Source: an uncultured Methanosarcinales archaeon
Lineage (GTDB): Archaea > Nanobdellota > Nanobdellia > Woesearchaeales > JAGVZT01
Assembly (NCBI GenBank): GCA_964419615.1
Contig: CAYQPU010000002.1
Coordinates: 9,778-73,777, forward strand
Length of the DNA stretch: 64,000 bases
Direction of reading: 5' to 3'
In this document: piece after piece, positions 1 to 64,000 of the stretch
Numbering within the stretch: position 1 is the first letter of the stretch
Layout of the letters: each line of letters starts with the position of its first letter
Notes under the pieces: generated by a model
What the model saw: only the letters and a program-made list of their open reading frames with translations
The model's database searches: none
What the model was told of the DNA's origin: nothing
Position numbers and translations under genes: made by a program

Positions 1-1293
1 ATTTTGTGAGTTATGTGTGTATTGTAGCATATAAACAAGTGGGTCATAGGGTATATCTACTATTTGTACAATCCCTCTCACTCTTCCAATATCTGGTCCA
101 CCTCCAGAATATTTAATTACACCATTTGCTGCTGCTTGAATTTCTGTCCCAATTGGTAAAGCAATATCATGACCTTGTGACTGATCATATGTGAATGGAC
201 TAATGTCGTCCCAGCTTTCTTGAACAGCATCCCAATTATCAACAGTTGTATCTCCAGTCCAAGTTAAAACATACCCAACTCTTAAGTCATGATCAGTAAA
301 ATTATCTATTGGAGGTACACAACCCAATTTATCTAGATCTATCACAGAATTCAAAAACCCTCTATCCAAAGGCAGATCTAATTCAGTATCATCATAAGAC
401 ATCTTAATAGGACCAGTTATAAACACAGTTGAACCATCTGGGAAGTTAATATATCTTAAATCAGTTTGAATATCTGGCCTTATTTCTAATACATAACCTT
501 GATTTGTATTGACCCATGAAAAACCTTCAATAGAGAAGTGACCTTGTTCATCAGTTTCTGCACAATATTCATCAACAGTTCCTCTATTTGCTCCAGTAGT
601 TTGCTCTACTAATGCACAAACAGTTCCAATGTCAAGTCTTGGTTCCCCCTTATCTCTAGCAAATGAAGAATTTAAATCATTAAAGACTACTCCCTGAATA
701 GAAAAAGGCTGCACACCCTTTACAACTTTAGCATCTAAATCTTCAGACACATCAACTCCAGAGTCAAAATATAGTTGGACAATACCATTAAGGTGATCTG
801 GTCCCAGTAAATTGTTAGTTGCAGGATCTCTAACAGCACCCTCTTGAGCATCAATAGCACTGAAAACAGCTGAATTATCATCAGCTGGTGCCCCAACAGC
901 TTCATTATAACATGCAGAAATTCCCAACTGTTTTAACTCATCAACAGTCTTGCCAGTAACATCCACTTCCCATAAAGTGCGCTGTCCCTTAAAAATACCA
1001 TCTTTACAATTACCAATCATTGTAGCAGGATCATGCAGATCACCTGAGTAAAATTCAATAGGTTTTATTGTAGCAGTACTAGTTAAAGTAGCAGTATTTG
1101 TAATGGTAGCAGTAGGTGTTGAACTAGCAGTAGGGCTATAAGTGGCAGTAGGAGTACTGGTGTGAGTTGCTGTCTCTGTAGCAGTAGCTTGAACTTCTGC
1201 AGTAGGAGTAGTTATAATTTGAGCAGAAGCACCAGGAGTACATCCTTTAAGAGCAAGCAAAGCCAATATTATTAATCGGTTCCATCTACTCAT
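1..1293 (-). CDS. Secreted/lipoprotein-like protein, N-terminal part only (gene runs off the window start): signal peptide, Thr/Pro/Ala-rich linker, C-terminal M23-peptidase-like segment
   Basis: Open frame on the minus strand from ATG at 1293 (MSRWNRLIILALLALKGCTPGASA...) with no stop before position 1, so it was absent from the ORF track. A TPTATYSPTASSTPTATITNTATLTSTAT linker follows the signal. The distal segment GHDIALPIGTEIQAAANGVIKYSG resembles the M23/LytM HxxxD...G motif region. Confidence 0.4.
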   Translation of the reverse strand, partial: MSRWNRLIILALLALKGCTPGASAQIITTPTAEVQATATETATHTSTPTATYSPTASSTPTATITNTATLTSTATIKPIEFYSGDLHDPATMIGNCKDGIFKGQRTLWEVDVTGKTVDELKQLGISACYNEAVGAPADDNSAVFSAIDAQEGAVRDPATNNLLGPDHLNGIVQLYFDSGVDVSEDLDAKVVKGVQPFSIQGVVFNDLNSSFARDKGEPRLDIGTVCALVEQTTGANRGTVDEYCAETDEQGHFSIEGFSWVNTNQGYVLEIRPDIQTDLRYINFPDGSTVFITGPIKMSYDDTELDLPLDRGFLNSVIDLDKLGCVPPIDNFTDHDLRVGYVLTWTGDTTVDNWDAVQESWDDISPFTYDQSQGHDIALPIGTEIQAAANGVIKYSGGGPDIGRVRGIVQIVDIPYDPLVYMLQYTHNSQN

Positions 1294-1503
1294 GCTGATC
1301 AATCTTATATAATCTTTTGGGTTTATAAATCTTTCTGTTTTTTGTCACCCTGGAATGGTTATTATTAAAAGAATTATTAGACTATTCAACAACAATTGAT
1401 TTAAAACATTCCAGAACACCAGGCCATCTTACCCTTATTATATATAATCAACATCTTACTTTAAAACAAAAATAATATAAATCAACACAAATGAAGCAAT
1501 CTT

Positions 1504-2052
1504 ATGATAACCTTTATGGAAATCTTTGACATGATTGTGATGACCCTATTTGTAGGTTATATATTCAGAGACATATTCTCAAGATATTCACACAAAACAC
1601 CTAAATTAGGTTTTGACTGGAATTCACTCAAATTTGCAATAATGATCACAGCCCCTGGATTAATCTTACACGAGTTATCCCATAAATTTGTTGCCATGAG
1701 TTTTGGGATGACAGCCACATTTCATGCAGCTTACATCTGGTTAATATTTGGATTAATAATGAAACTCCTAAATTTTGGTTTCATAGTTTTTGTTCCAGCT
1801 TTTGTAAGCATCGCAGGATCAGGTTCTAATCTGCAATTTGCACTAATTGCTTTAGCAGGACCCTTAACAAATTTATTAATCTGGCTAATAGCTGCATATC
1901 TAATAAAAAATAAAAAAATAAAAACAAAACACATCAACCTGGTTGTATTGACAAGAGAAATAAACAAATTCTTATTCATATTCAACATGATCCCAATCCC
2001 AGGCTTTGATGGATTTCAATTTCTGGTTAATCTGTTTAAGGTGTTCTTTTAA
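1504..2052 (+). CDS. Small membrane metalloprotease, M50 (site-2 protease)-like
   Basis: HExxH (LILHELSHKF) lies inside a predicted TM helix, with a downstream NMIPIPGFDG (LDG-like) motif. Four to five hydrophobic segments. Confidence 0.5.
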   Translation: MITFMEIFDMIVMTLFVGYIFRDIFSRYSHKTPKLGFDWNSLKFAIMITAPGLILHELSHKFVAMSFGMTATFHAAYIWLIFGLIMKLLNFGFIVFVPAFVSIAGSGSNLQFALIALAGPLTNLLIWLIAAYLIKNKKIKTKHINLVVLTREINKFLFIFNMIPIPGFDGFQFLVNLFKVFF

Positions 2053-2216
2053 GAAAGATTTATAAGAAACTAATCACATCCTACTCTGTATGGAAACCAT
2101 AACTATCCCAAAAGAAGAATATTTGCGATTAAAAAAGTTAGAGCAAGTAGACTGGGAATTAGTTGGGAAATTCAAAATAGGGTTAGAAGACATAAAAGAA
2201 GGAAGAATAAAAAGAG

Positions 2217-2522
2217 TTAGATAATTTTTTTCATTAATTCCTTAAATTCAGGAAGTAATTCTGCAATTTTATCAATGGTACTCTGTTGTGCCTTTTTACT
2301 GCTCATAGTAATTAAGAGGACAGAACCATATTCTTCATAGATTAAGAAGTAAACTCTTCTCTCTTGGATTTTCTTTTCCCTTAAAAAAGGGTATTTAAGA
2401 ATTTTTCCAACATTAAATGTTTTAGACAATCCGTCTTTTAATTTCTTAATTTGTATTCTTTGTTTTTTTGAGAGTTTCTTACACTCTTTTTCAAATTCAG
2501 CGGTTTCATAAACTTTAGGCAT
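2217..2522 (-). CDS. RelE/ParE-family toxin-like protein
   Basis: 101 aa. The pattern Y-x3-F-x-K-x2-KKL..KK...I.K......GK.L.......R.YF.IYE....V.LI.M..K matches the RelE/ParE fold. No antitoxin is seen upstream on the same strand. Confidence 0.45.
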   Translation of the reverse strand: MPKVYETAEFEKECKKLSKKQRIQIKKLKDGLSKTFNVGKILKYPFLREKKIQERRVYFLIYEEYGSVLLITMSSKKAQQSTIDKIAELLPEFKELMKKII

Positions 2523-2654
2523 AAACTAGCTTAATATAACTCCTCATTAAATATATTTCGGAACTATTTTCAAATATAGGAGCATCATCCTAAATTAAGT
2601 TGTTGTTTTATTTTGAGCAAGGCTACAGTTTAATATTTCTAACAAAACTTCCAC

Positions 2655-2808
2655 CAAGTTTGTGGCTCCAGGCCGGTTCACTCGACAGTTTGTTGAATTC
2701 TGATTGATTATCTTTAATATATCTGCGCAATATGACAAACTGTTCCGCACAGTCTCTAACGATTTTCGTTGTCTCGTTCACAGTATTTTTGGCCAGGGAG
2801 CCACAAAC
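2655..2808 (+). ncRNA. Copy 1 of a ~150-nt structured repeat element (candidate ncRNA or MITE)
   Basis: Terminal inverted arms aagtttgtggctccaggcc / ggccagggagccacaaact. Internal conserved blocks CCAGGCCGGTTC, CAGTTTGTT...ACAAACTGTTCC and GTCTCnTTCACA..TTGGCC are shared with the copies at 55805-55944 and 35219-35366. Confidence 0.4.
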
Positions 2809-3019
2809 TATTTTCGAATAATATCTTCTGTTATAGTTGGATCTTATCCAAAGCATGAAAACAAACAACTTTAATCAGGTTACCAGAAAGATAAAAATGC
2901 ACATGTGCAATTATTAAATTGGCTGGTAATAAAATATATGATGAAGCCCGGTTATAGGAAAAGTTTATATAAATTTATCAACTAATCAAACATGAGGGGA
3001 TAAATAAAAGCTCTTTGAA

Positions 3020-4450
3020 ATGGTAACAATAATACCAATAACAAACAAATGCAACCAGATGTGTGTATACTGCTCAGCACATGGAAGAGAAGATTCACCT
3101 AAAGAATATATTCTTAAGCAAATAAACTTGGCAAAAGACCATTTAATAATCACTGGAGGAGAAACAACACTCTCACCTGATTTAATTAAATACATTAAAA
3201 AGGCCAAAGAAAAAGATTTGTATGTTGAACTCCAGTCAAATGGGACTATGTTCTATTATAAAGATTTTGCAAAAAGAGTGGTTGATGCGGGCGTAGACTT
3301 ATTTAATATTGCAATGCAATCACACATTAAAGAAACCTATAACAGAATCACTCAAACCAAAGGACTTTTGCCAAAAAAAATCCAAGGTATCAAAAACCTT
3401 CTTGATCTAAATGCAAAGGTAAGGATAACGTGTGTTATTAATAAATTGAATTACACAGAGCTTGAAGAATTTAGCAAACATATACTTGAAAACTTTGATA
3501 ACATCTTCTTGTTAGAATTCAACTTTATAAAAGCTTTAGGTCTAGCAGAAAAAAACAAAGAGATTGTACCAACTTATGAGCAAGTCTCACCTTATTTAAT
3601 AAATGCCCTAAAACTTTGCAAAGGCAGATTCAGAATATTAATAGATCACATCCCACTTTGCTATATAAAAGGATTTGAAGAAAATCACGCAGATGTTTTC
3701 AAGATCACAAATAAAAAAAATAAAGACTTTTTCAGTGAAAAAACTCATCTAAGTGAATGCAAGCAATGCACTCTTAATTCAATCTGCCTGGGCCCTAGAA
3801 AAGATTATCTTGAAGTTTACACACCAAAGCTAATTCCATCAAACAAAGATCCAGATAAAATAACTCAAGGAGCCACTGGTAAATCAGAAATCCTTATTAA
3901 TGATGATAACTACAAAAACCCAGTAAAAAACATTGCAGGCATGCATGTATTCAAGCTTGGCCAGTTAACCCCAGAAGTTAATGGGGTTATAGATCAGATA
4001 TACTTAAATTTTGACAAATTAATTGAAAATAACACCTCATTTGAATTAATTGATTTTCCAGTATGCTTATTTCGTCCATACAAAAGATACATTAAAAAAT
4101 CAGGCAAGCAGCAGAAAATAGAGATATGCAATGACTGTATCCATTCAAAAGACTGCTTTGGATTTAATAAAATATTCCTAGATGAGGAAAATAAATTAAA
4201 AATGCCCATAATCAACAAAAGCAGCATACTAACTGACAATGAAAAATGTATGCTTCAGATACTAAACCATGAGAACAACATCTCAACACAAAGAATCCTT
4301 GAACTAACGCCAAACTTCCTCATATGCGCAGACTGTGCAGGTGGTGCAAATGTGATGCAGGCTGGAGAAAAGCTAATCAATAAAAAGCTTGTTGGAAGAG
4401 AATTAAAAAACAAAGGTTATATTTGGAGACTAGTAAAAAATGAAAATTAA
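3020..4450 (+). CDS. Radical SAM protein (MoaA/PqqE-like core, auxiliary Cys cluster) with a ~190-aa Cys-containing C-terminal extension
   Basis: CNQMCVYC (CxxxCxxC) at residues 11-18, GGETTLSPDL, and the paralog C-terminal motif CKQCTLNSICLGPRKDYLEVY. Extra CNDCIHSKDC and CADCAGG sites in the extension. Confidence 0.7.
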   Translation: MVTIIPITNKCNQMCVYCSAHGREDSPKEYILKQINLAKDHLIITGGETTLSPDLIKYIKKAKEKDLYVELQSNGTMFYYKDFAKRVVDAGVDLFNIAMQSHIKETYNRITQTKGLLPKKIQGIKNLLDLNAKVRITCVINKLNYTELEEFSKHILENFDNIFLLEFNFIKALGLAEKNKEIVPTYEQVSPYLINALKLCKGRFRILIDHIPLCYIKGFEENHADVFKITNKKNKDFFSEKTHLSECKQCTLNSICLGPRKDYLEVYTPKLIPSNKDPDKITQGATGKSEILINDDNYKNPVKNIAGMHVFKLGQLTPEVNGVIDQIYLNFDKLIENNTSFELIDFPVCLFRPYKRYIKKSGKQQKIEICNDCIHSKDCFGFNKIFLDEENKLKMPIINKSSILTDNEKCMLQILNHENNISTQRILELTPNFLICADCAGGANVMQAGEKLINKKLVGRELKNKGYIWRLVKNEN

Positions 4451-5669
4451 AAAAGATTACCCTGCATTACATAGAAAAATTGATGGCAAACAAATTATTT
4501 ACTTTGATAATGCGTGCGCCATGCTCAAACCAAAGCTGGTGATTGATGCTATTAATTATTATTATCATAATCTAGGCAGCTGTGCAGGCTCAAGAGGAAC
4601 ATACAGCCTAAATGAAGAAACAAATGATATATGCGAAAGATCAAGAGAATTAGTAGCTAATTTCATTAATGCTAGTCCAAGAGAAATAATATGGACAAAA
4701 AACACAACAGAGAGCATTAACCTTGTAGCAAACTCTTTTAGATTTAATAAAGATGATGAAGTTATAGTATCAACATTAGACCACCACAGCAATATTCTAC
4801 CATTCTATGAACAAAGGAAAAGAGGAGTTAGACTTAAAATTCTGGAAATCAAAGATGAATTTGATTTAGAGCAATTAAAAAAAACAATCACCCCTAGAAC
4901 AAAGATTATATCTCTAACCCATGCTTCTAATGTAACAGGCCAAGTTCTTCCAATGAAAGATATCTGTGATATTGCTCATGAAAAAGACATATTAGTCTTA
5001 AGCGATGAAGCTCAGTTCATAGCTCATAAAGAATTAGATTTAAGGAACATAGATGCTGACTTTGCAGCATTCTCATCACATAAAATAGGGGGAGATACTG
5101 GACTTGGTGTATTATATGTCAAAGAAGAATTACTTGAGCAGTTAGAAAATTACAATGTTGGGGGAAGTACAGTAACTGATGTTTTATACGAAAAAGACAA
5201 ATTCATACCAAAATACATTAGAGGAGTTAGAAGATTTGAAGCTGGATTGCAGCATTATTCTGGAATAATTGGAATTGGTGCAGCAGTAAAGCAACTCACA
5301 AGAATTGGTCTTGAAAATATTGAAACTCATGAAAAAAAGCTAATAAGGACCTTATGGAAAGGGTTATCATGTTTTGATTTCAGATTCTTGTCCAGGAAAT
5401 CTCCAAGTAATATTCCTGTTTTCTCTTTTGTCCCAAAAATAAACCCAAATGATTTTGCAGTATATATGGACAAAGAAGTAAAGAACTATAAAATTATGAT
5501 GCGGGCAGGAAACCACTGCGCAAGTCCCTTATATTATTCAAAAGGCATATATCCAAGCCAAGGAGAAGGAAGTGTCAGAATCTCGTTATTTGCCTACAAT
5601 ACAAAGGAAGAGTTGGATATTTTTATTGAAAAAACAAATGAGTTAATTGATAAATTAAACAAATTGTAA
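4440..5669 (+). CDS. Class V aminotransferase / cysteine desulfurase-like (NifS/SufS/CsdA family), PLP-dependent
   Basis: SSHKIGGDTG (PLP-lysine SxHK motif) and LDHHSNILP. The 409-aa size fits; the start overlaps the upstream radical-SAM gene and the stop abuts the next one. Confidence 0.7.
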   Translation: MKIKKDYPALHRKIDGKQIIYFDNACAMLKPKLVIDAINYYYHNLGSCAGSRGTYSLNEETNDICERSRELVANFINASPREIIWTKNTTESINLVANSFRFNKDDEVIVSTLDHHSNILPFYEQRKRGVRLKILEIKDEFDLEQLKKTITPRTKIISLTHASNVTGQVLPMKDICDIAHEKDILVLSDEAQFIAHKELDLRNIDADFAAFSSHKIGGDTGLGVLYVKEELLEQLENYNVGGSTVTDVLYEKDKFIPKYIRGVRRFEAGLQHYSGIIGIGAAVKQLTRIGLENIETHEKKLIRTLWKGLSCFDFRFLSRKSPSNIPVFSFVPKINPNDFAVYMDKEVKNYKIMMRAGNHCASPLYYSKGIYPSQGEGSVRISLFAYNTKEELDIFIEKTNELIDKLNKL

Positions 5670-5670
5670 A

Positions 5671-6576
5671 ATGGAAGATACACAAACAATAATTCTTGTG
5701 ACTGGTGATTGCAACCAGAACTGTGTATTTTGTTCTGGAGAGCAAAGCGGTGCAGATAGAGAAGCTCAGAGTGATGAAGAGATTCTAAAACTCATTAAAA
5801 ATTAAAAGTGCACTCTTTCTATTGAGGGAGGAGAACCAACATTATCAAACAAACTTGCAGAATACACAGTAATTTCAAAAAAAGGAGGAACCAAAGACAT
5901 TATTCTTGTGACAAACGGTGTTAGATTATGTTATAAAGATTACTGCAAAAAATTACTCAAAGCAGGAGTCACTTTATTTAACATTAACTTCCCTCACAGT
6001 GATGAGAAAAAATGTGATGCTATAACACGAACAAAAGGTCATTATAAACTAAGAAAAAAAGGAATTAAGAACTTAATTGAACTCGGAGCAGGAGACAAAG
6101 TAAGGTTTAATTTTGTTATCAATAAAACAAATTTTGACAACATGGTTGATTATGTCAAGATGGTTAAAACCGAATTTCCTGAGATATTCTATATTGAGTT
6201 TAATTATGTCAAAGTATTAGGATATGTAAAAAAGAGAAAAGCACTTGTACCAACATTAACTCAGGTTCAACCATTCTTTAATAAAGCACTGGAATTCTGC
6301 AAGAAAAATGATGTAAGAATAATTGTAGATGGAATTCCTCTTTGCTTGATGCAAGGATATGAGCATCTAAACATTGACACACAATTCATCATAGATTCCA
6401 TACTTAACCCATTTATTGAAGAAAAAATCAAACCCAAGGTTTGTAATTCCTGTTCACTAAGTAAAATTTGTTCAGGAATGAGAAAAGATTATTATGAAAT
6501 ATTTGGAGCTGATGAACTTAAACCTTCTAGTACAAACCCCAAGCAAATTATAAAAATAATAAAATGCAAAGAATAG
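5671..6576 (+). pseudogene. Radical SAM paralog interrupted by an in-frame TAA
   Basis: MEDTQTIILVTGDCNQNCVFC (CxxxCxxC) from 5671. An in-frame TAA at 5803-5805 is followed in the same frame by KCTLSIEGGEPTLS (the GGEP motif). The ORF track lists only 5908..6576. The C-terminal CNSCSLSKICSGMRKDYYEIFGADELKP matches the paralog motif. Confidence 0.6.
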
Positions 6577-7481
6577 ACCTTCAATTAAACATGACCTGCA
6601 ATGAGAATTGTTTATTTTGCGCTTCAGCTGATGGCTCAAATTCATTTACAGACACTAAGAAATCAATTGAAATAATTCAGGATGCAATTGAATCTGGTGT
6701 GACAGATATCTGTTTTTCTGGTGGAGAACCCACCTTAAGAGACGATCTTCCAATATTAGTTAATTACATCAAAAAACAAAATCCACTGATTAAAGTTACT
6801 GTATTAACAAATGCTATGAGGCTTTGTTATGAATGGTACTCAAAAAAACTAGACAAAGTGGATTATTTTAACATCTCGGTTCATGGTTCAAATAGTAAAC
6901 CAAATGATGCACTAACCCGAACTCCAGGAAGTTTTGATAAAACAATATCTGGAGCAACAGTGATTCAAGAATTAGGTTATACTTTTGGATTTTATTTTGT
7001 TATAACTAAAACTAACTATAAGGAGATTGTCGAGTTTGCAGAGTTTGTAAAAAAGAATTTTCCAAAATGTAAGGCCATTACATTTTCTTTCCCATATTTA
7101 TCAGGGAACATGCTCAAACATTTATTCTTATTGCCAAAACTTTCAAAAATAAGTCCTTTGTTGGATGAATCTAAGAAACTATGTGAAGATGCAGGAATTG
7201 GATGGGAATTATCCAGTTGCGGTCTTATGCCATTATGTACTTTAAGTGTGCCAATCAGAGCAAAGGTAATAAAGAATAATGAGTCTTATAATGAAGAATC
7301 AATTCAAACAACATCACAAGAAGGAAATAAAGATTATGTGGTAACAAAACAAAACTATCAGAACCAACATTTTGTTAGGAGCTCTGCTTGTGAGAATTGC
7401 ACCCACAATTCTTTGTGTCCAGGTGTGTGGAAACAATATTCAGAAATCTATGGTACAGACGAGCTAAAGACTATTCACTAA
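6564..7481 (+). CDS. Radical SAM protein, MoaA/PqqE-like paralog
   Basis: CNENCLFC at the N-terminus, GGEPTLRDDL, TNAMRL, and the C-terminal CENCTHNSLCPGVWKQYSEIYGTDELK. Confidence 0.7.
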   Translation: MQRIDLQLNMTCNENCLFCASADGSNSFTDTKKSIEIIQDAIESGVTDICFSGGEPTLRDDLPILVNYIKKQNPLIKVTVLTNAMRLCYEWYSKKLDKVDYFNISVHGSNSKPNDALTRTPGSFDKTISGATVIQELGYTFGFYFVITKTNYKEIVEFAEFVKKNFPKCKAITFSFPYLSGNMLKHLFLLPKLSKISPLLDESKKLCEDAGIGWELSSCGLMPLCTLSVPIRAKVIKNNESYNEESIQTTSQEGNKDYVVTKQNYQNQHFVRSSACENCTHNSLCPGVWKQYSEIYGTDELKTIH

Positions 7482-7524
7482 ATGTTTTTTTGAAACCTGA
7501 AGCTTTAAACTTGGGTTAATTCTC

Positions 7525-9162
7525 TTATGCTTTGATAGAATGTTTATTTATCTCTTTATATGCAATCTCCCTGAATTCTACTGGATCACCTGTTCTTGGT
7601 GAAAGTTCTTTAAATGAATTAAGTATTTCTTTGTGTATTATATTTTCAGTGTTTTCTTTATTAAGTTGATTTATTTTCAGCATTGCAGATTCACCTGTAA
7701 AAACATAATCGATGCGAAACAATGCCTCTTCCTTGCCAACTACAACCTTAATCAGATTGTCTGAATAATATTTATTAATTGCTTCAATTATTTTTTCTTT
7801 TCCGATAAAAAACAGACCATAAAAGAACTTGTCTTTTCCTGTTTTTGGCAGATAATAAATCTGATCACCTTCTTCTCTTACTTGTCCCAGCTGCTTTAGC
7901 TTTTCAAGTGGCTCAGAAAAAACATCATTCAACTCTTTTTTGAAGTTTTGCTTAAAATTACTTTTTGAGATTTGGGATATGTTTACAATAATCTCAAAGA
8001 CAAACCTTTGCATTTCTTCAGCTTCTGAGAACTCAATCATGCTAAATTTACTTTTTATTGGATCTAAGGTGGGTGGGTTGCTAAAGTAACGAATTTTATT
8101 TTTAATATATGAACTAGCATGATGACCAAGTCCCAACACAGATCCTTTACAATCAACATTAAAGTGATACACATCTGGTATTTTCTGGGCAGAAGAAAGC
8201 AAAAAGAGCATTGAAGCGGCATTTCCTGCATCAAGTATTCTCTCATCTGGAGATTCATATCCCTTGCTTACAGCATACTTGATTATTTGGGGCATGCACT
8301 CTCTTAGTTCATTAAAATGCTTTTGAAATTCACCAAGACTTCCATTAAAATACTTTTTCAGATATGAGACTGTAGGCTGGCATTTGTAAAGCCTAACTGT
8401 TGTAGGCTGAAGATCAAGTAATCTCTTAAAACTTTTTGTAAAGGTCTTTTTTGTATCTTTGTATAGTCCAATTATCATATCTGTGTTATACTGTTCAAAG
8501 CCAAGCTCTCTGCAATTTGTAATGCATTTTGTGATCATATCTTCATTTTGATAATCTCTATTTATTGACTTAAGAACATTCAAATTTAGTGACTGTACTC
8601 CAAAACTAACCCTATTAAATCCAGCTTGTTTTAATATTTTCAATTTATTGAATGTTGTGCTCTGAGGATTTAATTCAAATGTTTTTTCACTGGTGTCTAA
8701 AAAACTTGCATATCTAAAGAATATTTCAAGTATCTCTGATAAGTCAGTATTATCAAAAAGACTTGGAGTCCCGCCTCCAAAATACAGATTATGGAACTTT
8801 CTTTTTTTTAGCACTTCTTTAAAAAGATGTATTTGATTAATCAGACATTCTGCATATTCCTTTACCTGTCTCTTGTTTTTAACAATTCCTTTATGATATA
8901 TGCAAAAATAGCACTTTGAATAACAATAAGGCACACCAATATAAACATTAATCTTATCAGTTTTATTATCAGACAGATAACTTAGCCATTTTTTCCTTAT
9001 ATAATCTCCATTAACTACCTTTGATTTTTTAAGCAGCTGCCTTTCAAATAAATCTGTTAAAAAGAAATTGTGGTGATAGCCATGTTTTTTTAATTGATCC
9101 ATGTAAAAAGAATACACAAACTTCTCAGCTTTGATCTCTTTGTTTATGTCTTTTAAGTCCAT
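7525..9162 (-). CDS. HemN/HemW-like radical SAM protein (coproporphyrinogen-III-oxidase family fold) with a C-terminal extension
   Basis: YIGVPYCYSKCYFCIYH matches the HemN-type Cx3Cx(F/Y)C signature. FGVQSLN matches the HemN-family GVQS motif. 545 aa. Confidence 0.65.
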   Translation of the reverse strand: MDLKDINKEIKAEKFVYSFYMDQLKKHGYHHNFFLTDLFERQLLKKSKVVNGDYIRKKWLSYLSDNKTDKINVYIGVPYCYSKCYFCIYHKGIVKNKRQVKEYAECLINQIHLFKEVLKKRKFHNLYFGGGTPSLFDNTDLSEILEIFFRYASFLDTSEKTFELNPQSTTFNKLKILKQAGFNRVSFGVQSLNLNVLKSINRDYQNEDMITKCITNCRELGFEQYNTDMIIGLYKDTKKTFTKSFKRLLDLQPTTVRLYKCQPTVSYLKKYFNGSLGEFQKHFNELRECMPQIIKYAVSKGYESPDERILDAGNAASMLFLLSSAQKIPDVYHFNVDCKGSVLGLGHHASSYIKNKIRYFSNPPTLDPIKSKFSMIEFSEAEEMQRFVFEIIVNISQISKSNFKQNFKKELNDVFSEPLEKLKQLGQVREEGDQIYYLPKTGKDKFFYGLFFIGKEKIIEAINKYYSDNLIKVVVGKEEALFRIDYVFTGESAMLKINQLNKENTENIIHKEILNSFKELSPRTGDPVEFREIAYKEINKHSIKA

Positions 9163-9296
9163 ATTACTAAAAAGAAGTTTAATGTATAAATAATTTATTA
9201 TAACGAGAATTTTTCAATTAAGAGAAATATGTATTAAAAAAACTTAACAATACATTTATTAACTATTATGCTATACTTTTGTCTTGTGAAACTTTA

Positions 9297-10193
9297 ATGA
9301 CAAATGTTATGGAAATTACCGTAGGATATAAGTGCAATTGTAATTGTAGGTTTTGTTCTGTTGGTCATATGAGAAAAGAATTAACTCTTAGTACAGACCA
9401 AATTAAAAATAAAATTTTGGAAGCAAAAGAAAAAAACATACCAAATATTGGTTTTGGTGGTGGTGAACCAACTATTAGAAAAGATCTTTTTGAGGTCGTA
9501 TCCTTTGCCAAAAAACAGGGATTTAAAGTTATCAGAATCCAAACTAATGGAGTAATGCTTGGTTATGATACTTTTGTTGATAAATTACTCAAAGCAGGAG
9601 CAACATTCTTTAAAATCTCAATCCATGGTCATAATGCAAAGATACATGACCATCTAACTCAATTACCAGGTAGTTTTAATATGGCAATTAAAGGAATAAA
9701 AAACCTTAAAAAAAGAGGTATGTCAGTTGAAATCAATATTGTAATTAACAAATTAAATTACAAGTACCTGCCTCAAATAACTGACTTTTTTATAAAAATG
9801 CAGATTTACAAGTTCTGCTTTATTTATCCTGTTTATGAAGGTAATCTGATTGATAATTTTGGTAAGATTGGCGTAAAGCTAGGTGAAATTTCTCCTTACT
9901 TGACAGATGCTCTGGATAGGGTTAAAGAGCTTGATCTTGACAAAGGAATTTGTCTAAATGTGCCTCCATGTATCCTAAGCCAAGATCCAGATATGCACTA
10001 TGGTTATGTTTACAAGTTTGATACAGTTGTATCAACACCACAAGGAACCAATGACATAGATAATTCAAATAAAGAGAATCTAGTTAAGCCAAAGCAGTGC
10101 AGAAGATGTGTTTTTAATAAAAACTGTATGGGTATATATAAGAGTTACACTAGGTTTTTTGGGATTGATGAGTTTAAACCAGTTCTTAAGTGA
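9297..10193 (+). CDS. Radical SAM protein, MoaA/PqqE-like paralog
   Basis: YKCNCNCRFC, GGGEPTIRKDL, IQTNGVML, and the C-terminal CRRCVFNKNCMGIYKSYTRFFGIDEFKPV. The track ORF starts at a TTG at 9279; the ATG at 9297 is preferred by analogy with the paralog N-termini. Confidence 0.7.
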   Translation: MTNVMEITVGYKCNCNCRFCSVGHMRKELTLSTDQIKNKILEAKEKNIPNIGFGGGEPTIRKDLFEVVSFAKKQGFKVIRIQTNGVMLGYDTFVDKLLKAGATFFKISIHGHNAKIHDHLTQLPGSFNMAIKGIKNLKKRGMSVEINIVINKLNYKYLPQITDFFIKMQIYKFCFIYPVYEGNLIDNFGKIGVKLGEISPYLTDALDRVKELDLDKGICLNVPPCILSQDPDMHYGYVYKFDTVVSTPQGTNDIDNSNKENLVKPKQCRRCVFNKNCMGIYKSYTRFFGIDEFKPVLK

Positions 10194-10199
10194 TTTGCA

Positions 10200-10880
10200 A
10201 ACAAATTAAGTTACTTAAAATGTCCTTGGGTCTAAACTTACAGCTTAGCTGTAAGTCCGGAACGTAGTGACAGGAGCCCCGCCCAATTTCACTTCGCTTT
10301 GCTACGTTCCTGGGTTGCTCTGGCAACCAATCTCACTCTGTTCGTTGCTTTTAGCATAGCTAAAAACTTCAGGGCGAGGACTTTTAATGCAGTCACTCCG
10401 CACATTCGTGCTATGTTCGGCATCCATAAGCTTTCGCTTCTGGAGTCTGAAAACATTCAGCTAAGCTGAATGTCAGGAACGTTAGTGAGATTATTTACAG
10501 CTCTGCTGTAAGTCCGGAATGTAGTGAAGCGAAATGAGATTATCTTTAGCTAAGCTAAAGATAACGAACGCTAGTGAATTTATCTGCGTGTTGAAGTGAG
10601 GAGCGTAAAAGCCCCCACCTCTCAGAAATTGTAAATTTCTGATGATGGTTGCTAGAGCAACCTGGGAACGGTAGTGAGCATGCTCAGAAACTTTTGGTTT
10701 CTGACATGTAGGAAAGCTCTGCTTTCCAGATGATCAGGACGAAAAGTCCTGACATTTAGGTGGGGGATGACTTGGAAAGCTAAGCTTTACAAGCCAGGAA
10801 TGAAGTGAAGCGAAATGAGATTGGCTCCGAACAGCAGATTTTCTTTACATAAGTAAAATGAGTAGAAAAATTTAAATACA
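10200..10880. other. GC-enriched non-coding block of ~11 hairpins; six have AGC-loop-GCU apices and five of those are each followed by a GGAAYG.AGTGA box (possible small-RNA array, origin-like or regulatory region)
   Basis: No ORF in any frame, and local GC is well above the surrounding ~30%. Hairpins: cttacagc-tta-gctgtaag, acattcagc-taa-gctgaatgt, ttacagc-tct-gctgtaa, ttatctttagc-taa-gctaaagataa, ggaaagc-tct-gctttcc, cttggaaagc-taa-gctttacaag. Others: ggttgc-tctg-gcaacc, ggttgc-taga-gcaacc, cagaaat-tgtaa-atttctg, cagaaac-ttttgg-tttctg, caggac-gaaaa-gtcctg. Boxes tccggaacgtagtga, caggaacgttagtga, tccggaatgtagtgaagcgaaatgagatt, cgaacgctagtga and ccaggaatgaagtgaagcgaaatgagatt are present, plus inverted copies ctacgttcctgg. 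Confidence 0.3.
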
Positions 10881-10961
10881 GAAAGACTCCCATTAATCTC
10901 TAAGCTACAAGATGGATTACTAATTAATCAGAAATCAGTAATGTAAAAAATTATAAAAAAA

Positions 10962-11468
10962 GTGTGTGTGAATGTGAAAAACAGATTATGGGTTATATTA
11001 TCAATCTTCAGTTTATTTATGCTTTTGAGTGGATGTAATACAAATGAAGGGGTTAATATGAAGGATTCATTAGACAAACAACAGAAAGTTAGAATTTCGG
11101 ATGTTAGAGACTTAAACGCATATTATGAACCACCAGACGGATTTAGGTTCATTTTTGGCTTAGTTGTTGAAGATCAGGAAGTAGCAAGAAATGGTTTGTT
11201 GAATGTGACCATATCATCAAAAAAAGGTAAGTTGCTGTTAGAGAAATCAATTAACGTAAAATCCAAGGAATTCGGGAAATACACTGTTAATTCAAATAGT
11301 GTGGATAAGGAAATTTTAAGTTATTCTGGTAAGATTCCAATTAGTGAATTCAATGAATCTGAAGTTCCTGAGGGATTGTTTTGTTTAGGTTTTAAGGACT
11401 CAGAAGGAAATCAATTTAATCAAATCTGTTCAAATGTGAAAGGGCTTCCACCTTTCCATAATGATTGA
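10962..11468 (+). CDS. Putative secreted lipoprotein
   Basis: N-terminal signal with a lipobox-like LLSGC (MCVNVKNRLWVILSIFSLFMLLSGCNT). 168 aa; no other recognisable domain. Confidence 0.35.
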   Translation: MCVNVKNRLWVILSIFSLFMLLSGCNTNEGVNMKDSLDKQQKVRISDVRDLNAYYEPPDGFRFIFGLVVEDQEVARNGLLNVTISSKKGKLLLEKSINVKSKEFGKYTVNSNSVDKEILSYSGKIPISEFNESEVPEGLFCLGFKDSEGNQFNQICSNVKGLPPFHND

Positions 11469-11511
11469 CTTATAAGCAAAGCTTAAATACACATTTCTTA
11501 ACTCATTTTAC

Positions 11512-12624
11512 ATGGAATTGATCATTGATATTTTGTCTATAATCTGTGTAATCATTTTAGGGATTATCACAAGCTATGAAGATATTAAAGAGAATAAAAT
11601 AAGAAACAAATGGGTGGGACCTGCAATTCTAATTGCTTTGGTTTTATTCATCGCAAGAATTGCGAGTGTGAAAATCCTTGGACAAGGCCTCGTCTCTGGA
11701 TATATCTGGGAATATCTGTCCAATTTTGTATTGTCTTTTGGAGTAGGTTTTGTTATATGGGAATTAAAACTTTGGAATGCGGCTGATTCAAAGTTAATGC
11801 TTGCCTATGCTGCATTGATCCCTTTCACATTTTATTACTGGGGTTATACAGACAAGTTCCCCAGTTTCACCCTTTTTACCAATACATTTATACCTTACTT
11901 GTTGATTGGTACAACCTACCTAATTATAAAAACAGATAAGAAAACAATATGGGATGTAATTAAACAAAAAGTAATTAGAACACTGCCAAGTTCACTTTCT
12001 ATGATTATAGGTTTCTTATGGATTACTAATAAGTTTACTAGCTTGCTTAATTTTAGTGGGACAGAGAGATTTAATATTGTTATTGTCATAGCTATGATGA
12101 TTATATCTGAAAGATATTTAAAAGTGAAAGTTACCTATCTGGGAATCGGGCTCAGTTTACTAGCAGTAATTCTTGACTTTAACATGTTTGACCTAAAGTT
12201 TTTTCTTAAGATGTTAAAGACCATTTTCTTTTATATTATGTTAAGGTTTTTTATTGTAAGCTTAGGATTCAAATTCTTTACAAAAAGAGTCAGAGTTGCA
12301 GATCTTGAGCCAGGGATGGTTCTTGCAGACAAAATAATAGAGAGTGAAGGCAAGTATAGAGTACAGGAAAGGATTCAGATCAGTATTTCACAAGCTGTTT
12401 TAGAAAAAGTTAAAGCAGATGATGTAATTAAGCCAAATCCTGAGGGACTAAGCAAAGAAGAAATTGAAAAAATCAAAAATTTGCGCAAATCAAAAAAACT
12501 AGACATTTATTCAGTGAATATTGCAAAGATTTATCCTTTTGCTCCGTTTTTGTTTTTAGGAGTAATTCTAACCCTTATTTGTAAAGGAAGTGTACTCACA
12601 AGAATCTATATGTTGTTAACATAA
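11512..12624 (+). CDS. A24-family prepilin/preflagellin peptidase-like polytopic membrane protein with a C-terminal soluble extension
   Basis: N-terminal TM then SYEDIKENKIRNKWVG (first catalytic Asp motif of the PibD/FlaK type). Second motif NAADSKLMLAYAAL (GxxD-KL-like). About 8 TM segments. Confidence 0.45.
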   Translation: MELIIDILSIICVIILGIITSYEDIKENKIRNKWVGPAILIALVLFIARIASVKILGQGLVSGYIWEYLSNFVLSFGVGFVIWELKLWNAADSKLMLAYAALIPFTFYYWGYTDKFPSFTLFTNTFIPYLLIGTTYLIIKTDKKTIWDVIKQKVIRTLPSSLSMIIGFLWITNKFTSLLNFSGTERFNIVIVIAMMIISERYLKVKVTYLGIGLSLLAVILDFNMFDLKFFLKMLKTIFFYIMLRFFIVSLGFKFFTKRVRVADLEPGMVLADKIIESEGKYRVQERIQISISQAVLEKVKADDVIKPNPEGLSKEEIEKIKNLRKSKKLDIYSVNIAKIYPFAPFLFLGVILTLICKGSVLTRIYMLLT

Positions 12625-12679
12625 TTAAACATAAGATATAAAAAGTCAACAGAAAAGTTTAAATAACTACCAACATATC

Positions 12680-13135
12680 TTGAAAATTGGTGAGAGGATG
12701 GATGTAATAAAAACTATTGACAATATCTCAATATATAAAGATAATGTAGTACTTAGTGTGAATGAAAAAATATATCCTCTGGATATAATCTATTCTGCTT
12801 CCTATGTGTTTATGGATCGGGCATATGTTGTGATGGGTGGAGGTGGAGATGATTCAGAGGTTTTGGTGACTCTGAGGCCCAAAAAGAAAGAAAATCTAGA
12901 AGAACTTGGTAGGGATTTTAATAATGAGCTTATTAATTATGCTGTTTACAAAGAACAAAGTGTCAAGAGTAGAGGGATTAAAGAAACAATTGTTCGAAAA
13001 GCACTTGAATCTAATGTCCCAAGTTCAGGCGAATGTTCTGATGATGAATTGGGTGAGGACTCTGATGAGAGCTATAAAGATGATCCTTTAGGCATAGCTG
13101 TTCCATGGGAAGAAAAGGAAGGGAAGAATGAATAA
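12680..13135 (+). CDS. Small acidic protein, paralog of the next gene; candidate HxsD-like accessory protein
   Basis: 151 aa. It shares ...Y..D..YV.....G...VLVTL+PK.K..L+ELG.+F.N.LI... with 13128..13373. ELINYAVYKE loosely resembles the LLNDYxLRE signature I recall for the His-Xaa-Ser system protein HxsD. It lies immediately upstream of the SPASM maturase. Confidence 0.3.
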   Translation: MKIGERMDVIKTIDNISIYKDNVVLSVNEKIYPLDIIYSASYVFMDRAYVVMGGGGDDSEVLVTLRPKKKENLEELGRDFNNELINYAVYKEQSVKSRGIKETIVRKALESNVPSSGECSDDELGEDSDESYKDDPLGIAVPWEEKEGKNE

Positions 13136-13373
13136 TATCACAGTAAAAAAAGGGGTTGTTCGAATATTGGTTGATACCCGGTACTATGGTTTTGGAGCAG
13201 TACTCACAGCTGCAAAGGCATACCTGGATTCCTGTTGGGTCTTTGTTGATGGGGATCTTGAAGATCAGGTTTTGGTTACATTAAAACCTAAAGACAAGAA
13301 AATTGATGTAGATTTGTTAGGATTCGAGTTTTTTAATTTTATGCTGGGGACAATTCAAAATGCCTACACCTAG
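13128..13373 (+). CDS. Small protein, paralog of 12680..13135; candidate HxsD-like
   Basis: 81 aa. VLVTLKPKDKKIDVDLLGFEFFNFMLG aligns with VLVTLRPKKKENLEELGRDFNNELINY of the preceding gene. It overlaps its neighbours by 8 and 14 nt (operonic). Confidence 0.3.
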   Translation: MNNITVKKGVVRILVDTRYYGFGAVLTAAKAYLDSCWVFVDGDLEDQVLVTLKPKDKKIDVDLLGFEFFNFMLGTIQNAYT

Positions 13374-14784
13374 GGCTTTTGATTTTATTGGTAGAACTAA
13401 GAAAATTGGTTCCAAGTATTTTGTTGCAAATATAGATGGTTCTTTTACTATGTTAACTGAAGAGGAGTATAGGAATCTTCTTTTAAAGAATCTTGACAAA
13501 GAGCTTTTTTTGGATTTAGAATCCAAGGGAGTTATTATCACGAGTAAGAATATTGATGTTATTGCTGGGCATTTTAGAAGAAGAAGGCAGGTTGTTTATC
13601 AGGGACCAAATTTACATATAGTCATACCAACTTTGAGGTGCAACCAGGTTTGTCTTTATTGTCATGCAGCCTCAAGAAGAATGGATGCCAAAGATTGTGA
13701 TATGGATAAGGAAACTGCAAAAAAAACTGTAGAATTTATTTTCCAGACTCCCTCCAGACCAATAACAATAGAATTCCAGGGGGGCGAGCCGCTTGTTAAG
13801 TTTGACATTATTAAATATATGCATAAATATGCAAACGAACTAAACAAGAAATATGAAAAAGACATTAGGTTTTCTATTGTTTCAAACCTAACATTGATGG
13901 ATGATAAAAAATTGGATTTTATAACAAAGAACATTATTGGGCTTTGTACAAGCCTGGACGGTCCAAAATACGTGCATGATAAGAACAGAAAGATGATTGG
14001 CGGATCTGGGAGCTATAACCTTGTTACAAATTGGATTCGAACATTTAATCAAGGATACAAGGAAGGCTATGCAAAACTTAATGCACTTGCAACCATCACC
14101 AGGCATTCTTTACCTTACCCAAAAGAAATCATTGATGAATATAAAGATTTAGGTTTGCGCGGAGTTTGGCTTAGGTGGGTGGACCCATTTGGATTTGCTG
14201 GATTTGCGTGGGACAAGATCAGCTATAGTGCTGAAGAATTTCTTGAGTTTTGGAAAAAGGGAGTAGATTATGTGTATGATGAATTAAAGGGATTTAAAGA
14301 GCTATCTTCTCTAATTTTGCTTCGAAAGATTTTTGCAAGATATGAACCCGCTTTTTTGGACATACTTAACCCGTGTGGTGCTGGCATTGGCCAGATGGCA
14401 TATATGCACGATGGCAGTATCTACAGCTGTGATGAGGGCAGAATGTATGGGGGAGACTTCTTTAAATTAGGGAATGTTAACCAATCATTTAGTAAAGTTA
14501 TGAGCTCTCCTAAAATGTGCAGCCTTATTGCGAGTTCTGTTAGTGAAAGCTATTTTTGTGATCATTGTGTATATCAACCTTATTGCGGGGTGTGTCCAGT
14601 CTGGAATTTTGCAGACACTGGCACTGTTGTTCCAAAATTGTCAATGGATCTTAGATGTAAAATATTAACCGGTCAGTTTGACTATTTGATTAATAAATAC
14701 TTCACTAATAAAAAATTCCAAAAAACAGTGGATAAGTTAATCAAATTGGGTGATTCTCAGATAGAAAAGAATCTGTGTATTTAA
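13360..14784 (+). CDS. Radical SAM/SPASM-domain maturase (anSME-like; HxsB/HxsC-like) with a ~95-aa N-terminal extension
   Basis: CNQVCLYCHAAS (CxxxCxxC), FQGGEPLV, and a C-terminal SPASM-type Cys array (CGAGIGQMAYMHDGSIYSCDEG ... CDHCVYQPYCGVCPVWNF). An N-terminal domain precedes the core and could serve as a leader-peptide recognition element. Confidence 0.75.
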   Translation: MPTPRAFDFIGRTKKIGSKYFVANIDGSFTMLTEEEYRNLLLKNLDKELFLDLESKGVIITSKNIDVIAGHFRRRRQVVYQGPNLHIVIPTLRCNQVCLYCHAASRRMDAKDCDMDKETAKKTVEFIFQTPSRPITIEFQGGEPLVKFDIIKYMHKYANELNKKYEKDIRFSIVSNLTLMDDKKLDFITKNIIGLCTSLDGPKYVHDKNRKMIGGSGSYNLVTNWIRTFNQGYKEGYAKLNALATITRHSLPYPKEIIDEYKDLGLRGVWLRWVDPFGFAGFAWDKISYSAEEFLEFWKKGVDYVYDELKGFKELSSLILLRKIFARYEPAFLDILNPCGAGIGQMAYMHDGSIYSCDEGRMYGGDFFKLGNVNQSFSKVMSSPKMCSLIASSVSESYFCDHCVYQPYCGVCPVWNFADTGTVVPKLSMDLRCKILTGQFDYLINKYFTNKKFQKTVDKLIKLGDSQIEKNLCI

Positions 14785-14795
14785 TTTTGCAAAAA

Positions 14796-14804
14796 TTTAT
14801 ATAT
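14796..14804 (+). promoter_or_regulatory. Candidate TATA box (tttatatat) for the precursor gene, with the SD-like ggaaggtga at 14829-14837
   Basis: An AT-rich TATA-like octamer ~40 nt upstream of the ATG at 14841. A purine-rich ribosome-binding site is correctly spaced. Confidence 0.25.
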
Positions 14805-14840
14805 CAATAGAATTCAGATATATTAAAAAGGAAGGTGAGT

Positions 14841-15272
14841 ATGGGAAATAAAATTTTGCCAAGAGTTAAAAAATCCCTCCGAGGTTATCTTATGGGGGAG
14901 GATGGTAAGATTAGTAAGCAATCCATGCTTGTTATTGGAACTTTTTTAGGCGCTGCAGCGCTCTCCACAATCACTATAAGTAAAAGCGTTAGTGCCCAAC
15001 ATGTGTCTCATGGTTCACATTGTTCTCATAGCAGCCACAGTGCCCATAGCAGCCATAGTTCACATAGCAACCACGGAAGTCACAGCAGTCACGGTTCTCA
15101 CGGAAGTCACGGTTCTCATGGATCCCATGGATCCCATGGTAGTCATGGTTCCCATAGTAATCATGGTAGTCATGGAAGCCATGGTTCCCATGGTTCCCAT
15201 GGTTCCCATAGTAATCATGGTAGTCATGGATCTCATTGGAATGGATGCTGGCCGGGAGCTAACGTCATATAG
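14841..15272 (+). CDS. His-Xaa-Ser repeat precursor-like protein (HxsA-like): leader with a hydrophobic segment plus ~30 tandem H-G-S/H-S-S/H-x-S triplets
   Basis: MGNKILPRVKKSLRGYLMGEDGKISKQSMLVIGTFLGAAALSTITISKSVSAQ, then HVSHGSHCSHSSHSAHSSHSSHSNHGSHSSH(GSH)n...HSNHGSHGSHWNGCWPGANVI. The ATG at 14841 with its SD is preferred over the track's GTG at 14835. It sits between two SPASM radical-SAM genes. Confidence 0.6.
   Translation: MGNKILPRVKKSLRGYLMGEDGKISKQSMLVIGTFLGAAALSTITISKSVSAQHVSHGSHCSHSSHSAHSSHSSHSNHGSHSSHGSHGSHGSHGSHGSHGSHGSHSNHGSHGSHGSHGSHGSHSNHGSHGSHWNGCWPGANVI
14995..15235 (+). repeat. Tandem 9-bp coding repeat (tcc cat gga / agt cat ggt variants) encoding the (HGS)n array
   Basis: Direct reading shows tcacggaagtcacggttctcatggatcccatggatcccatggtagtcatggttcccat... 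with near-perfect periodicity of 9 nt. Confidence 0.8.
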
Positions 15273-15300
15273 ATTGTAAAACCATTATTTTTGTATTGAA

Positions 15301-17238
15301 ATGCAAATCAGATTATTTAACATTAAAAAGAAGAAGTTTGAATATATTAATGAAAGAGATATCTCTAATCATCTAAGTGAGTTAGATAAGCTAATTCATA
15401 TTGTAAGCAACCATAGAAATAGATATTATTACTTACCAAAAAAAACCGCAATAATTGAAATCCCAAAAAGTATCTCTTGTTACCAGTCTCATCCTTCAGA
15501 CACAGAATCAGATCTGTTCAAAATTGTTGATAAGGATATAAAAAGAGACCGAGAAAAGCCTCTTTTTAAAGATCTAATTATAAATATGCACTCAAAATGT
15601 AATTTGGATTGTAAGTATTGTTTTGGATTTTCAAAAGATAAAGAGTTAGAGACACCCACTGAAACAATAGTGGCTCTCATTAGCTATCTCTATAAAAAAA
15701 GATATTCTCTGAATAGAATCTATTTCTTGGGATCTGGTGAAACACTACTTGAGTTTAATAGATTTAAAGATATAGTTTCGATACTTAAACAGTATTATCC
15801 AAATGTTCCAATAATAGTTGTTACAAATGGTATTTTATCAAAGCAAAAAATAGACTGGTTGATTAAAAGAAAGATAAATATAAGGTTGAGTTGTGATGGT
15901 CCAGCTTTTATAAATGATGTTTCTAGACCCATAAAAAATAGCACAAAAAAACCATCAGAGACAGTTCATGCTAACCTCCAATACATAGTAAAGAATACAT
16001 CTTTATTTACAATAGCACCAACTATTACAAAATTATCTCAGGGATTTGAATCAAACATACTATACTTTTTTTGGAAATTAGGTGTGAAACTTGATAAGAT
16101 CAGCTGGAACCATGCATCATGCAGAGGAAAAGCAAAGGAACAGCCTACTATCTTAATGAATTATGATGAAATTAACAGATCACAAATTGTGTGGGATGAG
16201 TTGGAAGATATACTTGGAGATTACACTAAAACAAATATGTTTGTTAATATGATGGGAACACCTTTTCTTTGTGGAACCATTAATTTTGGCTGGATCACAA
16301 TTGATGAAAGAGGATGTATTAGTAGCTGTTCAAAGCATGTAAATTCTCTGAATAATTCCTTAATTGAAAAACTTTTAATTGGAAGATATGATTTTGAATC
16401 CAAAAAAATCCTTATTTCAAGTAACTCAATTAAGAATACAAATAATTGGATTATATCTGTAATGGAAAAGACAGATTGTTTTAATTGTGAATATCTTTCA
16501 CTTTGTCGGGGCCCATGCTTCTATGATTCACTTGTGATTGAAGACAATATTGGTGAAGATAACAAAACAAATATCCAGTGTATTAAAAGGAAAAATTATG
16601 TTAATAATATCCTACAATATTTGATTGAGACTCATATGTGGAAGAAATATCCACACCACTTAGTAGAGAATGGAATAGAATACTTTAACTATTCTCATAA
16701 TAAGTTTGAGATTAGAGATCCCAATGACCTCCCAAATAAGTTTCAAAGTGCGATCAAGATTAAGATAGACGTTGAAAATAATTTAGGCAAACAAATAGAT
16801 CACTTAATTAATTTAAGTAATTCTGAAAATTATTGTTTTAGATTTTTTTTACTTGAATTTAAAATAAACTTAACCAATCCGGAACAAATAGCTAAGAAAA
16901 TAAACCACTTTCTTGGAAAATTACAGCAAAATTTTGTGTGTTTCCTTGTATTAAAGCCTCTCCCTTATTGTGTTAGGAGATATATTAAAAAAACTTTTTC
17001 AATACCAAACACTTGTCTTGAATGCAACAAAATGTTTACCGTAAAAGACAACAAAGTAATATTTTGTGATGGATCAGATGGGAAGAAATTTGATAAATAT
17101 GTAGACAGGACGCAGATTTTCAATGACTTTAAGAAAATTAATAAGAACACTAATAATCTCTGCCTAAATTGCATTTACAAGGATAGAAAATTATGTTTTG
17201 GTTATGTTGAAAATATTAATTGTATTGCGAACAATTAA
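15301..17238 (+). CDS. Large radical SAM/SPASM-domain protein (second maturase of the pair; HxsC/HxsB-like) with N- and C-terminal extensions
   Basis: ~100-aa N-terminal domain, then CNLDCKYCFGFS, GSGETLLEF and VVTNG. A SPASM-like CFNCEYLSLCRGPCFYD is followed by a Cys-rich tail (CLECNKMF..FCDGSD..CLNCIYKDRKLCFGY). 645 aa. Confidence 0.65.
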   Translation: MQIRLFNIKKKKFEYINERDISNHLSELDKLIHIVSNHRNRYYYLPKKTAIIEIPKSISCYQSHPSDTESDLFKIVDKDIKRDREKPLFKDLIINMHSKCNLDCKYCFGFSKDKELETPTETIVALISYLYKKRYSLNRIYFLGSGETLLEFNRFKDIVSILKQYYPNVPIIVVTNGILSKQKIDWLIKRKINIRLSCDGPAFINDVSRPIKNSTKKPSETVHANLQYIVKNTSLFTIAPTITKLSQGFESNILYFFWKLGVKLDKISWNHASCRGKAKEQPTILMNYDEINRSQIVWDELEDILGDYTKTNMFVNMMGTPFLCGTINFGWITIDERGCISSCSKHVNSLNNSLIEKLLIGRYDFESKKILISSNSIKNTNNWIISVMEKTDCFNCEYLSLCRGPCFYDSLVIEDNIGEDNKTNIQCIKRKNYVNNILQYLIETHMWKKYPHHLVENGIEYFNYSHNKFEIRDPNDLPNKFQSAIKIKIDVENNLGKQIDHLINLSNSENYCFRFFLLEFKINLTNPEQIAKKINHFLGKLQQNFVCFLVLKPLPYCVRRYIKKTFSIPNTCLECNKMFTVKDNKVIFCDGSDGKKFDKYVDRTQIFNDFKKINKNTNNLCLNCIYKDRKLCFGYVENINCIANN

Positions 17239-17653
17239 CATAAGTTACATATAAACCTAAAACATCATTCTCCTTAGTGTCTATCATATAAGAACCCTTG
17301 TCTGTAGTAATTATTGCTATTTCCTTCTCGTGTATGATTTTATTCAATTGGAGTGCAATGGGTTCTGAAGTATCATTAATTCCTAAAGTTTTATTGTTAA
17401 TTGATATAATTGTTTCACCAACCGAGATAGAAGTATTACCAAATTTACTATAAGTGCTAATGTTGACTATTGTTAACCCACAAACAGGATTATTTGAATA
17501 TGCTTCTTTACTTAAGTTTACCCATAACAAAGTTTCATTCATAGAATCATTAACACTAGAAGAATTGGAAAATACTTGGAAAAATAAGTAAAATACAGCA
17601 ACCACTATTATAAACCACACAATTTTCTTTTTTGAATATTTATCTTTTATCAA
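17216..17653 (-). CDS. Small membrane-anchored extracytoplasmic protein (hypothetical)
   Basis: N-terminal TM (KKIVWFIIVVAVFYLFFQVF), then a Ser/Asn-rich region with several N-x-S/T sequons. No domain recognised. Confidence 0.3.
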   Translation of the reverse strand: MIKDKYSKKKIVWFIIVVAVFYLFFQVFSNSSSVNDSMNETLLWVNLSKEAYSNNPVCGLTIVNISTYSKFGNTSISVGETIISINNKTLGINDTSEPIALQLNKIIHEKEIAIITTDKGSYMIDTKENDVLGLYVTYVNCSQYN

Positions 17654-17887
17654 GATGAATTAATAACCTCTTTGTTATATTTTTAAAACTTTCTATTTTT
17701 ATATCCTATTCAAAAGTAGTTTCCAAATATAAAAAGATTTTTGAAACCAGTTTAGTTAATAACATAAATTAAACAGTTTGTGCATAAGATCTTAATCTTA
17801 TTTAACTGCTTAGCTTGGATTTTCAGAAAAAACTTTATTGATTATCCAAAGAAAAGATTTAAATAACATTATTGAGACTTTCTAAAC

Positions 17888-18817
17888 ATGGGCAAAAGAG
17901 TAGACATTAAGACTGGTTTTAAGTGCAACAATAATTGTAAGTTCTGTGTACAGGCTTGGAAAAAGCCAGAAGGCAATCGACCCAAAGAAGATATTTCTAA
18001 AGACCTGTATGATGCAAAAAAAGCAGGATGCGTGGGAGTTGTTTTTACTGGTGGAGAGGTTTCAATAAGGGCAGATTTTTTTGAGCTTTTAGAGTGTGCA
18101 CATGACATTGGATTTGCTGAAATCCAAGTACAAACAAATGCAAGAAGGTTTTATTACATGGATTTTTGCATAAAAGCAGTGAGGGCAGGCATGAATGATT
18201 TTGGGCCAGCAATTCATGGACATACAGCAGAGTTGCATGATTCATTGACACAAAGCCAAGGAAGCTTTAATCAAGCCTGCCAAGCTATAAAAAATATAAA
18301 ATCTCTTGGAGTTAATGTGATTACAAACACTGTTGTTGTTAGACCCAATTATAAGTTTATTCCAGAGATAGCAAAATTACTGGTCAGCCTTGATGTGAAT
18401 CAATACCAGTTTGCATTTATGCATGCTGTAGGCAACGCTATGGATAATTATAATAAAATGATGCCAAGAGTAAGTCTGGCTGCTCCCTACATTAAAAAAG
18501 GACTTCAGATAGGAATTGATGCAGGCAAAAAAGTAATGGCTGAAGCAATGCCTTATTGTGTTATGAAAGGATATGAGAGATACACTTCTGAACTTTACAT
18601 ACCTGAAACTGAAATTAGGGATACAACCAGTTATGATCCTGATTTTGGAAATACCAGGAGAACACAAGGAAAGGTGAAATTTTCAAAATGCAAGCAGTGC
18701 AAGTACGACCTTATCTGTGAAGGTCCATGGAAAGAGTATCCGGAAAGAATGGGCTCAAAGGAGTTTGTACCTGTGAAAGGTGACAAAATAATAAGTGCTA
18801 AGGAGATCCTATGCTAG
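17888..18817 (+). CDS. Radical SAM protein, MoaA/PqqE-like paralog
   Basis: FKCNNNCKFC, FTGGEVSIRADF, VQTNARRF, and the C-terminal CKQCKYDLICEGPWKEYPERMGSKEFVPV. Confidence 0.7.
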   Translation: MGKRVDIKTGFKCNNNCKFCVQAWKKPEGNRPKEDISKDLYDAKKAGCVGVVFTGGEVSIRADFFELLECAHDIGFAEIQVQTNARRFYYMDFCIKAVRAGMNDFGPAIHGHTAELHDSLTQSQGSFNQACQAIKNIKSLGVNVITNTVVVRPNYKFIPEIAKLLVSLDVNQYQFAFMHAVGNAMDNYNKMMPRVSLAAPYIKKGLQIGIDAGKKVMAEAMPYCVMKGYERYTSELYIPETEIRDTTSYDPDFGNTRRTQGKVKFSKCKQCKYDLICEGPWKEYPERMGSKEFVPVKGDKIISAKEILC

Positions 18818-19773
18818 AACAATATAAACCTGTTAACTATGGTGAAGAGTATGTGGAATTTTGTGGGAGTTCACAATACCCAATGTTTGTTGCAACTGCA
18901 CTAGGTGTTAAGCCTTGTTTTGATGATTGGGTTCCTTGCAATAAATATGGAGAATTTGTAGGAATCTGTAAGGAATACGGGTTATTTGTTGAGCCGGATG
19001 TGGTTTTTGTAAAAACGAGTTTAGATAAAAAACAGGTTGTAGGAGGAGACACAATTACAACAACATTTACAGAGGTTGTGCCGTTTAAGGAAAATGCCAA
19101 GAATGGGCAGGTGCATGTTTTTGTATCAAAAGCCAAAGACCAAGCAATTAGAACTAGGAGGTGTGGGTGGTATCCGGGAATTATTAGTGGCAGATCAGTA
19201 AATAAACCATTTGTTGACCACATGAGATTTGGAAAGAACTTGGGTTTCCCAGAATGCTGTGTGGATTTCTTTAGAAAGTACAATAATTGGGCAAAATACT
19301 CACACCCATACGAAAGCTATAATAGCACACCAAACAAAAGTAGTCCGTCCTCATATTATTGTAATAATTTCACAATGGATTTTATCTATTTTTATATTCA
19401 CCATATCCCATGTAATTTTAAATGCGATGCAACTATCGCTTCTGCAAAAGTTGTAGAGAATAAAATAAAAGATGTTGAACCAAAATTTGTTGAGAAAACT
19501 AATAAGATTCTAAAAAGTCCGTTGTTAGTCTTTGGTGAACGTAATTTCATATTGTTTGAGGAAGGTAATTACTCAAAAGGAGAATTAAAATACAAAAAAA
19601 CAAAATATATCTCAAATTACGCCCGAAAAGAGGATAGAGTTGGATTTATTAATGATGTTCAAAAAGGCAATAGTTTGTTTTTCAAAGATAAGAAATTATG
19701 TGTAGAGAAAAATGAAAACTTAATCTTTGAGATAGAGAAAGAGCCTGAATGGTTTATAATTGATTTTCAATAA
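18811..19773 (+). CDS. Hypothetical Cys-motif protein (GFPxCC ... HIPCxFKC); distant paralog of 43213..44115
   Basis: GFPECCVDFF ... YYCNNFTMDFIYFYIHHIPCNFKCDATI is shared with GYPKCCCKTI ... YCMNCCIPLIYHLPCSPKCQQT of the 43213 gene. Confidence 0.3.
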   Translation: MLEQYKPVNYGEEYVEFCGSSQYPMFVATALGVKPCFDDWVPCNKYGEFVGICKEYGLFVEPDVVFVKTSLDKKQVVGGDTITTTFTEVVPFKENAKNGQVHVFVSKAKDQAIRTRRCGWYPGIISGRSVNKPFVDHMRFGKNLGFPECCVDFFRKYNNWAKYSHPYESYNSTPNKSSPSSYYCNNFTMDFIYFYIHHIPCNFKCDATIASAKVVENKIKDVEPKFVEKTNKILKSPLLVFGERNFILFEEGNYSKGELKYKKTKYISNYARKEDRVGFINDVQKGNSLFFKDKKLCVEKNENLIFEIEKEPEWFIIDFQ

Positions 19774-20251
19774 AATGATTAAAGAACTTGAAGAATATCT
19801 TAGATTCCCAGTCAAAAGGGTTATTGTTAAATTAGACTATGAGACCCCTCATGATGAGGCTTTCTCATACGCAATTTGTCAGAGATTCTTTAATAAACCA
19901 GATCAGTTAAAAACTGCGATGCAACTTGGAAATAAGGCTCTCAACCAATTGCTAAAAAAAGAAGATTATATCCAGATTAGTCATCTATTTGCACTTGTTG
20001 GGAATATGTACTATCTCCAGGAGAAATATAAAATCAGTGCGGGATACTTTTTAAAGAGCATAAATTATAATAAAAAAGATCTTACCAGTTGGATTGAGCT
20101 GATATTCTCAATAAGAGCCATGGGAGATTTTGATACATTTGATAAGTGTATATTTAATCTTAAAAAGCTATATACGCTTGGACAAAGAGAAGAAGAGATT
20201 ACACAACAAACGCTGCTAAAACTAATTGAGCAGGCATGTAAAAATGGGTAA
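19760..20251 (+). CDS. Hypothetical helical protein (TPR-like repeat character)
   Basis: 163 aa, helical with an A/L/Y/K-rich periodicity. It overlaps the start of the next radical-SAM gene. Confidence 0.25.
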   Translation: MIFNKMIKELEEYLRFPVKRVIVKLDYETPHDEAFSYAICQRFFNKPDQLKTAMQLGNKALNQLLKKEDYIQISHLFALVGNMYYLQEKYKISAGYFLKSINYNKKDLTSWIELIFSIRAMGDFDTFDKCIFNLKKLYTLGQREEEITQQTLLKLIEQACKNG

Positions 20252-21149
20252 TAAATCAGAAGTAATCGGGTTGATCCATAAATGCAATTGTTTATGTATT
20301 ATGTGTCCAAATTCTTTAAGTTATCGTAAACTTAAAGATATGACTAAACTTGAATTTTTTGAGTGGGTAGACAGACTTACACCAGATGTCAACCACATTA
20401 CCTTTACAGGAGGTGAACCAACTCTCCGACGCGATTTGTTTGAGCTTATTAATTATGTTAATCAGAAGAGGCCAGACATACATATGAGGCTGCTTACAAA
20501 TGCCAGGATGTTTTATTACAAATCTTATTTGGATGATTTTCTTGCTCAAGGCCTAAAAAACCTCGAATTTGGCATCCCTATTTGTGGACCAAATGCAAAA
20601 ACCCATGATAAGGTTACAAAGGCTAAAGGTAGCTTTGAGCAAACCATGGGGGGAATGAAGAACCTCATGGCAAATGGATTTTTAGTTGAATTAAGAATTG
20701 TGATTAATAAGATCAATCTTGATGAGTTGAATAATATGTCTGAGCTGATCAAAAAAGAACTAAATGATGTACTCAGGATCACATTTTATTACATGCAAAT
20801 CACAGGAAATGCTTTAAAAAATAAGGACGAAGTTTTTATTTCATATAAAAAAATTCGTGATAAAATTGATATTGCGCTTAACAGTCTGAATGGGTTTACA
20901 ATTGGACTTTGTCATTTCCCACTTTGCACTGTTAATCCAAAATGGTGGCCAATTGTTTGGAGGAGCGTTGTTGATAGGAAGCTGTTTTTCCCTGAAAAAT
21001 GTAATTTGTGTTTGTATAAAAAGTATTGCCTGGGAGTTATGAAAAGTTATAGGGCCAATTTTGGGGTAGGAGAATTTCAGCCAATTAAACAAAAGTACAA
21101 TATTGTTGAGAGCAATGATCTAGCACGGCCAATAAAAGAGGTGCTATAA
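20226..21149 (+). CDS. Radical SAM protein, MoaA/PqqE-like paralog
   Basis: HKCNCLCIMC, FTGGEPTLRRDL, LLTNARMF, and the C-terminal CNLCLYKKYCLGVMKSYRANFGVGEFQPI. The alternative ATG at 20244 is possible. Confidence 0.7.
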   Translation: MSRHVKMGNKSEVIGLIHKCNCLCIMCPNSLSYRKLKDMTKLEFFEWVDRLTPDVNHITFTGGEPTLRRDLFELINYVNQKRPDIHMRLLTNARMFYYKSYLDDFLAQGLKNLEFGIPICGPNAKTHDKVTKAKGSFEQTMGGMKNLMANGFLVELRIVINKINLDELNNMSELIKKELNDVLRITFYYMQITGNALKNKDEVFISYKKIRDKIDIALNSLNGFTIGLCHFPLCTVNPKWWPIVWRSVVDRKLFFPEKCNLCLYKKYCLGVMKSYRANFGVGEFQPIKQKYNIVESNDLARPIKEVL

Positions 21150-22089
21150 TGCCAGAACGTATTACAATTATCCAGGATTACAGATGCAATAACAACTGTA
21201 TGTTTTGCTGTAATGGAGACAAAAGAAATGATTTCAAAGGAATGAACACAATAGAAGTAATGGAAACAATGAGGGTTGGAAGAAAAAGAGGGGCAACTTT
21301 TATTGACTTTATTGGTGGTGAGCCAACAATGAGAAGCAATATTATCCCACTTGTGAAATATGCTAAAAAATTGGGCTTTATAACTATAGCAACAACATCT
21401 AATGGGAGGATGTATTCTTATCCAGAATTTACAAAAAAAATGATTGATGCGGCCCAAATGCACAAATTCATGATTATTTAACAAGAGTTCCGGGTTCATT
21501 TGACCAGGCATTAAAAGGCATAGAAAATGCAAAAAAATTTGGTATAGAGCGAATTGAAATCAACACAACAATTGTTAAACCAAATTACAAGCATCTGCCG
21601 AAAATGGCCCAGATGTACAATGAGCTAGGAGTTGCTGAACCTAATTATATCTTTCCAGATCCTACGCCTATTGGATATGCATATAAATACTTTGATGAAA
21701 TAGTCCCAACATACACAGAATCAATGCTTTATGTTAGAAAAGCTATTCAGGTAGGGGTTGATGGTTTAAATGACCAGATACTAACACAATATGTTCCCGC
21801 ATGTTTTATGAAAGGCTATGAAAAACATATAGGTGAGTTCTTTTTTGAACCTGAAACAGAACATCATGCTTCAGATTTTATTAATGAGAATGTTATTGAG
21901 GGAAGAAAACAAGCAGGAAAATTAAAAGGTCCTCAATGCCGCAAATGTAAATTTGATCCAGTCTGTGAGGGAGTATGGAAACAATATGGTAAGAAGATAG
22001 GCCTTCATGAACTAGTGCCTGTTCCAGGAAAACCATTTAGAACAAAGAAAGAACTCTTGATTGAGTTCTACGGTGAAGAGACTTTGTGA
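21149..22089 (+). pseudogene. Radical SAM paralog disrupted by a -1 frameshift in a GCGGCCC run (~21449-21455)
   Basis: The N-terminal part (21149-21481) carries YRCNNNCMFC and IGGEPTMRSNI. The C-terminal part (21604-22089, a different frame) carries CRKCKFDPVCEGVWKQYGKKIGLHELVPV. Re-reading in the shifted frame from 21451 gives GPNAQIHDYLTRVPGSFDQALKGIENAKKFG, which aligns with the paralog FGPAIHGHTAELHDSLTQSQGSF. Confidence 0.6.
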
Positions 22090-23579
22090 AAATAGTATGT
22101 TGCTGAACCATAAGAATAATTCTTATATATAGAAAGATTATGAATTTCTTTTATTTCATTACAAATAGGATAATATTCAGGTGACCAATCTTTAATGCAA
22201 TAAAAATCTTCAAAAAACAGCCAACAGCTATTTGAAGTATTTATTTTGGGATCAATTAATTTTTCCAGGCCAACAGCTGTCAGATTTGTTGTTGATTCAA
22301 AAGCAATAGGAAATGCAGCAGCAATAGTACATCCTTGCAGCTCTTTTTCTACTTTCTCAATAATCTGTGTCTCTAAACTCACATAATCAACTGCCTCACC
22401 ATACACAATTCCTTTAATCTGAAAAGAGGTCAGAATCAAAATCAAAACCAAAGAGCATAATTTAAACAATTGTTTGTATTTTCCTTTAAACAGAGTAGAT
22501 AATTCTTTAATACCTTTAGCAGCCAAAACTATTATTACCAAATAAAACATCATAAACATTCTGTCTCTAATCCATAATTCATTATGCCATGTTCCAAAGT
22601 GAAATAACCAAAAAAAGACAACATATGTGAGAGAAAAAGCTCCAAATCTTGACCACAATCCGAAAATAGCAAATAACGGAATCAAATATACCAAATAATC
22701 CCACTTTATTATCTCGTGACCATATCTTTTTGTATTCTCGACCAAGTTTTCTAAGCTCCAATTCTTTCTAAGTTTATTATTGTAATCATCTTCTCTTGTT
22801 TGATCATAATGCTCAGAATACCACCCTGCAATTCTTAGAAAATGTGGCGTAACAATCAAGAAAACAAATAAACAGCCTATCAGCAAATGCTTAAGTTCTT
22901 TTTTTGAGATCTTTCTTGAAAATATAAATCTCCCAATGAAAAATAAAGGAATTAAAACATAATTCTCAGGCCGGATAACACAGGTAAAAGAGATCACTGC
23001 CAAACTTAGGTACATAAGTCTGCTCCTCTTTAATCTGTAATATAAAAACATTAGAGTGATACTAAAAACAATGAAAAACAGACTAGTTACATTAGTCTCT
23101 GCACTTCCAGACCATTTCAAATGAATGGGTAACACACTAAAAATTAATGTGCTATAAAGGCTTATCTTCTCATCCCTAAAAATTGTGTAGGTCATAAAAA
23201 AGATAAGAACAATTGTTGAGGCTCCCAGAATGGCAGAGATATATATAGGCACATAATTGTTAACTCCAAACAGCTTGAAGGAAAAAGATATTAAAAATGG
23301 CCAGCCGAGGGATTTTCTATAATTACCAATATCATTTTGAATTAACAGATCTTTCCCAGTCTTCATATACATAAATTCATCATTGAGCATAAGGTGTGCT
23401 TTTGGGATTACAAATAATCTTACTAACAACGAGATTAAGAAGATTATCCAAAGAAAAACTTGATACTTCCTATTTATCCTAAAAAACTTTCTAATATCTT
23501 TAAAATTAACCATGAATAAAACAATTGATAGTGAAAGACTAAACTTTACTAAGAGCACTACTAAACTATTGCTAAACAT
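22068..23579 (-). CDS. GT-C-fold glycosyltransferase-like polytopic membrane protein (ArnT/PMT-like), paralog of the next gene
   Basis: ~12 TM segments. The N-terminal loop LNDEFMYMKTGKDLL has a DE/DEx-type motif typical of the GT39/GT83 families. 503 aa. Confidence 0.4.
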   Translation of the reverse strand: MFSNSLVVLLVKFSLSLSIVLFMVNFKDIRKFFRINRKYQVFLWIIFLISLLVRLFVIPKAHLMLNDEFMYMKTGKDLLIQNDIGNYRKSLGWPFLISFSFKLFGVNNYVPIYISAILGASTIVLIFFMTYTIFRDEKISLYSTLIFSVLPIHLKWSGSAETNVTSLFFIVFSITLMFLYYRLKRSRLMYLSLAVISFTCVIRPENYVLIPLFFIGRFIFSRKISKKELKHLLIGCLFVFLIVTPHFLRIAGWYSEHYDQTREDDYNNKLRKNWSLENLVENTKRYGHEIIKWDYLVYLIPLFAIFGLWSRFGAFSLTYVVFFWLFHFGTWHNELWIRDRMFMMFYLVIIVLAAKGIKELSTLFKGKYKQLFKLCSLVLILILTSFQIKGIVYGEAVDYVSLETQIIEKVEKELQGCTIAAAFPIAFESTTNLTAVGLEKLIDPKINTSNSCWLFFEDFYCIKDWSPEYYPICNEIKEIHNLSIYKNYSYGSATYYFHKVSSP

Positions 23580-23666
23580 AGATCCTAAGTTATTCTATTT
23601 GTATTTATTCTTTTTGCCATATGTATCATTCTGGAAGTTTATGATTGACCTCAAAAAGTTATCTTA

Positions 23667-25166
23667 TCAATTTAGATGTATTCTATAAAATGTATACTCA
23701 CTTTCACCGTGCTTATAAGCTTTGTACACAGTATTATCATATTTATTGAGTAATTCATCACACTTTTTCCTAAACTTATCAGTCCACCAATCTTTACAGT
23801 AATAATCTTCAAAAAACAGCAGACACTCATTTGACAAAGAAAATTCTGTTCTATCAGATAACAAGAGTTTGTTAGCATTAATAACTTTCAGATTAGTAGT
23901 TGATTCAAACACAATTGGTTGCATAGTAAGAATTGTACAATTTTTGATCTCTTTTTCAGCAATCTCAGGAATATTTGTTTGAAGAGTCCAAGCATCATTT
24001 GGTTTTGAAGATAGGTGATTGATAGACTGGAAAAGAATAACCAAAATAATGAAAAAGCTTATCAGATTAAAAATAGTATTTTTCCACTGCTTTTTTAATC
24101 CAGCAATCTTTTTAATAGTCAGGACTGCTAGAGCAATAAAAACAGGGTAAAAAGTCAAGTATATTCTCCTTCTTCCTCCTAGAGTATCTAGCCAGGAAGT
24201 AAAATATACAAGCCAGAACAAAACTAAGTAAATGCTTGCAAATAAACCAAATTTTGAAACAACCCCTATAACAGCAAATAAAGTAATAAAAACAGGGAAT
24301 TTTGGATTACTAAACACTTCTCCACCATAATCAAATGAATTTGAAACCAGATTCTTTAAACTCCAGTTCTCTCCTTTAACTTTACCTTCAGAATCACTTT
24401 GCATCTGGTTATAGCTAGTGTACCAGTCTAATTGTTGGATTAAATTTGGTGCAGCTAAAACAAGAGCAAGAATAGCTGCAATAATAACATGTTTTGAAAT
24501 CTTTTTGTTATAAATCCATATTCCTGCAAAAAACAAAAGAAACAAAACATGATTCTCAGGCCTTATAATACAAGCAAAACTAATCACAGCAAGACTCAAG
24601 TAAAGCAAGGATTTTTTTTGATCATGATAATACACAAACATTGTAAAAACCGCAAGAGTAATAAAAAACACACTCACTATATTTGTTTCTGCACTTCCTG
24701 ACCACTCAAGATGCAGAGGTAGGAAAGTCAGAATTGCTGATGAAATCAAACTCACTCTCTCGCTTTTTGAGATTGCATAAGTCATCAAGAACATAGATAA
24801 AGTAGTTAAAACACCAAAAAAAGCTGAAGTATATAGCGCAACATGATTGTTAATACCAAACAATCTAAACGCAAATGATATCAAGACTGGCCAGCCAATA
24901 GATTTCTGATATCCTGGTGTTGAGTTATTCAGCAGTAAATTCTTCCCTGCCTTCATGTAGTAATATTCATCATTATACATATAATGGTAAACATTATTTA
25001 GAAAAAGCCTCATAATAAACGAAACTAACAAGAGTATAATTAGCAAGATCCAATATTTTTTCTTAACCCTGAAAAATTCTTTTAAATTTTTAAAATTGAT
25101 TAGAAATAACACAACCATAATCCAAAAACTAATTCTAGCAAAAATAATAATTAGCATATCATTCAT
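23667..25166 (-). CDS. GT-C-fold glycosyltransferase-like membrane protein, tandem paralog
   Basis: YNDEYYYMKAGKNLL and GWPVLISFAFRLFGIN are conserved with 22068..23579 (GWPFLISFSFKLFGVN). 499 aa. Confidence 0.4.
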   Translation of the reverse strand: MNDMLIIIFARISFWIMVVLFLINFKNLKEFFRVKKKYWILLIILLLVSFIMRLFLNNVYHYMYNDEYYYMKAGKNLLLNNSTPGYQKSIGWPVLISFAFRLFGINNHVALYTSAFFGVLTTLSMFLMTYAISKSERVSLISSAILTFLPLHLEWSGSAETNIVSVFFITLAVFTMFVYYHDQKKSLLYLSLAVISFACIIRPENHVLFLLFFAGIWIYNKKISKHVIIAAILALVLAAPNLIQQLDWYTSYNQMQSDSEGKVKGENWSLKNLVSNSFDYGGEVFSNPKFPVFITLFAVIGVVSKFGLFASIYLVLFWLVYFTSWLDTLGGRRRIYLTFYPVFIALAVLTIKKIAGLKKQWKNTIFNLISFFIILVILFQSINHLSSKPNDAWTLQTNIPEIAEKEIKNCTILTMQPIVFESTTNLKVINANKLLLSDRTEFSLSNECLLFFEDYYCKDWWTDKFRKKCDELLNKYDNTVYKAYKHGESEYTFYRIHLN

Positions 25167-25249
25167 AATGTAATAATTCCTATTGTTGTATTTATTTGTT
25201 TATATTGCAATTCAATAATACTTAAAAAACCTGATTACTTTATTCAAAT

Positions 25250-26848
25250 ATGCCAAAAAGAGTGAAATGGATAGTTATAAGTGGGGGTGTGCTTTCTGGC
25301 CTGGGAAAAGGGATTGTCACAGCTTCAATTGGCAGAATTCTACAGCAAAACTATAAAGTGATCCCTGTAAAATGTGATGGTTATCTGAATGTGGATCCAG
25401 GCACAATGAACCCCTGTGAGCATGGGGAAGTCTTTGTTCTAGATGATGGTGGAGAAGTTGATATGGATTTTGGGCATTATGAGCGATTCATGAATATCAA
25501 CTGCAAATTTGGTTGGAATCTGACCTCAGGGAAAATATTTCGTTCTGTCATAGAAAAAGAGAGGAGAGGAGAATATCTGGGCCAAACAGTACAAATTGTA
25601 CCACATGTGATAAATGAGATCAAGTTAAAACTAAAAAAAATAGCTGAATCTGAAAAAGCTGATATAATGCTCCTTGAAATAGGAGGAACTGTAGGAGACA
25701 TTGAGAATATGATATTTTATGAGGCAGCGCGTCAATTAAAATTAGAATATGGTCAAAAAAATGTTCTAAACATCCATTTAACCTATGTTCCTGAACTAAA
25801 TTCTGTTGGAGAGCAAAAAACAAAGCCCACGCAACAAAGTACTGATCTGTTGCAACAGGCAGGAATCCAACCCGATATAATAATTGGTAGATCTAATGTG
25901 CCACTTTCAAAACAATCAAAAGCAAAAATTGGTATGTTCTGCAATTTAAAACTTGAGGAGGTAATTAGTAATCCTGATGTGAACAGTGTTTATGAATTGC
26001 CCTTAATATTTGAAAAAGAGGATTTAACTAAAATAATTTCACATAAAACAGATTTGGATTTGAAACAGCTCAAAACCTGGAGAACACTTGTTAATAACAT
26101 GAACACTACAAAAAAACAAGTTAACATATTAATCTGTGGTAAATACACTCAACTTCATGATTCTTATGTAAGTATTTTGGAAGCTCTAACTCATTCCGGA
26201 GCTCAACTTGGGGTTAAGGTAAACACAGACTGGATAGAAACAACTGATCTTGAAAATAAAGACTTTGATTTAAATCAAATCTCGCAAGCTGATGGAGTTA
26301 TCATCCCCGGCGGCTTTGGAACCAGAGGCGCAGAAGGAAAAATAAAAGTAATCCAGGAGTTAAGAGAAAAAAACATTCCTTTCTTAGGACTTTGCTATGG
26401 TCTGCAATTAGCTGTTGTTGAATATGCAAGAAATATATGTGGCCTTGAAAATGCAAATTCAATTGAAGTAGATCCAGACACAGATCATCCTGTTGTTTAT
26501 ATCCTACCTGGCCAAGAATTAATTAATCAAAAAGGAGGAACATTAAGATTGGGTGCTTTCCCAGCCAAAACAAAAAAAGGTTCAATGGTAAGTAAATTGT
26601 ACAAAGCAGGGCTGGTTTATGAAAGACACAGACACAGATATGAAGTAAATCCACTATATCATCAATTATTGCAAAGTAATGGAATGATTTTCTCGGGTAT
26701 GAGTCCAGACAATAAATTGGTGGAACTAATTGAGCTTCCAGATCACAAATTCTTTATTGGAACTCAAGCACATCCTGAGTTAAAATCCAGGCTTGAAAGG
26801 CCTAGTCCTTTGTTCACCGGCTTCTTAAAGGCTTGTGTTGATAAGTGA
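25250..26848 (+). CDS. pyrG: CTP synthase
   Basis: N-terminal synthetase domain (ISGGVLSGLGKGIVTASIG) and a C-terminal glutamine amidotransferase with GLCYGLQ (catalytic Cys) and HPE. 532 aa. Confidence 0.9.
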   Translation: MPKRVKWIVISGGVLSGLGKGIVTASIGRILQQNYKVIPVKCDGYLNVDPGTMNPCEHGEVFVLDDGGEVDMDFGHYERFMNINCKFGWNLTSGKIFRSVIEKERRGEYLGQTVQIVPHVINEIKLKLKKIAESEKADIMLLEIGGTVGDIENMIFYEAARQLKLEYGQKNVLNIHLTYVPELNSVGEQKTKPTQQSTDLLQQAGIQPDIIIGRSNVPLSKQSKAKIGMFCNLKLEEVISNPDVNSVYELPLIFEKEDLTKIISHKTDLDLKQLKTWRTLVNNMNTTKKQVNILICGKYTQLHDSYVSILEALTHSGAQLGVKVNTDWIETTDLENKDFDLNQISQADGVIIPGGFGTRGAEGKIKVIQELREKNIPFLGLCYGLQLAVVEYARNICGLENANSIEVDPDTDHPVVYILPGQELINQKGGTLRLGAFPAKTKKGSMVSKLYKAGLVYERHRHRYEVNPLYHQLLQSNGMIFSGMSPDNKLVELIELPDHKFFIGTQAHPELKSRLERPSPLFTGFLKACVDK

Positions 26849-26857
26849 ATTATGTAA

Positions 26858-27880
26858 TTGTCCGAAACCTTTATATACTTCTCACTACTTTTTAATAGTA
26901 AGGGGTTGGAAACAATAGCAAAACTAAGAGAATTTGAAAGGGCAGTAAAAAAATCATTTTCAAATGTACGGGCAGATATTCTAACTATAAAAGATTACTT
27001 AGAAAAGCAGCATGATCTTATTAATCAAGACATTTCTGAATTACAATCTCAAATCTTTGAAATGCAAAGGCTTGTAAGTAAAACAAACGCAGAACTTGAA
27101 AACAAATACTATGAAAAGTCCGCTGCTAAGAAAGGAACAAAATCAAGATCAAGAATTCACAAACAACTTAGAACTCAAATTGACTCACTAAATAGTCAAC
27201 TAAGTGATCTAAATAAAAAGGTTAAAAATATTGAAAACAAAAAGGTTTCTGAGTCAAAACTAAATAAAACGTTATCCAAAGTTAAGAGAAGCATAACAGC
27301 CTTAGAATCTGATATCGAAAGTAATTATGTTGAAATCTCTAAAAATATTAAATCATACAAAAGAAGTCTTTCAAAAAAAACAGTTAAAAAAACCAAATCA
27401 AAAAAGCAGAAGGGGCCAGGTTTGTTTGTCACACTATTTTCAAAAAGAACTCCTAAACCAGTAAAAAAGAGAAAAGCAAAACCCAAAAGAAAATCAAAAA
27501 AGAAAAAGAAAAAAAACATACAGGTAATACCAATATTAATCATATTCTTTGCAGTAATCTTATTGGGAGTTGGAATCTGGTATATCTATAATAATTCGCC
27601 AATAATTCCACCTGCTTTCGAAAATGAAACTGGAACACAATTACCTACTGATATGACAATTCTAGAAGTGTATGAAACAGACTTTGTTAACATTATGCCA
27701 AACATGTCTGACCCAGATCAAGACAAACTCACATACATATTTGGCTATCCATTAAATAAGTCTGGGCAATGGCAAACACAAAAAGGAGATGCTGGACAGT
27801 ATTCGATAGTAATCTCAGTATCTGATGGACAGAGCACAACTGAGATGGAATTTTTATTAATCGTGCTTCCAAAACAATAA
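26858..27880 (+). CDS. Coiled-coil / Lys-rich / single-TM protein with a C-terminal Ig-like (cadherin-like) domain
   Basis: Coiled-coil N-half, a KKRKAKPKRKSKKKKKK stretch, the TM segment IPILIIFFAVILLGVGIWYIY, and a C-terminal DPDQDKLTYIFGYPLN...YSIVISVSDGQS. Confidence 0.3.
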   Translation: MSETFIYFSLLFNSKGLETIAKLREFERAVKKSFSNVRADILTIKDYLEKQHDLINQDISELQSQIFEMQRLVSKTNAELENKYYEKSAAKKGTKSRSRIHKQLRTQIDSLNSQLSDLNKKVKNIENKKVSESKLNKTLSKVKRSITALESDIESNYVEISKNIKSYKRSLSKKTVKKTKSKKQKGPGLFVTLFSKRTPKPVKKRKAKPKRKSKKKKKKNIQVIPILIIFFAVILLGVGIWYIYNNSPIIPPAFENETGTQLPTDMTILEVYETDFVNIMPNMSDPDQDKLTYIFGYPLNKSGQWQTQKGDAGQYSIVISVSDGQSTTEMEFLLIVLPKQ

Positions 27881-27905
27881 TTACTCAAAAATAGAATTTC
27901 TAATC

Positions 27906-29117
27906 TCAGAATAAAATAATATTTCTTTTAATACACTCTTGCTCAATATTATTTTTAATTTTATCAATATTAGGAACTTTTACCTGTTTTTTACTTTGTA
28001 AAGAGTCGATTTTCTCCTTAATATGCTCTAACCTATATTCAAGCTCCTTTAAAGACAAATTTGCCCCATCAGATTTAATAGACCTATTCAAACCTTCGTA
28101 TTCCTCATTTTTAACCTTAAAATCCCTGCTCAAATCACTCAAGTAACCAATGGAGAACTTATCAATAATTTGAATGCTTTTCTGAGCAATGCTTTCCTTA
28201 ACCTCCACTTTTTTATCAACAATCTGCTCTTTCAAATTCTGCAAAACATCAAAAATCTCTAACTGCTTATCCTTTAACAATGTTTCAAAAGGTCCTTGCA
28301 GATAAAGTTCTATTAATGCATGATCAAGACTCATCTTAGAATATTTTTTTAAAGGTCTCTGCAACACAGAAAAATCACTCACAACCTGATTTTTAATATT
28401 CTTTAATTTTTCTTCCATAGAATTTTTTTCTTCAAGTTTTGATAAATATTCCTTGTAAACGCTGCTGTTTTTATGAGACTTTAATTTTGACTCAATCTTT
28501 TTTAATTGTTTATTCAGTTTTTCATTCTCATCCTTAATTGCTGTGAAAACTTGGGCAGACTTCTTCTTTTGGCTTTTTGCATTCTCAAATTCCAAAACCA
28601 AATTTTTCAGCCTCATTAGCCTCTCTTTTTCAGGAGAACCAACCATAATTCTTTTGTGTAATTCATCAATAGTTCTTACATTATCAGCCACTTTACTCAC
28701 TTCATTTGCAAAAAACTCTTTTAGCACATAAAATGCCCTGGCAGTGGACTGACTATATGATTTTAGCTCTTCATCATATGTATCAAAACTAACTTCAATC
28801 TTTGAGAGATAATCTCTTGTCTTCTGAACATATGAATCCCTATTTCCCTGCATAATTTGAATAGTTCTTTGATTGATATCTGGATTATGTAATTTAGCTT
28901 TTTCCAGGGTATCAACATTCTTGTATGCATTCTTTATAATTACCAAAATTTTTTCACGTAACTTATGTTTCATCCCACCTAATTTGTCATTTATCTTCTC
29001 CTCTTCAGAATTAATCCAAGCTTCTAATTCCGAATACTTGATTTTTTTCTTAAGAAACGATATCATCATAAACCACCACAGTTTTCCTTTTACTCTTAAA
29101 GCCCTTAATAATCTCAA
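27906..29117 (-). CDS. Hypothetical coiled-coil protein
   Basis: 403 aa, K/E-rich with a heptad character. No catalytic motif. Confidence 0.25.
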   Translation of the reverse strand: MRLLRALRVKGKLWWFMMISFLKKKIKYSELEAWINSEEEKINDKLGGMKHKLREKILVIIKNAYKNVDTLEKAKLHNPDINQRTIQIMQGNRDSYVQKTRDYLSKIEVSFDTYDEELKSYSQSTARAFYVLKEFFANEVSKVADNVRTIDELHKRIMVGSPEKERLMRLKNLVLEFENAKSQKKKSAQVFTAIKDENEKLNKQLKKIESKLKSHKNSSVYKEYLSKLEEKNSMEEKLKNIKNQVVSDFSVLQRPLKKYSKMSLDHALIELYLQGPFETLLKDKQLEIFDVLQNLKEQIVDKKVEVKESIAQKSIQIIDKFSIGYLSDLSRDFKVKNEEYEGLNRSIKSDGANLSLKELEYRLEHIKEKIDSLQSKKQVKVPNIDKIKNNIEQECIKRNIILF

Positions 29118-29274
29118 CTGGCTTTTTAAAATAATCAGTCAATAAAATCACCAATTCCTGATTTGCTTTTCCCTTGATTGGCGCTGCCTTTAATTTCACC
29201 ACAAGTAATTCCTCTTTGTAACCCAAAACCTCGCTCTGCCTGGATTTTGGCTTAACAAGTATTTTTACTCTCAC
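29050..29274 (-). CDS. DUF167/YggU-family small protein
   Basis: 74 aa. VKLKAAPIKGKANQELVILLTDYF matches the KGKAN-E(L/V) signature of the UPF0235/YggU family. Confidence 0.5.
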   Translation of the reverse strand: MRVKILVKPKSRQSEVLGYKEELLVVKLKAAPIKGKANQELVILLTDYFKKPVEIIKGFKSKRKTVVVYDDIVS

Positions 29275-29327
29275 GATAATATAATATTAACACAAATTTT
29301 AAATAATTTGTCTTAAAATGAGGGGTT

Positions 29328-29927
29328 ATGGGAGATTACACTCAATCTACAGAGTATAGTGGCGCAGCTGCAGCCCTCTTAATAGTCATTAATCAGTTAA
29401 AGCCAAGCCATAAACTAACAAAACTAAATGAATTCAAAATATGGCTTTACTCTGTTAATTTACCCACTAGAGCATGTTCAATCTATGGTCTAGCAAGCTA
29501 CGCACTAACAAAAGGAGTGAAGTGTAGTATAATGGTAGGTAAGCAAGAGTACGATTTTCCAGATTATAGATTCAAAGGTTATAAAAAAGATGATATTGAA
29601 ATAGCCAAGTATACTGAAGACATACATCTACACAAATTCAAGGAATTGGGTGGAATCCTAGAGGAAAAAGCCATCACAATAGCTAAAGTCAAACAGATGC
29701 TTAAATCTAATAGGATACTAATCCTTAGAACTGATGCTGGTTCATTCAGAGACCTTAGACCCTCCTCAAATTACATTGTTGTTACTGGGTTTAGGAATAA
29801 GAGTTTTGAGATTCATGATCCATACCAAGGCAAAATAAACTTACGTGAGACTCAGATAGTGCAGTGTTTTGAAGATTTGGTAGTCAAGAGAAAAAGAGAC
29901 CCTAGAATGATAATATTCTCAAAATAA
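29328..29927 (+). CDS. Peptidase C39-like domain protein with substituted catalytic positions
   Basis: YSGAAAALLIVINQL lies where C39 enzymes have CGxAALxMV (Ser replaces Cys). NYIVVTGF...EIHDPYQG resembles HYVVL....I.DP but with Asn replacing His. Confidence 0.3.
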   Translation: MGDYTQSTEYSGAAAALLIVINQLKPSHKLTKLNEFKIWLYSVNLPTRACSIYGLASYALTKGVKCSIMVGKQEYDFPDYRFKGYKKDDIEIAKYTEDIHLHKFKELGGILEEKAITIAKVKQMLKSNRILILRTDAGSFRDLRPSSNYIVVTGFRNKSFEIHDPYQGKINLRETQIVQCFEDLVVKRKRDPRMIIFSK

Positions 29928-29940
29928 TATTCGCTCTATT

Positions 29941-31266
29941 CTAAAGATGCTGAGTTTTTCGTTTGGAATACTGAACCGGATTTTTAATCCTCTTGCATAA
30001 ATTATCAGGCTTGCAAATTCGTATATCTGCATAATAAGACAAATTTTGACAATTAGGGGGGAGTATTGCTTGTTTTCTATGCTTTCTATATTTGATCTGA
30101 CCTTCCAAAATAGTTGGTTTTAATGGCTCTTCATTTTTTTTATTCCAAGCCCTGGCTCTTTGTTCAATTTGCTCAAAACTCCAGCCACAACTCTTTAGAA
30201 AATTCATCATACAAAACAAAAACCTTTTTCTCCCATCTTTTAAGCCCTTCATACCCAAACACATACAAGGAGGAAAAAACTTCTCAGGAATAGCGATTTC
30301 AGGAATCTCAACAACTTTTTCTTCCTTTGGTTTAACATAATGCTTAACTTGATAATCAAATGCTTGCACTATCAATTGTCTGGCTTCTCCTTGCATTAAA
30401 GTTGAATCATTTAAAAATTTGAATTCTCCAACTTTCACATTCTCAGGCTTAGCCATCTCCTTTGAAAAATCTGCCACTTTATTTGGATCAATTGGAATTG
30501 ATACCAATCTTGATTTTTCATGTAAAGAATATGGCATTCGATAAAGATGCCTGCTTGAAATAAGTACAGTATCAATCTCTAAAAAAGCATCAACATTAAG
30601 TTTTTTTATCCTTAATCCAGACTTTGTTTTTGACAAAGCTGTAACCTTTCCTGGATCAAGATTAACTCTCTGTGCAATCTTGTCTAAATCATTACATTCA
30701 AAGTCCATAATCTTTTTTTCAAGCTCAGGTTGAATCATATCTCGAAGATAAAGGGCAATTGCCCTTGCTCCATCGGGAAACAAAGTTTTGGTTTTCCTTC
30801 CTGTAACCTCCTCAGGGAATGCATTAAATGGAACTCCTAAATGAAATCCCTTATTTCCTGAGAACTTACAACTAACAGACTTAATATTATAATATTGTAG
30901 TGCTTTAACAAGCAATTCAGCTGCAAATTTGGAATAGTCAACCGAAGCACAATCAATATCCAAAACAAGGTCCCACCCTGCTCTTTGTTCCTCTAATTGC
31001 TTCCTACTAAGTGAAACATCCAACTGTAAAGGATTATTCCATATCTCTTCAGATGCATGAAATGAAGTTGCTCCCTGCTTTGCAGCTTCAAAAACATCTA
31101 AGGGATACTGCAGAATATCCGGTCTTTTTCCAAAACCCCTATCTCCGTATCTTGTGGCTATTTCCTTGCCCTTTGCAGCTTCACAAATAGCATCCTGAAT
31201 GTCCTTTCTTTTATAATGTTTAATTGCAGTGCTAATTAAAAGCATGCTCTGGCTAAAGATTCTCAC
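29941..31266 (-). CDS. DNA primase: PriS catalytic core fused to a PriL-CTD-like Fe-S module
   Basis: WDLVLDIDC (DxD) and SGNKGFHLGV are PriS motifs. The C-terminal FPPCMCLGMKGLKDGRKRFLFCMMNFLKSCGW has 4 Cys and a PPCM motif like the PriL C-terminal domain. 441 aa. Confidence 0.55.
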   Translation of the reverse strand: MRIFSQSMLLISTAIKHYKRKDIQDAICEAAKGKEIATRYGDRGFGKRPDILQYPLDVFEAAKQGATSFHASEEIWNNPLQLDVSLSRKQLEEQRAGWDLVLDIDCASVDYSKFAAELLVKALQYYNIKSVSCKFSGNKGFHLGVPFNAFPEEVTGRKTKTLFPDGARAIALYLRDMIQPELEKKIMDFECNDLDKIAQRVNLDPGKVTALSKTKSGLRIKKLNVDAFLEIDTVLISSRHLYRMPYSLHEKSRLVSIPIDPNKVADFSKEMAKPENVKVGEFKFLNDSTLMQGEARQLIVQAFDYQVKHYVKPKEEKVVEIPEIAIPEKFFPPCMCLGMKGLKDGRKRFLFCMMNFLKSCGWSFEQIEQRARAWNKKNEEPLKPTILEGQIKYRKHRKQAILPPNCQNLSYYADIRICKPDNLCKRIKNPVQYSKRKTQHL

Positions 31267-31358
31267 ATTTAATAGTTTTTGGGTTAAAAATAAAAATACA
31301 ATGCAAATTATCCTGATAAATAAAACACTATTTAAACTTTAAAAACAATTACACAAAA

Positions 31359-31691
31359 ATGGATGATTTCAAAGATTTACAAGATTGGGCAAATAAACTA
31401 GCAATGAGCAAATTATTAGTTATTGTAGAAGGTAAAAATGACATTAAGGCTTTAAACAAATTAGGGGTAACAAACATTAGAGAACTAAAAAAACCACTAT
31501 ATGCTGAAGTAGAATCAATAGCAAGCCTTGCAATAAGGGTGGTAATTCTAACTGATTGTGACAAAGAAGGTAAGAAACTGTATGGCAAACTAAAAAAAGA
31601 CTTGAATAAACTCGGAGTAAAAATTGATGGCCAATATAGAGAATTTTTGTTAAAGTCTGGTTACAGTCACATTGAAGGACTAAAATCATAA
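31359..31691 (+). CDS. Small Toprim-domain protein
   Basis: LLVIVEGKNDIKAL (Toprim Glu) and VVILTDCDKEGKKL (DxD). 110 aa; divergent from the primase gene. Confidence 0.5.
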   Translation: MDDFKDLQDWANKLAMSKLLVIVEGKNDIKALNKLGVTNIRELKKPLYAEVESIASLAIRVVILTDCDKEGKKLYGKLKKDLNKLGVKIDGQYREFLLKSGYSHIEGLKS

Positions 31692-31736
31692 ATTATATAA
31701 ACTACATATTTATAAATAGCTTAAAAGAGGGGAAAT

Positions 31737-34700
31737 ATGCGTTTGAATAAATACTTATTAATAGCATTAATTCTACTTATACTAACTTACACAGCCTATG
31801 CAGATACAGTATGTTGCCAATATGATGTACCAGGCGGAGGTACAAGCTGGGTTTCAGCAGATTGTGCGGACAGCAGTTGCTCATATGATTTAACATGCAG
31901 TGTGGAAGGGGATTATTCATTCCAAGTATATAATGTTGAAGCAGCACAAGCACAGGCAACAACACCTGCCTCATGTAATTGCATATCATCCAACATCGGA
32001 GGAGGATATGGCTGCTGCCAGCCAGGTGGAGGTACTGATTGTGTTGATGCAGGTGGATCATGTCAAAGTGCAGGAGCCTGTAGTGGGACTTACTTATGTG
32101 GAGGACAAGGAGGATCAACACCTAATGATTGGGAAGATTGCTCAAACACACCTGCAACAGATACAGATGCAGGTGACACTCCAGGAACAGCTGGGACATG
32201 CTCAGTTTACTCATCTTGTTCTGGTGGAGCATGTACAAGTTCAGACTATGCAGATACTTGTGGTTCAACAACTAGCTTAACCGAATATTATAATAGTGCT
32301 AATACCTGCTTGTCTAGATCATACCTTTGTGTAGATTTTGAACAAGTAGCAACAGGAGGAACATCAAATGATCCATCAACAACTTCAACTTGTATAGGTG
32401 GTGTTTCAGCAGAGTGCTCATCAAACACTTTTTCAACCATTAATCAGGTGAATAACACAGATTTTTGTGTTGATCCTTCTGACTGTTATTTTAATGGAGG
32501 TGCAGGTGGGGGAAATTGTGATTTCAGGGAATATTATTCAGAAGATTCAGCTGATGCCTGCACGGGAATTGATGCTTGCACAGGAACGCAAGATTATGAT
32601 CCAGACACTAATTCTAATACTTGTAATGAATGTGTTGGTGCAACTAAATGGGCATTAAATGGTGAAGTAGCTCAATTAGATTGCTGTGGTGATGACTCGG
32701 GGGAAAACTATCTTTATTATGAACAATATTCAGCAGATGGTTGTAATGATATCACAAATGAAGACTGCGTTGGTTTAGATGATGATGGTACTGACAATAG
32801 TTGTTGTGATACTTCAACAGATTGTGTTTTGGGAAATTCCTGTTATAATGCAGGATTTGGTCCAGTTGACTTGGATGGGGACGGAGTTGATGGTGAATTT
32901 TGCAGATCAGGTGGAAACACCTGGCAAGACTGTGATGCAAGTGAAGGATTCTGTACTAGTTCCAGTTGTGGCTCAAAAACCTGGATTACAGGAGGAGAAT
33001 CGTCTCAATTTGGGGAATATGACTCTGGTTCTGAAACAGAATGTTGTGAAGATGATTCAGGAGAGTATTTTCTTGAAAATTTAAATGTTTCAACACAAGC
33101 ATGTTGTGGGGAATCAAACAATTGTGTTGATAATGCAAGCCAATGTATTAATGATGGTCAACCAGGATTTTTAATATCTGATGGTGGGAGAGATCAAATA
33201 GCTGTGTGTAATGGTGGGACTCCTCCAACATATGAAGAATGTGATGATTCTGAATCTTTATGTAATGTATGTGCGGGTGTAGGCTCAACCACTTGGTCAA
33301 CTGCAGGTGAAACTTGTGGTGAATATGGAAGTTCAGCAGATGGAGGAGATGGCATAACAGAATGTTGTGGTGATGATGCTATTGAATTTTATGTCACAAC
33401 AGGTGTTGGGTCTGGAAGTTGCTGTGATGCAGCATCAGATTGTGTAGATTCTAACAATACATGTTTCACTGGAACTGAAATTTGCCAGGCTCCAACAAAT
33501 CCTGCTCTATATGCAGATGAGGACTGTGACGGAGAAACAGATTATGATAGTCAAGACGGATATATTGGTGATGCAAGCTGCCCAGTACAAATAATAAACA
33601 TAGACCTTAATGAAACAATAGCTCGGATTGGATCGCAATTTGAAGTTAATTGCACTGTAACTCCGGCTGGAGTAAACTCTGTGGATGTTCAAGTATCAAA
33701 TGGTTCATGTAATTGGAGAAGTTGGGACTTATCAGCAGGAATTGCCACATTTGATTGTGTTCACACTTCATGCAGTGCAAGTACATCTGTGACTTGTACA
33801 GTCAACGCATCAAGAAGTACTCAAACAGGAATTGATCAAGCTGATGCAATAACTATATGCTCCTTAGATGGAGGAGATTGCCTAGGTTGTCCTTGCTGTG
33901 TAGACTTTGCATGTGATGATGACTATAACAAATGTGTCAGTTGTAGAGTGGATAGTGTTCAAGATAGACCACCTATTTTTTATGGAGGCGGATTATGTGA
34001 AGATGCCTCACCATTAGTTGATTGCTATGCTAATTCATCTTGTGATGAGCTTGACACATTAGAATGTATTGACATAAGTACAATTTGTAATAATACCTGT
34101 CAGCCAGCAAACAGGGATCTATCTGAAGAATTTTGCATTGATAACACTGGCTGCGTGCAGTTGAACTGGAATTTAACTGGAGAAAAAGCAGCGCATGGAG
34201 AATATGAAGGTTCTCAACCAACACCTGAATGCTGTGGGGATGATGCAGGTGAAACATTTAGATACAGAGAAATTGCAAGCTACTCTGGTTCAAATCAAGT
34301 GGTAGATTCATATAGTATTTCAACTGATATAAAAGATTCGGCATGTTGCAATGATGTAACAGATTGTGTTTTTGAAGGAGTTTGCTATAGAGACTTTGAT
34401 GAAGTCTATACAATCAACATAGGTTCAGCTGAAAAATCAACCTGTGAAGGATTAAGCAAACATGATTGTAGAAAAATAGAATCCTGCTTTTGGAGAAATG
34501 ATGCATGCGTTTACAATGTAAGACTTGATTCCACATATGGTACAATTGTATACAATGATGTAAATAAAGATGGATATGACGAAGTATGTGATCCTGGTGA
34601 ATGGATGGTTGGAGATCTTAATTCATCATTTTACGGATTTGTATACAATGTTACACTTGGCGGGATTCAAGGAGCAACAGTGCAGATATCAGGTGTATCT

Positions 34701-35198
34701 GAATTATCTAATGCAACATATCACTTCAATGGTACCACAGATATAAACGGCTATTATGATATTGAAGTATTTGGAAACGGAACTTATGATATAATTGTAA
34801 CAAAATCATTATTTGGTACTGATACAGAAATCAACAGATATATTGGAATGTTTGACGACATAGAAATAAACTTTACATTAATGGATGCACATGAACAATG
34901 CGAACCGGATTGTACATATCAAGGAGATAGCATATGTCACACTGATTGCAATTCTAAATTGGGGTGCAGCTTTTTTGATAACAATACATTATCACTATGT
35001 GCAGGAAAACAAAGTGGATGGACAGTTGATTACAATGGCAGCCATGCAGTAGATTGTTGTGAAAGTCAACCATATGAAAGTAAAGAACTTAAAATAATTG
35101 ATACAGACACAACACTCATCTCAGATCTTGTGAGATTAGTAAGAGTTGTATTCTTTAAAGGTAAGCCAGTAAAGATGGTAATAGATGTGTTTAGGTAG
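31737..35198 (+). CDS. Giant Cys-rich secreted/surface protein with repeated (E/D)CCGDD modules and a carboxypeptidase-regulatory-like beta domain near the C-terminus
   Basis: Signal peptide MRLNKYLLIALILLILTYTAYA. At least six CCGDD/ECCEDD/ECCGDDAGE repeats with regularly spaced Cys. YGFVYNVTLGGIQGATVQISGV...TDINGYYDIEV resembles CarboxypepD_reg. Many N-x-S/T sequons. 1153 aa. Confidence 0.5.
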   Translation: MRLNKYLLIALILLILTYTAYADTVCCQYDVPGGGTSWVSADCADSSCSYDLTCSVEGDYSFQVYNVEAAQAQATTPASCNCISSNIGGGYGCCQPGGGTDCVDAGGSCQSAGACSGTYLCGGQGGSTPNDWEDCSNTPATDTDAGDTPGTAGTCSVYSSCSGGACTSSDYADTCGSTTSLTEYYNSANTCLSRSYLCVDFEQVATGGTSNDPSTTSTCIGGVSAECSSNTFSTINQVNNTDFCVDPSDCYFNGGAGGGNCDFREYYSEDSADACTGIDACTGTQDYDPDTNSNTCNECVGATKWALNGEVAQLDCCGDDSGENYLYYEQYSADGCNDITNEDCVGLDDDGTDNSCCDTSTDCVLGNSCYNAGFGPVDLDGDGVDGEFCRSGGNTWQDCDASEGFCTSSSCGSKTWITGGESSQFGEYDSGSETECCEDDSGEYFLENLNVSTQACCGESNNCVDNASQCINDGQPGFLISDGGRDQIAVCNGGTPPTYEECDDSESLCNVCAGVGSTTWSTAGETCGEYGSSADGGDGITECCGDDAIEFYVTTGVGSGSCCDAASDCVDSNNTCFTGTEICQAPTNPALYADEDCDGETDYDSQDGYIGDASCPVQIINIDLNETIARIGSQFEVNCTVTPAGVNSVDVQVSNGSCNWRSWDLSAGIATFDCVHTSCSASTSVTCTVNASRSTQTGIDQADAITICSLDGGDCLGCPCCVDFACDDDYNKCVSCRVDSVQDRPPIFYGGGLCEDASPLVDCYANSSCDELDTLECIDISTICNNTCQPANRDLSEEFCIDNTGCVQLNWNLTGEKAAHGEYEGSQPTPECCGDDAGETFRYREIASYSGSNQVVDSYSISTDIKDSACCNDVTDCVFEGVCYRDFDEVYTINIGSAEKSTCEGLSKHDCRKIESCFWRNDACVYNVRLDSTYGTIVYNDVNKDGYDEVCDPGEWMVGDLNSSFYGFVYNVTLGGIQGATVQISGVSELSNATYHFNGTTDINGYYDIEVFGNGTYDIIVTKSLFGTDTEINRYIGMFDDIEINFTLMDAHEQCEPDCTYQGDSICHTDCNSKLGCSFFDNNTLSLCAGKQSGWTVDYNGSHAVDCCESQPYESKELKIIDTDTTLISDLVRLVRVVFFKGKPVKMVIDVFR

Positions 35199-35218
35199 CT
35201 GATTCTTTCTGTGTTAAA

Positions 35219-35366
35219 TTAGTTACACCTTAGCCATCTGTGTGAGTGAGACCTAAATCATTACCAAAGTCAAAATGGAACAGTTAGTCAATATTCTAGC
35301 CAAATCAGGTAACTAACTCATAAAACAAATAACAAACTGGCTCACGAACTGGCTTGGTGTAACTAA
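35219..35366 (-). ncRNA. Copy 3 (inverted orientation) of the ~150-nt structured repeat element
   Basis: The reverse complement reads ttagttacaccaagccagttcgtgagccagtttgtta...actaactgttcc...ttaggtctcactcacacagatggctaaggtgtaactaa. It matches copies 1 and 2 block for block, and its terminal helix sequence differs but remains complementary. Confidence 0.4.
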
Positions 35367-35553
35367 TCAGCTTTTGTAAACAAAACATTTAATAATGCAC
35401 TCAGCTTACCTGTTCCTATGAAGCACACAATTAACTTTAGATGTTGTTGTTAGAACTAGCTTCATTGATATTCTATTTTATTTTAAAAATAATAAATAAT
35501 ACTTTAATCACATACAGGAGGTAAACAAATGAAATATAAATTAACAACAAAGG

Positions 35554-35961
35554 GTGAGTATCCCTGCAGAAGCATACCAGCTTCTAAAAGTAAAAGAGCT
35601 CAAAGAGCATGAGCAAATTAATAGAAAACACCATGTAAAAATCATTAAAGAGATACAGAAAAATAGATATGTCATACCAATTATTGTTGATTCAAAACAT
35701 AAAATAATTCTTGATGGACATCATAGATTTAATGCAATAAAAAGATTGGGCTACAAAGACATACCTGCTGTTATTGTTGATTATGAGAGTTCAGATGTGC
35801 AAGTTGCTTCTTGGAGAAACAATATCATTGTAACAAAATCTGATGTAATTAGGAGAGGCTTGAATAAAGACTTGTATCCCCCAAAAACATCAAGACACAC
35901 AATAAGGAATCTACCACAAATTAGGATACCATTAAAATTATTGGAGGTAACAAATGAATAA
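35554..35961 (+). CDS. ParB/Sulfiredoxin-like nuclease-domain protein
   Basis: IPIIVDSKHKIILDGHHRFNAIKRLGYKDIPAVIV carries the DGHHR-type ParB N-terminal domain signature. 135 aa. Confidence 0.5.
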   Translation: MSIPAEAYQLLKVKELKEHEQINRKHHVKIIKEIQKNRYVIPIIVDSKHKIILDGHHRFNAIKRLGYKDIPAVIVDYESSDVQVASWRNNIIVTKSDVIRRGLNKDLYPPKTSRHTIRNLPQIRIPLKLLEVTNE

Positions 35962-36838
35962 TATAATTGAATTAATAGGAAACACACCTGTTGTAGAGAT
36001 AAACAAGCTAAATCCAAACAAAAAAGTTAGGGTATTTGCAAAACTAGAAGGATACAATCCTGGCGGATCAGTAAAAGACAGAATTGCTTTATCCATGATA
36101 GAAGCTGCAGAAAAAAGTGGAGAATTAACTTTAGATAAAGTGATACTTGAACCAACCTCAGGAAACACAGGTATTGGTTTAGCCATGGTTGCAGCTATAA
36201 AGGGATGCAAAACAGTTCTTGTGATGTCAAATGGAATGAGTGAAGAGCGAAAGCAAATGCTTTATGCATTTGGAGCAGAAATTGTGCAGACAGATCCTGA
36301 ATTAGGAACAGATGGGGCAATAAAAAAAGCTCATGAGATGCTAACAGAAAATCCTGAAAAATATTGGATGCCAAATCAGTTTGATAACAAAGCAAATATA
36401 CTTGCACATTATAACGGTACAGCAGTTGAAATTATAGAAGGTGTACCTGAAATAACACATTTTGTTGCAGGAATGGGAACTTCAGGAACCCTAATGGGTA
36501 CTGGTAAACGACTTAGAGAGTATAATCCAGAGGTTAAAATCATCGGAATAGAACCAGAACCTCTTCATGCTATTCAAGGGTTAAAGAACATGGGTGAAGC
36601 AATAGTTCCAGGTATCTATGAAGAAAATAAACTAGATTGGAAGATTGAAGTAAGAACAGAAGATGCTTATGAAACAGCTAGACAATTAGCGTTGCAGGAA
36701 GGAATATTTGTTGGAATGAGTTCAGGTGCAGCAATGTATGGGGCAATGAATGTGGCAAATTCATTAAACAAAGGCACAATTGTGGTAATATTTCCAGATG
36801 GTGGAGAAAAATATTTAAGCACTCCCTTATTCAGGTGA
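35954..36838 (+). CDS. cysK: Cysteine synthase / O-acetylserine sulfhydrylase-family PLP enzyme (CysK/CysM/CBS-like)
   Basis: GGSVKDRIALSMI (PLP lysine), TSGNTGIGLA and GMGTSGTLMG. 294 aa. Confidence 0.75.
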   Translation: MNNIIELIGNTPVVEINKLNPNKKVRVFAKLEGYNPGGSVKDRIALSMIEAAEKSGELTLDKVILEPTSGNTGIGLAMVAAIKGCKTVLVMSNGMSEERKQMLYAFGAEIVQTDPELGTDGAIKKAHEMLTENPEKYWMPNQFDNKANILAHYNGTAVEIIEGVPEITHFVAGMGTSGTLMGTGKRLREYNPEVKIIGIEPEPLHAIQGLKNMGEAIVPGIYEENKLDWKIEVRTEDAYETARQLALQEGIFVGMSSGAAMYGAMNVANSLNKGTIVVIFPDGGEKYLSTPLFR

Positions 36839-36844
36839 TATAAA

Positions 36845-38236
36845 ATGACACTAAGGATATTCAACACTCTAACAAGGAAAAAAGAAGAGTTTAAGCCAAT
36901 TGAAGATGGAAAAATAAGAATGTACATATGTGGACCAACTGTTCAAGGTCCAGCACATATTGGGCACGCTAGAACATACATTGCATTTGATGTTATAAGA
37001 CGATATTTGATTTATAGAGGCTTTCAAGTTAAATATGTGATGAATATAACTGATGTGCATGATGATATCATCAAGGTAGCTAATGCTGAGAATAAAACAA
37101 TGCAGGAAATATCAGAAAAATTTACAAATATCTTTTTTAGGGATCTAAAGGCACTTAAAATCATGGATGCTGACCTGTACCCAAAAGTCACAGAAACCAT
37201 CCCTGAAATAATAGAAATGGTAAAAAAGCTTGAAGAGAGTGGAAATGCATATGAACGTGACGGATCAGTTTACTTTGAAATATCTTCATTTGAAGATTAC
37301 GGAAAGTTTGCTAGAATCAAATTAGATGAAACTAAAACTGGTACAAGAGTTGATACAGATAAATATGACAAGGATAACCCAATGGACTTTGCATTATGGA
37401 AAGCAATGAAACCAAATGAACCTTTTTGGGAAAGTCCTTGGGGGAAAGGAAGACCAGGATGGCACATAGAATGTTCCGCAATGTCCTGCAAGCACCTGGG
37501 TGAGCAAATTGATATTCATGGGGGTGCCAGAGACTTAATATTCCCGCATCATCAAAATGAAATTGCGCAATCAGAAGCAAGTACTGGTAAAAAGCCTTTT
37601 GTTAAGTATTGGGTCCACACTGGTTTTCTAAATGTGAATGGAGAGAAGATGTCAAAAAGTCTTGGTAACTACATTGAAGTTCCTGATTTGGTTAAAGACT
37701 ATGATATAAATTCAATTAGATACTTCATGGTAAGTACTCAATACTCGGGTCCAATTGATTTTTCAGATAAAAGCATTGCTTTTGCAAAGAACAGTTTGGA
37801 AAGAATCCAAAATTTAGTTTTTGCACTACAAGATGTTAAAGATGGTGAAAATGAAAAAGCAATTGAAGAGATAACAAAGAAATGCAAATCGGAATTTATT
37901 GAATCTATGGATGATAATTTCAACACACCAAGAGCATTTGCAGCCATATTTGAACTAGTAAAAGAGATAAATCCTTTAATCAAAGAAAAGCAACTCAGCA
38001 AAAATAATGCTGAACATGTACTTAGTTTTTTCCAAGAAGTAAATTCTATATTTGATTTCCTTGAATTTGAAAAAGGTGAGATTGGTTCAGATATTGAAGC
38101 ACTTGTCCAGCAAAGAGAACAAGCAAGAAAGGACAAAAACTATGCGAAAGCAGATAAAATAAGAAATCAATTAAATGGAATGGGGATTATCCTTGAAGAT
38201 TCAACAGACGGAGTTAAGTGGAAAAAGAAAACATAG
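36845..38236 (+). CDS. cysS: Cysteinyl-tRNA synthetase
   Basis: Class I HIGH (PAHIGHAR) and KMSKS (EKMSKSLGN) motifs, with Cys/His zinc ligands (WHIECSAMS). 463 aa. Confidence 0.9.
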   Translation: MTLRIFNTLTRKKEEFKPIEDGKIRMYICGPTVQGPAHIGHARTYIAFDVIRRYLIYRGFQVKYVMNITDVHDDIIKVANAENKTMQEISEKFTNIFFRDLKALKIMDADLYPKVTETIPEIIEMVKKLEESGNAYERDGSVYFEISSFEDYGKFARIKLDETKTGTRVDTDKYDKDNPMDFALWKAMKPNEPFWESPWGKGRPGWHIECSAMSCKHLGEQIDIHGGARDLIFPHHQNEIAQSEASTGKKPFVKYWVHTGFLNVNGEKMSKSLGNYIEVPDLVKDYDINSIRYFMVSTQYSGPIDFSDKSIAFAKNSLERIQNLVFALQDVKDGENEKAIEEITKKCKSEFIESMDDNFNTPRAFAAIFELVKEINPLIKEKQLSKNNAEHVLSFFQEVNSIFDFLEFEKGEIGSDIEALVQQREQARKDKNYAKADKIRNQLNGMGIILEDSTDGVKWKKKT

Positions 38237-38239
38237 TTA

Positions 38240-38791
38240 TTAAAGAAAATACAAAAAGTACCCCTCAGGTTTAACTAATTTTTTTAATTGATTAGTTATT
38301 CTTCTCTTAAAAAACAAAGAACCCCATCTATATTGAGAAGTGGGTGACGTAAACAAACCAAAAGCATTTGCAATATCAATTTCACCTGCATAGTTTTTCA
38401 TTAAAAATTCAAGACTTTTTCTTGGTAGTAAATCAACCTCATAGTGCTCAAACAATTCAGTCTCTAAATCAGCAATATCAATTCCAATAACATGAACTCC
38501 TAATTTTTCTAAAGCTCTTGGACCTAATGGCAAAAACTCATATTTGTCTGGATCACTATCCTTACTTTGTTTTGAACCACATCCAAGATCAAGAATAATC
38601 TTGTCCTCCAATTCACCATCAGTAAAATGAAGATAGTAACTTAGTTGCTTTCTAATGCTTTTAAACATGGTACCTGTAATTGAAACATCATATTCTTCTT
38701 CAAGCAAAGGAACAACTTGTTTTGTAAGAACTTCGGCTTGATCTTTGTACTGAGTAAGAACATATACCTTTCTGTAATTGTAAATTCTCAT
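38240..38791 (-). CDS. Putative SAM-dependent methyltransferase-like protein
   Basis: IILDLGCGSKQS resembles MTase motif I. 183 aa. Confidence 0.35.
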   Translation of the reverse strand: MRIYNYRKVYVLTQYKDQAEVLTKQVVPLLEEEYDVSITGTMFKSIRKQLSYYLHFTDGELEDKIILDLGCGSKQSKDSDPDKYEFLPLGPRALEKLGVHVIGIDIADLETELFEHYEVDLLPRKSLEFLMKNYAGEIDIANAFGLFTSPTSQYRWGSLFFKRRITNQLKKLVKPEGYFLYFL

Positions 38792-38792
38792 T

Positions 38793-39428
38793 CTAACCTA
38801 CAAATTCTAAAAGCTTTTCCAATGACTTAATTGTCAAAGAAGCTTGAATACCTGGAAAACTATATTCCTCTCTATCCACTAAGATGTCATAAACATTTGC
38901 AGCTTTGCCAGCTTGTATGTCTTGTACTGTATTCCCTACAAAAAAAGCCTTATCTGCGGATTCACCTAGCATTTCCAAGCACGCATTAATTCCTTGAGGA
39001 TCTGGCTTAGGTTTAATTCCATAGGCTGAGTTTGCATTAACTATAGCATCAAACTCTAAATTAAGCAAAGCCATTTCTGGATCAGATATGCGTTTTGGAG
39101 CCATGGTTACAATACCAAGTTTTAGACCTTTACTTTTCAGCTCATTTAGCACCCAAACATCTTCATAAGCACTTGAATATTTTTCTCTTAATTCAACAGT
39201 ATTAAGAATTTCAAACAGCGGCCAAAACTCAGAAGGTTTCAACCCGAAATCATTTGTTATAATTTCATTTCTATTCCGCTCAAACCAAAATTTGTCTATC
39301 AGTTCATCACTAGTAGTTTTACCATAAATATCCAGGACTTGGCCCACAATAATTTGCCTATGCTCTGCATCAGTATAAATCAGTGTCCCATCCAGATCAA
39401 ATAAAGCAGTAGTATACTTCATGAACAA
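38793..39428 (-). CDS. HAD-superfamily hydrolase
   Basis: ALFDLDGTLIYTD (the DxDGT nucleophile motif) and a downstream GNTVQD. 211 aa. Confidence 0.75.
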   Translation of the reverse strand: MFMKYTTALFDLDGTLIYTDAEHRQIIVGQVLDIYGKTTSDELIDKFWFERNRNEIITNDFGLKPSEFWPLFEILNTVELREKYSSAYEDVWVLNELKSKGLKLGIVTMAPKRISDPEMALLNLEFDAIVNANSAYGIKPKPDPQGINACLEMLGESADKAFFVGNTVQDIQAGKAANVYDILVDREEYSFPGIQASLTIKSLEKLLEFVG

Positions 39429-39620
39429 TGGGAATCCTCATATATTTAAAATATTAATGATGTAGATTCAGTTTTGAATAATTCCTCATTAAATTTAACA
39501 TTATTCCAAAAATTTGTATTTTCTTTCTTTTTATTTCTTAATTTAAGTAAAAAATCTTCACACATTATTAATAAAATCTTGGTTTCCCATTATTGATATA
39601 GCAATCATAACAACATAAAG

Positions 39621-40097
39621 GTGAAACAAATGATAACAGAACCATTAAGATTTACACAAGAACAAAAAGAGGTTATCAAACAAACTTACGAAGCATTGGA
39701 AAAAAAGCTATTGGCATATGATGGGAGCCTTGAAATTGAAATAAGCATAACACCCCATGGTAATTTAGATAATTATTATTTTAAAGTCATAGCACACAAC
39801 ATGGCAGACTATTTAGGAATGAATGGTCCAGTCGATGGTCAACAAGATAAAACACAATTTGTACATATTGGAATCTTTCCCCCCTCTGAATCAAGTTATT
39901 ATGTGACTTTTAGGTTTGATTTTGGCTCCACTGAAATGAGAACTGAATTTGCAGATATAATAACAGAAAGCGGAGTAGTTAAGGTTAGTGACAAGGGTCC
40001 TGTTTTGTACAGCACAACCTCAGAAGATTTAACTGATATTGATTTTGAAAAACCAATAATGCTTTACTATAAACTGGCTGAAAATTATCCTGGTTAA
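39621..40097 (+). CDS. Hypothetical protein
   Basis: 158-aa ORF. Good coding character, no recognisable motif. Confidence 0.3.
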   Translation: MKQMITEPLRFTQEQKEVIKQTYEALEKKLLAYDGSLEIEISITPHGNLDNYYFKVIAHNMADYLGMNGPVDGQQDKTQFVHIGIFPPSESSYYVTFRFDFGSTEMRTEFADIITESGVVKVSDKGPVLYSTTSEDLTDIDFEKPIMLYYKLAENYPG

Positions 40098-40110
40098 ATG
40101 GAGGAACAAT

Positions 40111-40644
40111 ATGACAAAACTACCAACACAAGAGGAAATCAATGCCTGGTTAGACACAAAAGAAGGAAAACATGTACTTCACACAATGCATGCAATAGAT
40201 GCTGCAAGACATGGAATGTGGTTTGATTTAAACGATTTATTCTTTGACAATAAAATGGCTGAAATGTCAGGTGATGAACAATATCAATATCTAAAAGAAC
40301 TAATGCCTATTGAAAGCATTTATTGGGCAGCATACTTACCAGTTCAAGATTGTCTAGTGTTAGGTGATGAAGATAACTTTTTTGAACATCATGATGATTC
40401 TCTCGCAGAAAGACTAGTAAAATTCGGTGCTGTTCAAATTGACAAAAAATTCATTCAAGGTACAGTAGCAATAGTTAAAAGCAACGAATGGAAAATCTTT
40501 GACACAACAATACCTAGTGAGTATCAAACTGTACAAACATGTGTGACTGGATTACAAAAGGAAGGCCATGTTTTGTTAGAAAGAACAGTCGATGAAGATT
40601 CCAAACCTTATTATGAAATTCATATGCCAAAATCGAAGTATTAA
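40111..40644 (+). CDS. Hypothetical protein
   Basis: 177-aa ORF directly following the previous gene. No motif recognised. Confidence 0.3.
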   Translation: MTKLPTQEEINAWLDTKEGKHVLHTMHAIDAARHGMWFDLNDLFFDNKMAEMSGDEQYQYLKELMPIESIYWAAYLPVQDCLVLGDEDNFFEHHDDSLAERLVKFGAVQIDKKFIQGTVAIVKSNEWKIFDTTIPSEYQTVQTCVTGLQKEGHVLLERTVDEDSKPYYEIHMPKSKY

Positions 40645-40680
40645 GATTTCTGCTTTTGAATAATAAAAAAAGGAAAGACC

Positions 40681-40824
40681 TACATCTTTCCAATTTTAAA
40701 CATTTTTGTACCACACTCAGAACATACTCCCTTAACAGCGTCCCTACCATTGTCCATAATATGTGGTTTAGCGTCTTTCATTTCTCTTTTCTCTTTACAC
40801 TTCATGCAATATCCTTGTACCATT
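40681..40824 (-). CDS. Small zinc-ribbon protein (DUF5679-like), missed by the ORF track (<60 aa)
   Basis: Minus-strand ORF MVQGYCMKCKEKREMKDAKPHIMDNGRDAVKGVCSECGTKMFKIGKM (47 aa) with CxxC...CxxC. GGAGG lies 8 nt upstream of the ATG. It matches a small archaeal protein family I recall. Confidence 0.5.
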
Positions 40825-40848
40825 CTTTTTCCTCCTTATCAAAATAAT

Positions 40849-41009
40849 AGCCCCAGGCAGACTTTCAAAATCCTTCTTCCAAAGCGGATTCGACAAAGTC
40901 GAAGACGCCATTTTTGGTCGAACTTTTCAGCGAAGCGGAAAAAGGTCGTTTTCGAACTGCCGCCAATCGGCCCAGAACCGAGTATCCTTGACCACTAGAC
41001 CATGGGGCT
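40849..41009 (-). tRNA. tRNA-Gln(CUG): tRNA-Gln(CUG) with an ~88-nt non-canonical intron in the T-loop (position 59/60 or 60/61)
   Basis: Minus strand. 5' exon AGCCCCA-UG-GUCU-AGUGGUCAA-GGAU-A-CUCGG-UUCUGGG-CCGAU-UGGC-GGCAG-UUCGAA, then an 88-nt insert (40863-40950), then 3' exon U-CUGCC-UGGGGCU-A. This gives a 7-bp acceptor stem, A14, G18G19, U33, anticodon CUG, T-stem GGCAG/CUGCC, T-loop UUCGAAU, discriminator A. No encoded CCA; oligo-U follows. Confidence 0.55.
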
Positions 41010-41078
41010 ATATATCAAGCAAAATATTACATCATTTAAAAAGATTTTTATATTCTAATCTCTAAGGTTCAAATTACC

Positions 41079-41741
41079 ATGACAAAAACAAACATATTCT
41101 CAATATTATCATTAGTATTTGCATTTTTGTTTTTTCCTTTAGGATTGATATTTGGAATAATTGCGTTAATTCAAATAAAAAAGACAGGTGAACAAGGAAA
41201 AGGGTCTGATGCCACAGGTATTGACAGTTGGCAGAGGAGCAGGCATTATGAGATGAGGATAGGAGAATCAAATATGCCTTACGCCAAAGCAGACATTATA
41301 GTTGATACAGATAACAAAATGGTATATGGTCATGTCTTGAGAATAAAACCAAGACATGATGTGATTGGTGCAGAGAGTATTTTCAAACGTATGAAGTACA
41401 AGCACATACTTGTGCTTGGAGATAAAGGATATGACAGCGAACCTTTACATAGAGTAGCAGAGCAGGAAGGATTCCTGCTCTATGCTCCTCCTAGAGATAG
41501 CTCAAGGAAGTCTCCAAGAGGCAAGCACAGAAAACGTTGTGCAAGGTATCCTCCTGACGGGAAAGGGATGCGCAGCATTGTTGAATCTGTGATAAGAAGC
41601 TTAAAATCAAGATCTGTCTCTCTGAAATCACGACTGCATTACATGAAAAAAAGAGAATTTGCTTGGAAAATACTCTCATATAACATTGAACTTTTTGCGC
41701 AACTGATTAATCAGTTGCACTGGCTGATAAATTCAGCTTAA
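41079..41741 (+). mobile_element. IS5/IS4-family DDE transposase C-terminal remnant fused in-frame to an N-terminal transmembrane peptide
   Basis: ILVLGDKGYDSEPLHRVAEQEGFLLYAPPR...RYPP...RSIVESVIRSLKS...EFAWKILSYNIELFAQL matches the C-terminal conserved region of IS5-family transposases. The HTH and first catalytic Asp are absent. Local GC is elevated. It lies next to the tRNA. Confidence 0.45.
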
Positions 41742-41807
41742 TAAATCTATTCTGGACAGAGCAAATTTTTCTTAACTTTTATATACTCAAACAAATTAAT
41801 CAACACT

Positions 41808-42410
41808 ATGAAACGAATAGGAGACGGAGCAGAAGCCATAATCTATCAAAATAAAAACATAGTTCTAAAAGACAGAATAAAAAAGTCATACAGATTAGAA
41901 CAAATAGATAATAAGCTAAGAAAATTCAGAACAAGAAGAGAAGCAAAATTATTAGGAAAACTATCTAAATTAGGCTTCACACCTAAATTAGTTGATTCTG
42001 ACGACAAAAACATGCAAATAAAAATGGAGTTTATTGATGGGCCCAGATTAAGAGATGTATTAAATGCAAATAACTTTCGAAAATACTGCCCTGAAATAGG
42101 GAAAAAAATAGCAATTCTTCACAACAACAACATAATCCATTCAGACCTTACAACCTCAAACATGGTTGTCAAAGACAAAATTTATTTTATTGACTTTGGA
42201 CTTAGCTATGAATCACAAAAAATAGAAGACAAAGCAGTTGACCTGCATCTATTAAAACAAGCTCTAGAATCAAAACACCATAAGATATTCAAAAAAGCAT
42301 TCCAAGAAGTATTAAACTCGTATCAAAAAGAAATCAAGCAAAGTTCCGAAATCCTAAAGAGATTCAAAAAAGTAGAAGCTAGAGGAAGATACAAAAAAAA
42401 AGGATCATAA
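41808..42410 (+). CDS. bud32: Bud32 / Kae1-associated kinase (KEOPS subunit)
   Basis: A 200-aa atypical kinase with IAILHNNNIIHSDLTTSNMVV and IDFGLS, typical of archaeal Bud32. Confidence 0.75.
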   Translation: MKRIGDGAEAIIYQNKNIVLKDRIKKSYRLEQIDNKLRKFRTRREAKLLGKLSKLGFTPKLVDSDDKNMQIKMEFIDGPRLRDVLNANNFRKYCPEIGKKIAILHNNNIIHSDLTTSNMVVKDKIYFIDFGLSYESQKIEDKAVDLHLLKQALESKHHKIFKKAFQEVLNSYQKEIKQSSEILKRFKKVEARGRYKKKGS

Positions 42411-43103
42411 ACTATTTAATATTTCCAAGTAATCAACACCATAACCTTTTTTTGTAAAAAAATCACAAATAACCTTTAGATCACGTTTTAAGTACTTCTT
42501 TGCATTCAAATCCTTCAAAGGAGTTGTTGAAGACATATCAATAAGCACTGCCTTCTCATCATTATTCAGAATATTAAATTGAGAGAGATCTCCATGCACA
42601 TAACCATACTTATACAATTTTTTAACATTACCAATAATATCATCAAAGAATTCATCTGGTTTTTTAGGGAAAACATCTTTTAATTTTGGAGCTGGGCTTT
42701 CCTTTCCAACCATCTCCATAATCAGAACATTATTTTTTACAACAAAAGGCGTTGGAGCATTAACACCTGCTTCACGTGCATTTAAAAGGTTCCGATATTC
42801 TCGCTGAGCCCAGGCAAAAACAACCTTTCTTCTCTGCTTTTTGATTTCAGCAAATCTTGGGTCAAACCTAATATAATTATACATCTGGTTAAAATCACAA
42901 GTCTGAAGCCGGTAAATCTTTAAAACAACATCTCCATAATCTCCCTGACCCCAGAAAACATTTGATTCCTTGCCAATACTTATTGGGACAAGGCTTTCCT
43001 CTTCAAAATATCTCTTAACACTTAACTCAAAAAGAGTCCTCAAAGTAAACTGATCAAAAACATTCTTGTAGACCTTGAATTTTTCAGGTATTGTTTTACC
43101 CAT
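42405..43103 (-). CDS. RIO-type serine/threonine protein kinase
   Basis: LVHGDLSQFNIL, VLIDMSS and an N-terminal RIO fold (KESNVFWGQ...VVLKIYR). 232 aa. Confidence 0.75.
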   Translation of the reverse strand: MGKTIPEKFKVYKNVFDQFTLRTLFELSVKRYFEEESLVPISIGKESNVFWGQGDYGDVVLKIYRLQTCDFNQMYNYIRFDPRFAEIKKQRRKVVFAWAQREYRNLLNAREAGVNAPTPFVVKNNVLIMEMVGKESPAPKLKDVFPKKPDEFFDDIIGNVKKLYKYGYVHGDLSQFNILNNDEKAVLIDMSSTTPLKDLNAKKYLKRDLKVICDFFTKKGYGVDYLEILNSL

Positions 43104-43212
43104 AACAATAACTTAGCAGTTTAAGGTTTAAAAACCTTTTCAAAAGAGATTCACTGCAGAATTAAGTCATATGTTAGAAAGGAATATAAATAAAGCTTTA
43201 AACTGACAACCT

Positions 43213-44115
43213 ATGTTAGCAGATTCGCCTGAAGAAATCCGACAAAATATCTTGAAGGCTTATTCAAGAGTAAAAGATAGAAAAGTCTCAGATTATCTAA
43301 AAACAGAAATAATATATGTTCTCTCTGGATCAAAGCCAAACATTACTTTTGAAAACCCTAATGAAATGGAAAGCTTTGAAATTGTAAAAATATGTAGAAA
43401 ACTTGGTTTGATTTGTTTGAAAATTAGATCATTCAATATAATAAAATATGTGGTTGGTACAAGTCAAGAAGATGTTGATAGAATTATTGAACTTAATAAC
43501 ACAATATTCTCACCCAATATACAGGATCGAACAATAGAAAGTACGATTGAATATGGGTTATTGATGGGCTACCCCAAGTGTTGTTGTAAGACAATCAGAT
43601 CGACAATCAGATCGGTTTCCAAAGGACATTATAATGCAGTTGGTCAATATTTCAAATTAAACAGCCCCTGGCCGTATTGCATGAATTGTTGCATCCCATT
43701 AATATACCACCTTCCCTGCTCACCTAAATGTCAGCAAACTCAAAAAATTGGAAAAGATTTCCTGAATACGCGACAAATGGTGTTTAATATGTTCTCTAAA
43801 GCAAACCAAGAAAGACTAAAAAATAAATTCAGATGCAAAACACTCCATTTTGATCAAAATCAATACATTCTGTTCAAACTAAAAAAGGAGGATAAAACTG
43901 AAATAAGGGAAATACTCAAAAAGAGAAACAACCCTACTTTTGAAAATACTCTTGTTGGCTACCCAACTCAAAAGCAATCAGAATTCATAAACCTAATTGA
44001 AGTAAATGATAAAGTTGAAGTGGAAGGAGACAAAATTACTCTAAGCAAACCAGACAGAACAATTACCCATAAAAAGATAGACCCCTCAGTTGGAGTACTA
44101 TTTGAGTTTGTATAA
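43213..44115 (+). CDS. Hypothetical Cys-motif protein (GYPKCC ... HLPCSPKC), paralog of 18811..19773
   Basis: GYPKCCCKTIRS...PYCMNCCIPLIYHLPCSPKCQQT. 300 aa. Confidence 0.3.
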   Translation: MLADSPEEIRQNILKAYSRVKDRKVSDYLKTEIIYVLSGSKPNITFENPNEMESFEIVKICRKLGLICLKIRSFNIIKYVVGTSQEDVDRIIELNNTIFSPNIQDRTIESTIEYGLLMGYPKCCCKTIRSTIRSVSKGHYNAVGQYFKLNSPWPYCMNCCIPLIYHLPCSPKCQQTQKIGKDFLNTRQMVFNMFSKANQERLKNKFRCKTLHFDQNQYILFKLKKEDKTEIREILKKRNNPTFENTLVGYPTQKQSEFINLIEVNDKVEVEGDKITLSKPDRTITHKKIDPSVGVLFEFV

Positions 44116-44583
44116 CTGGTAGATCCAGTCTTTATCACAGTTAATCTTTTTTTCAACCTTAAACAACTCTTTAATTATTGAATCAATCAGATCAAATTTA
44201 CTAGACCTTTTAAGAATACTAATCACAACTTTATCTTTGGCAACTCTATTTATCTCCTTTAAACCCTTTTCAATATCATCAAAATTTTGTACAGCAGTAA
44301 GACTAATCACATAATCAAAATAATTATCCTTAAATGGCAAATTTTCAGCTCTACCTTGCATAAAAAAACCATGCTTTGCCTTTTTTAGCAACTCCAAGCT
44401 GGGATCTACTCCAACAACCTGACAATTAAGCAAATGCAAATAATGACCCGTTCCACAACCAACATCCAGCAGTAATTGATTTTCCTTTGGATTTATTATC
44501 TTTGCAATAATCTTTGCTTTCTCTAACTGCTCTTCCCCATAAAGTTCATTATAGCCTTCAGAAATCTCATCATAATAACTCAT
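44098..44583 (-). CDS. Class I SAM-dependent methyltransferase
   Basis: LLDVGCGTGHYL (motif I) and FDYVISLTAVQNF (Methyltransf_11-like). 161 aa. Confidence 0.65.
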   Translation of the reverse strand: MSYYDEISEGYNELYGEEQLEKAKIIAKIINPKENQLLLDVGCGTGHYLHLLNCQVVGVDPSLELLKKAKHGFFMQGRAENLPFKDNYFDYVISLTAVQNFDDIEKGLKEINRVAKDKVVISILKRSSKFDLIDSIIKELFKVEKKINCDKDWIYQLYKLK

Positions 44584-45587
44584 GGTTCAGAAACCACCCT
44601 TTTATCCATATAATCAGTCAGGTTATACTTTGTAATATGGTAAATCTCAAGTTTAAAACCGTAAAAATCATCGGCAACTTGACTAGAACTAACAGAGGTA
44701 ATATTCCACAAACTCTTATTGCCTACAGTTGAATCAATACACCTTTTACTATAATAACAATAATCAACATAAGTCCAAGGATCATCACTAACAAAGCCAA
44801 ACTCATTTGGATTAATAAATGACTCCATACCACAGCAAGCTGAAGCATTTGAGTTGTTCTCAAATCGCATTAAGAAACTTGGAGCATCTGTCTCAAAAGT
44901 ATAGTTAATATCCAAAATATGGTTATTAATCAGATCAACAGTCCAATCAGTTGAATTTGCAAACCCTATCTCATTTGAGTAGTCTTCATTAATAATGTAA
45001 TATGGATCATAAAATCTATTTAGTTCCAAAACACCAGTGATAATAGAGGTAGTATTCCAAATAGCAATACCTGCATCAAGGTTAATAGTTATGTTTAAAT
45101 CAATTGCAACCTGACTAAAACCAGTATCATTATCTTGGTGAATAGTAACATCATTAACAGTAAAATTAAGGTACAGCATCATTTCTTCAGCTGCCAAATC
45201 CTGAACCATCACCAGTTTTTCTGGAAATGTGTTATTAACCATATTATTAATACCATAAGTTTCATTTAGGCTTTGGGAATTCAAAGTACCAAACAAAACA
45301 ACTTCTGAGAAATTCGCTTGGACATCTGAAAGAGGTTTACCTGAATCATTAACATAACTAACTAATGCTTTAACAGCACTATAACTCGAACCAGTTAAAG
45401 CTCTTTTAAGAAGAGTTGTATGCAAGCTCTCCATCAAACCATTGGCCTTATTAATTCTTGTTTGCACTGTCATAATTCTGCTTACCTGAGGAAGACTTTC
45501 ATAATTGGGCATAAAAAAAGCAATAACCGCAACCACCAATGTAACTGTGATCAAAGTCAGAAACATGGCCCTTTTATTCATTGCCAA
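44580..45587 (-). CDS. Membrane-anchored extracellular protein, heavily sequon-decorated (hypothetical; possible pilus/archaellum-associated)
   Basis: N-terminal TM FLTLITVTLVVAVIAFF, then a long Asn/Thr-rich domain with many N-x-S/T sites. Confidence 0.3.
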   Translation of the reverse strand: MAMNKRAMFLTLITVTLVVAVIAFFMPNYESLPQVSRIMTVQTRINKANGLMESLHTTLLKRALTGSSYSAVKALVSYVNDSGKPLSDVQANFSEVVLFGTLNSQSLNETYGINNMVNNTFPEKLVMVQDLAAEEMMLYLNFTVNDVTIHQDNDTGFSQVAIDLNITINLDAGIAIWNTTSIITGVLELNRFYDPYYIINEDYSNEIGFANSTDWTVDLINNHILDINYTFETDAPSFLMRFENNSNASACCGMESFINPNEFGFVSDDPWTYVDYCYYSKRCIDSTVGNKSLWNITSVSSSQVADDFYGFKLEIYHITKYNLTDYMDKRVVSEP

Positions 45588-46111
45588 ATTCTCACCTCAG
45601 CTGTAGCCGGACCCCAGGTAAACTCCTCTCTCAGTAATCCTAAAATCAATCTTTTTGATGTCACCAATTGCTCTGACTCATTTTGTAAAGCATTACCTGA
45701 ATTAATTGTTAAGTTAAAGCTATCTGTAGTATTGTAAATCCAAAGCTCAAAACCAAAATTATCGGGAACAGAATTATCAGCAACAGCCAATAAAAAATTT
45801 TCCGCAAGAAAAGTTCGATTGGTCATATAAAAAACAGTAGCCTGCTCAATTAAAGTATTATCTGCATTAGTAATATTCGTGCTTCCATTTGTATAAAGTG
45901 AATAAACAAAGTCATCATTAACCTCATACACTTTTGTCTCTGCAAGTAAATCCATAATATCATCACTAAGAAAAATACCTTGCAATTGGTAAGGTTTTTG
46001 ACTGTGAAAAGAAAAAATCAGGATAACGCTTAAAACTAAAACACTAATTGCAATAAATGCATCTAGCATAAAAAAATACCCCTTTTTCATAAAAAGAAAA
46101 ACCCTAATCAA
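45578..46111 (-). CDS. Type IV pilin-like protein (class III signal peptide candidate)
   Basis: N-terminus MKKGYFFMLDAFIAISVLVLSVILIF: a basic leader then G then a hydrophobic helix, as in archaeal pilins/archaellins. An N-glycosylation-rich domain follows. Confidence 0.35.
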   Translation of the reverse strand: MIRVFLFMKKGYFFMLDAFIAISVLVLSVILIFSFHSQKPYQLQGIFLSDDIMDLLAETKVYEVNDDFVYSLYTNGSTNITNADNTLIEQATVFYMTNRTFLAENFLLAVADNSVPDNFGFELWIYNTTDSFNLTINSGNALQNESEQLVTSKRLILGLLREEFTWGPATAEVRIWQ

Positions 46112-46138
46112 TGTATATAAATTTTGTGCAAATATTAA

Positions 46139-46684
46139 TTATTTAGACAATCCAATCTTCTCAAAACTCTTTAGCAAAGAAAATTTTATCTCTGGATGAT
46201 TATCTTCAAATTGGTTAATAAAATCTGTAATATCTTTATTGTAAGGTTTTGATTCTTTGAATTTAAAATCTTTAATGTTGGCAAACATCGTAACCTCTTT
46301 TTGACTAACAGTCTTGAGTAGTTTAACCTCTTTTGTATTATCTTCAGATTTAGTTGATGTGAACATTCTTTCTAATTGCAGTTGGATCTCTTGATCTAAG
46401 TTCCAGGGAACGACCACAATATCGCATTCACCCTTATCACCAACAATAACTTTTGATCTAATTACCTTAGCAATTTTCTTTGTTAAAAAAATAGACACAG
46501 CAGCGTTCTCAGAGCCATCATCCACAACTCTAATCACACTGTTAGGCTTAAACCTTTTATTGATTCTAATATCTTTTCTAACTCTTTTCTCAATAAGCTT
46601 AACAAAACAAGAATTACATAATGGGCCTGGAAATGGATCTATCCTAAATGTACTCTTTTCTTTGCTGCATTTGAAACATTTCAT
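46139..46684 (-). CDS. Zinc-ribbon plus degenerate PP-loop ATPase-like protein (TtuA/NcsA/TilS-like fold, P-loop substituted)
   Basis: CFKCSKEK...CNSCF zinc ribbon. VIRVVDDGSENAAVSIFL aligns to the SGGKDS PP-loop, with S/G/K replaced. DIVVVPWNLDQEIQ resembles the H/N-LDD-E motif. Confidence 0.3.
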   Translation of the reverse strand: MKCFKCSKEKSTFRIDPFPGPLCNSCFVKLIEKRVRKDIRINKRFKPNSVIRVVDDGSENAAVSIFLTKKIAKVIRSKVIVGDKGECDIVVVPWNLDQEIQLQLERMFTSTKSEDNTKEVKLLKTVSQKEVTMFANIKDFKFKESKPYNKDITDFINQFEDNHPEIKFSLLKSFEKIGLSK

Positions 46685-46733
46685 AATAATAAAAAATAAA
46701 AAGAATTAGTATATAAAATGAATGAAAATAAAC

Positions 46734-47135
46734 TTACAGATGCTTAAAGTCGTCATATTCCAATATCGGAACAGACTCAACAGGTATTTCAGTTTCTGCA
46801 TTTTCCATCCATATACCAAAATTTGAAGCTTCTCTAAAAATCATGTAAGCTGTTTTATCTATCCTTAGCTGTAAAACATTATCAACCTTTGTCTGCCTAC
46901 AAAATAATCCATTGCTTCCTGTTGAATCATGCTCATACATAAGTTGCATACCTTCATATGGTCCTACAATAAAAGCTTGATCAACATTTAAATCCTCTAT
47001 AGCTAAATATTCAGGATTAATTCCAATTATTCTCAAACCTGCATCACTTAATTCATCAATCGGTACTCTAAATTCAACTCCAGCCTTCGCCAGCGTTTCT
47101 AGCCCATTTCTAACTTTATCTCTCATTTTTATCAT
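46734..47135 (-). CDS. Hypothetical protein
   Basis: 133-aa ORF, no motif. Confidence 0.25.
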   Translation of the reverse strand: MIKMRDKVRNGLETLAKAGVEFRVPIDELSDAGLRIIGINPEYLAIEDLNVDQAFIVGPYEGMQLMYEHDSTGSNGLFCRQTKVDNVLQLRIDKTAYMIFREASNFGIWMENAETEIPVESVPILEYDDFKHL

Positions 47136-47249
47136 ACCTATTAATTAAATTTAGAGAGTGAATTTACTTATTTAAATCTTTCTTAATTTACCACTTGCAA
47201 GTGGCCTAGTTTAAAAAAATTTATTAACCCTGACCAATTTCGTAATCTT

Positions 47250-47648
47250 ATGAACCTTGAAGAACTCAAATCAATGTCAATGGGTGCAATCAAAGGATTG
47301 TATAGTTTTGATCCCGAATACCAGGTTACAAAAATTGCATTAGCCTCAACAGGAAGATTTACAAAAATAGCAAAAGTTAGTGATTCTATTACACTGGAAA
47401 GATTCATTGAAGCAAGATTATCTAATTCTGACACTTGGATGATGCTAAATAATCCTCAGCCTTCTGAAGGATTTAGTTGGATCTTAGCTTATGTTGATAA
47501 TGGCGAATATGTGCCACCAGGTAAATTAAATCTTGACCAATTAACACGGATAGTAAGGCAGAGGATTCTGGGTTTTGATCCAAATCAAAAAGCAGTAGAT
47601 GCTTACAACAATGTTCCTGAATTAGATCTAGCTAAATTGTCTCAATAA
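47250..47648 (+). CDS. Hypothetical protein
   Basis: 132-aa ORF, no motif. Confidence 0.25.
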   Translation: MNLEELKSMSMGAIKGLYSFDPEYQVTKIALASTGRFTKIAKVSDSITLERFIEARLSNSDTWMMLNNPQPSEGFSWILAYVDNGEYVPPGKLNLDQLTRIVRQRILGFDPNQKAVDAYNNVPELDLAKLSQ

Positions 47649-47662
47649 GAATAGGATCCTTC

Positions 47663-47995
47663 TTATTTCATCAATCCCAATGCAACCAAATCATCCCTTC
47701 TCTTTTGATACATATCTCCGCTCTCAGGAGTTAACTGAGTTGAAATGCTTTTACTTCCCGACATAAAAGAGATCATATTTCCAGTATTCGCAAGCATATA
47801 ACGGGGAGTTGTCAATAATTGAATAGTGTCTGGCTCAAAATTATAATGAAAGTAAAAAGTCATCATTTCACAAGCCCTTACCTCAAACACTCTCATTGGA
47901 CTATTTTTTGCATATATAATTGAATTTGGCTCCAAACTATCAATATCTTCCCTAGATATTATCTGAACCAGCCTTTCTTCTAATAGTTTATTCAT
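47663..47995 (-). CDS. Hypothetical protein
   Basis: 110-aa ORF, no motif. Confidence 0.25.
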   Translation of the reverse strand: MNKLLEERLVQIISREDIDSLEPNSIIYAKNSPMRVFEVRACEMMTFYFHYNFEPDTIQLLTTPRYMLANTGNMISFMSGSKSISTQLTPESGDMYQKRRDDLVALGLMK

Positions 47996-48143
47996 AATAA
48001 AGTGGAAAATCAGATTAATTCATATATGTTTTCATTAAGCCCTAAAGTGTCACTACTCGAGAAAAGCTATAAACGAAAAGTATTTATATAAGTTATATTT
48101 ACTATAGAGTAGATAATAAATCATAATCACCTCTTTTTCCCGC

Positions 48144-48167
48144 GAAGGTTCTCTTCGGAGAGCCTTC
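48144..48167. terminator. Perfect 10-bp GC-rich hairpin with a UUCG tetraloop flanked by T-runs (possible terminator or RNA structural element)
   Basis: gaaggttctc-ttcg-gagagccttc, with ctcttttt upstream and ggtttta downstream. It lies just 3' of the Lon-like gene (minus strand). Confidence 0.3.
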
Positions 48168-48180
48168 AAGGGTTTTATCA

Positions 48181-50151
48181 TCATTTAGGCTTTTTCCTTG
48201 ATTTCCGAGAAACAGTTTTTCTTTTTTTGAATATAGTTTTAAGCTTTTTAGACTTTCTGGATTTATTTTTAGCCTTTTTTATCTTGGTTTTCCTTTTTGA
48301 TTTTCTAGGTTGGTTTTTCCGCTTTTTAACAGATTTTTTCTTCTTTGTAGGTGGTTTTTTCATAAGCTTACTTCGCTTAATCTTAATCTCAATAAACTTA
48401 CCCTTAGAAGTCTTTCCAAGCCTTCTTAGGTAAACTGCCACTACCACAATAATAAGCAAAACTGCGAACTGTGAAGCAAAAACAGCAATATCTCCAATAA
48501 CAATTTTCCTTTGGTGATTAAAATACATATCAAAATTACTTAACTCCAAAGCATACTCTGAATAAAGCACTGCTGATTCAGGATCTTCAATTTCTAAACT
48601 TCTTGCATACTCATAATAACTGTAACCTAAAATTGGAAACACATCTCTTTTTGTTTCTTTAACAATGATCCTTTTTGAAATCTCCAGCTTTCTTGCAAGC
48701 ATTCTTTTCATATCATCCCTACTTAAACCAACCACACTCAAGATAAGGTTAGTTCTTGCTTTAACCTTTGATGCTCTAAAAATACAAAGCTCATAATCCT
48801 GATTTTGCATATCTTGCTGTGCTTCATCAAGATCCTTTCTAATTTCAAATAATGGCATTGGAAAAAATGAATTAGCATACTGTACTCTTTCTTCAGCTTC
48901 TGCAAGTTTATCAAGACAAAATTTTTGCAAATCCACCTTTCCAATCTCAAATTCCTTGCCATCTTGACCAAAAAATTCAGCCCAAGATTGCGCAGAATAA
49001 ACTCTTTCAATACCAAGTGAGAGTTGCAATAAAGATTGATTCTTATTACCATCAATCAAAGCTTTCTTACTTTCAGCAAGATGCTCATGCGCTTCCTTAA
49101 GTCTCTCACTAACAACCAGATACGTTTGCAAATCTGAAATAGTGCTCAGTGGAATTGCAGAGATTTGGTTCTTAAATCGATTAACATCCCGACTTGCAAT
49201 ACTATTGTATTTCAAGATCTCTTCATTTGAAAGATCATAAGTTAATAATTTTAAATATTGATACTGAACATTAGCTCCAAAACAAAATGAAGCTACAGAA
49301 TAATATGCTTTATTATCAAGAGCCCTTTGTGCGCTCAGGGTTAGATTATTACCCTTATCAAAAATATCTCTATGTTTTGGGAAACTGGAAAATTGAGAAT
49401 CAAATAAAATATCAACATTTCGTTTACATAAATTTGCAGCTACCTGACTCATAGTCTCAACATACTGTTCATCAATCATAACCTCTTCATCATACTCATA
49501 ATACCTTTTACCAGTCATTTCAAAAACAACATCATTAATCTCAGCCACTTCTCTCACTTCCACACCAAGTTCAGAACCAAATTGAACTAAATCCAAAGTC
49601 TTATTTGAACCATCTGTCACATTTATAATTTCCTGATATCTTTTACCCTCTGGGATTAAAACAACACCCATCTTGATTTCCCCTGCAGCCTCAATCTTTT
49701 CTTTAATACCTGCCACAGGTCCGATAATACCCCCGGAATTAATAGTTCCAGTAACTGTAATACCATCATCAAATCTAAGATGTTGCAGAACAATAACTGT
49801 CAAGGCAGTTGCAGCTCCTCCTGCTGAAGGACCTCCCACAATAGGAGATCCAGATCTAACCTCATAAAAAAAATCATACTTGTCACAGTCTTTATCCAAA
49901 AAATCACAAGCAAACTCTTTTGCCATTCTAAAAGAAATCTGAGTATCTACTTTTGTTAAGGGATAAGTTGAAATAAACACTCTGCCACTACCGGACCTAA
50001 TCTCCAAATCAAGATCAGCAATAGCTCCAGTCAATCCATCTGGAGTCTGAGTCACAGCTAAGACTTTCATATGTCCTTTTTGTGCCATAGCAGATTGTGA
50101 GAGCATAGCTATTGATATAAATAGAATTAAGATTAGTCTTATTCTTCTCAT
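48181..50151 (-). CDS. Membrane-anchored Lon-like (S16) protease-domain protein lacking an AAA+ module
   Basis: Signal peptide MRRIRLILILFISIAMLSQSAMA. GPSAGGAATAL (catalytic Ser) and GIIGPVAGIKEKIEAAGE (catalytic Lys). No Walker A anywhere. C-terminal TM IAVFASQFAVLLIIVVVAVYL and a K/R-rich tail. 656 aa. Confidence 0.55.
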   Translation of the reverse strand: MRRIRLILILFISIAMLSQSAMAQKGHMKVLAVTQTPDGLTGAIADLDLEIRSGSGRVFISTYPLTKVDTQISFRMAKEFACDFLDKDCDKYDFFYEVRSGSPIVGGPSAGGAATALTVIVLQHLRFDDGITVTGTINSGGIIGPVAGIKEKIEAAGEIKMGVVLIPEGKRYQEIINVTDGSNKTLDLVQFGSELGVEVREVAEINDVVFEMTGKRYYEYDEEVMIDEQYVETMSQVAANLCKRNVDILFDSQFSSFPKHRDIFDKGNNLTLSAQRALDNKAYYSVASFCFGANVQYQYLKLLTYDLSNEEILKYNSIASRDVNRFKNQISAIPLSTISDLQTYLVVSERLKEAHEHLAESKKALIDGNKNQSLLQLSLGIERVYSAQSWAEFFGQDGKEFEIGKVDLQKFCLDKLAEAEERVQYANSFFPMPLFEIRKDLDEAQQDMQNQDYELCIFRASKVKARTNLILSVVGLSRDDMKRMLARKLEISKRIIVKETKRDVFPILGYSYYEYARSLEIEDPESAVLYSEYALELSNFDMYFNHQRKIVIGDIAVFASQFAVLLIIVVVAVYLRRLGKTSKGKFIEIKIKRSKLMKKPPTKKKKSVKKRKNQPRKSKRKTKIKKAKNKSRKSKKLKTIFKKRKTVSRKSRKKPK

Positions 50152-50256
50152 AATTTCCCTCTTTTTTATAATCAGATATATTGATAATATATAAGAGTTG
50201 TGTTTAAAAACATGTTTTATAGAAAAACTTATATTTAGCTATGGAAAAATCAAATT

Positions 50257-50850
50257 ATGGTGTCTGCGTACATTGGGGCAATGTTAATTGGCCTTTTCCA
50301 TGGATTAGAACCGGGACATGGCTGGCCAATAGCTGCATTATATTCATTAAAAAAACAAAATAAATATTTGTTTGGATTAATAAGCGCATTAATCATATCA
50401 TTTTTTCACTTTTTTTCATCAATCATTGTTGTAATTGCATTTATGTTCTTAAAAAACAGATTTAATTTGGGTGAGATGCCAATCCTAAGATACATTGCAG
50501 GAGTACTATTGTTGTACATGGCATATAAATTTTGGACAGACCACTCACACTCTGAAAAGACCAAAGTTGGAACCTTAAAGGAAATTGCAATCTTTGCATT
50601 TGTACTTGGATTTGCACATCAAGAAGAATTTGCTTTGCTAGCATTTTGTTTAAATAATGTAAATTGTCTACTGCTGATGATATTGTATGCAAGCGCTGTA
50701 ACAGTATCTTTAATCACATTAACAATGTTATCAATCAAAGCCTATGAACAAATAGAACAAAAAATGCATAATTTGGAACATCTATTACCAAAGATTTCTG
50801 CAGTGATATTGTTTGTATTAGCAGTATTGTATTTTTTAAATTTGGTTTAA
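50257..50850 (+). CDS. NicO/RcnA-like nickel/cobalt transporter-family membrane protein
   Basis: GLFHGLEPGHGWPI resembles the H-x-x-E-P-G-H-G signature of the NicO family. Six hydrophobic segments. 197 aa. Confidence 0.4.
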   Translation: MVSAYIGAMLIGLFHGLEPGHGWPIAALYSLKKQNKYLFGLISALIISFFHFFSSIIVVIAFMFLKNRFNLGEMPILRYIAGVLLLYMAYKFWTDHSHSEKTKVGTLKEIAIFAFVLGFAHQEEFALLAFCLNNVNCLLLMILYASAVTVSLITLTMLSIKAYEQIEQKMHNLEHLLPKISAVILFVLAVLYFLNLV

Positions 50851-52262
50851 GTTACTAACACATTCTCTTGCAATAATGGACCATAGGCAATTGCTTGCAT
50901 TACTTGAACATCTGTTTTAGTGAAAAAAGCTGATCCTTCATGGCACTGATCATAACCTTGCTCTTCTTGAGACATATATCTTAAAATAAGATTACCTTGA
51001 CTGTTAAATTCTACTCCAAGAGGATAATACTGTGATTCCCTCGGGTAGATGTGAAAATAAAAACAAGGACCATTCTGCAGAAAATTAAGAAATTGCATTA
51101 ATTGTCTATTATCCTTTATACCAAGAGTTGTAGATATAAAATCGGGTTCTTCTTTATTCATTATCATAATTCTTAATGCCTCAGCGTCACTATCATTCAT
51201 ATCATATACTTGTTTCATATCATCCAAAAGAGTTGGAGACAATTCTTCTCCATTCTTTATTTCCATCCATGCAAAAAGTGATCTAAGATTTAGCCTCTGC
51301 CTATAATCATGATCAGACCAATACACATGCCCATGATCATAGGCTAGGTAAGCAATATCATCATGTATTAGTTTGCCTTCGTCAATCCTGATTTCACCTG
51401 CACCTTCTAAAGCTAAGTATTCAAAATAAGAAGTGGTAGCATCATCTATATCTAAAAATCCTTCAATTAATTCAAATAAATAATTTGCAGATCTTTTTTT
51501 ACCTTTTTCCCACTCAAAACCAGCAAAAGATTTAACCACTGTATCAGAAAACCTACTCTTTGCGGCAGTATAAGCTGAATTCAACCTACTCATAACTTCA
51601 TTGGCTCTTAATCTCATGGCAGATTTAATTAATTCATATTCATGCTCAATTACTGCATATTTTTCTTTTCCTAAAAAGTAGGTTTTTTGTTCATCCGGTT
51701 TTAATTCTGCAATCTCTGAGCTCTCCAACGTTATTGGCTTTGGAGAATTTTTAAATCTTTTAAACCAATCACTATAATCTATACCTTTTACAGCGTTATT
51801 ATAATCTCCAAAAATCATATTATATTGTTTGGCATTTTCAGGATGAATAAAATCCGGAAACCACATTCGCGACAGAGTGATATAAGCACTCCTTACTTGA
51901 GCAAAGGTACAATCTTCTGGCAGATGTAAGAATTTAAATGGATTCTGTTCAATTTCCGCTTCCTCTCCGGTTGGAATACTTGATGAAACTTCAATACCCC
52001 TGTAAGCCTTCATCCTCTGTTCTTCATCTTTGATAATCGCATAATATTCCTTTGAATGCAAAAATGCCTTGCCTTTAGATTCAATTGTATTTTTTTCAAA
52101 TTCAATATCTTCACCCAGTTGATCATCTAAGGTTACAGAAGTTCTAGCAGAAAAATTTGTAGGAGTCTCTCTTAGATCATCGTAATCCATGATCTGAAAT
52201 ACAATATTTCTGGTATTAATATCACTGTGAATCCCAACTTTATCTGAAAAATCATGTTCCAT
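50847..52262 (-). CDS. Hypothetical protein (weak J-domain-like segment)
   Basis: 471 aa. AYITLSRMWFPDFIHPEN is only loosely HPD-like. Confidence 0.25.
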   Translation of the reverse strand: MEHDFSDKVGIHSDINTRNIVFQIMDYDDLRETPTNFSARTSVTLDDQLGEDIEFEKNTIESKGKAFLHSKEYYAIIKDEEQRMKAYRGIEVSSSIPTGEEAEIEQNPFKFLHLPEDCTFAQVRSAYITLSRMWFPDFIHPENAKQYNMIFGDYNNAVKGIDYSDWFKRFKNSPKPITLESSEIAELKPDEQKTYFLGKEKYAVIEHEYELIKSAMRLRANEVMSRLNSAYTAAKSRFSDTVVKSFAGFEWEKGKKRSANYLFELIEGFLDIDDATTSYFEYLALEGAGEIRIDEGKLIHDDIAYLAYDHGHVYWSDHDYRQRLNLRSLFAWMEIKNGEELSPTLLDDMKQVYDMNDSDAEALRIMIMNKEEPDFISTTLGIKDNRQLMQFLNFLQNGPCFYFHIYPRESQYYPLGVEFNSQGNLILRYMSQEEQGYDQCHEGSAFFTKTDVQVMQAIAYGPLLQENVLVT

Positions 52263-52370
52263 TTTGTAATCACTAGGGAATCAAGTTATATATAAAAGGC
52301 TTTGTGAGAAATAAATAAAAAAGCAACATTTTTATATATAAATCCACTGTACGTTGAATGGTGATATGAA

Positions 52371-52916
52371 ATGTGGATAATATTAGGTGGAGGATTATTT
52401 TTTACTGCTTTAGTATTTGCAGTAACATACAATACTTTTGTGGTTTTACAAAACAGAATAGATAACGCAGAAAGTCAAATTGATGTTCAACTAAAGAAAA
52501 GACATGATCTAGTACCAAATCTTGTGGAAACAGTAAAAGGCTATGCTAAACATGAAAAAACAGTATTTAGCGAAGTAACAAAAGCTAGAACTGCTTGGTC
52601 AAAAGCAAAATCAGTAGAGCAGAAAGGAAAAGCAGCAAACATGCTTTCAGGCGCTCTAAAAAGTCTTTTTGCAGTAGCAGAAGCTTATCCTGACTTAAAG
52701 GCAAACGAGAACTTTTTATTGCTTCAAGAAGAATTAAGTGGAATTGAAAACAAAATTGCCTATGCAAGACAATTCTTTAATGACACAGTTCTTAAATTCA
52801 ACAACAAAGTAGAACAGTTTCCTTCAAACTTAATTGCTAATATCTTTAAATTTGAAGAGCAAAAATTCTTTGAAATAGAAAAGGCAGAGAAAAAACCGGT
52901 AAAGGTTTCTTTTTAA
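52371..52916 (+). CDS. lemA: LemA-family membrane protein
   Basis: N-terminal TM plus [44 protein letters not shown], the canonical LemA core. Confidence 0.8.
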
Positions 52917-52959
52917 GCCTTTCCAATTCTTTTTATATTTCTTATATATCTCTTTTTGA

Positions 52960-53952
52960 ATGGCAGCAAATAAAAAATCAGACACAAATCAAGGTCCTCT
53001 GTTTGGAATAATCAGACCTAGAAATGATAGATTTCCTAATGGAGACCCTGCAACAGATAGTAGATTTAAAGTAAAACCAGGTAATGAACATAAAGTAACC
53101 CAACCTCAATGGAAAACCATTGATGGTCACGACCAAAGACATATTTCTGCTCCACAAAGAGATTACATTGTACAGTTGGAGAATTCCTTTAGACAAGATA
53201 TGGGAATTTTAATAGCAGATACTAATCTTTTATTCTCGGATCCTGTAGATTACCAAAGCAAATGGGCTTTGCGTACAGAAAGAACTTGGGAGATAGCAAA
53301 TGAATTGGCAACACTTTATGGCCCAGATGAGCTTGCTGTTGAAGGTTTAAGAGGTTTAGATGTTGTTGAAAGAAAAAATCTTGATCCTTTTTATCAAGCT
53401 GAGGGAAACACAATTCTTACAGTATTAATGAAAGAGCCAATGTATACAGAATTGGGCATTCATCCAAAAAGTCAAGAGCATGAGATTTCTTCCCACAATA
53501 ATTTCTTTGGTGAAGTTGATAAAGGAGCATTGGAATTAATCCTGTGTGGAGTTGCAGAAAAAGTATGCGAAGAGTGGCACTGTAATTATGATATGTCTGG
53601 CCAAGATGACAAAGAGTTAGTATTTGAGATGTACTGGGATGCCATTCCAGGTGAAGATTTTGAGCGTATGATTGCTAGATTAGAGCTTCAAGAAAGTGAT
53701 GGTGAAGATGGAAAAGAATACTCAATTTTGGCAGTAGGCCTACCATTAAAGCAATACTTAAATGAAGTAATGGCTGAGGATCAAATCCACTTTTTGATGC
53801 CAGAAACAAAAAGGCATTCTAAGGACAAACCAGATTATCACAATCATGTTTTAACCCAGACTGGTGTTCAGGCAGCTTATGAGAGTAGAGGTTGCTCCCC
53901 TAACTGTGGTCCTGAAACGCACATACCACGTCCAAGACCTCATCGTGGTTAA
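52960..53952 (+). CDS. Hypothetical protein
   Basis: 330-aa ORF, acidic, no motif. Confidence 0.25.
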   Translation: MAANKKSDTNQGPLFGIIRPRNDRFPNGDPATDSRFKVKPGNEHKVTQPQWKTIDGHDQRHISAPQRDYIVQLENSFRQDMGILIADTNLLFSDPVDYQSKWALRTERTWEIANELATLYGPDELAVEGLRGLDVVERKNLDPFYQAEGNTILTVLMKEPMYTELGIHPKSQEHEISSHNNFFGEVDKGALELILCGVAEKVCEEWHCNYDMSGQDDKELVFEMYWDAIPGEDFERMIARLELQESDGEDGKEYSILAVGLPLKQYLNEVMAEDQIHFLMPETKRHSKDKPDYHNHVLTQTGVQAAYESRGCSPNCGPETHIPRPRPHRG

Positions 53953-54538
53953 TTGTTTGGCCAAACATAACTGGCCAAGTATATTTTTTTAATTTTTCTT
54001 GTAATTCTTGTCTAATCTTAACATCAGTTGTTTCAATCAAATCTTTGACAATAATAAAATTATATCCTTTTGAAAAACCACCTTGAATAGTAGCGTGAAC
54101 ACAACCCTCTCCAAAAATACCTGTGATAATCAAATGTGTGATTTTATTTTCTTTTAAGAACTTGTCAAACTTTGGATTAGTAAATGCGTCATAAGTGTTT
54201 TTTGTTATAACAAGATCTTCTTTATCAGGTTTTAATTTAAAAAACTCTTCACTAAAGCCAGACTCATCACTTGAATAATACCTGCACTCAGGATCTTTAT
54301 ACAACTCAACAATATTCTTTGCCAAAAACTCCTCTCTCCATGGAACACAATTAACATAAACAACCTTGCCTCCATGTCTTTTGTACTTTTGAATAAACTG
54401 CTTAAGTTTTGGGATCATTTCTCTGATTTTGTTAAAGGAAATATTTGTACCTTTGCTTTCACATTTCTCATGGCAGCAGTCGTTTATAATATCAATAACA
54501 ATCAAAGCAGTGTTTTGGATAGTGATTTTGGGTTTCAT
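53900..54538 (-). CDS. Isochorismatase-family cysteine hydrolase (nicotinamidase-like)
   Basis: TALIVIDIINDCC (catalytic Asp region) and LIITGIFGEGCVHATIQGG (catalytic Cys). 212 aa. Confidence 0.7.
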   Translation of the reverse strand: MKPKITIQNTALIVIDIINDCCHEKCESKGTNISFNKIREMIPKLKQFIQKYKRHGGKVVYVNCVPWREEFLAKNIVELYKDPECRYYSSDESGFSEEFFKLKPDKEDLVITKNTYDAFTNPKFDKFLKENKITHLIITGIFGEGCVHATIQGGFSKGYNFIIVKDLIETTDVKIRQELQEKLKKYTWPVMFGQTINHDEVLDVVCAFQDHS

Positions 54539-54583
54539 TTAAGTACAAATAGAATCAGATTATAAAAATATTGGTAAAAATAA

Positions 54584-55183
54584 TTATTTGGGATAATACA
54601 AAACAGCAAAATATCCTAATTTAACAACTTCAAATCCAATTTCATTAAAATCATGAGGATGTCCATCTAAAGCGTGAGCAACATACACTCCTTCATCCTT
54701 AATAACTCTTCTTACTTCAACATACTTCTCATAATCCAGCTGATGATCATGTGTAGTTGTATCATTACTAAAAACAACATCTATTGATCCATTTGGAAAA
54801 GGTATGTTAGTAAATGATGCATGTTTAATTTCTCTTCCATCTTGATGATAAGGATGCATTAGTGTATTTTCATCAAGATCCAATGCAATTCTCCTAGCCG
54901 GATGCAAATCTTTAACTCTTAAATAAGCAAATAATTTAGATCCAAATCCTACTCCAATATCAAGATAAATTTTTTCAACAACATTATGGAAAATTTGATC
55001 AAACTCAGGATATTGCTGACGGGCTTCATCCCATTCTTCTGGTCTAATTGTTGCTTCTTCAAAACCCATGCCTTTTATAGTATTTGCAGCATGCAATTTT
55101 TCTAAAGACATTTTTTGATTAGGAGTAGTTGTCGTTCTAATATTAATTCCAGCATCTCTAAACATAGCATTAACATCAACCAT
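54584..55183 (-). CDS. Class I SAM-dependent methyltransferase-like protein
   Basis: IYLDIGVGFGSKL (motif I-like) and IDVVFSND. 199 aa. Confidence 0.5.
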   Translation of the reverse strand: MVDVNAMFRDAGINIRTTTTPNQKMSLEKLHAANTIKGMGFEEATIRPEEWDEARQQYPEFDQIFHNVVEKIYLDIGVGFGSKLFAYLRVKDLHPARRIALDLDENTLMHPYHQDGREIKHASFTNIPFPNGSIDVVFSNDTTTHDHQLDYEKYVEVRRVIKDEGVYVAHALDGHPHDFNEIGFEVVKLGYFAVLYYPK

Positions 55184-55257
55184 AATTTAAAGAATGAAAA
55201 ATTTATTTATAAATATTTTTTTTTAACCACTCTTAGATAGTATAAACATACTAATCT

Positions 55258-55761
55258 TTATTCAAACAAAGCTTCATACATATTATTATGATGCTCATCA
55301 AAGATAACCATATCTTGCTTATATTCATGCAGACCCTTCATTAACTCCAATAATGCTGCATGACTTGAACCACCATTTGCATACACTCTCATCCATGTTT
55401 TTGGTTGAAAACCATGAACATCCATTGATTTTCCCCTATCAACAATTTCATCAAGATTTAATTCAAAAAAATCAACAGTAATTCCATTTTTCACGTATCT
55501 GTCAACAGCTCCATGTGGTCCACTAACAAATCCTTCCATTCTGGTTAAGTAGATTGTTGGATCTGGTTTTGAATTTTCATCCACATCAGTTAATCTATAT
55601 CCTAGCTCATCGGCCAGAATAAAATCAACAGGCTTGTCATTTGGTCCTCTGTGATCCTTATCAAGAGGTTCAAACCAACCACAATATGTTGTAAATATAT
55701 CAAAATAAGTACTTGTAAAATCTAAATCCCGTATGTTATTAACTTTGTTTGCCATAAACAA
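55258..55761 (-). CDS. Hypothetical protein
   Basis: 167-aa ORF, no motif. Confidence 0.25.
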   Translation of the reverse strand: MFMANKVNNIRDLDFTSTYFDIFTTYCGWFEPLDKDHRGPNDKPVDFILADELGYRLTDVDENSKPDPTIYLTRMEGFVSGPHGAVDRYVKNGITVDFFELNLDEIVDRGKSMDVHGFQPKTWMRVYANGGSSHAALLELMKGLHEYKQDMVIFDEHHNNMYEALFE

Positions 55762-55804
55762 GCTAATTTAATTTACTTTATAAAACTTGCTTTTAGACAA
55801 GTTA

Positions 55805-55944
55805 GCTCCACCAGGCCGGTTCTTGAGCCAGTTTGTTAACACAAATGCAAATATAATTCAAACTTTCCCAAGTTATTAACAAACTGTTCCTTATTACTTT
55901 TCCCATGAACCTTAGTCTCACTCACATCTTGGCCTAGGTGGAGC
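55805..55944 (+). ncRNA. Copy 2 of the ~150-nt structured repeat element
   Basis: gctccaccaggccggttcttgagccagtttgttaac...gttattaacaaactgttcc...ttagtctcactcacatcttggcctaggtggagc. It sits in the divergent intergenic region upstream of the helicase gene. Confidence 0.4.
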
Positions 55945-56002
55945 AATCCCCACTAGATAATTCTACACAATCCTTTTATACAATCAAATATTAGCATCTT
56001 GC

Positions 56003-58585
56003 ATGAACATACAGTACAAAGAAGAACCAGACAATGAAGAGCAAATCCTAACTATTTTGCACCCCATTGTCAAAGAATGGTTCTATTCAAAATTCAAAGA
56101 ATTCTCCTTACCACAAAGATATGGTGTATCTGAAATTCATGCAAGGCAAAATATACTTGTCTCAGCTCCAACAGGAGCCACAAAAACCTTAACAGCTTTC
56201 CTGTCAATACTAAACGAATTAGTAGACTGCGCAGAAAAAGAAATATTGGAAGATAAAATTTATGCTGTCTACATCTCTCCATTAAAAGCATTAAACCATG
56301 ACATAGAAGTAAATCTAGCTACCCCATTAAAGGAAATTGAAGCAATAGCAGGCAAACCACTTGGAATAAGAGTGGCAGTCAGAACAGGTGACACAACAGC
56401 CTACCAAAAATCAAAAATGCTCAAGAATCCACCACATATTCTAATCACAACACCTGAATCACTGGGGATTGTTCTTTCCACAGTTAAATTCAGAGAATTA
56501 CTAACAAACGTTGACTGGTGCATTGTGGATGAAATACATGCTCTTGCTGAAAACAAAAGAGGAGTACATCTATCTTTGAGCTTAGAAAGACTTCAAAGAT
56601 TAAGCACACACATATGCCGAGTTGGATTATCAGCAACAGTAGCTCCATTAATTGAAGTATCAAAATTTCTTGTTGGTTATGATAATGGTGAACTCAGACC
56701 ATGCAAAATAGTCGATGTACAATTTATAAAAGACATGGATCTAAAAGTTTTAAGTCCAGTACCTGATCTAATAGAAACATCACATCATGACCTACACCAA
56801 AAAATGTATGAACTAATGGATAAACTAATACAAGATCACAAAACAACATTAGTCTTTACAAACACAAGGGCGGCAACAGAAAGAGTTGTTGATAACCTAA
56901 AAGACAAATACCCACAAAAGTACAAAGATAATATTGGAGCACACCATGGTTCTTTAAGCAAAACACTTAGACTAAGTATTGAAAACAAACTTAGAAATGG
57001 AGAACTAAAAGCAGTTGTATGCTCAACAAGTTTAGAACTTGGAATTGATATAGGTTACATTGACTTAGTAATTCTTTTAGGATCTCCAAAATCAGTTGCA
57101 AGAGCGTTGCAAAGAATAGGAAGATCAGGTCATAAACTACATGACACAACAAAGGGTAGAATAATTGTTCTAGATAGGGATGACTTAGTTGAATGCTCAG
57201 TTCTATTAAAAAGTGCTGTGGAAAAGAAAATGGACAAACTGCACATCCCAACAAACTGCTTAGATGTAATGTCACAACACATTTATGGGATAGCAATAGC
57301 AGGCCAGATTCATATTGATACATTATTCAAATTAATAAAAAAAAGCTACTGCTATCACAAACTCCCAAGAAAAGACTTTATGCAAATAATAGACTATCTT
57401 GCAGGAGAGTATGTCTCACTAGAAGAAAGACATGTATATGCAAAAATATGGTACGACAAAGACACTGGAATGATAGGTAGGAAAGGAAGAATGGCCAGAG
57501 TCATCTACATGACAAACATTGGCACAATACCTGACGAAACAAGAGTGCTAGTTAAAGTTGGAAACAACTTAATTGGCACAATTGAGGAAGCTTACCTTGA
57601 AAAACTAAAAAGAGGGGATGTGTTTGTTCTCGGAGGACAAACCTATGAATTCCTATTTGCCAGAGGTATGGTTGCGCAGGTCTCAGCAAGCACTTATCGG
57701 CCTCCAAATGTGCCAAGATGGTTTAGCGAAACCCTACCCTTAAGTTTTGATCTGGCCTTAGAAATTGGCAGGTTCAGAAGATTAATGGAAGACAAATTTG
57801 CAAACAAAATGTCAGAACAAGAAATAATCAAATTTATTTTAGATTTTCTATATGTTGATCAAAACGGTGCAATAGCAATCTATAACTACTTCAAATACCA
57901 ATATGAATACGCAGAAATACCACACGATAAAAAGATTGTAATAGAACATTATAAATCAGAAAGAGGTTCGTTTTACATCTTCCATTCTCTATTAGGCAGA
58001 AGAGTAAATGACTGCTTAAGTAGAGCGATTGGATTAGCAGTCTCAAGACAAGTCCTTAAAGGAGTTGAAATTGGAATCAATGATAATGGGTTTTACTTAT
58101 TTACTAACAAAAAACCTAACATAATGTCAGCTGTTAAAATCCTAAGGTCTGACAAGCTTAATCTTGTAATGAAAGTTGCAATAGAAAAAACTGAGATCTT
58201 AAAAAGAAGATTCAGGCACTGTGCAACACGAGCATTAATGATACTTAGAAACTACAAAGGCAGGAGAAAAAGAGTGGGAAAGCAGCAAGTAAGCTCTATG
58301 ATCCTTATGGCAACAGTAAAAAGAATAGACCCAAACTTTACAATCCTTAGGGAAGCGCGAAGAGAAGTATTAGAGGATTTAATGGATATAAAAAACACAG
58401 GGAAAATTTTAAAACAAATAGAAGATGAAAAAATTAAAATCAAACAGATCAACACACAAATCCCATCTCCATTTGCATTTAACCTTGTAACCCAAGGCCA
58501 TGCAGACATAATGAAAATGGAAGACAGATTGGAATTTCTAAAAAGAATGCACAATATGGTCAAGGCTAAGATTAGCTTGGGATAA
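56003..58585 (+). CDS. lhr: Lhr-like large superfamily-2 (DExH) helicase
   Basis: Motif I VSAPTGATKT (variant Walker A), motif II CIVDEIHAL, motif VI QRIGRSGH, and a long C-terminal Lhr-type extension. 860 aa. Confidence 0.7.
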   Translation: MNIQYKEEPDNEEQILTILHPIVKEWFYSKFKEFSLPQRYGVSEIHARQNILVSAPTGATKTLTAFLSILNELVDCAEKEILEDKIYAVYISPLKALNHDIEVNLATPLKEIEAIAGKPLGIRVAVRTGDTTAYQKSKMLKNPPHILITTPESLGIVLSTVKFRELLTNVDWCIVDEIHALAENKRGVHLSLSLERLQRLSTHICRVGLSATVAPLIEVSKFLVGYDNGELRPCKIVDVQFIKDMDLKVLSPVPDLIETSHHDLHQKMYELMDKLIQDHKTTLVFTNTRAATERVVDNLKDKYPQKYKDNIGAHHGSLSKTLRLSIENKLRNGELKAVVCSTSLELGIDIGYIDLVILLGSPKSVARALQRIGRSGHKLHDTTKGRIIVLDRDDLVECSVLLKSAVEKKMDKLHIPTNCLDVMSQHIYGIAIAGQIHIDTLFKLIKKSYCYHKLPRKDFMQIIDYLAGEYVSLEERHVYAKIWYDKDTGMIGRKGRMARVIYMTNIGTIPDETRVLVKVGNNLIGTIEEAYLEKLKRGDVFVLGGQTYEFLFARGMVAQVSASTYRPPNVPRWFSETLPLSFDLALEIGRFRRLMEDKFANKMSEQEIIKFILDFLYVDQNGAIAIYNYFKYQYEYAEIPHDKKIVIEHYKSERGSFYIFHSLLGRRVNDCLSRAIGLAVSRQVLKGVEIGINDNGFYLFTNKKPNIMSAVKILRSDKLNLVMKVAIEKTEILKRRFRHCATRALMILRNYKGRRKRVGKQQVSSMILMATVKRIDPNFTILREARREVLEDLMDIKNTGKILKQIEDEKIKIKQINTQIPSPFAFNLVTQGHADIMKMEDRLEFLKRMHNMVKAKISLG

Positions 58586-59081
58586 CCGCATTATACACAT
58601 GAGGAAATAATTTGTATGGAATTTTACTTTGAAGCTTTGCTTCATATTCCTGATTGTCCTCAGCAGCCTCTGGAAGTCTCACTCTAAACCAAAATTCAGG
58701 TAAAGTAACTTCTTCCTTATTGGATTGATTTATTAGTGTAATTTTTCTCATAAGCCTCTCCCTTACTCCAGATGGCTCAAAATAAGATTGGCTAACATCA
58801 AATGTAAACAAATCTGTCTGAGTTGAATCCAAAGGTAGCACAGATACCATTGCACTATAATCAACAACAGCATAATTAGCTGAATATATCTCACCAGTAT
58901 TATGATCAGTAAAAACATCCAATCCATCATCCACACAATTAAAGCATAAATTAGAAACTGTTAATTCAAATTTATTAAAACCTAACAAATATCTAATTTT
59001 ATCGAATAGTCCTATAGAATCTTGTTTTGCCATACTATGAGAAAATACAGCATTTATATAAATATTTTGGAAAATGTCCAC
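58572..59081 (-). CDS. Hypothetical protein
   Basis: 169-aa ORF, no motif. Confidence 0.25.
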   Translation of the reverse strand: MDIFQNIYINAVFSHSMAKQDSIGLFDKIRYLLGFNKFELTVSNLCFNCVDDGLDVFTDHNTGEIYSANYAVVDYSAMVSVLPLDSTQTDLFTFDVSQSYFEPSGVRERLMRKITLINQSNKEEVTLPEFWFRVRLPEAAEDNQEYEAKLQSKIPYKLFPHVYNAVIPS

Positions 59082-59141
59082 TTGTTAATGATTACACCTA
59101 ATTGGAAAACTATAAAAAGACAGCCATAGTATTCTAAAGTA

Positions 59142-60485
59142 ATGTCTAGTATAATTGAACTTGGAAAAGTAAGAAAAGGAGATGACAAAGAGGTTGGTGA
59201 AAAAGCTTCTTTGCTTGGAGAAGCATTTAATATTGTACCAGTTCCTGCAAGTTTTGTTTTAAAAACCAAATCCTTCCAGCGATTTGTTGCCAATCACAGG
59301 CAGAAAATAAACAATATTTTGGTTGATCCACAACTTGAGTATGAAGAAAAAGCAAATCAAATTCAATCTTTATTAAAATCCTTCCAAATACCAACTGAAT
59401 TACAAACGGAAATTTCTCAAGCTTATGAAAAATTAAGCATTGACTATACAAACATTGAAAGTGCTTTTGATCTTGTAAAACCAAAAAATTATACCTCAGT
59501 TGTACTTAGAGCTAATGCTTATGTAAAAGAAACAGGAAGTCCGCTTGCAAGCTCATATAAATTGGGAATAAACAAAAAATTAAATGAAAACATTCAAGAA
59601 ACATGGATTGATCTGTTTTGTGAAGACACAATTGAATTCATGGATGCAGAAGGATTAGACTTTGATGATGTTGGAGTTAGTCTGATTGTAAGCAAGATGG
59701 TACTAGCACACAAATCAGGAGTAATGTACTCAACAAACCCAGAAAGGGAGGAAGATCAAATTCTAGTTGAGGCTTGCTGGGGAACAGATGATTATTTCTT
59801 AATTGATGACAATGAACCTGACAGATATGATTTAGATAAAGAAGATTTGGAAATTGAAAATGTTGTGGTTGAAGAACAGCAATATGCATATGTGTTTGAC
59901 AAAGAAACACGAGAAAAGGGTAAAAGAACAATTCCTGACAGAGAGCGAACAATCAAGGTATTAAAAGATAATGAGATTGTGAAACTTGGAGCAATTGCAC
60001 GAAAGCTTGAAAACCACTTTGGAAAACCAGTTGAAGCAGAATTTATAATTGATAAGTCAAAAGCATATGTAACTCAAATAATGTTCTTAGAAGAAGATGA
60101 AGAAATCCTTGATGTAGATGGCAGTGACGAAGTTGTAGAAGGCATGAATGAAAACAAAGTTGATGATAGATACCCAGGCTTAGATGCAGCAGAGGACGAA
60201 CTGATTAGAATAAATGGAGAACAAGAAATAAGCAAGGAAGAAACTGAATCAGAAGAAAAGGCGCAAGAATCAGAGCAAATAACAGATGGACCCTCACAAG
60301 AAGTAGATGGATTTGAACTGGAAATAAAAAAAGTCATAGACAAATACTGCACAATAAACCCTGAACTAAAAAAAGTGTTTTATTTACTTCAAAAAGATAT
60401 ATTGGATCTATTTGATGAAGATGAAGAAATAGATGTTGCAGAAAAAGAAGATTCTGATGAATTTGAAGTAGATGAAGAGTTATAA
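59142..60485 (+). CDS. PEP-utilising-enzyme N-terminal (PPDK_N / ATP-grasp-like) domain protein with an acidic C-terminal tail
   Basis: VGEKASLLGEAFNIVPVPASFVLKTKSFQRF resembles the GGKGANLGE...VP.GFVI signature of PEP synthase / PPDK N-domains. No His-domain or PEP-binding domain follows; an E/D-rich tail instead. Confidence 0.4.
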   Translation: MSSIIELGKVRKGDDKEVGEKASLLGEAFNIVPVPASFVLKTKSFQRFVANHRQKINNILVDPQLEYEEKANQIQSLLKSFQIPTELQTEISQAYEKLSIDYTNIESAFDLVKPKNYTSVVLRANAYVKETGSPLASSYKLGINKKLNENIQETWIDLFCEDTIEFMDAEGLDFDDVGVSLIVSKMVLAHKSGVMYSTNPEREEDQILVEACWGTDDYFLIDDNEPDRYDLDKEDLEIENVVVEEQQYAYVFDKETREKGKRTIPDRERTIKVLKDNEIVKLGAIARKLENHFGKPVEAEFIIDKSKAYVTQIMFLEEDEEILDVDGSDEVVEGMNENKVDDRYPGLDAAEDELIRINGEQEISKEETESEEKAQESEQITDGPSQEVDGFELEIKKVIDKYCTINPELKKVFYLLQKDILDLFDEDEEIDVAEKEDSDEFEVDEEL

Positions 60486-60553
60486 GTTCTTTTCCCCTCA
60501 AAAGTGATAATTTTGCCAATCTTTATATATTCATTTTAATTTCTAAATATAAA

Positions 60554-61315
60554 ATGGTATATAAAAACTCACAAAATGAACTGGATGCTGAAGTACTAGA
60601 ATTAATACAAAATAATCGTCCTTTAAGAAAATCTTTAATTGAGATATTTGAAAGAGATTGGTTAGGGAAGAAAGCAGAATATAATCCTGGCGTTGGGACT
60701 GGAGATGCTCCTATGATTATAAATACCTCACTTGAGTCGATTGATTTAGTACGACTCTTAGTACAAAGCGACTTTAAGATGGACAAACTACCTGAAGATG
60801 TTCAAGAAGTCACCCATATGGTCGAAATAAGTACACGTAATCTAAGCATAGAAAAAATACTTGATCCTTTGGTTAAATATGGTATACTGGATGTAGAATC
60901 AGAAAAAATCTCTAAATGTGCAACTGTCTTAACATATTCATTAACTGAGAAATCTAAAAATCAAAGAAAAGCTTTAGAAGATGCATGTGCATTTGCAATT
61001 GTTCCGGATAACAGTGTGAGAATGTTTGAAATCTACATTGATACTATAACAACTTATGGTGGTATGGATGGGATTCTCTTAGTTGATAATGGAGAGATTA
61101 AAATGCTTGCTTATGATCATAATCCTGAGGGCAAAGACAGGATAGTGGGATTTGGTTTTCCAGAGGAATGTATTGACTTAGTTGACATTACATCAGAAGG
61201 GATAGTTTCAGATAGATGTACTATTAATTATATGTATGAAGGAAAAAAAAGATTTAGATTACATGCACAAATCCTAGAAAAACATGGTTTAATGCCTGAA
61301 CCAAGGGAGAACTAA
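60554..61315 (+). CDS. Hypothetical protein, member 1 of a tandem three-gene paralog family
   Basis: LEDACAFAIVPDN aligns with FSDAIAYAEIPDT and LSDAVAFAEIPPE in the two downstream genes. The N-terminal M(V/T)Y(K/Q/E)NS..(L/E)D...LE.I is shared. Confidence 0.3.
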   Translation: MVYKNSQNELDAEVLELIQNNRPLRKSLIEIFERDWLGKKAEYNPGVGTGDAPMIINTSLESIDLVRLLVQSDFKMDKLPEDVQEVTHMVEISTRNLSIEKILDPLVKYGILDVESEKISKCATVLTYSLTEKSKNQRKALEDACAFAIVPDNSVRMFEIYIDTITTYGGMDGILLVDNGEIKMLAYDHNPEGKDRIVGFGFPEECIDLVDITSEGIVSDRCTINYMYEGKKRFRLHAQILEKHGLMPEPREN

Positions 61316-61316
61316 A

Positions 61317-61907
61317 ATGACATATCAAAACAAAGGAGATCAACTTGACTCAAAACTTTTAGAAGAGATAACAATTAATGGATTAGTAAGACATGTAATG
61401 AAGAGTGTTCTATATAGTGATTCATTAGGTAGGGGGTCATTTATTCCATTTACAAATGGATCTGAAGATAATACAATTATTAGACTTATTATGAAAGAAG
61501 TTTTAGTTTCCAGAGGAACAAATGCATATTGGCTGTTTATTGCGGATAAGTATGAGGATTCAAAAGAAGCTTTCTCAGATGCTATTGCGTATGCTGAAAT
61601 CCCTGACACAAAGCACCATTTTCTCGATGATCATTTGGGAAACATAGTCAAATATAAAGGTCAAACTGGTTTATTCACCTTACATGCTGGAGAACCCAAA
61701 TTTATCTTCAGTGGCGCAACAAATGATAAATTACCTTTCATTTATGTTGTACATATTGAACCAAGAGAACTAAGTGGATTTAATCAAGGTAATCTTTTAT
61801 TAGATCACGCAAAATCAGGACTTGGTGCAAGTGTTTTCTACGAAGGAGACTTAGAATACGATGCATATTCTCCAAAATTAATTGAAAAAGGATTGTTGAA
61901 ACTGTAA
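61317..61907 (+). CDS. Hypothetical protein, tandem paralog 2
   Basis: MTYQNKGDQLDSKLLEEI...FSDAIAYAEIPDTKHHFLDDHLGNIVKY...LFTLHAGEPKF parallels paralog 3. Confidence 0.3.
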   Translation: MTYQNKGDQLDSKLLEEITINGLVRHVMKSVLYSDSLGRGSFIPFTNGSEDNTIIRLIMKEVLVSRGTNAYWLFIADKYEDSKEAFSDAIAYAEIPDTKHHFLDDHLGNIVKYKGQTGLFTLHAGEPKFIFSGATNDKLPFIYVVHIEPRELSGFNQGNLLLDHAKSGLGASVFYEGDLEYDAYSPKLIEKGLLKL

Positions 61908-61965
61908 AAGAGTAGGCTTAGGGCATGACACCAAGCAACTTTAAATATTTAAATTCCTATACAAA

Positions 61966-62550
61966 ATGACATATGAAAATTCAAGTGAGCAATTAGAACC
62001 CAGGATTAAGTCTTTAATTGAAGACAATCATTATGTAAGAGCTGTTCTCCAAGACGTTTTATGGAGTTTTGCAAAGTATAGAAAATTTGGCATTCCTCTT
62101 TCTAAAGATGAACGAGACCTGGCAATAGATGAACTTATTTTTAAAGGAGTGATCAAAAGTGCTTTTACTGATACATATTTCTTATCTGTTACTGAAGATT
62201 ATAAAGAAAAGACAAAAGCATTATCAGATGCTGTTGCATTTGCTGAGATTCCACCTGAAAAAGAACAATTGTTTCTTGATAATTTAGGTGAAACAATTAA
62301 ATACTGTGATCATGAAGGGTTACTAACAATACATGCTGGCAAAGCTATTTGGTTATTCCATTATACAGATCAGTGGGGAGTGAGATCTGTTTACAGATTT
62401 GATGTTACTGCAGAAAGATTAATTGATGTTAAAGAAGGTGTTCTCAATCTTGACCAAAACCATCCTGGAGGAACCACAAGTATTGTTTATGATGCATCAA
62501 CAGATTATCCTCCTTTGTTTGATATACTAAATAAAAAAGGTTTAGTTTGA
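61966..62550 (+). CDS. Hypothetical protein, tandem paralog 3
   Basis: MTYENSSEQLEPRIKSLI...LSDAVAFAEIPPEKEQLFLDNLGETIKY...LLTIHAGKAIW. Confidence 0.3.
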   Translation: MTYENSSEQLEPRIKSLIEDNHYVRAVLQDVLWSFAKYRKFGIPLSKDERDLAIDELIFKGVIKSAFTDTYFLSVTEDYKEKTKALSDAVAFAEIPPEKEQLFLDNLGETIKYCDHEGLLTIHAGKAIWLFHYTDQWGVRSVYRFDVTAERLIDVKEGVLNLDQNHPGGTTSIVYDASTDYPPLFDILNKKGLV

Positions 62551-62818
62551 GAAACAGATTCTATGTGAACTAAAGAGATTTTTAGGCTGTGTTACAATCT
62601 GACTGATAATTTAGAGTCAGTCTGATCAATATCAGTCAATACAGTGTATTGAAGGCATGGCGAGGCGAATGCTGAGTAAGATTCTAAATCATCAGTTGTA
62701 TGATCTCAATGTCAACAGATTTCTGGTCACATTTAATTGTTACTGACAAGTAAGTACAAAAACAAAAGATTTAAATACTAGTTATACCTATATAGTAGTA
62801 ATTAGGGGGTGGATAAAT

Positions 62819-63031
62819 ATGAGTTATATGCCGAATATAGCAGACTTAGCTGAATTATACCAAAATACACTTGCTCCATTAGTAGAGGGTGGAGTCCCAG
62901 AGATGCCAAATGAGTTGCTGCGATTTGCAGATATGTTTGGCAGTGCACTAGATATTCAATTATCTGGTGGAACTGTGATTGGTGGAATAGTTTTAGCTAT
63001 TGCAATAGGTTATTCTGTAATCAGAAGCTAA
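62819..63031 (+). CDS. Small protein with a C-terminal hydrophobic helix (hypothetical)
   Basis: 70 aa. GGTVIGGIVLAIAIGYSVI resembles a TM segment. An RBS-like gggggtgg is upstream. Confidence 0.25.
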   Translation: MSYMPNIADLAELYQNTLAPLVEGGVPEMPNELLRFADMFGSALDIQLSGGTVIGGIVLAIAIGYSVIRS

Positions 63032-63035
63032 TAAA

Positions 63036-64000
63036 AATGCTAAAAACAATAAGAAAAACAGTTTCAAGAAACAAACTGAAAAACCTTCAGTACAAAACAG
63101 GACTATTCTCAGCTGCAAAAAAAGATGTCAAAACTGGCTATAATGCAGCTTGGATAAGAGATAATATATATGAAGCTCTGGGCTTAGAACCAAGCAAAGA
63201 TGTCAAATCAATAAAAAAGACATATCATGCTTTATTTGACGTATTCTTAATGCATGAATGGAAAATAGATCAAGCTATCAAAAGTAAGCCAAAGTATGAC
63301 TTTGAATATATTCATGCTAGATATAATCCTGAAACATTCACAGAATTTCATGAACCATGGGGAAACAAGCAAAATGATGCAATAGGTGCATTCCTATTCA
63401 AAGTAGGAGATTTATACAAAAAAGGATTAGTTGTTTTTAGAAACCATGATGATCTTAGATTACTTCAAAAGCTTGTTTACTATTTAGCCAGTATTGAATA
63501 TTGGCAAGATAAAGACAATGGAATCTGGGAAGAAAATGAAGAAGTTCATGCAAGCTCAGCTGGAGCATGCTTAGCTGGATTAAATTCAATCTCACCAATT
63601 GTATTTGTGCCTAAACCACTAATGCAAAAAGGAAGAGAAGCTCTAAACCAGTTACTTCCAAGAGAGTCAAAAACAAAGGAAGTTGATTTAGCACTTTTAA
63701 CTTTAATTTACCCATACAACATAGTTAATGATACTCAAAAATCACAAATCCTTTGGAATGTTGAAAAAAAACTAGTTAGAAAAAATGGAATAATCAGATA
63801 CAAAAATGATAGGTACTACAGTAATGGAAAAGAAGCAGAATGGTGCTTTGGATTTCCATGGTTAGCCAAGATCTACAAGGATATGGGAAATTATGAAAAA
63901 TATGAACTTTACATAAAGAAAACTCACAGCATAATGAACTCTAAATTAGAGATTCCAGAATTATACTATGCAGAAACAGATCGTCATAATGAAAACACAC
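63036..64000 (+). CDS. Glycoside hydrolase family 15 (glucoamylase/glucodextranase-like), N-terminal part; gene runs off the window end
   Basis: IEYWQDKDNGIWEENEEVHASSAGACLAGL and NGIIRYKNDRYY...EWCFGFPWLAKIY match the GH15 (alpha/alpha)6 catalytic-domain signatures. No stop before 64000. Confidence 0.55.

Follow-up and report, generated by a model that had tools for sequence, protein, structure and literature searches.

MITEs of prokaryotes, such as SM1-SM4 of Sulfolobus, are 80-300 bp long, intergenic and bounded by inverted termini, and they form a long hairpin when transcribed. The termini of a transposon are normally its most conserved part. REP/REPIN sequences, which are mobilised by Y1 RAYT transposases, are structured intergenic repeats that form hairpins, and in REPINs the terminal palindromes are conserved and the centre varies. 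Integron attC sites, up to ~140 nt in size, are recognised as folded hairpins in which pairing matters over sequence and certain extrahelical bases are fixed. Among RNAs, archaeal guide sRNAs are single small genes, present as diverged paralogs, that combine invariant boxes with fixed-length spacers, and Y RNAs and bacterial YrlA are paralogous molecules of ~100-200 nt with paired ends, an asymmetric bulge and variable loops. The genomes of DPANN archaea are tiny, and next to nothing has been learned about the non-coding RNAs that they encode.

Here we describe a three-copy element in a 64-kb stretch of DNA (the window; GC 33%) from a Woesearchaeota-like DPANN archaeon. The element is genuine, non-random, structurally constrained and lineage-restricted, it is probably new, and it matches no described family. 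All three copies reported in a preliminary description were located at their positions and on their strands and were aligned (Table 1). Each is ~150 nt long and intergenic, and the gene context bore out that two lie between divergent genes. About 50 near-invariant bases are common to the three copies and fall into five blocks, matching the blocks noted earlier, and the mean column identity is 74%. A variable 5' arm is followed by CCARGCCRGTTC, 6 nt, CAGTTTGTT and a stretch of 40-42 nt that is unrelated between copies; the 3' half then consists of ACWAACTGTTCC, exactly 24 unrelated nt, GTCTCRYTCACA, 3-7 nt, TGGCY, 2 nt and a 3' arm that complements the 5' one. The longer unrelated stretch, described before as an internal loop of ~40 nt, is the tip of a hairpin and measures 40, 41 and 42 nt; the second variable segment, 24 nt in every copy and placed between ...CTGTTCC and GTCTC..., had been overlooked.

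Three matches to the composite pattern ACWAACTGTTCC-N24-GTCTCRYTCACA lie in the window, compared with none in 100 shuffles. A covariance model was built from the three copies and run on the window, also with filters off; it scored the copies at 143-152 bits (E about 1e-34), with the next-best match in the window below 18 bits. Extending this search, which the preliminary description had suggested, to ~76 kb of this genome (the window plus ~12 kb more) returned the three copies only. Compared with shuffled sequences, the folding z-scores were -5.7, -4.9 and -4.5 for copies 1, 2 and 3.

Table 1. Positions of the three copies, their parts and the promoter-like boxes upstream, numbered from the first base of the window.
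Feature	Position	Strand	Remark
TATA-like box TTTAATAT	2629..2636	+	27 nt upstream of copy 1 helix start; TTTAWAWA 6/8
Copy 1, whole element	2656..2809	+	model score 144.7 bits
Copy 1, P1 5' arm	2656-2669	+	
Copy 1, 1-nt A	2670	+	
Copy 1, P1b	2671-2675	+	
Copy 1, GTTC	2676-2679	+	
Copy 1, N6	2680-2685	+	
Copy 1, P3 5' CAGTTTGTT	2686-2694	+	
Copy 1, variable hairpin tip	2695-2734	+	
Copy 1, ACAAACTGTTCC	2735-2746	+	
Copy 1, 24-nt variable segment	2747-2770	+	
Copy 1, GTCTCGTTCACA	2771-2782	+	
Copy 1, TGGCC	2790-2794	+	
Copy 1, P1 3' arm	2797-2809	+	
TATA box TTTATAAA	55777..55784	+	28 nt upstream of copy 2 helix start; 8/8; palindrome
Copy 2, whole element	55802..55947	+	model score 143 bits
Copy 2, strict helix span	55805-55944	+	
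Copy 2, block A	55811-55822	+	
Copy 2, N6	55823-55828	+	
Copy 2, CAGTTTGTT	55829-55837	+	
Copy 2, variable tip	55838-55878	+	
Copy 2, ACAAACTGTTCC	55879-55890	+	
Copy 2, 24-nt variable segment	55891-55914	+	
Copy 2, GTCTCACTCACA	55915-55926	+	
Copy 2, TGGCC	55930-55934	+	
Copy 2, P1 3' arm	55937-55944	+	
Weak TATA-like box TTATTAAA	35388..35395	-	27 nt upstream of copy 3 helix start; 6/8 by hand count
Copy 3, whole element	35217..35368	-	model score 152.1 bits
Copy 3, P1 5' arm	35368-35356	-	
Copy 3, block A	35357-35346	-	
Copy 3, N6	35345-35340	-	
Copy 3, CAGTTTGTT	35339-35331	-	
Copy 3, variable tip	35330-35289	-	
Copy 3, ACTAACTGTTCC	35288-35277	-	
Copy 3, 24-nt variable segment	35276-35253	-	
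Copy 3, GTCTCACTCACA	35252-35241	-	
Copy 3, TGGCT	35236-35232	-	
Copy 3, P1 3' arm	35229-35217	-	

In the consensus fold, a terminal helix P1 of 8-14 bp (14, 8 and 13 bp in copies 1, 2 and 3) leads into a conserved 1x2 internal loop in which A stands opposite AG, UA or AA. Further in come a helix RGCC(R)/(U)GGCY of 4-5 bp, the weak helix P2 (GUGAGC/GUCUCAC) and P3 (CAGUUUGUU/AACAAACUG), the hairpin that bears the variable tip. In the preliminary description the closing helix differed in sequence between copies with its pairing kept, which held up on measurement; its length was put there at 13-19 bp and is 8-14 bp here. The one-nucleotide asymmetry reported at the same position in each copy does have a fixed place, and is really the conserved 1x2 internal loop.

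Pair counts were made on a trimmed version of the consensus structure, in which 93.8% of cells are paired. Nine pairs were changed on both sides, compared with 3.5 +/- 1.5 in shuffles (0/500 reached 9) and with 0-2 pairs in controls with slid partners. This signal is confined to P1/P1b, where 7 of the 17 pairs are compensated and 98% of cells are paired. Only the terminal helix covaries: P2 is unreliable, its inner helix GUGAGC/GUCUCAC being broken and poorly kept in copy 1, and the P3 hairpin CAGTTTGTT/AACAAACTG is conserved in sequence with zero covariation. Since P3 never varies, it is uninformative either way.

Further features of the alignment bear on how the copies arose. The P1 5' arms are homologous, with 9 of 14 positions identical between copies by hand count from the alignment and every difference compensated, so the copies diverged from one ancestor with compensation and are not a core placed in unrelated palindromes. 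Three alignment pairs (20-137, 39-81 and 40-80) are G.U in some copies and A-U in others, which fits RNA pairing on the strand given in Table 1, as the other strand would give C.A mismatches. Minimum free energy does not pick that strand, and the reverse complement of copy 2 folds better by 10 kcal/mol. Conservation is block-wise, unlike that of a decaying repeat, and the ~50 invariant bases beside saturated segments of fixed length argue for purifying selection on the core rather than neutral decay.

TATA-like boxes were found upstream of the helix start of each copy (Table 1). The start codons of protein genes in the window are preceded by TTTAWAWA, mostly with a spacing of 28-32 nt that fits leaderless mRNAs, and the copy 1 box is not at a usable distance from the start of any protein gene. 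The copy 2 box is also ~29 nt from the JGI-called start of a divergent 165-aa gene, with which it may be shared or to which it may belong. A better match (7/8, TTTACAAA) stands at -12 from copy 3, leaving the start site of this copy uncertain. Matches of at least 6/8 at -29 to -26 occur at 17.5% of random intergenic positions, so that three boxes in a row would arise by chance with a probability of ~0.005. The length of P1 tracks the distance from TATA box to core, being 8 bp where that distance is 36 nt and 13-14 bp where it is 40-41 nt, as would be expected of a helix that starts together with its transcript. Because the genes that follow copies 1 and 2 have TATA boxes of their own between element and start codon, at -56 and -28, the element appears to be a separate unit. 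Oligo-T runs follow it at least as regularly on the opposite strand. Given two weak boxes, one palindrome that may be shared, and neither folding energy nor T-runs favouring the strand in Table 1, transcription and its direction are inferences, as are the binding of a protein and any guide role.

Copies 1 and 2 lie upstream of, and codirectional with, a radical-SAM gene (3020) and an Lhr helicase gene (56003), and copy 3 is directed towards a convergent gene, at its 3' end, with no downstream gene on its strand. The ORFs that diverge from the copies are unrelated to one another, and an RNA-protein gene pair was rejected on the ground that these three neighbours are not homologous. Pfam scans of ~60 window ORFs detected housekeeping genes, a large cluster rich in radical-SAM genes and a fragment of a DDE-like transposase; they revealed no reverse transcriptase, TnpB/IscB, IS110-type recombinase, Cas, integrase or Ro-like protein, nor any candidate partner protein gene. 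When the variable segments were compared with the window in an antisense or target search, only noise was returned and no target was found.

The best named homologs of the flanking Lhr helicase are in Candidatus Woesearchaeota/Nanoarchaeota MAGs, the nearest non-identical relative being 83% identical. The host population is present in several JGI and ENA metagenomes, and in contigs from several of these the element is always present and its copies are identical (copy 2 on JGI contig L119; copy 3 on L128, L129 and L131), so there is no insertion polymorphism. At the density of the window ~3 copies would be expected in 78.9 kb from five relatives (74-83% Lhr identity), and none was found there, including upstream of Lhr; a remote similarity at that place in L120 and L123 received no support from the covariance model and was discarded. 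A genome-contig scan for GCCRGTTC-N6-CAGTTTGTT gave at least 118 chance matches, none of which, among the matches listed, had the other blocks. Metagenome scans for blocks C-N24-D and A-N6-B, in a collection without contigs of the source population, gave no match, and neither did viral scans or plasmid and phage BLAST searches with the element. Rfam 15 has no gathering-level match anywhere in the window, and at E up to 10 copies 1 and 2 yielded only scattered matches of 11-16 bits to unrelated families.

The reading we find best, at about even probability, takes the three copies for paralogs of long standing, each encoding a small structured non-coding RNA of ~140-155 nt on the strand given in Table 1. 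Each copy would be transcribed from its own or a shared TATA-type promoter, starting at about the first base of the terminal helix, and the 5' and 3' ends would pair as P1 (8-14 bp) and thereby close and stabilise the RNA. Inside P1 would follow the conserved, purine-rich 1x2 internal loop and the 4-5 bp RGCC/GGCY helix. The near-invariant unpaired GUUC, UUCC and UCACA, together with the invariant base of P3, would provide a fixed scaffold, most plausibly a putative protein-binding core. Two modules would be free to differ between paralogs, the ~40-nt P3 tip and the 24-nt single strand between UUCC and GUCUCAC, and these would be the likely specificity parts, guide or antisense-like; for the 24-nt segment a guide-like role is speculation. 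We give only a small probability to the further proposal that the copies represent an undescribed class of archaeal sRNA, in which a protein-binding scaffold with exchangeable modules makes programmable guide or adaptor RNAs in this DPANN lineage.

A non-autonomous mobile or repeat element, MITE-like or a structured intergenic repeat that has possibly since been exapted, is a less probable but still real possibility. Its terminal helix would then be inverted repeats, both bound by one transposase, and its copies diverged subfamilies. Like prokaryotic MITEs the element is short, non-coding and intergenic, occurs in several copies and in either orientation, and has inverted termini and the capacity to form a hairpin. 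It is lineage-restricted, being absent from the ~79 kb of the five relatives, also from the DNA ahead of their Lhr ortholog; its folding energy is not strand-specific, and the genome has transposase genes (a DDE_Tnp_1-like ORF at 41079-41741 and a Y1 gene of IS200 type just outside the window). Covariation of the arms is likewise expected between transposon subfamilies. The preliminary description had taken conservation of pairing rather than sequence to argue for a structured RNA, and the architecture and the compensated terminal helix do support that; pairing alone does not separate an RNA from inverted repeats, because both ends of any diverged transposon subfamily must match too. We keep the MITE-like reading because relatives that have no copies and arms that match both fit diverged transposon subfamilies.

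The element nevertheless has no transposon hallmarks. Target-site duplications, which had been proposed as the check for a MITE, are absent from every copy, the flanks of all three holding no direct repeat of at least 3 bp when read by eye. Conservation is lowest in the outermost bases of the element and in the length of its arms, which ranges from 8 to 14 bp, and the arms have only the inner CC-A-RGCC / GGCY-WR-GG in common. Its ~50 invariant interior bases stand beside randomised segments of fixed length, whereas recent copies of a mobile element would be near-identical and decaying ones uniformly diverged. There are no near-identical copies in the ~76 kb of this genome and no presence/absence polymorphism across metagenomes, and the viral, plasmid and phage searches were empty. 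In the ~76 kb covered, the element also resembles the ends of neither the DDE-like locus (41079-41741), whose gene is single-copy, nor the Y1 locus (L124), so no cognate transposase ends were seen. REP/REPIN sequences share with it the folding into intergenic hairpins, and a Y1 gene lies ~9 kb beyond the window; a REPIN was rejected, as the conserved and variable parts of the element are reversed and the flanks of the Y1 gene are dissimilar. If the element is a mobile repeat after all, it is an unusual one, with a conserved interior and variable ends.

Arms that are kept in structure and not in sequence, an asymmetric unpaired position at a fixed place, and two strands that fold about equally well would also suit a DNA site acting as a folded single strand or cruciform, either an attC-type recombination site or a protein-binding palindrome, and ~150 nt is near the upper size range of attC sites. 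We regard this as very unlikely. The copies are 20-33 kb apart in mixed orientation, neither in arrays nor at the 3' ends of cassettes; by inspection their ends have no RYYYAAC/GTTRRRY cores (R-box), tyrosine recombinase and integrase domains are missing from the window ORFs scanned, the interior, free in attC, is here strongly conserved in sequence, and the G.U positions are mismatches in one of the two DNA strands. Scarcely probable is a cis-regulatory RNA that forms part of the 5' untranslated region of the gene that follows, as a riboswitch or leader does. It would account for the position of copies 1 and 2 ahead of the codirectional radical-SAM (3020) and Lhr (56003) genes and for an aptamer-like layout of covarying closing helix, conserved junction bases and variable hairpin tip; it is at odds with copy 3, which aims at the 3' end of a convergent gene and has none downstream on its strand, with the TATA boxes that the genes after copies 1 and 2 have beyond the element (-56 and -28), with neighbouring genes that are functionally unrelated, and with the lack of any Rfam riboswitch match.

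Known classes of RNA were considered for the element and rejected. It is not a tRNA or split tRNA: ARAGORN reported nothing, there is no D- or T-loop, the closing helix has 8 to 14 bp and not 7, and the bases after GGTTC in block A are ACT, TTG or GTG and not the RA of a T-loop. No C (RUGAUGA) or D (CUGA) box is conserved in the three copies, they lack a tandem G.A kink-turn and there is no Rfam C/D match, which speaks against a box C/D sRNA. For an H/ACA sRNA, an ACA does stand 2 nt past the 3' strand of P2, but the P2-P3 loop is one-sided, with 28 nt on its 3' strand and none on its 5' strand, and a G.A kink-turn is missing. The loops are 1x2 and not the two offset 3-nt bulges of a bulge-helix-bulge intron, and stop codons seen by eye in most frames speak against a conserved small ORF. 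Enzyme-adjacent guide RNAs (TnpB/IscB omega RNA, IS110 bridge RNA, retron msr-msd, CRISPR) were set aside, as the domains of their partner genes are missing from the ~60 window ORFs.

Other RNA-like features were seen in the same DNA. At 10225-10850 (+), within the radical-SAM cluster, a non-coding stretch of ~600 nt is G+C-richer than its surroundings and folds at -246.7 kcal/mol (z = -10.9 compared with shuffles); no Rfam family reaches threshold there. It is made of about six modules, each a hairpin (..AGCUNAGCU..) plus CCGGAACGUAGUGA, along with complementary segments such as CAAUCUCACUCUGUUCG. Its motifs GGAAC, GUGAG/CUCAC and CUGUUC echo or complement blocks of the three-copy element, which may be coincidence. 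In a relative, a G+C-richer intergenic region (L135 8850-9090) contains GUAAGUGAAAUGAGUAU, which resembles the GUGAAGCGAAAUGAGAUU repeated in the 600-nt region, and the two may contain a common undescribed RNA. In a tRNA-Gln(CUG)-like gene at ~40850-41009 (-), adjoining the DDE-like ORF, the acceptor 5' strand, the D-arm and the anticodon arm are clearly recognisable; ~90 extra nt interrupt its T-arm/acceptor region, probably as two non-canonical introns, and both ARAGORN and Rfam missed it. Neither ARAGORN, applied to the window alone, nor Rfam at gathering level detected an RNA gene in the 64 kb, and Rfam at that level found none in 83 kb more (relatives L123, L134, L135 and L136 and the same-genome flank L124), which suggests that standard models systematically miss the RNA genes of this lineage.

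Two transposase-related genes were noted. The ORF at 41079-41741 (+) encodes 220 aa, with an N-terminal DUF4190 membrane segment and a partial DDE_Tnp_1 domain, and since it is single-copy in all contigs of the population it looks domesticated or degenerate rather than like an active insertion sequence. About 9 kb past the 3' end of the window (L124 9590-10300) is a Y1 transposase gene of the IS200/IS605 type, with a long imperfect hairpin, GGGGTTTCTCACGCAGAACT...AGTTCTGCTTAAGCGAGAAACGCCC, ahead of it. A search with the IS200 homolog reached no other loci of this genome; metagenome contigs of Woesearchaeota contain related transposases in great abundance, with 119 members in one 90% cluster.

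Among the protein genes, positions 3020-21481 form an unusually dense cluster with at least 10 radical-SAM ORFs, an aminotransferase and an A24-type peptidase. A small ORF in it (14835-15272) has 9/18-nt repeats of the CATGGTTCC type that encode His-Gly-Ser repeats, and the cluster may be a peptide-modification (RiPP-like) locus. The best non-self homologs (68-72% identity) of a cysteine synthase at 35954-36838 (+) are mostly from Patescibacteria and not archaea, a similarity that hints at inter-domain transfer among episymbionts, and some of the homologs are fused to an upstream ParB_N-like domain. Three consecutive paralogous ORFs of ~195-250 aa with similar 5' ends lie at 60554-62550 (+), and two adjacent PMT_2 glycosyltransferase genes at 22068-25166 (-) are ~70% identical in DNA over parts.

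The reading of the copies as genes for a structured RNA, suggested by three sequences from one population, makes the element a good candidate and not an established family. Should a programmable guide or adaptor class be behind it, the density in the window would imply possibly dozens of paralogs per ~1 Mb genome, and a conserved multi-copy structured RNA with modules of fixed length would, if real, be a new handle on RNA-based regulation or guidance in DPANN archaea. By description the element resembles Y RNAs and YrlA in size, paired ends, asymmetric bulge, variable loops and paralogy, and differs from them in having no Rfam Y_RNA match, no T-arm-like module, and no Ro/TROVE or RtcB gene in the ORFs scanned. 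It is like archaeal guide sRNAs in being a set of diverged paralogs, in its invariant boxes and spacers of fixed length, and in the ACA that follows a helix (GUCUCAC-UC-ACA); unlike them, it has a one-sided loop in place of a two-sided pseudouridylation pocket, and it is ~3x the size of archaeal C/D sRNAs. Compared with C/D and H/ACA guides, programmable RNAs of the kind proposed here would thus follow a comparable logic through an unrelated structure.

What the first reader, a model, noticed from the sequence alone, without database searches (positions are those of the whole stretch)
3020..22089. Nineteen-kb radical-SAM super-island: ten radical-SAM genes including seven MoaA/PqqE-like paralogs sharing a private C-terminal motif
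Radical-SAM (CxxxCxxC) genes lie at 3020, 5671, 6564, 7525(-), 9297, 13360, 15301, 17888, 20226 and 21149. Seven are ~300-aa paralogs. They share the N-terminal motif, GGEP(T)(L/I)R and TN(G/A), and a distinctive C-terminus: CxxC-x5-C-x-G-xxK-x-Y-x4-G-xxE(F/L)-x-P. Such an expansion next to a repeat-peptide precursor suggests many distinct modifications. Alternatively the paralogs could modify separate, possibly unrecognised, substrates.
Basis: seen in the sequence. Interest (0 to 1): 0.8.

Follow-up and report, generated by a model that had tools for sequence, protein, structure and literature searches.

The report
Expanded archaeal His-Xaa-Ser radical-SAM island
This 19-kb stretch of a small-genome (DPANN-type) archaeon is an unusually large version of the His-Xaa-Ser (HXS) protein-maturation system, recently shown in E. 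coli to block phage DNA entry: a secreted (His-Gly-Ser)n repeat peptide sits among ten radical-SAM enzymes, seven of them relatives of the maturase HxsC.

Summary
Ten radical-SAM (rSAM) genes lie between 3020 and 22089. Seven are mutually related (23-41% identity) and share C-x2-C-x5-C-x-G-x2-K-x-Y. Two of the seven are broken in this assembly, and one is 476 aa, not about 300.

The interpretation needs correcting. The paralogs are not MoaA/PqqE-like. Their best curated matches are HxsC and HxsC4, all below cutoff. The island holds a His-Xaa-Ser core that passes NCBIfam cutoffs: HxsD, HxsB and an HxsA4-type precursor.

The motif is not private. Its cysteine part occurs in named bacterial HxsC. 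The full motif recurs in 147 non-redundant relatives from archaeal and candidate-phyla contigs.

The whole island type is conserved:
- Orthologues of the 17888 gene are 45-72% identical across DPANN assemblies.
- They sit in arrays of 1-7 HxsC-like genes.
- In 12 of 20 well-flanked loci they lie within 10 kb of HxsA, HxsB or HxsD.
- Nearly half of the 150 best cluster representatives carry two or more rSAM cluster motifs; the ten examined hold up to four, with up to three copies of the C-terminal motif.

Best reading: an archaeal, multi-enzyme variant of the HXS maturation system. Its chemistry and biological role are untested. I found no description of it in the literature, so I rate it a new variant of a known kind.

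The parts
3020..4450 (+). HxsC-like radical-SAM paralog, 476 aa. It has a C-terminal extension of about 190 aa that contains a second CxxCx5CxG.
   Evidence: PF04055 at 1.7e-18. Best NCBIfam match is HxsC TIGR03977 at 103 bits, below the 268 cutoff. Motif CKQCTLNSICLGPRKDY. No Pfam match for the extension.
4440..5669 (+). SufS-like class V aminotransferase (cysteine desulfurase-like). It overlaps or abuts the flanking HxsC-like genes.
   Evidence: PF00266 at 2e-94. SufS TIGR01979 scores 346 bits, below the 475 cutoff. A similar arrangement, 3020-like / SufS / 3020-like, is seen in L079. A role in supplying Fe-S clusters is my inference.
5671..6576 (+). HxsC-like paralog interrupted by an in-frame TAA at 5803-5805. 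Probably a pseudogene or a read-through gene.
   Evidence: Sequence and translation. The same stop is present in the 100% identical JGI contig L092. HxsC scores 94.6 bits. 41% identical to the 3020 product.
6564..7481 (+). HxsC-like radical-SAM paralog, 305 aa.
   Evidence: PF04055 at 4e-20. HxsC4 122 bits and HxsC 99 bits, both below cutoff. Motif CENCTHNSLCPGVWKQY.
7525..9162 (-). HemN-like (class C type) radical-SAM protein, 545 aa.
   Evidence: PF04055. Best NCBIfam matches are the STM4012 family, HemN and HemZ at 140-151 bits, all below cutoff. In L003 and L005 the homologous domain is fused to an HxsC-like domain.
9279..10193 (+). HxsC-like radical-SAM paralog, 304 aa. An alternative ATG start lies at 9297.
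   Evidence: PF04055 at 1.9e-25. HxsC4 146 bits and HxsC 117 bits, below cutoff. Motif CRRCVFNKNCMGIYKSY.
11512..12624 (+). Archaeal A24-type (prepilin-peptidase-like) membrane protein, directly upstream of hxsD.
   Evidence: PF06819 at 2.8e-10; PF01478 is weak. A homologue is present in 10 of 20 well-flanked related loci. Asp92 in W-x3-D-x-K is invariant in 15 homologues. A role in processing HxsA is speculation.
12680..13135 (+). HxsD
   Evidence: TIGR03976 scores 51.9 bits against a cutoff of 50. Homologues in L003-L005 carry the Pfam HxsD domain PF27806.
13128..13373 (+). Small HxsD-related protein, 81 aa. Weak assignment.
   Evidence: NF038315 HxsD_rel scores 22.5 bits, below the 41 cutoff. 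The positional counterpart in L003 scores 56 bits, above cutoff.
13360..14784 (+). HxsB, a radical-SAM/SPASM maturase, 474 aa.
   Evidence: TIGR03978 scores 421.3 bits against a cutoff of 370. Pfam Radical_SAM and Fer4_12 above cutoff; the SPASM domain (PF13186) scores 20.8 bits, just under its 21.5 cutoff.
14835..15272 (+). HxsA4-type precursor. It has a conserved K-rich leader (…PRVKKSLRGYLMGEDGKISK), a hydrophobic segment ending …VSA, 22 H-x-S triplets (mostly HGS), and then W.
   Evidence: NF038313 HxsA4 scores 88.3 bits against a cutoff of 55. Tandem 9-nt repeats at 15111-15222. The same architecture is seen in about 20 related loci.
15301..17238 (+). Second radical-SAM/SPASM protein, 645 aa, with a Cys-rich C-terminal extension.
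   Evidence: PF04055. SPASM domain TIGR04085 scores 29.2 bits against a cutoff of 27; weak similarity to HxsB at 57.7 bits. A second HxsB-like or SPASM gene follows HxsA in L039, L042 and L052.
17888..18817 (+). The conserved 'anchor' HxsC-like radical-SAM enzyme, 309 aa. It is the most conserved gene of the island type.
   Evidence: 1064 homologues; the best 120 listed are 57-72% identical, and those with a source name are almost all labelled DPANN archaea. Orthologues found in 88 fetched loci. HxsC4 scores 154 bits, below the 500 cutoff. AF2 model pLDDT 95.8. Invariant C13/C17/C20 plus C224/C268/C271/C277.
18811..19773 (+). Conserved 320-aa protein of unknown function (weak DUF483 match) that travels with the 17888 gene.
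19760..20251 (+). Conserved 163-aa protein of unknown function.
   Evidence: Counterparts of 158-170 aa occupy the same position in L001, L003 and L004. No family match.
20226..21149 (+). The paralog closest to canonical HxsC, 307 aa.
   Evidence: TIGR03977 scores 208.5 bits, below the 267.9 cutoff, but aligns to profile positions 26-291 of 292. It is 35-38% identical to proteins that NCBI, UniRef or JGI name HxsC.
21149..22089 (+). HxsC-like paralog split by a 31-nt deletion near 21450 in this assembly. The allele in L001 is an intact 323-aa gene.
   Evidence: Frames read. blastn against L001 and translation of the L001 gene. The reconstructed protein matches HxsC4 at 140 bits over profile positions 14-335 of 335.
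22068..25166 (-). Two tandem PMT_2-type membrane glycosyltransferase paralogs flanking the island. Membership in the system is uncertain.
   Evidence: PF13231 at 2.1e-11 for the 22068-23579 product. PMT-like genes adjoin the island in L003/L004, L060, L063 and L084.

Best explanation
The island is an archaeal, strongly expanded variant of the His-Xaa-Ser (HXS) protein-maturation system.

**Shown by family thresholds or direct sequence evidence**
- A core of HxsD (12680), a small HxsD-related protein (13128, weak), the SPASM enzyme HxsB (13360) and an HxsA4-type precursor (14835).
- Seven HxsC-like radical-SAM enzymes, one HemN-like enzyme, a second SPASM enzyme, a SufS-like desulfurase and two conserved proteins of unknown function surround the core.

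**Inferred mechanism**
1. HxsA is made with a conserved Lys-rich leader, which I take to be the docking site for the cytoplasmic maturases.
2. HxsB and the conserved HxsC-like enzyme 17888 modify the (H-G/S/A-S)n array by radical chemistry. Enzyme 17888 is probably paired with HxsD, as HxsC is in E. coli.
3. Each HxsC-like enzyme carries the CxxxCxxC cluster. Four further invariant cysteines (P-x-C … C-x2-C-x5-C) would bind one auxiliary [4Fe-4S] cluster in a truncated SPASM/Twitch-like C-terminal domain.
4. The fast-evolving extra paralogs and the HemN-like enzyme add further steps or handle different repeat contexts within the same pathway. Homologous modules are found fused in single polypeptides elsewhere.
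5. The hydrophobic segment followed by A-x-A then directs export and cleavage. The result is a modified His-rich repeat peptide outside the cell.

By analogy with E. coli HXS, this peptide may hinder virus genome entry. A metal-binding or host-contact role is equally open.
For: **Core membership**
- HxsB scores 421 bits (cutoff 370) and HxsA4 scores 88 (cutoff 55).
- HxsD scores 51.9 (cutoff 50).

**Paralog identity**
- The best curated matches are HxsC or HxsC4 for all seven.
- The 20226 product is 35-38% identical to proteins named HxsC, and they share CxxCx5CxG at the C-terminus.

**Conserved synteny**
- L003 and L004 show hxsD / hxsD-rel / hxsB / hxsA (64 HxS triplets in L003) beside the 17888 orthologue, the 18811- and 19760-like genes and more HxsC-like genes.
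- In L005 hxsD lies directly upstream of the 17888 orthologue.
- 12 of 20 well-flanked metagenomic loci have an Hxs core gene within 10 kb.
- HxsA lies 21-22 nt upstream of the 17888 orthologue in L066 and L071.

**Precursor architecture**
- About 20 loci share the same layout: leader FLxxEEGKI[ST]K, a hydrophobic helix, A-x-A, HxS repeats and a terminal W or Y.

**Joint action of the modules**
- HxsC-like::HemN-like fusions occur in L003 and L005, and an HxsC-like::18811-like fusion occurs in L005.
- 73 of the 150 best cluster representatives carry two or more CX3CX2C motifs. In the ten I examined there are up to four, with up to three copies of the C-terminal motif.

**Auxiliary cluster**
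- Exactly four extra cysteines are invariant among 25 orthologues and among the seven paralogs.
- The closest folds are the Twitch/SPASM enzymes BlsE, SkfB and SuiB.

**E. coli precedent**
- HxsC binds HxsD (PMC13128918).
Against: - No paralog reaches the HxsC or HxsC4 cutoff. The best is 208.5 bits against 267.9.
- The gene order differs from the canonical D-B-C-A.
- Eight of 20 well-flanked loci have HxsC-like arrays with no HxsA, HxsB or HxsD within 10 kb.
- The loci were collected with the 17888 orthologue as bait, so the association was measured in one direction only.
- The 17888 orthologues are far more conserved (45-72%) than would be expected for a tailoring enzyme acting on a variable peptide.
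- Some 17888-like proteins are fused to a methyltransferase, an APH-type kinase or DUF364. These partners would also fit a small-molecule pathway.
- Two of the seven paralogs are disrupted in this assembly.
- No expression, chemistry or phenotype data exist for any archaeal member.
- The auxiliary cluster and the export route are inferred from sequence only. I could not inspect the model coordinates.
Confidence: 0.6

Rival explanations
1. The HxsC-like array is a separate DPANN-wide radical-SAM pathway, with the 18811-like, HemN-like and possibly PMT_2 genes. It would act on something other than HxsA, such as a glycan, a lipid, a cofactor-like small molecule or another surface protein. It would only often sit next to the HxsD/B/A core.
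For: - Eight of 20 well-flanked loci lack any Hxs core gene within 10 kb although they hold 2-7 HxsC-like genes.
- 17888 orthologues are 57-72% identical in assemblies labelled with several different DPANN lineages, which looks housekeeping-like.
- Fusions to a methyltransferase, an APH/fructosamine-type kinase and DUF364 exist.
- PMT_2 glycosyltransferases are recurrent neighbours.
- The closest solved relative by sequence and fold is BlsE, a nucleoside-sugar decarboxylase.
Against: - The best curated matches of all paralogs are HxsC or HxsC4.
- hxsD or hxsA directly abuts the 17888 orthologue in several loci.
- E. coli HxsC physically pairs with HxsD.
- The fetched flanks reach only 10 kb, so the 'missing' core genes may lie further away on the same genome.
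Confidence: 0.25
2. The paralog cloud reflects diversifying selection on a defence or surface system, with rapid turnover, redundancy and decay. Only a core (HxsB, HxsD and the 17888 enzyme) would be needed, and many extra copies would be interchangeable or dying.
For: - One strongly conserved anchor stands against paralogs that find only 30-48% identical counterparts in other loci.
- Copy number ranges from 1 to 7 among loci.
- Two of the seven copies are disrupted here. One of these is intact in a near-identical strain.
- The E. coli system is an antiphage defence.
Against: - The divergent paralogs all keep both cluster motifs. CX3CX2C is present in more than 95% and CxxCx5Cx[GRAS] in about 93% of copies of at least 250 aa.
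- Tandem multi-module fusions argue for cooperative, non-redundant modules.
- PADLOC shows no specific defence-family match, only similarity to the viperin rSAM core.
Confidence: 0.1
3. The seven genes are ordinary cofactor-biosynthesis enzymes of the MoaA/PqqE type, as the first reader labelled them. Public records also name homologues as a pterin dimethyltransferase or as QueE.
For: - Generic COG0535-type names are attached to homologues in public records.
- MoaA and PqqE models give significant but low scores of 39-96 bits.
Against: - All scores are far below the cutoffs of 231-381 bits.
- HxsC or HxsC4 models always score higher than MoaA or PqqE.
- From my own knowledge, MoaA has a C-terminal CX2CX13C and PqqE a full SPASM motif. 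Here the motif is CX2CX5C.
- No MoaB/C/D/E or pqq genes are nearby.
- Seven to ten copies in one locus does not fit a housekeeping cofactor step.
Confidence: 0.03

Closest known systems
E. coli HXS antiphage system, HxsD-HxsB-HxsC-HxsA (Li et al. 2026, Nat Commun, PMC13128918). First defined in silico by Haft & Basu 2011; the 2011 reference is from my own knowledge and is cited in PMC9062424.
   Same: - HxsB, HxsD and an HxS-repeat precursor pass the curated models.
- rSAM enzymes of the HxsC lineage are present.
- The precursor has an N-terminal export or processing region.
- A small HxsD partner sits next to an HxsC-type enzyme.
   Different: - The host is an archaeon. The paper reports 99.7% of systems in Pseudomonadota and never mentions archaea.
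- There are 7 HxsC-like genes instead of 1, plus a second SPASM enzyme, a HemN-like enzyme, SufS and two unknown conserved proteins.
- The gene order is D-D'-B-A-…-C-like.
- The precursor is of the HxsA4 type: about 20 or more HGS units and no match to any peptidoglycan-binding domain family in the Pfam or NCBIfam scans, where E. coli HxsA has 5 basic HxS units plus such a domain.
- No paralog reaches the HxsC cutoff.
NCBIfam HxsC (TIGR03977) and HxsC4 (NF038332) families
   Same: - They are the best-scoring curated families for all seven paralogs.
- The alignment runs to the C-terminal CxxCx5CxG: profile positions 26-291 of 292 for the 20226 product, and 14-335 of 335 for the reconstructed 21149 product.
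   Different: - Scores are 76-208 bits against a cutoff of 268 for HxsC, and 83-154 bits against a cutoff of 500 for HxsC4.
- The two named Firmicutes HxsC sequences inspected (Sporofaciens, Eubacterium ventriosum) are 368-370 aa, with an N-terminal extension of about 90 aa that is absent here, and they lack the K-x-Y…G-x2-E-F-x-P tail.
Twitch/SPASM radical-SAM enzymes with solved structures: BlsE 7vob, SkfB 6efn, SuiB 5v1q, GDGT-MAS 7tom
   Same: - The rSAM core is the closest in fold and sequence: Foldseek E 1e-12 to 1e-11 with TM 0.56-0.69, and hmmsearch 5.5e-17 to BlsE.
- A C-terminal Cys-rich domain follows the core.
   Different: - Only the core (residues about 7-200) aligns by sequence.
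- The C-terminal 110 residues have no solved relative.
- The Cys pattern is P-x-C … CX2CX5C, without the CX3C or the 7-Cys SPASM signature.
- Pfam SPASM does not match the paralogs.
MoaA and PqqE
   Same: They belong to the same broad rSAM subgroup (COG0535), with GGEP and TNG core motifs.
   Different: - Scores are far below the family cutoffs.
- The auxiliary-cluster motif is different.
- There is no pathway context.

Membership tests
His-Xaa-Ser (HXS) system | An HxsB radical-SAM/SPASM maturase scoring above the TIGR03978 cutoff | tested here: met
   13360-14784 scores 421.3 bits against a cutoff of 370.
His-Xaa-Ser (HXS) system | An HxS-repeat precursor (HxsA family model above cutoff, repeated H-x-S) | tested here: met
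   14835-15272 scores 88.3 bits on HxsA4 NF038313 against a cutoff of 55, and has 22 HxS triplets.
His-Xaa-Ser (HXS) system | HxsD scoring above the TIGR03976 cutoff | tested here: met
   12680-13135 scores 51.9 bits against a cutoff of 50. This is marginal.
His-Xaa-Ser (HXS) system | An HxsC maturase scoring above the TIGR03977 cutoff | tested here: not met
   The best paralog, 20226-21149, scores 208.5 bits against 267.9. The others score 76-117. HxsC remains the best or second-best family for all of them.
His-Xaa-Ser (HXS) system | The canonical four-gene operon hxsD-hxsB-hxsC-hxsA | tested here: not met
   The order here is hxsD, hxsD-rel, hxsB, hxsA, a SPASM rSAM gene, a minus-strand ORF, then HxsC-like genes. 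There are 7 HxsC-like genes. The canonical layout is reported for 99.6% of bacterial systems.
His-Xaa-Ser (HXS) system | rSAM-dependent modification and export of HxsA, with an antiviral phenotype | not testable with these tools
   This needs expression, mass spectrometry and infection assays. PADLOC v2 has no HXS model and gives only weak similarity to the viperin rSAM core.
HxsC4 (NF038332) | A score above the 500-bit cutoff | tested here: not met
   Window paralogs score 83-154 bits. 17888 orthologues from L003 and L084 score 170-181 bits.
MoaA (GTP 3',8-cyclase) | A score above the TIGR02668, TIGR02666 or NF001199 cutoffs | tested here: not met
   Scores are 39-96 bits against cutoffs of 231-325.
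MoaA (GTP 3',8-cyclase) | A C-terminal CX2CX13C auxiliary-cluster motif (from my own knowledge) | tested here: not met
   All seven paralogs have CX2CX5C-x-G.
PqqE and SPASM-domain rSAM enzymes | A score above the TIGR02109 cutoff, or a Pfam/TIGR SPASM domain match | tested here: not met
   PqqE scores 40-70 bits against a cutoff of 381. No SPASM match (PF13186) for any of the seven. HxsB comes close (PF13186 20.8 bits against a 21.5 cutoff) and the 645-aa protein passes the TIGR04085 SPASM cutoff (29.2 against 27).
Radical-SAM superfamily | A PF04055 match plus a CX3CX2C cluster motif | tested here: met
   All ten genes match. CX3CX2C is invariant in A1 and A2.

The most novel reading that the evidence does not exclude
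DPANN archaea, and some candidate-phyla bacteria, carry a lineage-wide, previously undescribed multi-enzyme radical-SAM 'assembly line'. It is built around a highly conserved HxsC-type enzyme and includes polypeptides with three or four tandem HxsC-like modules. It installs several different radical modifications on a secreted (His-Gly-Ser)n peptide. This would be the first archaeal HXS system, and could act as an extracellular barrier to virus genome entry or as a host-contact or metal-binding polymer for these episymbionts.
Probability: 0.3. Interest if true: 0.8.

Novelty: new variant of a known kind. Interest (0 to 1): 0.6.

Why it matters
HXS was assigned a function only in 2026: blocking phage DNA entry in E. 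coli. In that work its distribution is reported as 99.7% Pseudomonadota, with a fixed four-gene layout.

This window and about 90 related contigs show a much larger archaeal version. The anchor enzyme family has about 2,100 clusters at 50% identity scoring E ≤ 1e-30.

For organisms with roughly 1-Mb genomes, spending about 19 kb on ten Fe-S radical enzymes around one repeat peptide implies an important extracellular product.

The system offers three things:
- a natural series of diverged HxsC modules with which to work out the still unknown HXS chemistry, namely the +8 Da change in an HxS unit;
- a test of whether HXS-type defence exists in archaea;
- a new C-terminal auxiliary-cluster domain that has no solved structure.

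It also flags systematic misannotation of these genes as MoaA, QueE or a pterin methyltransferase.

Tried and rejected
- **Genome scan.** The genome-contig scan with the single 17888 protein returned only 5 loci, because the word patterns were too strict. I used the metagenome scan with an alignment instead.
- **Organism name.** Exact-sequence cluster look-up gave no names or accessions. The taxon is inferred from homologue names (Woesearchaeota and other DPANN) and from archaeal markers (PriS, archaeal A24 C-terminal domain).
- **RNA genes.** Rfam and ARAGORN found no RNA genes in the window. A suspected rRNA region in L015 was not one.
- **PADLOC.** Only non-specific similarity to the viperin rSAM core.
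- **afdb50 fold library.** Unavailable.
- **C-terminal extensions.** Those of the 3020 and 15301 products look alike by eye, but BLASTP gives only E = 0.039 and Pfam finds nothing. I make no claim about them. The idea of a winged-helix or RRE domain in the 3020 tail was dropped for lack of evidence.
- **Class III signal peptide.** I considered a pilin-type signal peptide in HxsA cleaved by the neighbouring A24 peptidase. The leader lacks the usual [KR]-G cleavage context, and an A-x-A signal-peptidase-I-like site fits better. I kept this only as an observation of co-location.
- **Small upstream ORFs.** The 70-80-aa ORFs upstream of the 17888 orthologues in L060 and L084 are not recognised as HxsD-related.
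- **Haft & Basu 2011.** The paper is not in the searchable library.

Full report
**1. What is in the sequence**

The window is AT-rich, about 32% G+C. It is archaeal: it encodes a PriS-type primase small subunit and an archaeal A24 peptidase C-terminal domain.

Between 3020 and 22089 lie three tightly packed, mostly co-directional gene blocks with overlapping or abutting reading frames:
- 3020-7481, followed by a HemN-like gene on the minus strand and the 9279 gene;
- 11512-17238;
- 17888-22089.

For 21149-22089 the match comes through its N-terminal half and its intact allele. The seven roughly 300-aa genes align over their whole length (A1). Invariant positions are CxxxCxxC, GGE, P-x-C and C-x2-C-x5-C-x-G-x2-K-x-Y. 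A strict pattern for the last motif hits only these seven ORFs in the six-frame translation of all 64 kb. A profile of the seven finds no eighth copy.

Three corrections apply:
- The 5671 gene has an in-frame TAA at 5803-5805. A 100% identical JGI contig shows the same stop.
- The 21149 gene is split by a 31-nt deletion. A 99.9-100% identical ENA contig has an intact 323-aa gene instead.
- The 3020 product is 476 aa.

The paralogs are only 23-41% identical to each other, so this is not a recent amplification.

**2. What the genes are**

Curated NCBIfam models identify a His-Xaa-Ser core above their cutoffs:

| Gene | Family | Score (bits) | Cutoff (bits) |
|---|---|---|---|
| 13360-14784 | HxsB | 421 | 370 |
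| 14835-15272 | HxsA4 | 88 | 55 |
| 12680-13135 | HxsD | 51.9 | 50 |

The 81-aa gene at 13128 resembles the HxsD-related family weakly. Its positional counterpart in a related contig passes that cutoff.

For all seven paralogs the best curated families are HxsC or HxsC4, not MoaA or PqqE. None reaches the cutoff. The best is the 20226 product, at 208.5 bits against 267.9, aligned to profile positions 26-291 of 292.

The 20226 product is 35-38% identical to proteins that NCBI, UniRef or JGI name HxsC. The two named Firmicutes HxsC sequences I inspected end in CEICDYKKVCGG… and CSKCAVRDACGG…. The K-x-Y…G-x2-E-[FL]-x-P tail is found in Aenigmarchaeota, Portnoybacteria and Omnitrophica relatives.

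The other genes are:
- a SufS-like desulfurase (4440);
- a HemN-like rSAM enzyme (7525, minus strand);
- a second SPASM rSAM enzyme of 645 aa (15301);
- an A24-type peptidase (11512);
- two conserved proteins of unknown function (18811, 19760);
- two PMT_2 glycosyltransferases on the flank.

**3. The island type is conserved**

The 17888 protein has 1064 homologues. The best 120 listed are 57-72% identical. Those that carry a source name are almost all from Woesearchaeota, Nanoarchaeota, Aenigmarchaeota or Micrarchaeia assemblies; one is labelled Thorarchaeota.

Two long contigs were examined first.
- In a 1.84-Mb contig (L003), the orthologue lies beside hxsD, hxsD-rel, hxsB and an HxsA with 64 HxS triplets. 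It is followed by 18811- and 19760-like genes, further HxsC-like genes, an HxsC-like::HemN-like fusion, a B12-type rSAM gene and a PMT-like gene.
- In a 334-kb contig (L005), hxsD directly precedes the orthologue. An HxsC-like domain is fused to an 18811-like domain, but no HxsA or HxsB lies within 10 kb.

A metagenome scan with an alignment of orthologues gave 80 more loci. I labelled their ORFs with phmmer against the window proteins. Among the 20 loci with at least 8 kb on both sides of the orthologue:

| Feature within the locus | Loci (of 20) |
|---|---|
| HxsA | 10 |
| HxsB | 10 |
| HxsD | 9 |
| At least one of HxsA, HxsB, HxsD | 12 |
| All three | 7 |
| A24 peptidase | 10 |
| HemN-like gene | 8 |

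The number of HxsC-like genes per locus ranges from 1 to 7, with a median of about 4. In L066 and L071 HxsA ends 21-22 nt before the orthologue.

All detected precursors share one architecture:
- a Lys-rich leader with FLxxEEGKI[ST]K;
- a hydrophobic helix;
- an A-x-A-like site;
- a spacer;
- (H-G/S/A-S)n;
- a terminal W or Y.

The window's HxsA fits this pattern.

**4. The motif and the fold**

I collected 147 non-redundant HxsC-like C-termini from the fetched loci. Their consensus is C-x2-C-x5-C-x-G(84%)-x4-Y(65%)-x4-G(61%)-x2-E(59%)-[FLI]-x-P(56%). CX3CX2C is kept in more than 95% and CxxCx5Cx[GRAS] in about 93% of copies of at least 250 aa.

In 25 orthologues of 17888 exactly seven cysteines are invariant. 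Three belong to the rSAM cluster. The other four are C224, C268, C271 and C277. The same pattern holds among the seven paralogs. I infer one auxiliary [4Fe-4S] cluster bound by four cysteines, in a truncated SPASM/Twitch-like domain.

The AF2 model is confident, with pLDDT 95.8. Its nearest solved folds are BlsE, SkfB, GDGT-MAS, SuiB and viperins, at TM 0.56-0.69. By sequence only the rSAM core (residues about 7-200) matches any PDB entry. The C-terminal domain therefore has no solved relative. I could not inspect the model coordinates, so the cluster geometry is not verified.

**5. Do the paralogs work together?**

Evidence for joint action:
- Genes overlap tightly within the blocks.
- The 18811, 19760 and HemN-like partners recur.
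- Fusions link HxsC-like modules to HemN-like and 18811-like modules.
- An exhaustive profile search found 2,161 cluster representatives at E ≤ 1e-30 and 10,364 at E ≤ 1e-10. Of the 150 best, 73 carry two or more CX3CX2C motifs. The ten examined hold up to four, with up to three copies of the C-terminal motif.

Evidence that they may not all act on HxsA:
- Eight of 20 loci lack the Hxs core within 10 kb.
- The anchor enzyme is unusually conserved (45-69% in 88 loci), whereas the other window paralogs find only 30-48% identical counterparts.
- Some anchors are fused to a methyltransferase, an APH-type kinase or DUF364.
- The loci were collected using the anchor as bait, so association was measured in one direction only.

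**6. Mechanism proposed, and what is inferred**

Shown: family membership of HxsB, HxsD and HxsA; the HxsC-lineage affinity of the paralogs; conserved synteny and fusions.

Inferred:
- The cytoplasmic maturases dock on the conserved leader.
- HxsB and the anchor HxsC-like enzyme, with HxsD, modify the HxS array by radical chemistry.
- The extra paralogs and the HemN-like enzyme add steps or handle different repeat contexts.
- SufS supports Fe-S supply.
- The hydrophobic segment plus A-x-A leads to export and cleavage.

The only experimental precedent is E. coli HXS (PMC13128918). There HxsB, HxsC and HxsD are all needed for N-terminal processing, for a +8 Da change within one HxS unit and for periplasmic accumulation of HxsA. 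HxsC binds HxsD, and the system blocks phage DNA entry. Whether the archaeal product is antiviral, metal-binding or involved in host contact is open.

**7. Comparison with what is known, and novelty**

The system works like HXS and contains bona fide HxsB, HxsD and HxsA4. The seven paralogs fail the HxsC and HxsC4 thresholds, and the operon layout differs. I therefore file the island as a variant of HXS, not as a canonical member. It is not MoaA or PqqE: scores are far below cutoff, the auxiliary motif is different, and there is no pathway context.

The 2026 paper reports 99.7% of systems in Pseudomonadota, more than 99.8% with four genes, and does not mention archaea. Full-text searches for DPANN or Woesearchaeota with radical SAM, SPASM or RiPP found no description of these arrays. 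NCBIfam's HxsA4 model shows that curators have seen this type of precursor.

Verdict: a new variant of a known kind. Interest is moderate to high (0.6). This rests on the scale of the enzyme expansion in tiny genomes, the size of the family, the undescribed C-terminal cluster domain, and the chance to extend a newly discovered defence mechanism to archaea.

Noticed in passing
window 5803-5805: An in-frame TAA lies inside an otherwise intact HxsC-like gene (5671-6576). The same stop is present in a 100% identical JGI contig (L092). It could be a nonsense mutation, or possibly a read-through or recoded stop.
   Followed up: partly
window ~21450 and 19725-19752, compared with L001: There are two strain-level indels relative to a 99.9-100% identical ENA contig. 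One is a 31-nt deletion that breaks the 21149 gene here. The other is about 33 nt of extra sequence in the window, in frame, at the 18811/19760 gene junction (320 and 163 aa here against 309 and 158 aa in L001).
   Followed up: partly
window 11512-12624, and 10 of 20 related loci: An archaeal A24-type (prepilin-peptidase-like) membrane protein recurs next to hxsD or the rSAM arrays. Asp92 (W-x3-D-x-K) is invariant in 15 homologues. Whether it processes HxsA is unknown.
   Followed up: partly
[not shown]
   Followed up: yes
window 3890-4450 (3020 product, residues ~290-476) and 16590-17238 (15301 product, C-terminus): Both C-terminal extensions carry a P-x-C … RYIKK … CxxCx5-7CxG-like segment and look related by eye. 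BLASTP gives only E = 0.039 and Pfam finds nothing.
   Followed up: partly
P0315, P0318, P0323, P0324 and other proteins: There are giant proteins of 900-1,400 aa with up to four CX3CX2C motifs and up to three copies of the HxsC-type C-terminal motif. 73 of the 150 best cluster representatives have two or more CX3CX2C motifs. I could not inspect their genomic context.
   Followed up: partly
window 4440-5669; L079 17169-19600: A SufS-like cysteine desulfurase is embedded between two 3020/5671-type HxsC-like genes. The same three-gene arrangement appears in one other locus.
   Followed up: partly
window 22068-25166 (-): Two tandem PMT_2-type membrane glycosyltransferase paralogs of about 500 aa each abut the island. 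PMT-like genes also flank the arrays in L003, L060, L063 and L084.
   Followed up: partly
window 10194-10961: An apparently non-coding gap of about 770 bp, with slightly raised G+C, separates the first and second gene blocks. No Rfam or tRNA match.
   Followed up: no
window 1-64000: No tRNA, rRNA or other Rfam family is detected anywhere in the 64 kb. The 1153-aa ORF at 31737-35198 has no Pfam match.
   Followed up: no
P0004 and P0123 (public annotations): Close homologues of the 17888 and 20226 genes are named '7,8-dihydro-6-hydroxymethylpterin dimethyltransferase' and '7-carboxy-7-deazaguanine synthase' in NCBI records. These are probably over-annotations of generic rSAM similarity.
   Followed up: partly
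L013, L025, L052: Some related loci carry 3-5 HxsB-like (SPASM) genes, and L079 encodes two HxsA precursors. The B-type maturase and the precursor can therefore also be multiplied.
   Followed up: no

What the first reader, a model, noticed from the sequence alone, without database searches (positions are those of the whole stretch)
10200..10880. GC-enriched 0.7-kb non-coding block of ~11 hairpins; six have AGC-loop-GCU apices and five of those are followed by a conserved GGAAYG.AGTGA box
In a ~30% GC genome this ORF-free block is conspicuously GC-rich and highly structured. Six hairpins have stems that all close on AGC-(UAA/UCU/UUA)-GCU. Five more hairpins are present. Five copies of the (t)cMGGAAYGNAGTGA box occur, two of them extended to GTGAAGCGAAATGAGATT, plus inverted box copies. 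This is not CRISPR (the units are non-identical with no regular spacers), nor rRNA, tRNA or RNase P as far as I can tell. It sits between the 9297 radical-SAM gene and the Hxs-like operon. It could be an array of small RNAs, a protein-binding regulatory region, an origin-like element, or a large structured RNA.
Basis: seen in the sequence. Interest (0 to 1): 0.6.

Follow-up and report, generated by a model that had tools for sequence, protein, structure and literature searches.

The report
Non-coding mobile hairpin-repeat insertion
The GC-rich hairpin block is most likely a 634-base gene-less mobile DNA insertion, assembled from repeated "hairpin plus box" modules that also litter another Woesearchaeota genome, and not a new structured RNA gene or replication origin.

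Summary
Window 10215-10848 is ORF-free and the most GC-rich stretch of the 64-kb window (44% against 33%). It holds about 15 hairpins, seven of them with AGC-N3-GCU apices, and seven short GGAAYG-N1-2-AGTGA boxes, six on the + strand and one on the - strand. No Rfam family, tRNA or CRISPR fits.

The host is a DPANN (Woesearchaeota-like) archaeon. The closest relatives have the same flanking genes but only a 0-97 nt spacer between them, so the block is an insertion.

A distant Woesearchaeota MAG (SuakinDeep_MAG79_5, about 60% amino-acid identity in the one shared ortholog) has two further copies. They share the termini (TTARAATG..TTGGGTCTAAA ... GCAGATTTTCTTTAC). One of them, the complete copy, also shares a core that is 93% identical over 72 nt. 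Both lie in unrelated gene contexts. One copy has a matching empty site. All three insertions follow TTAC, and both copies with a visible right end finish in TTTAC.

The interiors differ by gain, loss and inversion of hairpin modules. The same modules build other multi-copy repeats that end many contigs of that MAG. Module stems covary, and their wobble pairs lie on the box strand.

Best reading: a non-autonomous, modular transposable repeat. It looks like an IS200/IS605-derived PATE in its end architecture and like pneumococcal BOX elements in its modularity. No transposase partner was found. Interest is modest: a new member of a known kind.

The parts
10211..10214 (+). TTAC immediately 5' of the element (target or TAM-like tetranucleotide)
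   Evidence: All three copies of the backbone element are preceded by TTAC: window AAGTTAC|TTAAAATG, L130 CTTTTAC|TTAGAATG, L048rc ATATTAC|TTAGAATG.
10215..10848 (+). Whole non-coding insertion (634 nt), called the 'backbone element' in this report
   Evidence: The boundaries come from two sources. One is the conserved termini shared with L130:1983-2322 and L048rc. The other is the filled (L130) versus empty (L072) site comparison. The block is absent from the syntenic spacer of relatives L001 and L002. It has the highest GC of the window.
10215..10236 (+). Conserved left terminus TTAAAATGTCCTTGGGTCTAAA
   Evidence: The same 22 nt (TTAGAATGCGTTGGGTCTAAA) start the L130 and L048rc copies, whereas what follows differs in each.
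10236..10274 (+). Module 1: hairpin ACTTACAGC-TTA-GCTGTAAGT plus CC plus GGAACGTAGTGA
   Evidence: CM hit 50.0 bits; box.
10283..10328 (-). Inverted module: hairpin GGTTGC-CAGA-GCAACC plus CA plus long box GGAACGTAGCAAAGCGAAGTGA
   Evidence: (I1-I3, D8); weak CM hit at 10295-10328 on the - strand.
10329..10367 (-). Inverted module: hairpin GTTTTTAGC-TAT-GCTAAAAGC plus AA plus CGAACAGAGTGA
   Evidence: CM hit 47.6 bits on the - strand.
10382..10453 (-). 72-nt 'core', 93% identical to SuakinDeep L130:2122-2192. On the - strand it is itself a module-like unit (TCCAGAAGC-GAAA-GCTTATGGA ... CGAATGTGCGGAGTGA with an inserted GCAC-GAAT-GTGC hairpin).
   Evidence: blastn; module parsing. There is one compensatory G-C to A-U change in the small hairpin between window and L130. 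The core appears to be missing from the L048rc copy.
10453..10492 (+). Module 2: ACATTCAGC-TAA-GCTGAATGT plus CA plus GGAACGTTAGTGA
   Evidence: CM hit 55.2 bits.
10493..10541 (+). Module 3: ATTTACAGC-TCT-GCTGTAAGT plus CC plus GGAATGTAGTGAAGCGAAATGAGATT (extended box)
   Evidence: CM hit 48.5 bits; repeat families D2 and D5.
10542..10581 (+). Module 4: ATCTTTAGC-TAA-GCTAAAGAT plus AA plus CGAACGCTAGTGA
   Evidence: CM hit 47.2 bits.
10582..10848 (+). Right-end domain. Nested helices: Pa 10582-10587/10834-10839 (ATCTGC/GCAGAT), Pb 10600-10604/10824-10828 (GGAGC/GCTCC), Pc 10612-10619/10759-10766 (CCCCCACC/GGTGGGGG). It is followed by TTTCTTTAC, and the element ends at 10848.
   Evidence: The same nested design is seen in L130:2238-2322 (Pb GAAGAGT/ACTCTTC; Pc CCCCCGCC/GGCG..GGG). 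It is also seen in stand-alone ~95-nt 'type C' copies in L072 and L130 (Pb GTGAGGAGC/GCTCCTCAC; Pc CCCCATAAT/ATTATGGGG). The window copy carries about 140 nt of extra modules at the Pc apex and one module between Pc and Pb.
10623..10760 (+). Second module type: CAG...CTG hairpins at 10623-10641, 10685-10703 and 10735-10751, flanked by (C)ATGAT and ACATKTAGG. The span also holds an AGC-apex hairpin at 10711-10727.
   Evidence: Repeat families D6, D7 and D10. [quoted passage not shown]
10647..10681 (+). Module 5: GGTTGC-TAGA-GCAACC plus TG plus GGAACGGTAGTGA
   Evidence: (D8, D4); weak CM hit.
10772..10823 (+). Module 6: CTTGGAAAGC-TAA-GCTTTACAAG (conserved G.A mismatch) plus CCA plus GGAATGAAGTGAAGCGAAATGAGATTG
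   Evidence: CM hit 39.5 bits. The same hairpin class with the same G.A mismatch recurs in SuakinDeep copies.
9279..10193 (+). Upstream flank: HxsC4-like radical SAM gene (not part of the element)
10962..11468 (+). Downstream flank: lipoprotein-like ORF, homologous to the gene that directly follows the radical SAM gene in relative L001

Best explanation
Window 10215-10848 is a non-autonomous, protein-free transposable repeat. It inserted between an HxsC-like radical SAM gene and a lipoprotein gene of a DPANN (Woesearchaeota-like) archaeon.

**What is shown**
1. It is a lineage-specific insertion.
2. Copies with the same 22-nt left terminus sit in unrelated loci of a distant genome, and one of them also shows the same right terminus. 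That copy has a matching empty site.
3. Every copy follows TTAC, and both visible right ends finish in TTTAC.
4. The interior is a mosaic of small modules. The main module is a 7-11 bp hairpin with an AGC-N3-GCT apex followed by GGAAYG-N1-2-AGTGA. A second hairpin type also occurs. Modules are gained, lost, inverted and tandemly multiplied between copies, and they also build other high-copy repeats in that genome.
5. Module stems covary, and their wobble pairs lie on the box strand. The modules are therefore selected to fold as single strands.

**What is inferred**
- The element is moved in trans by a transposase that recognises folded single-stranded ends, most likely of the IS200/IS605 (Y1/HUH) type. 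This would make it a PATE-like element.
  - The left hairpin starts about 22 nt from the end.
  - The foot of the right nested hairpin lies 9 nt from the end.
  - There are no convincing terminal inverted repeats.
  - TTAC acts as target (TAM) and TTTAC as the element-encoded end motif (TEM).
- The number of internal modules changes by recombination or slippage, as with boxB modules of pneumococcal BOX elements.
- The GC enrichment simply reflects stable hairpins in an AT-rich genome.
- Any effect on the host is a by-product, for example a hairpin plus U-tract acting as a terminator after the radical SAM gene.
For: **Insertion.** Relatives with 76% and 63% identical radical SAM genes keep the flanking genes but have a 97-nt or 2-nt spacer. 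Removing 10215-10848 leaves about 134 nt.

**Same element elsewhere.**
- L130:1983-2322 has the same left and right termini and a 72-nt core at 93% identity. It lies next to a DEAD-box helicase.
- A third copy sits at a contig end of L048.
- The two genomes share only about 60% amino-acid identity in the one shared ortholog.

**Filled versus empty site.**
- Filled, L130: ...CTCCTCACTTTTAC[338 nt]ATGCAGATTTTCTGACTGAAAA.
- Empty, L072: ...CTCCTCACTTTTAC|ATGCAGATTTTCTGACTGAAAA.
- The flanks are about 96% identical.

**TTAC.** It precedes 3 of 3 copies, and both visible right ends finish in TTTAC.

**Dispersed family.**
- 12 of the 120 stretches returned by the genome scan come from one MAG, many at contig ends.
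- One roughly 280-nt repeat occurs in at least 10 loci at 95-100% identity.
- Neighbouring genes are housekeeping genes.

**Modularity.** Type B copies hold between 2 and 5 modules (one inverted module plus 1-4 in tandem) in different orders. Modules are inverted between backbone copies.

**Stem covariation.** 6 of 9 pairs have changes on both sides, and 0 of 500 shuffles reach the observed score. All 8 wobble cells are G.U on the box strand.

**Nothing else fits.** There are no ORFs and no Rfam family.

**Literature.**
- PATEs lack terminal inverted repeats and target duplications. They have near-terminal palindromes that sit further from the 5' end than from the 3' end, and they use a 4-6 bp target (PMC3119063).
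- In IS605 elements the TAM and TEM differ only slightly, and PATE-like elements occur (PMC10055086).
- GC-rich HgcC 'ncRNAs' of AT-rich archaea carry IS200/IS605 right-end hairpins (PMC4615843).
Against: - No Y1 (IS200) transposase or TnpB gene was found in the 64-kb window or next to the SuakinDeep copies. The only transposase-like ORF is a partial DDE_Tnp_1 at 41079-41741, whose flanks show no similarity to the element's termini.
- The first hairpin after the left terminus differs in all three copies, and the left and right hairpins are not alike. In IS608 and ISDra2 they resemble each other.
- Because TTAC occurs at both junctions, a 4-5 bp target-site duplication made by a DDE-type transposase cannot be excluded. 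The ends show a weak 7 of 11 inverted match.
- Only three copies of the backbone are known, and only two genomes plus one haloarchaeon carry the modules.
- High conservation across distant genomes could also mean functional constraint.
Confidence: 0.7

Rival explanations
1. The block is a gene for one large (about 620 nt) structured non-coding RNA, or for an array of small RNAs. The conserved core would have a cellular function and the hairpin-box modules would be protein-binding motifs, for example a protein sponge or RNP scaffold.
For: - GC enrichment in an AT-rich archaeal genome is the classic signature of structured RNA.
- Folding energies are extreme.
- Stems covary and wobble pairs fall on one strand.
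- The 72-nt core is 93% identical between genomes with about 60% protein identity.
- The element ends in a U-rich tract that could terminate archaeal transcription.
Against: - It is absent from the syntenic locus of the closest relatives.
- Copies lie in unrelated contexts, and one lies inside another repeat with a matching empty site.
- Module number, order and orientation differ between copies, and the core appears to be missing in one.
- Modules occur on both strands of the same element.
- The long-range pairings are simply inverted copies of the same module.
- There is no Rfam match.
Confidence: 0.08
2. The hairpin-plus-box modules are archaeal counterparts of REP/BIME or REPIN sequences. 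They would be short palindromes with a conserved flanking motif, spread and maintained by a domesticated single-copy Y1 (RAYT-like) enzyme. The block would be a cluster of them rather than one transposon.
For: - The units are strand-specific hairpins with a conserved flanking box and a conserved G.A mismatch class.
- Units occur in both orientations and in clusters, in intergenic regions next to 3' ends of housekeeping genes.
- The hairpin plus GGAACGRAGTGA motif recurs in a haloarchaeal repeat.
Against: - The whole 634-nt (or 338-nt) unit has conserved termini and behaves as one insertion.
- In the 64-kb window the modules occur at a single locus only. A genome-wide REP family would be expected in many intergenic regions.
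- No RAYT gene has been seen.
- The haloarchaeal match may be partly chance. About 0.4 chance hits with a stem of at least 4 extra bp were expected among the roughly 105 chance matches.
Confidence: 0.12
3. The block is a DNA-level functional site. Candidates are a replication origin with iteron or ORB-like repeats, or a cluster of binding sites for a regulator of the neighbouring His-Xaa-Ser/radical SAM genes.
For: The repeated palindromic units lie in an intergenic region beside an operon. A local change of GC skew occurs near 9200.
Against: - Relatives with the same gene cluster lack it.
- Origins are AT-rich and lie next to orc1/cdc6, and none is near.
- The skew change coincides with a change of gene orientation.
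- The same modules occur next to unrelated genes in another genome.
- Wobble asymmetry points to single-strand folding, not duplex binding.
Confidence: 0.03

Closest known systems
PATEs (palindrome-associated transposable elements), the protein-free derivatives of IS200/IS605 (IS1341-type) transposons in archaea (Dyall-Smith et al. 2011, PMC3119063; Meers et al. 2023, PMC10055086)
   Same: - Too short, and too free of ORFs, to encode a transposase.
- No convincing terminal inverted repeats.
- Hairpins near both ends, further from the 5' end (about 22 nt) than from the 3' end (9 nt).
- Insertion next to a fixed 4-5 nt motif (TTAC, the target of IS608 according to the literature as I recall it).
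- A similar motif at the element's own 3' end (TAM/TEM logic).
- Insertion into other repeats.
- Heterogeneous interiors with conserved termini.
   Different: - No cognate tnpA or tnpB element with matching ends was found.
- The left and right hairpins are unlike each other.
- The first left hairpin varies between copies.
- The interior is filled with tandem and inverted hairpin-box modules not described for PATEs.
- Published Haloquadratum PATE palindromes do not contain the box.
HgcC (RF00062) and sotRNA or PATE-derived RNAs of archaea (Gomes-Filho et al. 2015, PMC4615843)
   Same: These are GC-rich, hairpin-rich 'non-coding RNA' signals in AT-rich archaeal genomes that turned out to carry IS200/IS605 right-end hairpins. 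Some are transcribed.
   Different: No Rfam hit to HgcC even at E <= 10. The hallmark 8-bp stem with a UUCA tetraloop is not present. Apices here are AGC-N3-GCU triloops.
BOX elements of Streptococcus pneumoniae (boxA - boxB(n) - boxC) (Croucher et al. 2011, PMC3049150)
   Same: - Composite, modular intergenic repeats of 67-637 bp.
- Fixed end modules enclose a variable number of tandem internal modules that fold independently.
- They cluster with, and insert into, other repeats.
- They may act as transcript stabilisers or terminators.
   Different: BOX elements are bacterial, have terminal inverted repeats and make target duplications. Their module sequences are unrelated to these. Here modules also occur inverted.
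REP/BIME and REPIN sequences with RAYT (Y1) enzymes of bacteria
   Same: Short imperfect palindromes with a conserved flanking motif, strand-specific, found singly, in inverted pairs and in clusters. They are thought to derive from IS200/IS605 ends.
   Different: REPs are genome-wide and number in the hundreds. In this window the modules are confined to one discrete element with its own termini. No RAYT is known here, and the flanking motif is 12 nt and lies 3' of the hairpin rather than being a 5' GTAG.
Classical MITEs (terminal inverted repeats plus target-site duplication, DDE transposase in trans)
   Same: Small, non-coding, structured and multi-copy. They cause assembly breaks. TTAC at both junctions could be a 4-bp duplication.
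   Different: The terminal inverted repeats are at best 7 of 11. The same tetranucleotide at three independent sites implies strict target specificity. The only DDE fragment in the window (41079-41741) has no similar ends.

Membership tests
PATE / IS200-IS605-derived non-autonomous element | No transposase-coding capacity | tested here: met
   Longest ORF in 10194-10961 is 56 aa, and none has family hits.
PATE / IS200-IS605-derived non-autonomous element | No terminal inverted repeats | tested here: inconclusive
   The left end matches the reverse complement of the right end at 7 of 11 positions in the window and 5 of 11 in L130 (read). This is weak but not zero.
PATE / IS200-IS605-derived non-autonomous element | Sub-terminal palindromes at both ends, further from the 5' end than from the 3' end | tested here: met
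   The first hairpin starts 22 nt from the left end. The foot of the right nested hairpin (GCAGAT, 10834-10839) is 9 nt from the right end. L130 has the same layout.
PATE / IS200-IS605-derived non-autonomous element | Insertion 3' of a fixed 4-6 nt target without target duplication (TAM), with a related motif ending the element (TEM) | tested here: inconclusive
   3 of 3 copies follow TTAC, and both visible right ends finish in TTTAC. There is one filled/empty pair. The same data fit a TTAC target duplication.
PATE / IS200-IS605-derived non-autonomous element | Ends match those of a tnpA- or tnpB-bearing IS in the same or a related genome | tested here: not met
   No Y1_Tnp or TnpB domain in the ORFs of at least 120 aa scanned against Pfam (a few that overlap larger genes were skipped). 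None in the ten neighbours of SuakinDeep copies that were tested. Whole genomes could not be searched.
PATE / IS200-IS605-derived non-autonomous element | Left and right hairpins similar to each other and conserved among copies | tested here: not met
   The left hairpins differ in the window, L130 and L048rc, and none resembles the right nested hairpin.
MITE (DDE-mobilised) | Clear terminal inverted repeats related to a resident transposon, plus target-site duplication | tested here: inconclusive
   Only weak inverted repeats. TTAC at both junctions could be a duplication. The DDE fragment at 41079-41741 has no matching ends.
BOX-like modular repeat | Fixed terminal modules enclosing a variable number of tandem internal modules | tested here: met
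   SuakinDeep type B copies share end stems (AAAAAGTGG..GCAGAGGC / GCCTCTGC..CCACTTTTT). Each holds one inverted module plus 1-4 tandem modules, 2 to 5 in all. Backbone copies of 338 and 634 nt differ by modules. This shows resemblance in design only, and the sequences are unrelated.
REP/BIME-RAYT | Hundreds of dispersed copies per genome and a RAYT gene flanked by REPs | not testable with these tools
   Only 64 kb of the source genome and about 72 kb of the SuakinDeep MAG are in hand. In the window the modules occur at one locus only.
Any Rfam RNA family (including HgcC, RNase P, SRP, C/D sRNAs, large ornate RNAs) | Covariance-model score at or above the gathering threshold | tested here: not met
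   No hits at gathering threshold in the window or in the SuakinDeep loci. In 9900-11200 at E <= 10 there are only sub-threshold chance hits.
CRISPR array | Near-identical direct repeats separated by unique spacers of similar length | tested here: not met
   Units are 63-91% identical, lie on both strands, and abut one another without spacers.
Archaeal replication origin | AT-rich unwinding region with ORB repeats next to orc1/cdc6, conserved in relatives | tested here: not met
   The block is the most GC-rich segment of the window. No orc1/cdc6 lies nearby. It is absent in syntenic relatives.
TnpB omega-RNA (right-end-derived guide RNA) | Transcript with a structured scaffold ending at the right-end boundary and reading about 16-20 nt into flanking DNA, with a TnpB partner | not testable with these tools
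   A nested right-end hairpin ending 9 nt before the boundary exists. No RNA data and no TnpB gene are available.

The most novel reading that the evidence does not exclude
The hairpin plus GGAAYG-N-AGTGA module would be the recognition unit of an undescribed archaeal single-strand DNA (HUH/Y1, RAYT-like) mobilisation system. The system would be shared between DPANN Woesearchaeota and haloarchaea of hypersaline habitats, possibly exchanged between symbiont and host. The conserved nested right-end domain would be transcribed as an orphan omega-RNA-like guide that recruits a TnpB-type nuclease in trans to the empty TTAC site.
Probability: 0.18. Interest if true: 0.55.

Novelty: new member of a known kind. 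Interest (0 to 1): 0.3.

Why it matters
**It removes a false lead.** A conspicuous GC-rich, hairpin-dense, Rfam-negative block in an AT-rich DPANN genome looks like a new large RNA, but it behaves as mobile repetitive DNA. Archaeal HgcC 'RNAs' taught the same lesson.

**It defines a repeat family.** The family has termini, modules and a TTAC target. It fragments DPANN MAG assemblies. It can be masked or used as a marker, and it shows that even very small symbiont genomes carry active non-autonomous elements.

**If the modules prove to be substrates of a single-strand transposase or TnpB-type system**, they would be a handle on mobile-element biology in DPANN archaea. They would also bear on possible exchange with haloarchaeal hosts.

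Tried and rejected
- **Rfam and tRNA scans.** Rfam at gathering and permissive thresholds gave nothing real, and ARAGORN found no tRNA. The best Rfam hit was a histone 3' stem-loop at 27 bits, below threshold, matching one GGTTGC hairpin.
- **C/D-box or K-turn readings** of UGAUGA/CUGA strings in 10640-10756. The spacing and the hairpins do not fit, and only sub-threshold snoRNA hits appear.
- **Small ORFs or RiPP precursors.** Only stop-rich frames are present.
- **Metagenome scan with the core 18-mer.** It returned 15 hits, all chance. L140, L141 and L149 share 21 nt but are an unrelated bacterial repeat region.
- **Viral-contig scans** with the module, left-end and right-end patterns. All hits were chance, and the L155 hit lies in a coding region.
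- **Searching the protein database with a spurious ORF across the element** to find other copies. There were no candidates.
- **blastn against phage and plasmid collections.** No match.
- **Haloquadratum PATE supplementary tables.** The box is not there.
- **Literature string search.** GCGAAGTGAG sits directly 5' of the ISDra2 right-end hairpin. I fetched ISDra2-group right ends from Deinococcus, Clostridium and Nostoc plasmids. Only the hairpin and the GGTTCA that follows it are conserved there, not GCGAAGTGAG. I therefore treat this resemblance as probably coincidental and do not use it as evidence.
- **The DDE transposase fragment at 41079-41741 as possible mobiliser.** Its flanks share nothing with the element's ends.
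- **Long-range helices from the MFE fold as evidence for a global RNA fold.** These are inverted copies of the same modules, and they are not conserved in L130.
Full report
**1. The observation**

The interval between the stop of the radical SAM gene (10193) and the start of the next ORF (10962) holds no ORF above 56 aa.

- **GC content.** The 634 nt from 10215 to 10848 have 44.3% GC against 33.2% for the window. This is essentially the most GC-rich interval of that length in the 64 kb (profile).
- **Folding.** Both strands fold far better than dinucleotide shuffles: -254.7 kcal/mol and z = -9.7 for the + strand, z = -17.4 for the - strand.
- **Hairpins.** Six perfect hairpins have AGC-N3-GCT apices (apex motifs at 10242, 10353, 10459, 10499, 10548, 10715), and one has a G.A mismatch (10772-10794). 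Only two weak look-alikes occur in the rest of the window.
- **Boxes.** The box [CG]GAAY[AG]-N1-2-AGTGA occurs six times on the + strand and once on the - strand. It occurs nowhere else in the window.
- **Extended box.** GTGAAGCGAAATGAGATT is present twice, identical.
- **Not an artefact.** Three independent metagenome assemblies carry the identical sequence.

There are about 15 hairpins, not 11.

**2. What it is not**

- Rfam 15 gives no hit at gathering thresholds in the window. Only sub-threshold chance hits appear in 9900-11200 at E <= 10.
- ARAGORN finds no tRNA.
- The units are 63-91% alike, lie on both strands, and abut one another without spacers, so this is not a CRISPR array.

**3. 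Host and locus**

The flanking genes are:

| Position | Gene |
|---|---|
| 9279-10193 | HxsC4-like radical SAM enzyme |
| 10962-11468 | lipoprotein-like ORF |
| 11512-12624 | archaeal A24 peptidase |
| 12680-13135 | HxsD |
| 13360-14784 | HxsB |
| 14835-15272 | HxsA4 |

The closest homologues of the radical SAM enzyme are from Woesearchaeota/Nanoarchaeota MAGs.

- In the closest relative (76% identity, L001) the same three genes are syntenic. The lipoprotein homologue starts 97 nt after the radical SAM stop.
- In the next relative (63%, L002-L005) the gap is 2 nt.
- At 52% identity (L006-L008) the downstream gene is a different one and starts 1 nt after the stop.

The block is therefore an insertion in this lineage. 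Without it, 134 nt of spacer would remain.

**4. Related sequence elsewhere**

I scanned one genome per species with the module pattern AGCTNNGCT-N8-10-GRAAYG-N1-2-AGTGA.

- Twelve came from a single MAG, Candidatus Woesearchaeota SuakinDeep_MAG79_5, many of them at contig ends.
- In that MAG, 13 of 15 pattern matches extend the hairpin by five further base pairs. Of the 116 matches elsewhere, 112 extend it by none or one.

Reading these loci and running blastn shows three things.

*(a) Two more copies of the window element, which I call the backbone element.*
- L130:1983-2322 is a 338-nt homologue. It has the same left terminus (TTAGAATGCGTTGGGTCTAAA against TTAAAATGTCCTTGGGTCTAAA) and the same right terminus (CACAGCAGATTTTCTTTAC). 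It also has a 72-nt core at 93% identity.
- It has fewer and different modules, and it lies next to a DEAD-box helicase gene.
- A further, truncated copy with the same left terminus lies at the end of contig L048.

*(b) A filled and an empty site.*
- The L130 copy sits inside another small repeat ('type C').
- A second copy of that repeat, in L072, is uninterrupted.
  - Filled: ...CTCCTCACTTTTAC[338 nt]ATGCAGATTTTCTGACTGAAAA.
  - Empty: ...CTCCTCACTTTTAC|ATGCAGATTTTCTGACTGAAAA.
- The flanks are about 96% identical.

*(c) TTAC at the junctions.*
- All three copies are preceded by TTAC. Both copies with a visible right end finish in TTTAC.
- The two genomes share only about 60% amino-acid identity in the one orthologue available. 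Conservation of non-coding DNA at 80-93% therefore means mobility or transfer, or else strong constraint.

**5. A mosaic of modules**

- *Inverted units.* The window's 10730-10759 unit (GATGAT-CAGGAC...GTCCTG-ACATTTAGG) is 97% identical to L130:1999-2028. [quoted passage not shown] In L048rc the corresponding left part is again rearranged, and the core appears to be missing.
- *The right-end domain.* In both full copies it is a nested hairpin:
  - Pa: ATCTGC/GCAGAT.
  - Pb: GGAGC/GCTCC in the window, GAAGAGT/ACTCTTC in L130.
  - Pc: CCCCCACC/GGTGGGGG in the window, CCCCCGCC/GGCG..GGG in L130.
  - The window copy carries about 140 nt of extra hairpins at the Pc apex and a whole hairpin-box module between Pc and Pb.
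  - The ~95-nt type C repeat is a stand-alone version of this domain.
- *Type B repeats.* A second, high-copy SuakinDeep repeat ('type B') has fixed outer stems. Between them it holds one inverted module plus 1-4 tandem hairpin-box modules, 2 to 5 in all, in varying order. A roughly 280-nt version recurs in at least 10 loci at 95-100% identity.
- *Neighbours.* The genes next to these repeats are ordinary housekeeping genes.
- *Absence from the window.* Type B is absent from the window. The hairpin-box covariance model finds full modules in the window only inside the block. It finds none in the relatives L001, L002 and L006.

**6. The modules fold as single strands**

I aligned twelve distinct modules.
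- The three apex pairs are invariant.
- The six outer pairs all show changes on both sides.
- 90% of cells are paired. The remainder are two rows mis-registered by the aligner.
- No shuffle out of 500 reaches the observed covariation.
- All eight wobble cells are G.U on the box-bearing strand, which would be A.C mismatches on the other strand.
- One hairpin class keeps a G.A mismatch at the same position in the window, in the core and in the SuakinDeep copies.

Hairpin formation on one strand is thus selected. That fits either RNA or the single-stranded DNA intermediates of HUH/Y1 transposition. It does not fit a duplex binding site.

**7. Mechanism**

*Shown:* a discrete, protein-free, multi-locus insertion with conserved termini, a TTAC junction and a modular, recombining interior.

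*Inferred:* mobilisation in trans by a transposase that recognises folded ends. The architecture is that of IS200/IS605-derived PATEs:
- no convincing terminal inverted repeats;
- near-terminal palindromes further from the 5' end (22 nt) than from the 3' end (9 nt);
- a fixed 4-5 nt target;
- frequent insertion into other repeats (PMC3119063);
- in IS605 elements, an adjacent motif (TAM) and an element-encoded terminal motif (TEM) that differ only slightly, and PATE-like derivatives that exist and often carry guide RNAs (PMC10055086).

A precedent exists for GC-rich 'ncRNA' signals in AT-rich archaea being such right-end hairpins, namely HgcC (PMC4615843). The variable number of tandem modules parallels the boxB modules of pneumococcal BOX elements (PMC3049150).

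*Weaknesses:*
- No Y1 transposase or TnpB gene was found in the window. None was found beside the SuakinDeep copies.
- The left hairpins differ between copies and do not resemble the right one.
- TTAC at both junctions could equally be a target duplication.

I put 0.7 on 'non-autonomous mobile modular repeat' and roughly half of that on the IS200/IS605-type mechanism.

**8. Rivals**

- *A large functional RNA.* This is disfavoured by absence from syntenic relatives, by differing contexts, by the filled/empty pair, by module inversion and loss, and by modules on both strands.
- *A REP/BIME-like cluster maintained by a RAYT.* This is compatible with the module properties. It does not explain the conserved termini, or the single locus in 64 kb.
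- *An origin or regulatory site.* This is contradicted by the GC richness, by the absence from relatives that carry the same operon, and by the wobble asymmetry.

**9. A possible wider distribution**

Two loci of a haloarchaeon (HArc-gm2; L022, L136) carry a roughly 550-nt GC-rich repeat.
- It has inverted termini, CGAAAGCCCTCG at the left end and CGAGGGCTTTCGG at the right.
- It contains CCTCAGC-TCC-GCTGAGG-GCACC-GGAACGRAGTGAGG and a second GCGAAGTGAGG motif.
- It scores 42-45 bits with the module model.

This may mean the module is shared between DPANN and haloarchaea of brines. However, the pattern scan itself selected for the motif, and about 0.4 such stems were expected by chance. I treat it as a lead only.

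**10. Verdict**

The finding is real and well described, but it is most likely mobile repetitive DNA of a known general kind. The family, and the hairpin-box module in particular, appear to be undescribed. The mobilising enzyme and any RNA product remain open.

Noticed in passing
window 40845-41010 (- strand): This looks like a tRNA-Gln(CUG) gene. It has an acceptor stem GCCCCA/UGGGGC, an anticodon loop UUCUGGG, and a roughly 100-nt non-canonical intron in the T-loop (GGCAG-UUCGAAA...[intron]...CUGCC). Both ARAGORN (0 tRNAs in 64 kb) and Rfam missed it.
   Followed up: partly
window 41079-41741 (+): A 220-aa ORF combines an N-terminal DUF4190 membrane segment with a partial DDE_Tnp_1 (IS4/IS5-type) transposase domain, right next to the putative tRNA. 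It is the only transposase-like gene in the window, and its flanks share nothing with the hairpin element's ends.
   Followed up: partly
window 3020-21149: An unusually dense cluster of at least nine radical SAM genes (3020, 5908, 6564, 7525, 9279, 13360, 15301, 17888, 20226). It surrounds a His-Xaa-Ser system (HxsD 12680, HxsB 13360, collagen-like HxsA4 14835) with an archaeal A24 prepilin-type peptidase at 11512. The ORF at 5908-6576 looks like a truncated HxsC-type enzyme that continues into 6564-7481.
   Followed up: partly
L020, L023, L048, L054, L063, L070, L075, L093, L102, L130, L131 (SuakinDeep_MAG79_5, JAANXH01): A roughly 280-450 nt non-coding repeat is present at 95-100% identity in at least 10 loci. 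It combines type B with an extension containing GGAAATCAAAGATTTCC and CAGAAAAACAACGTTTTTCAG hairpins. It often lies at contig ends, so it is probably what fragments this MAG's assembly. Its two ends are hairpin plus T5 in both directions, and several copies face the 3' ends of genes, like bidirectional terminators.
   Followed up: partly
L075:7270-7400 versus L130:1-170: The inner part of a type B repeat (CCCYACATCATGTCACTAACGTTCC...) has the same orientation in both copies, while the outer stems, with their asymmetric GTCAAA bulge, are flipped. This suggests inversion of, or insertion in either orientation into, a palindromic shell.
   Followed up: no
L022:7430-7925 and L136:4290-4860 (Halobacteria archaeon HArc-gm2): A GC-rich 500-580 nt MITE-like repeat whose ends are inverted copies of each other (CGAAAGCCCTCG at the left, CGAGGGCTTTCGG at the right). 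It has long internal inverted repeats (CGCCCTTTCAGTCC.CCAGGGAC / GGAGGACTGAAAGGGCG) and a 55-nt indel between the two copies. It contains the same hairpin plus GGAACGRAGTGA motif as the Woesearchaeota modules.
   Followed up: partly
L140:3390-3480, L141 (rc 320-480), L149:440-600: An unrelated metagenome contig family has 60-62-nt tandem repeats (ATAGTCAAATGACTACGGGCTTTTTCA...GGTTGGGAAACGAACC). By chance it shares a 21-nt string with the window core. It also has short GGATTCT/GGATACTCGAT microsatellite-like runs.
   Followed up: no
L185-L187 and hits H4-H23: The ISDra2-type right-end hairpin with its 3' tail (GAAYCACGCGACTTTAGTCGTGTGAGGTTCA) is 90-100% conserved across plasmids of Deinococcus, Clostridium, Nostoc, Ruminococcus and Lactobacillus. 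The Clostridium botulinum copies have no annotated gene under the match and look PATE-like.
   Followed up: no
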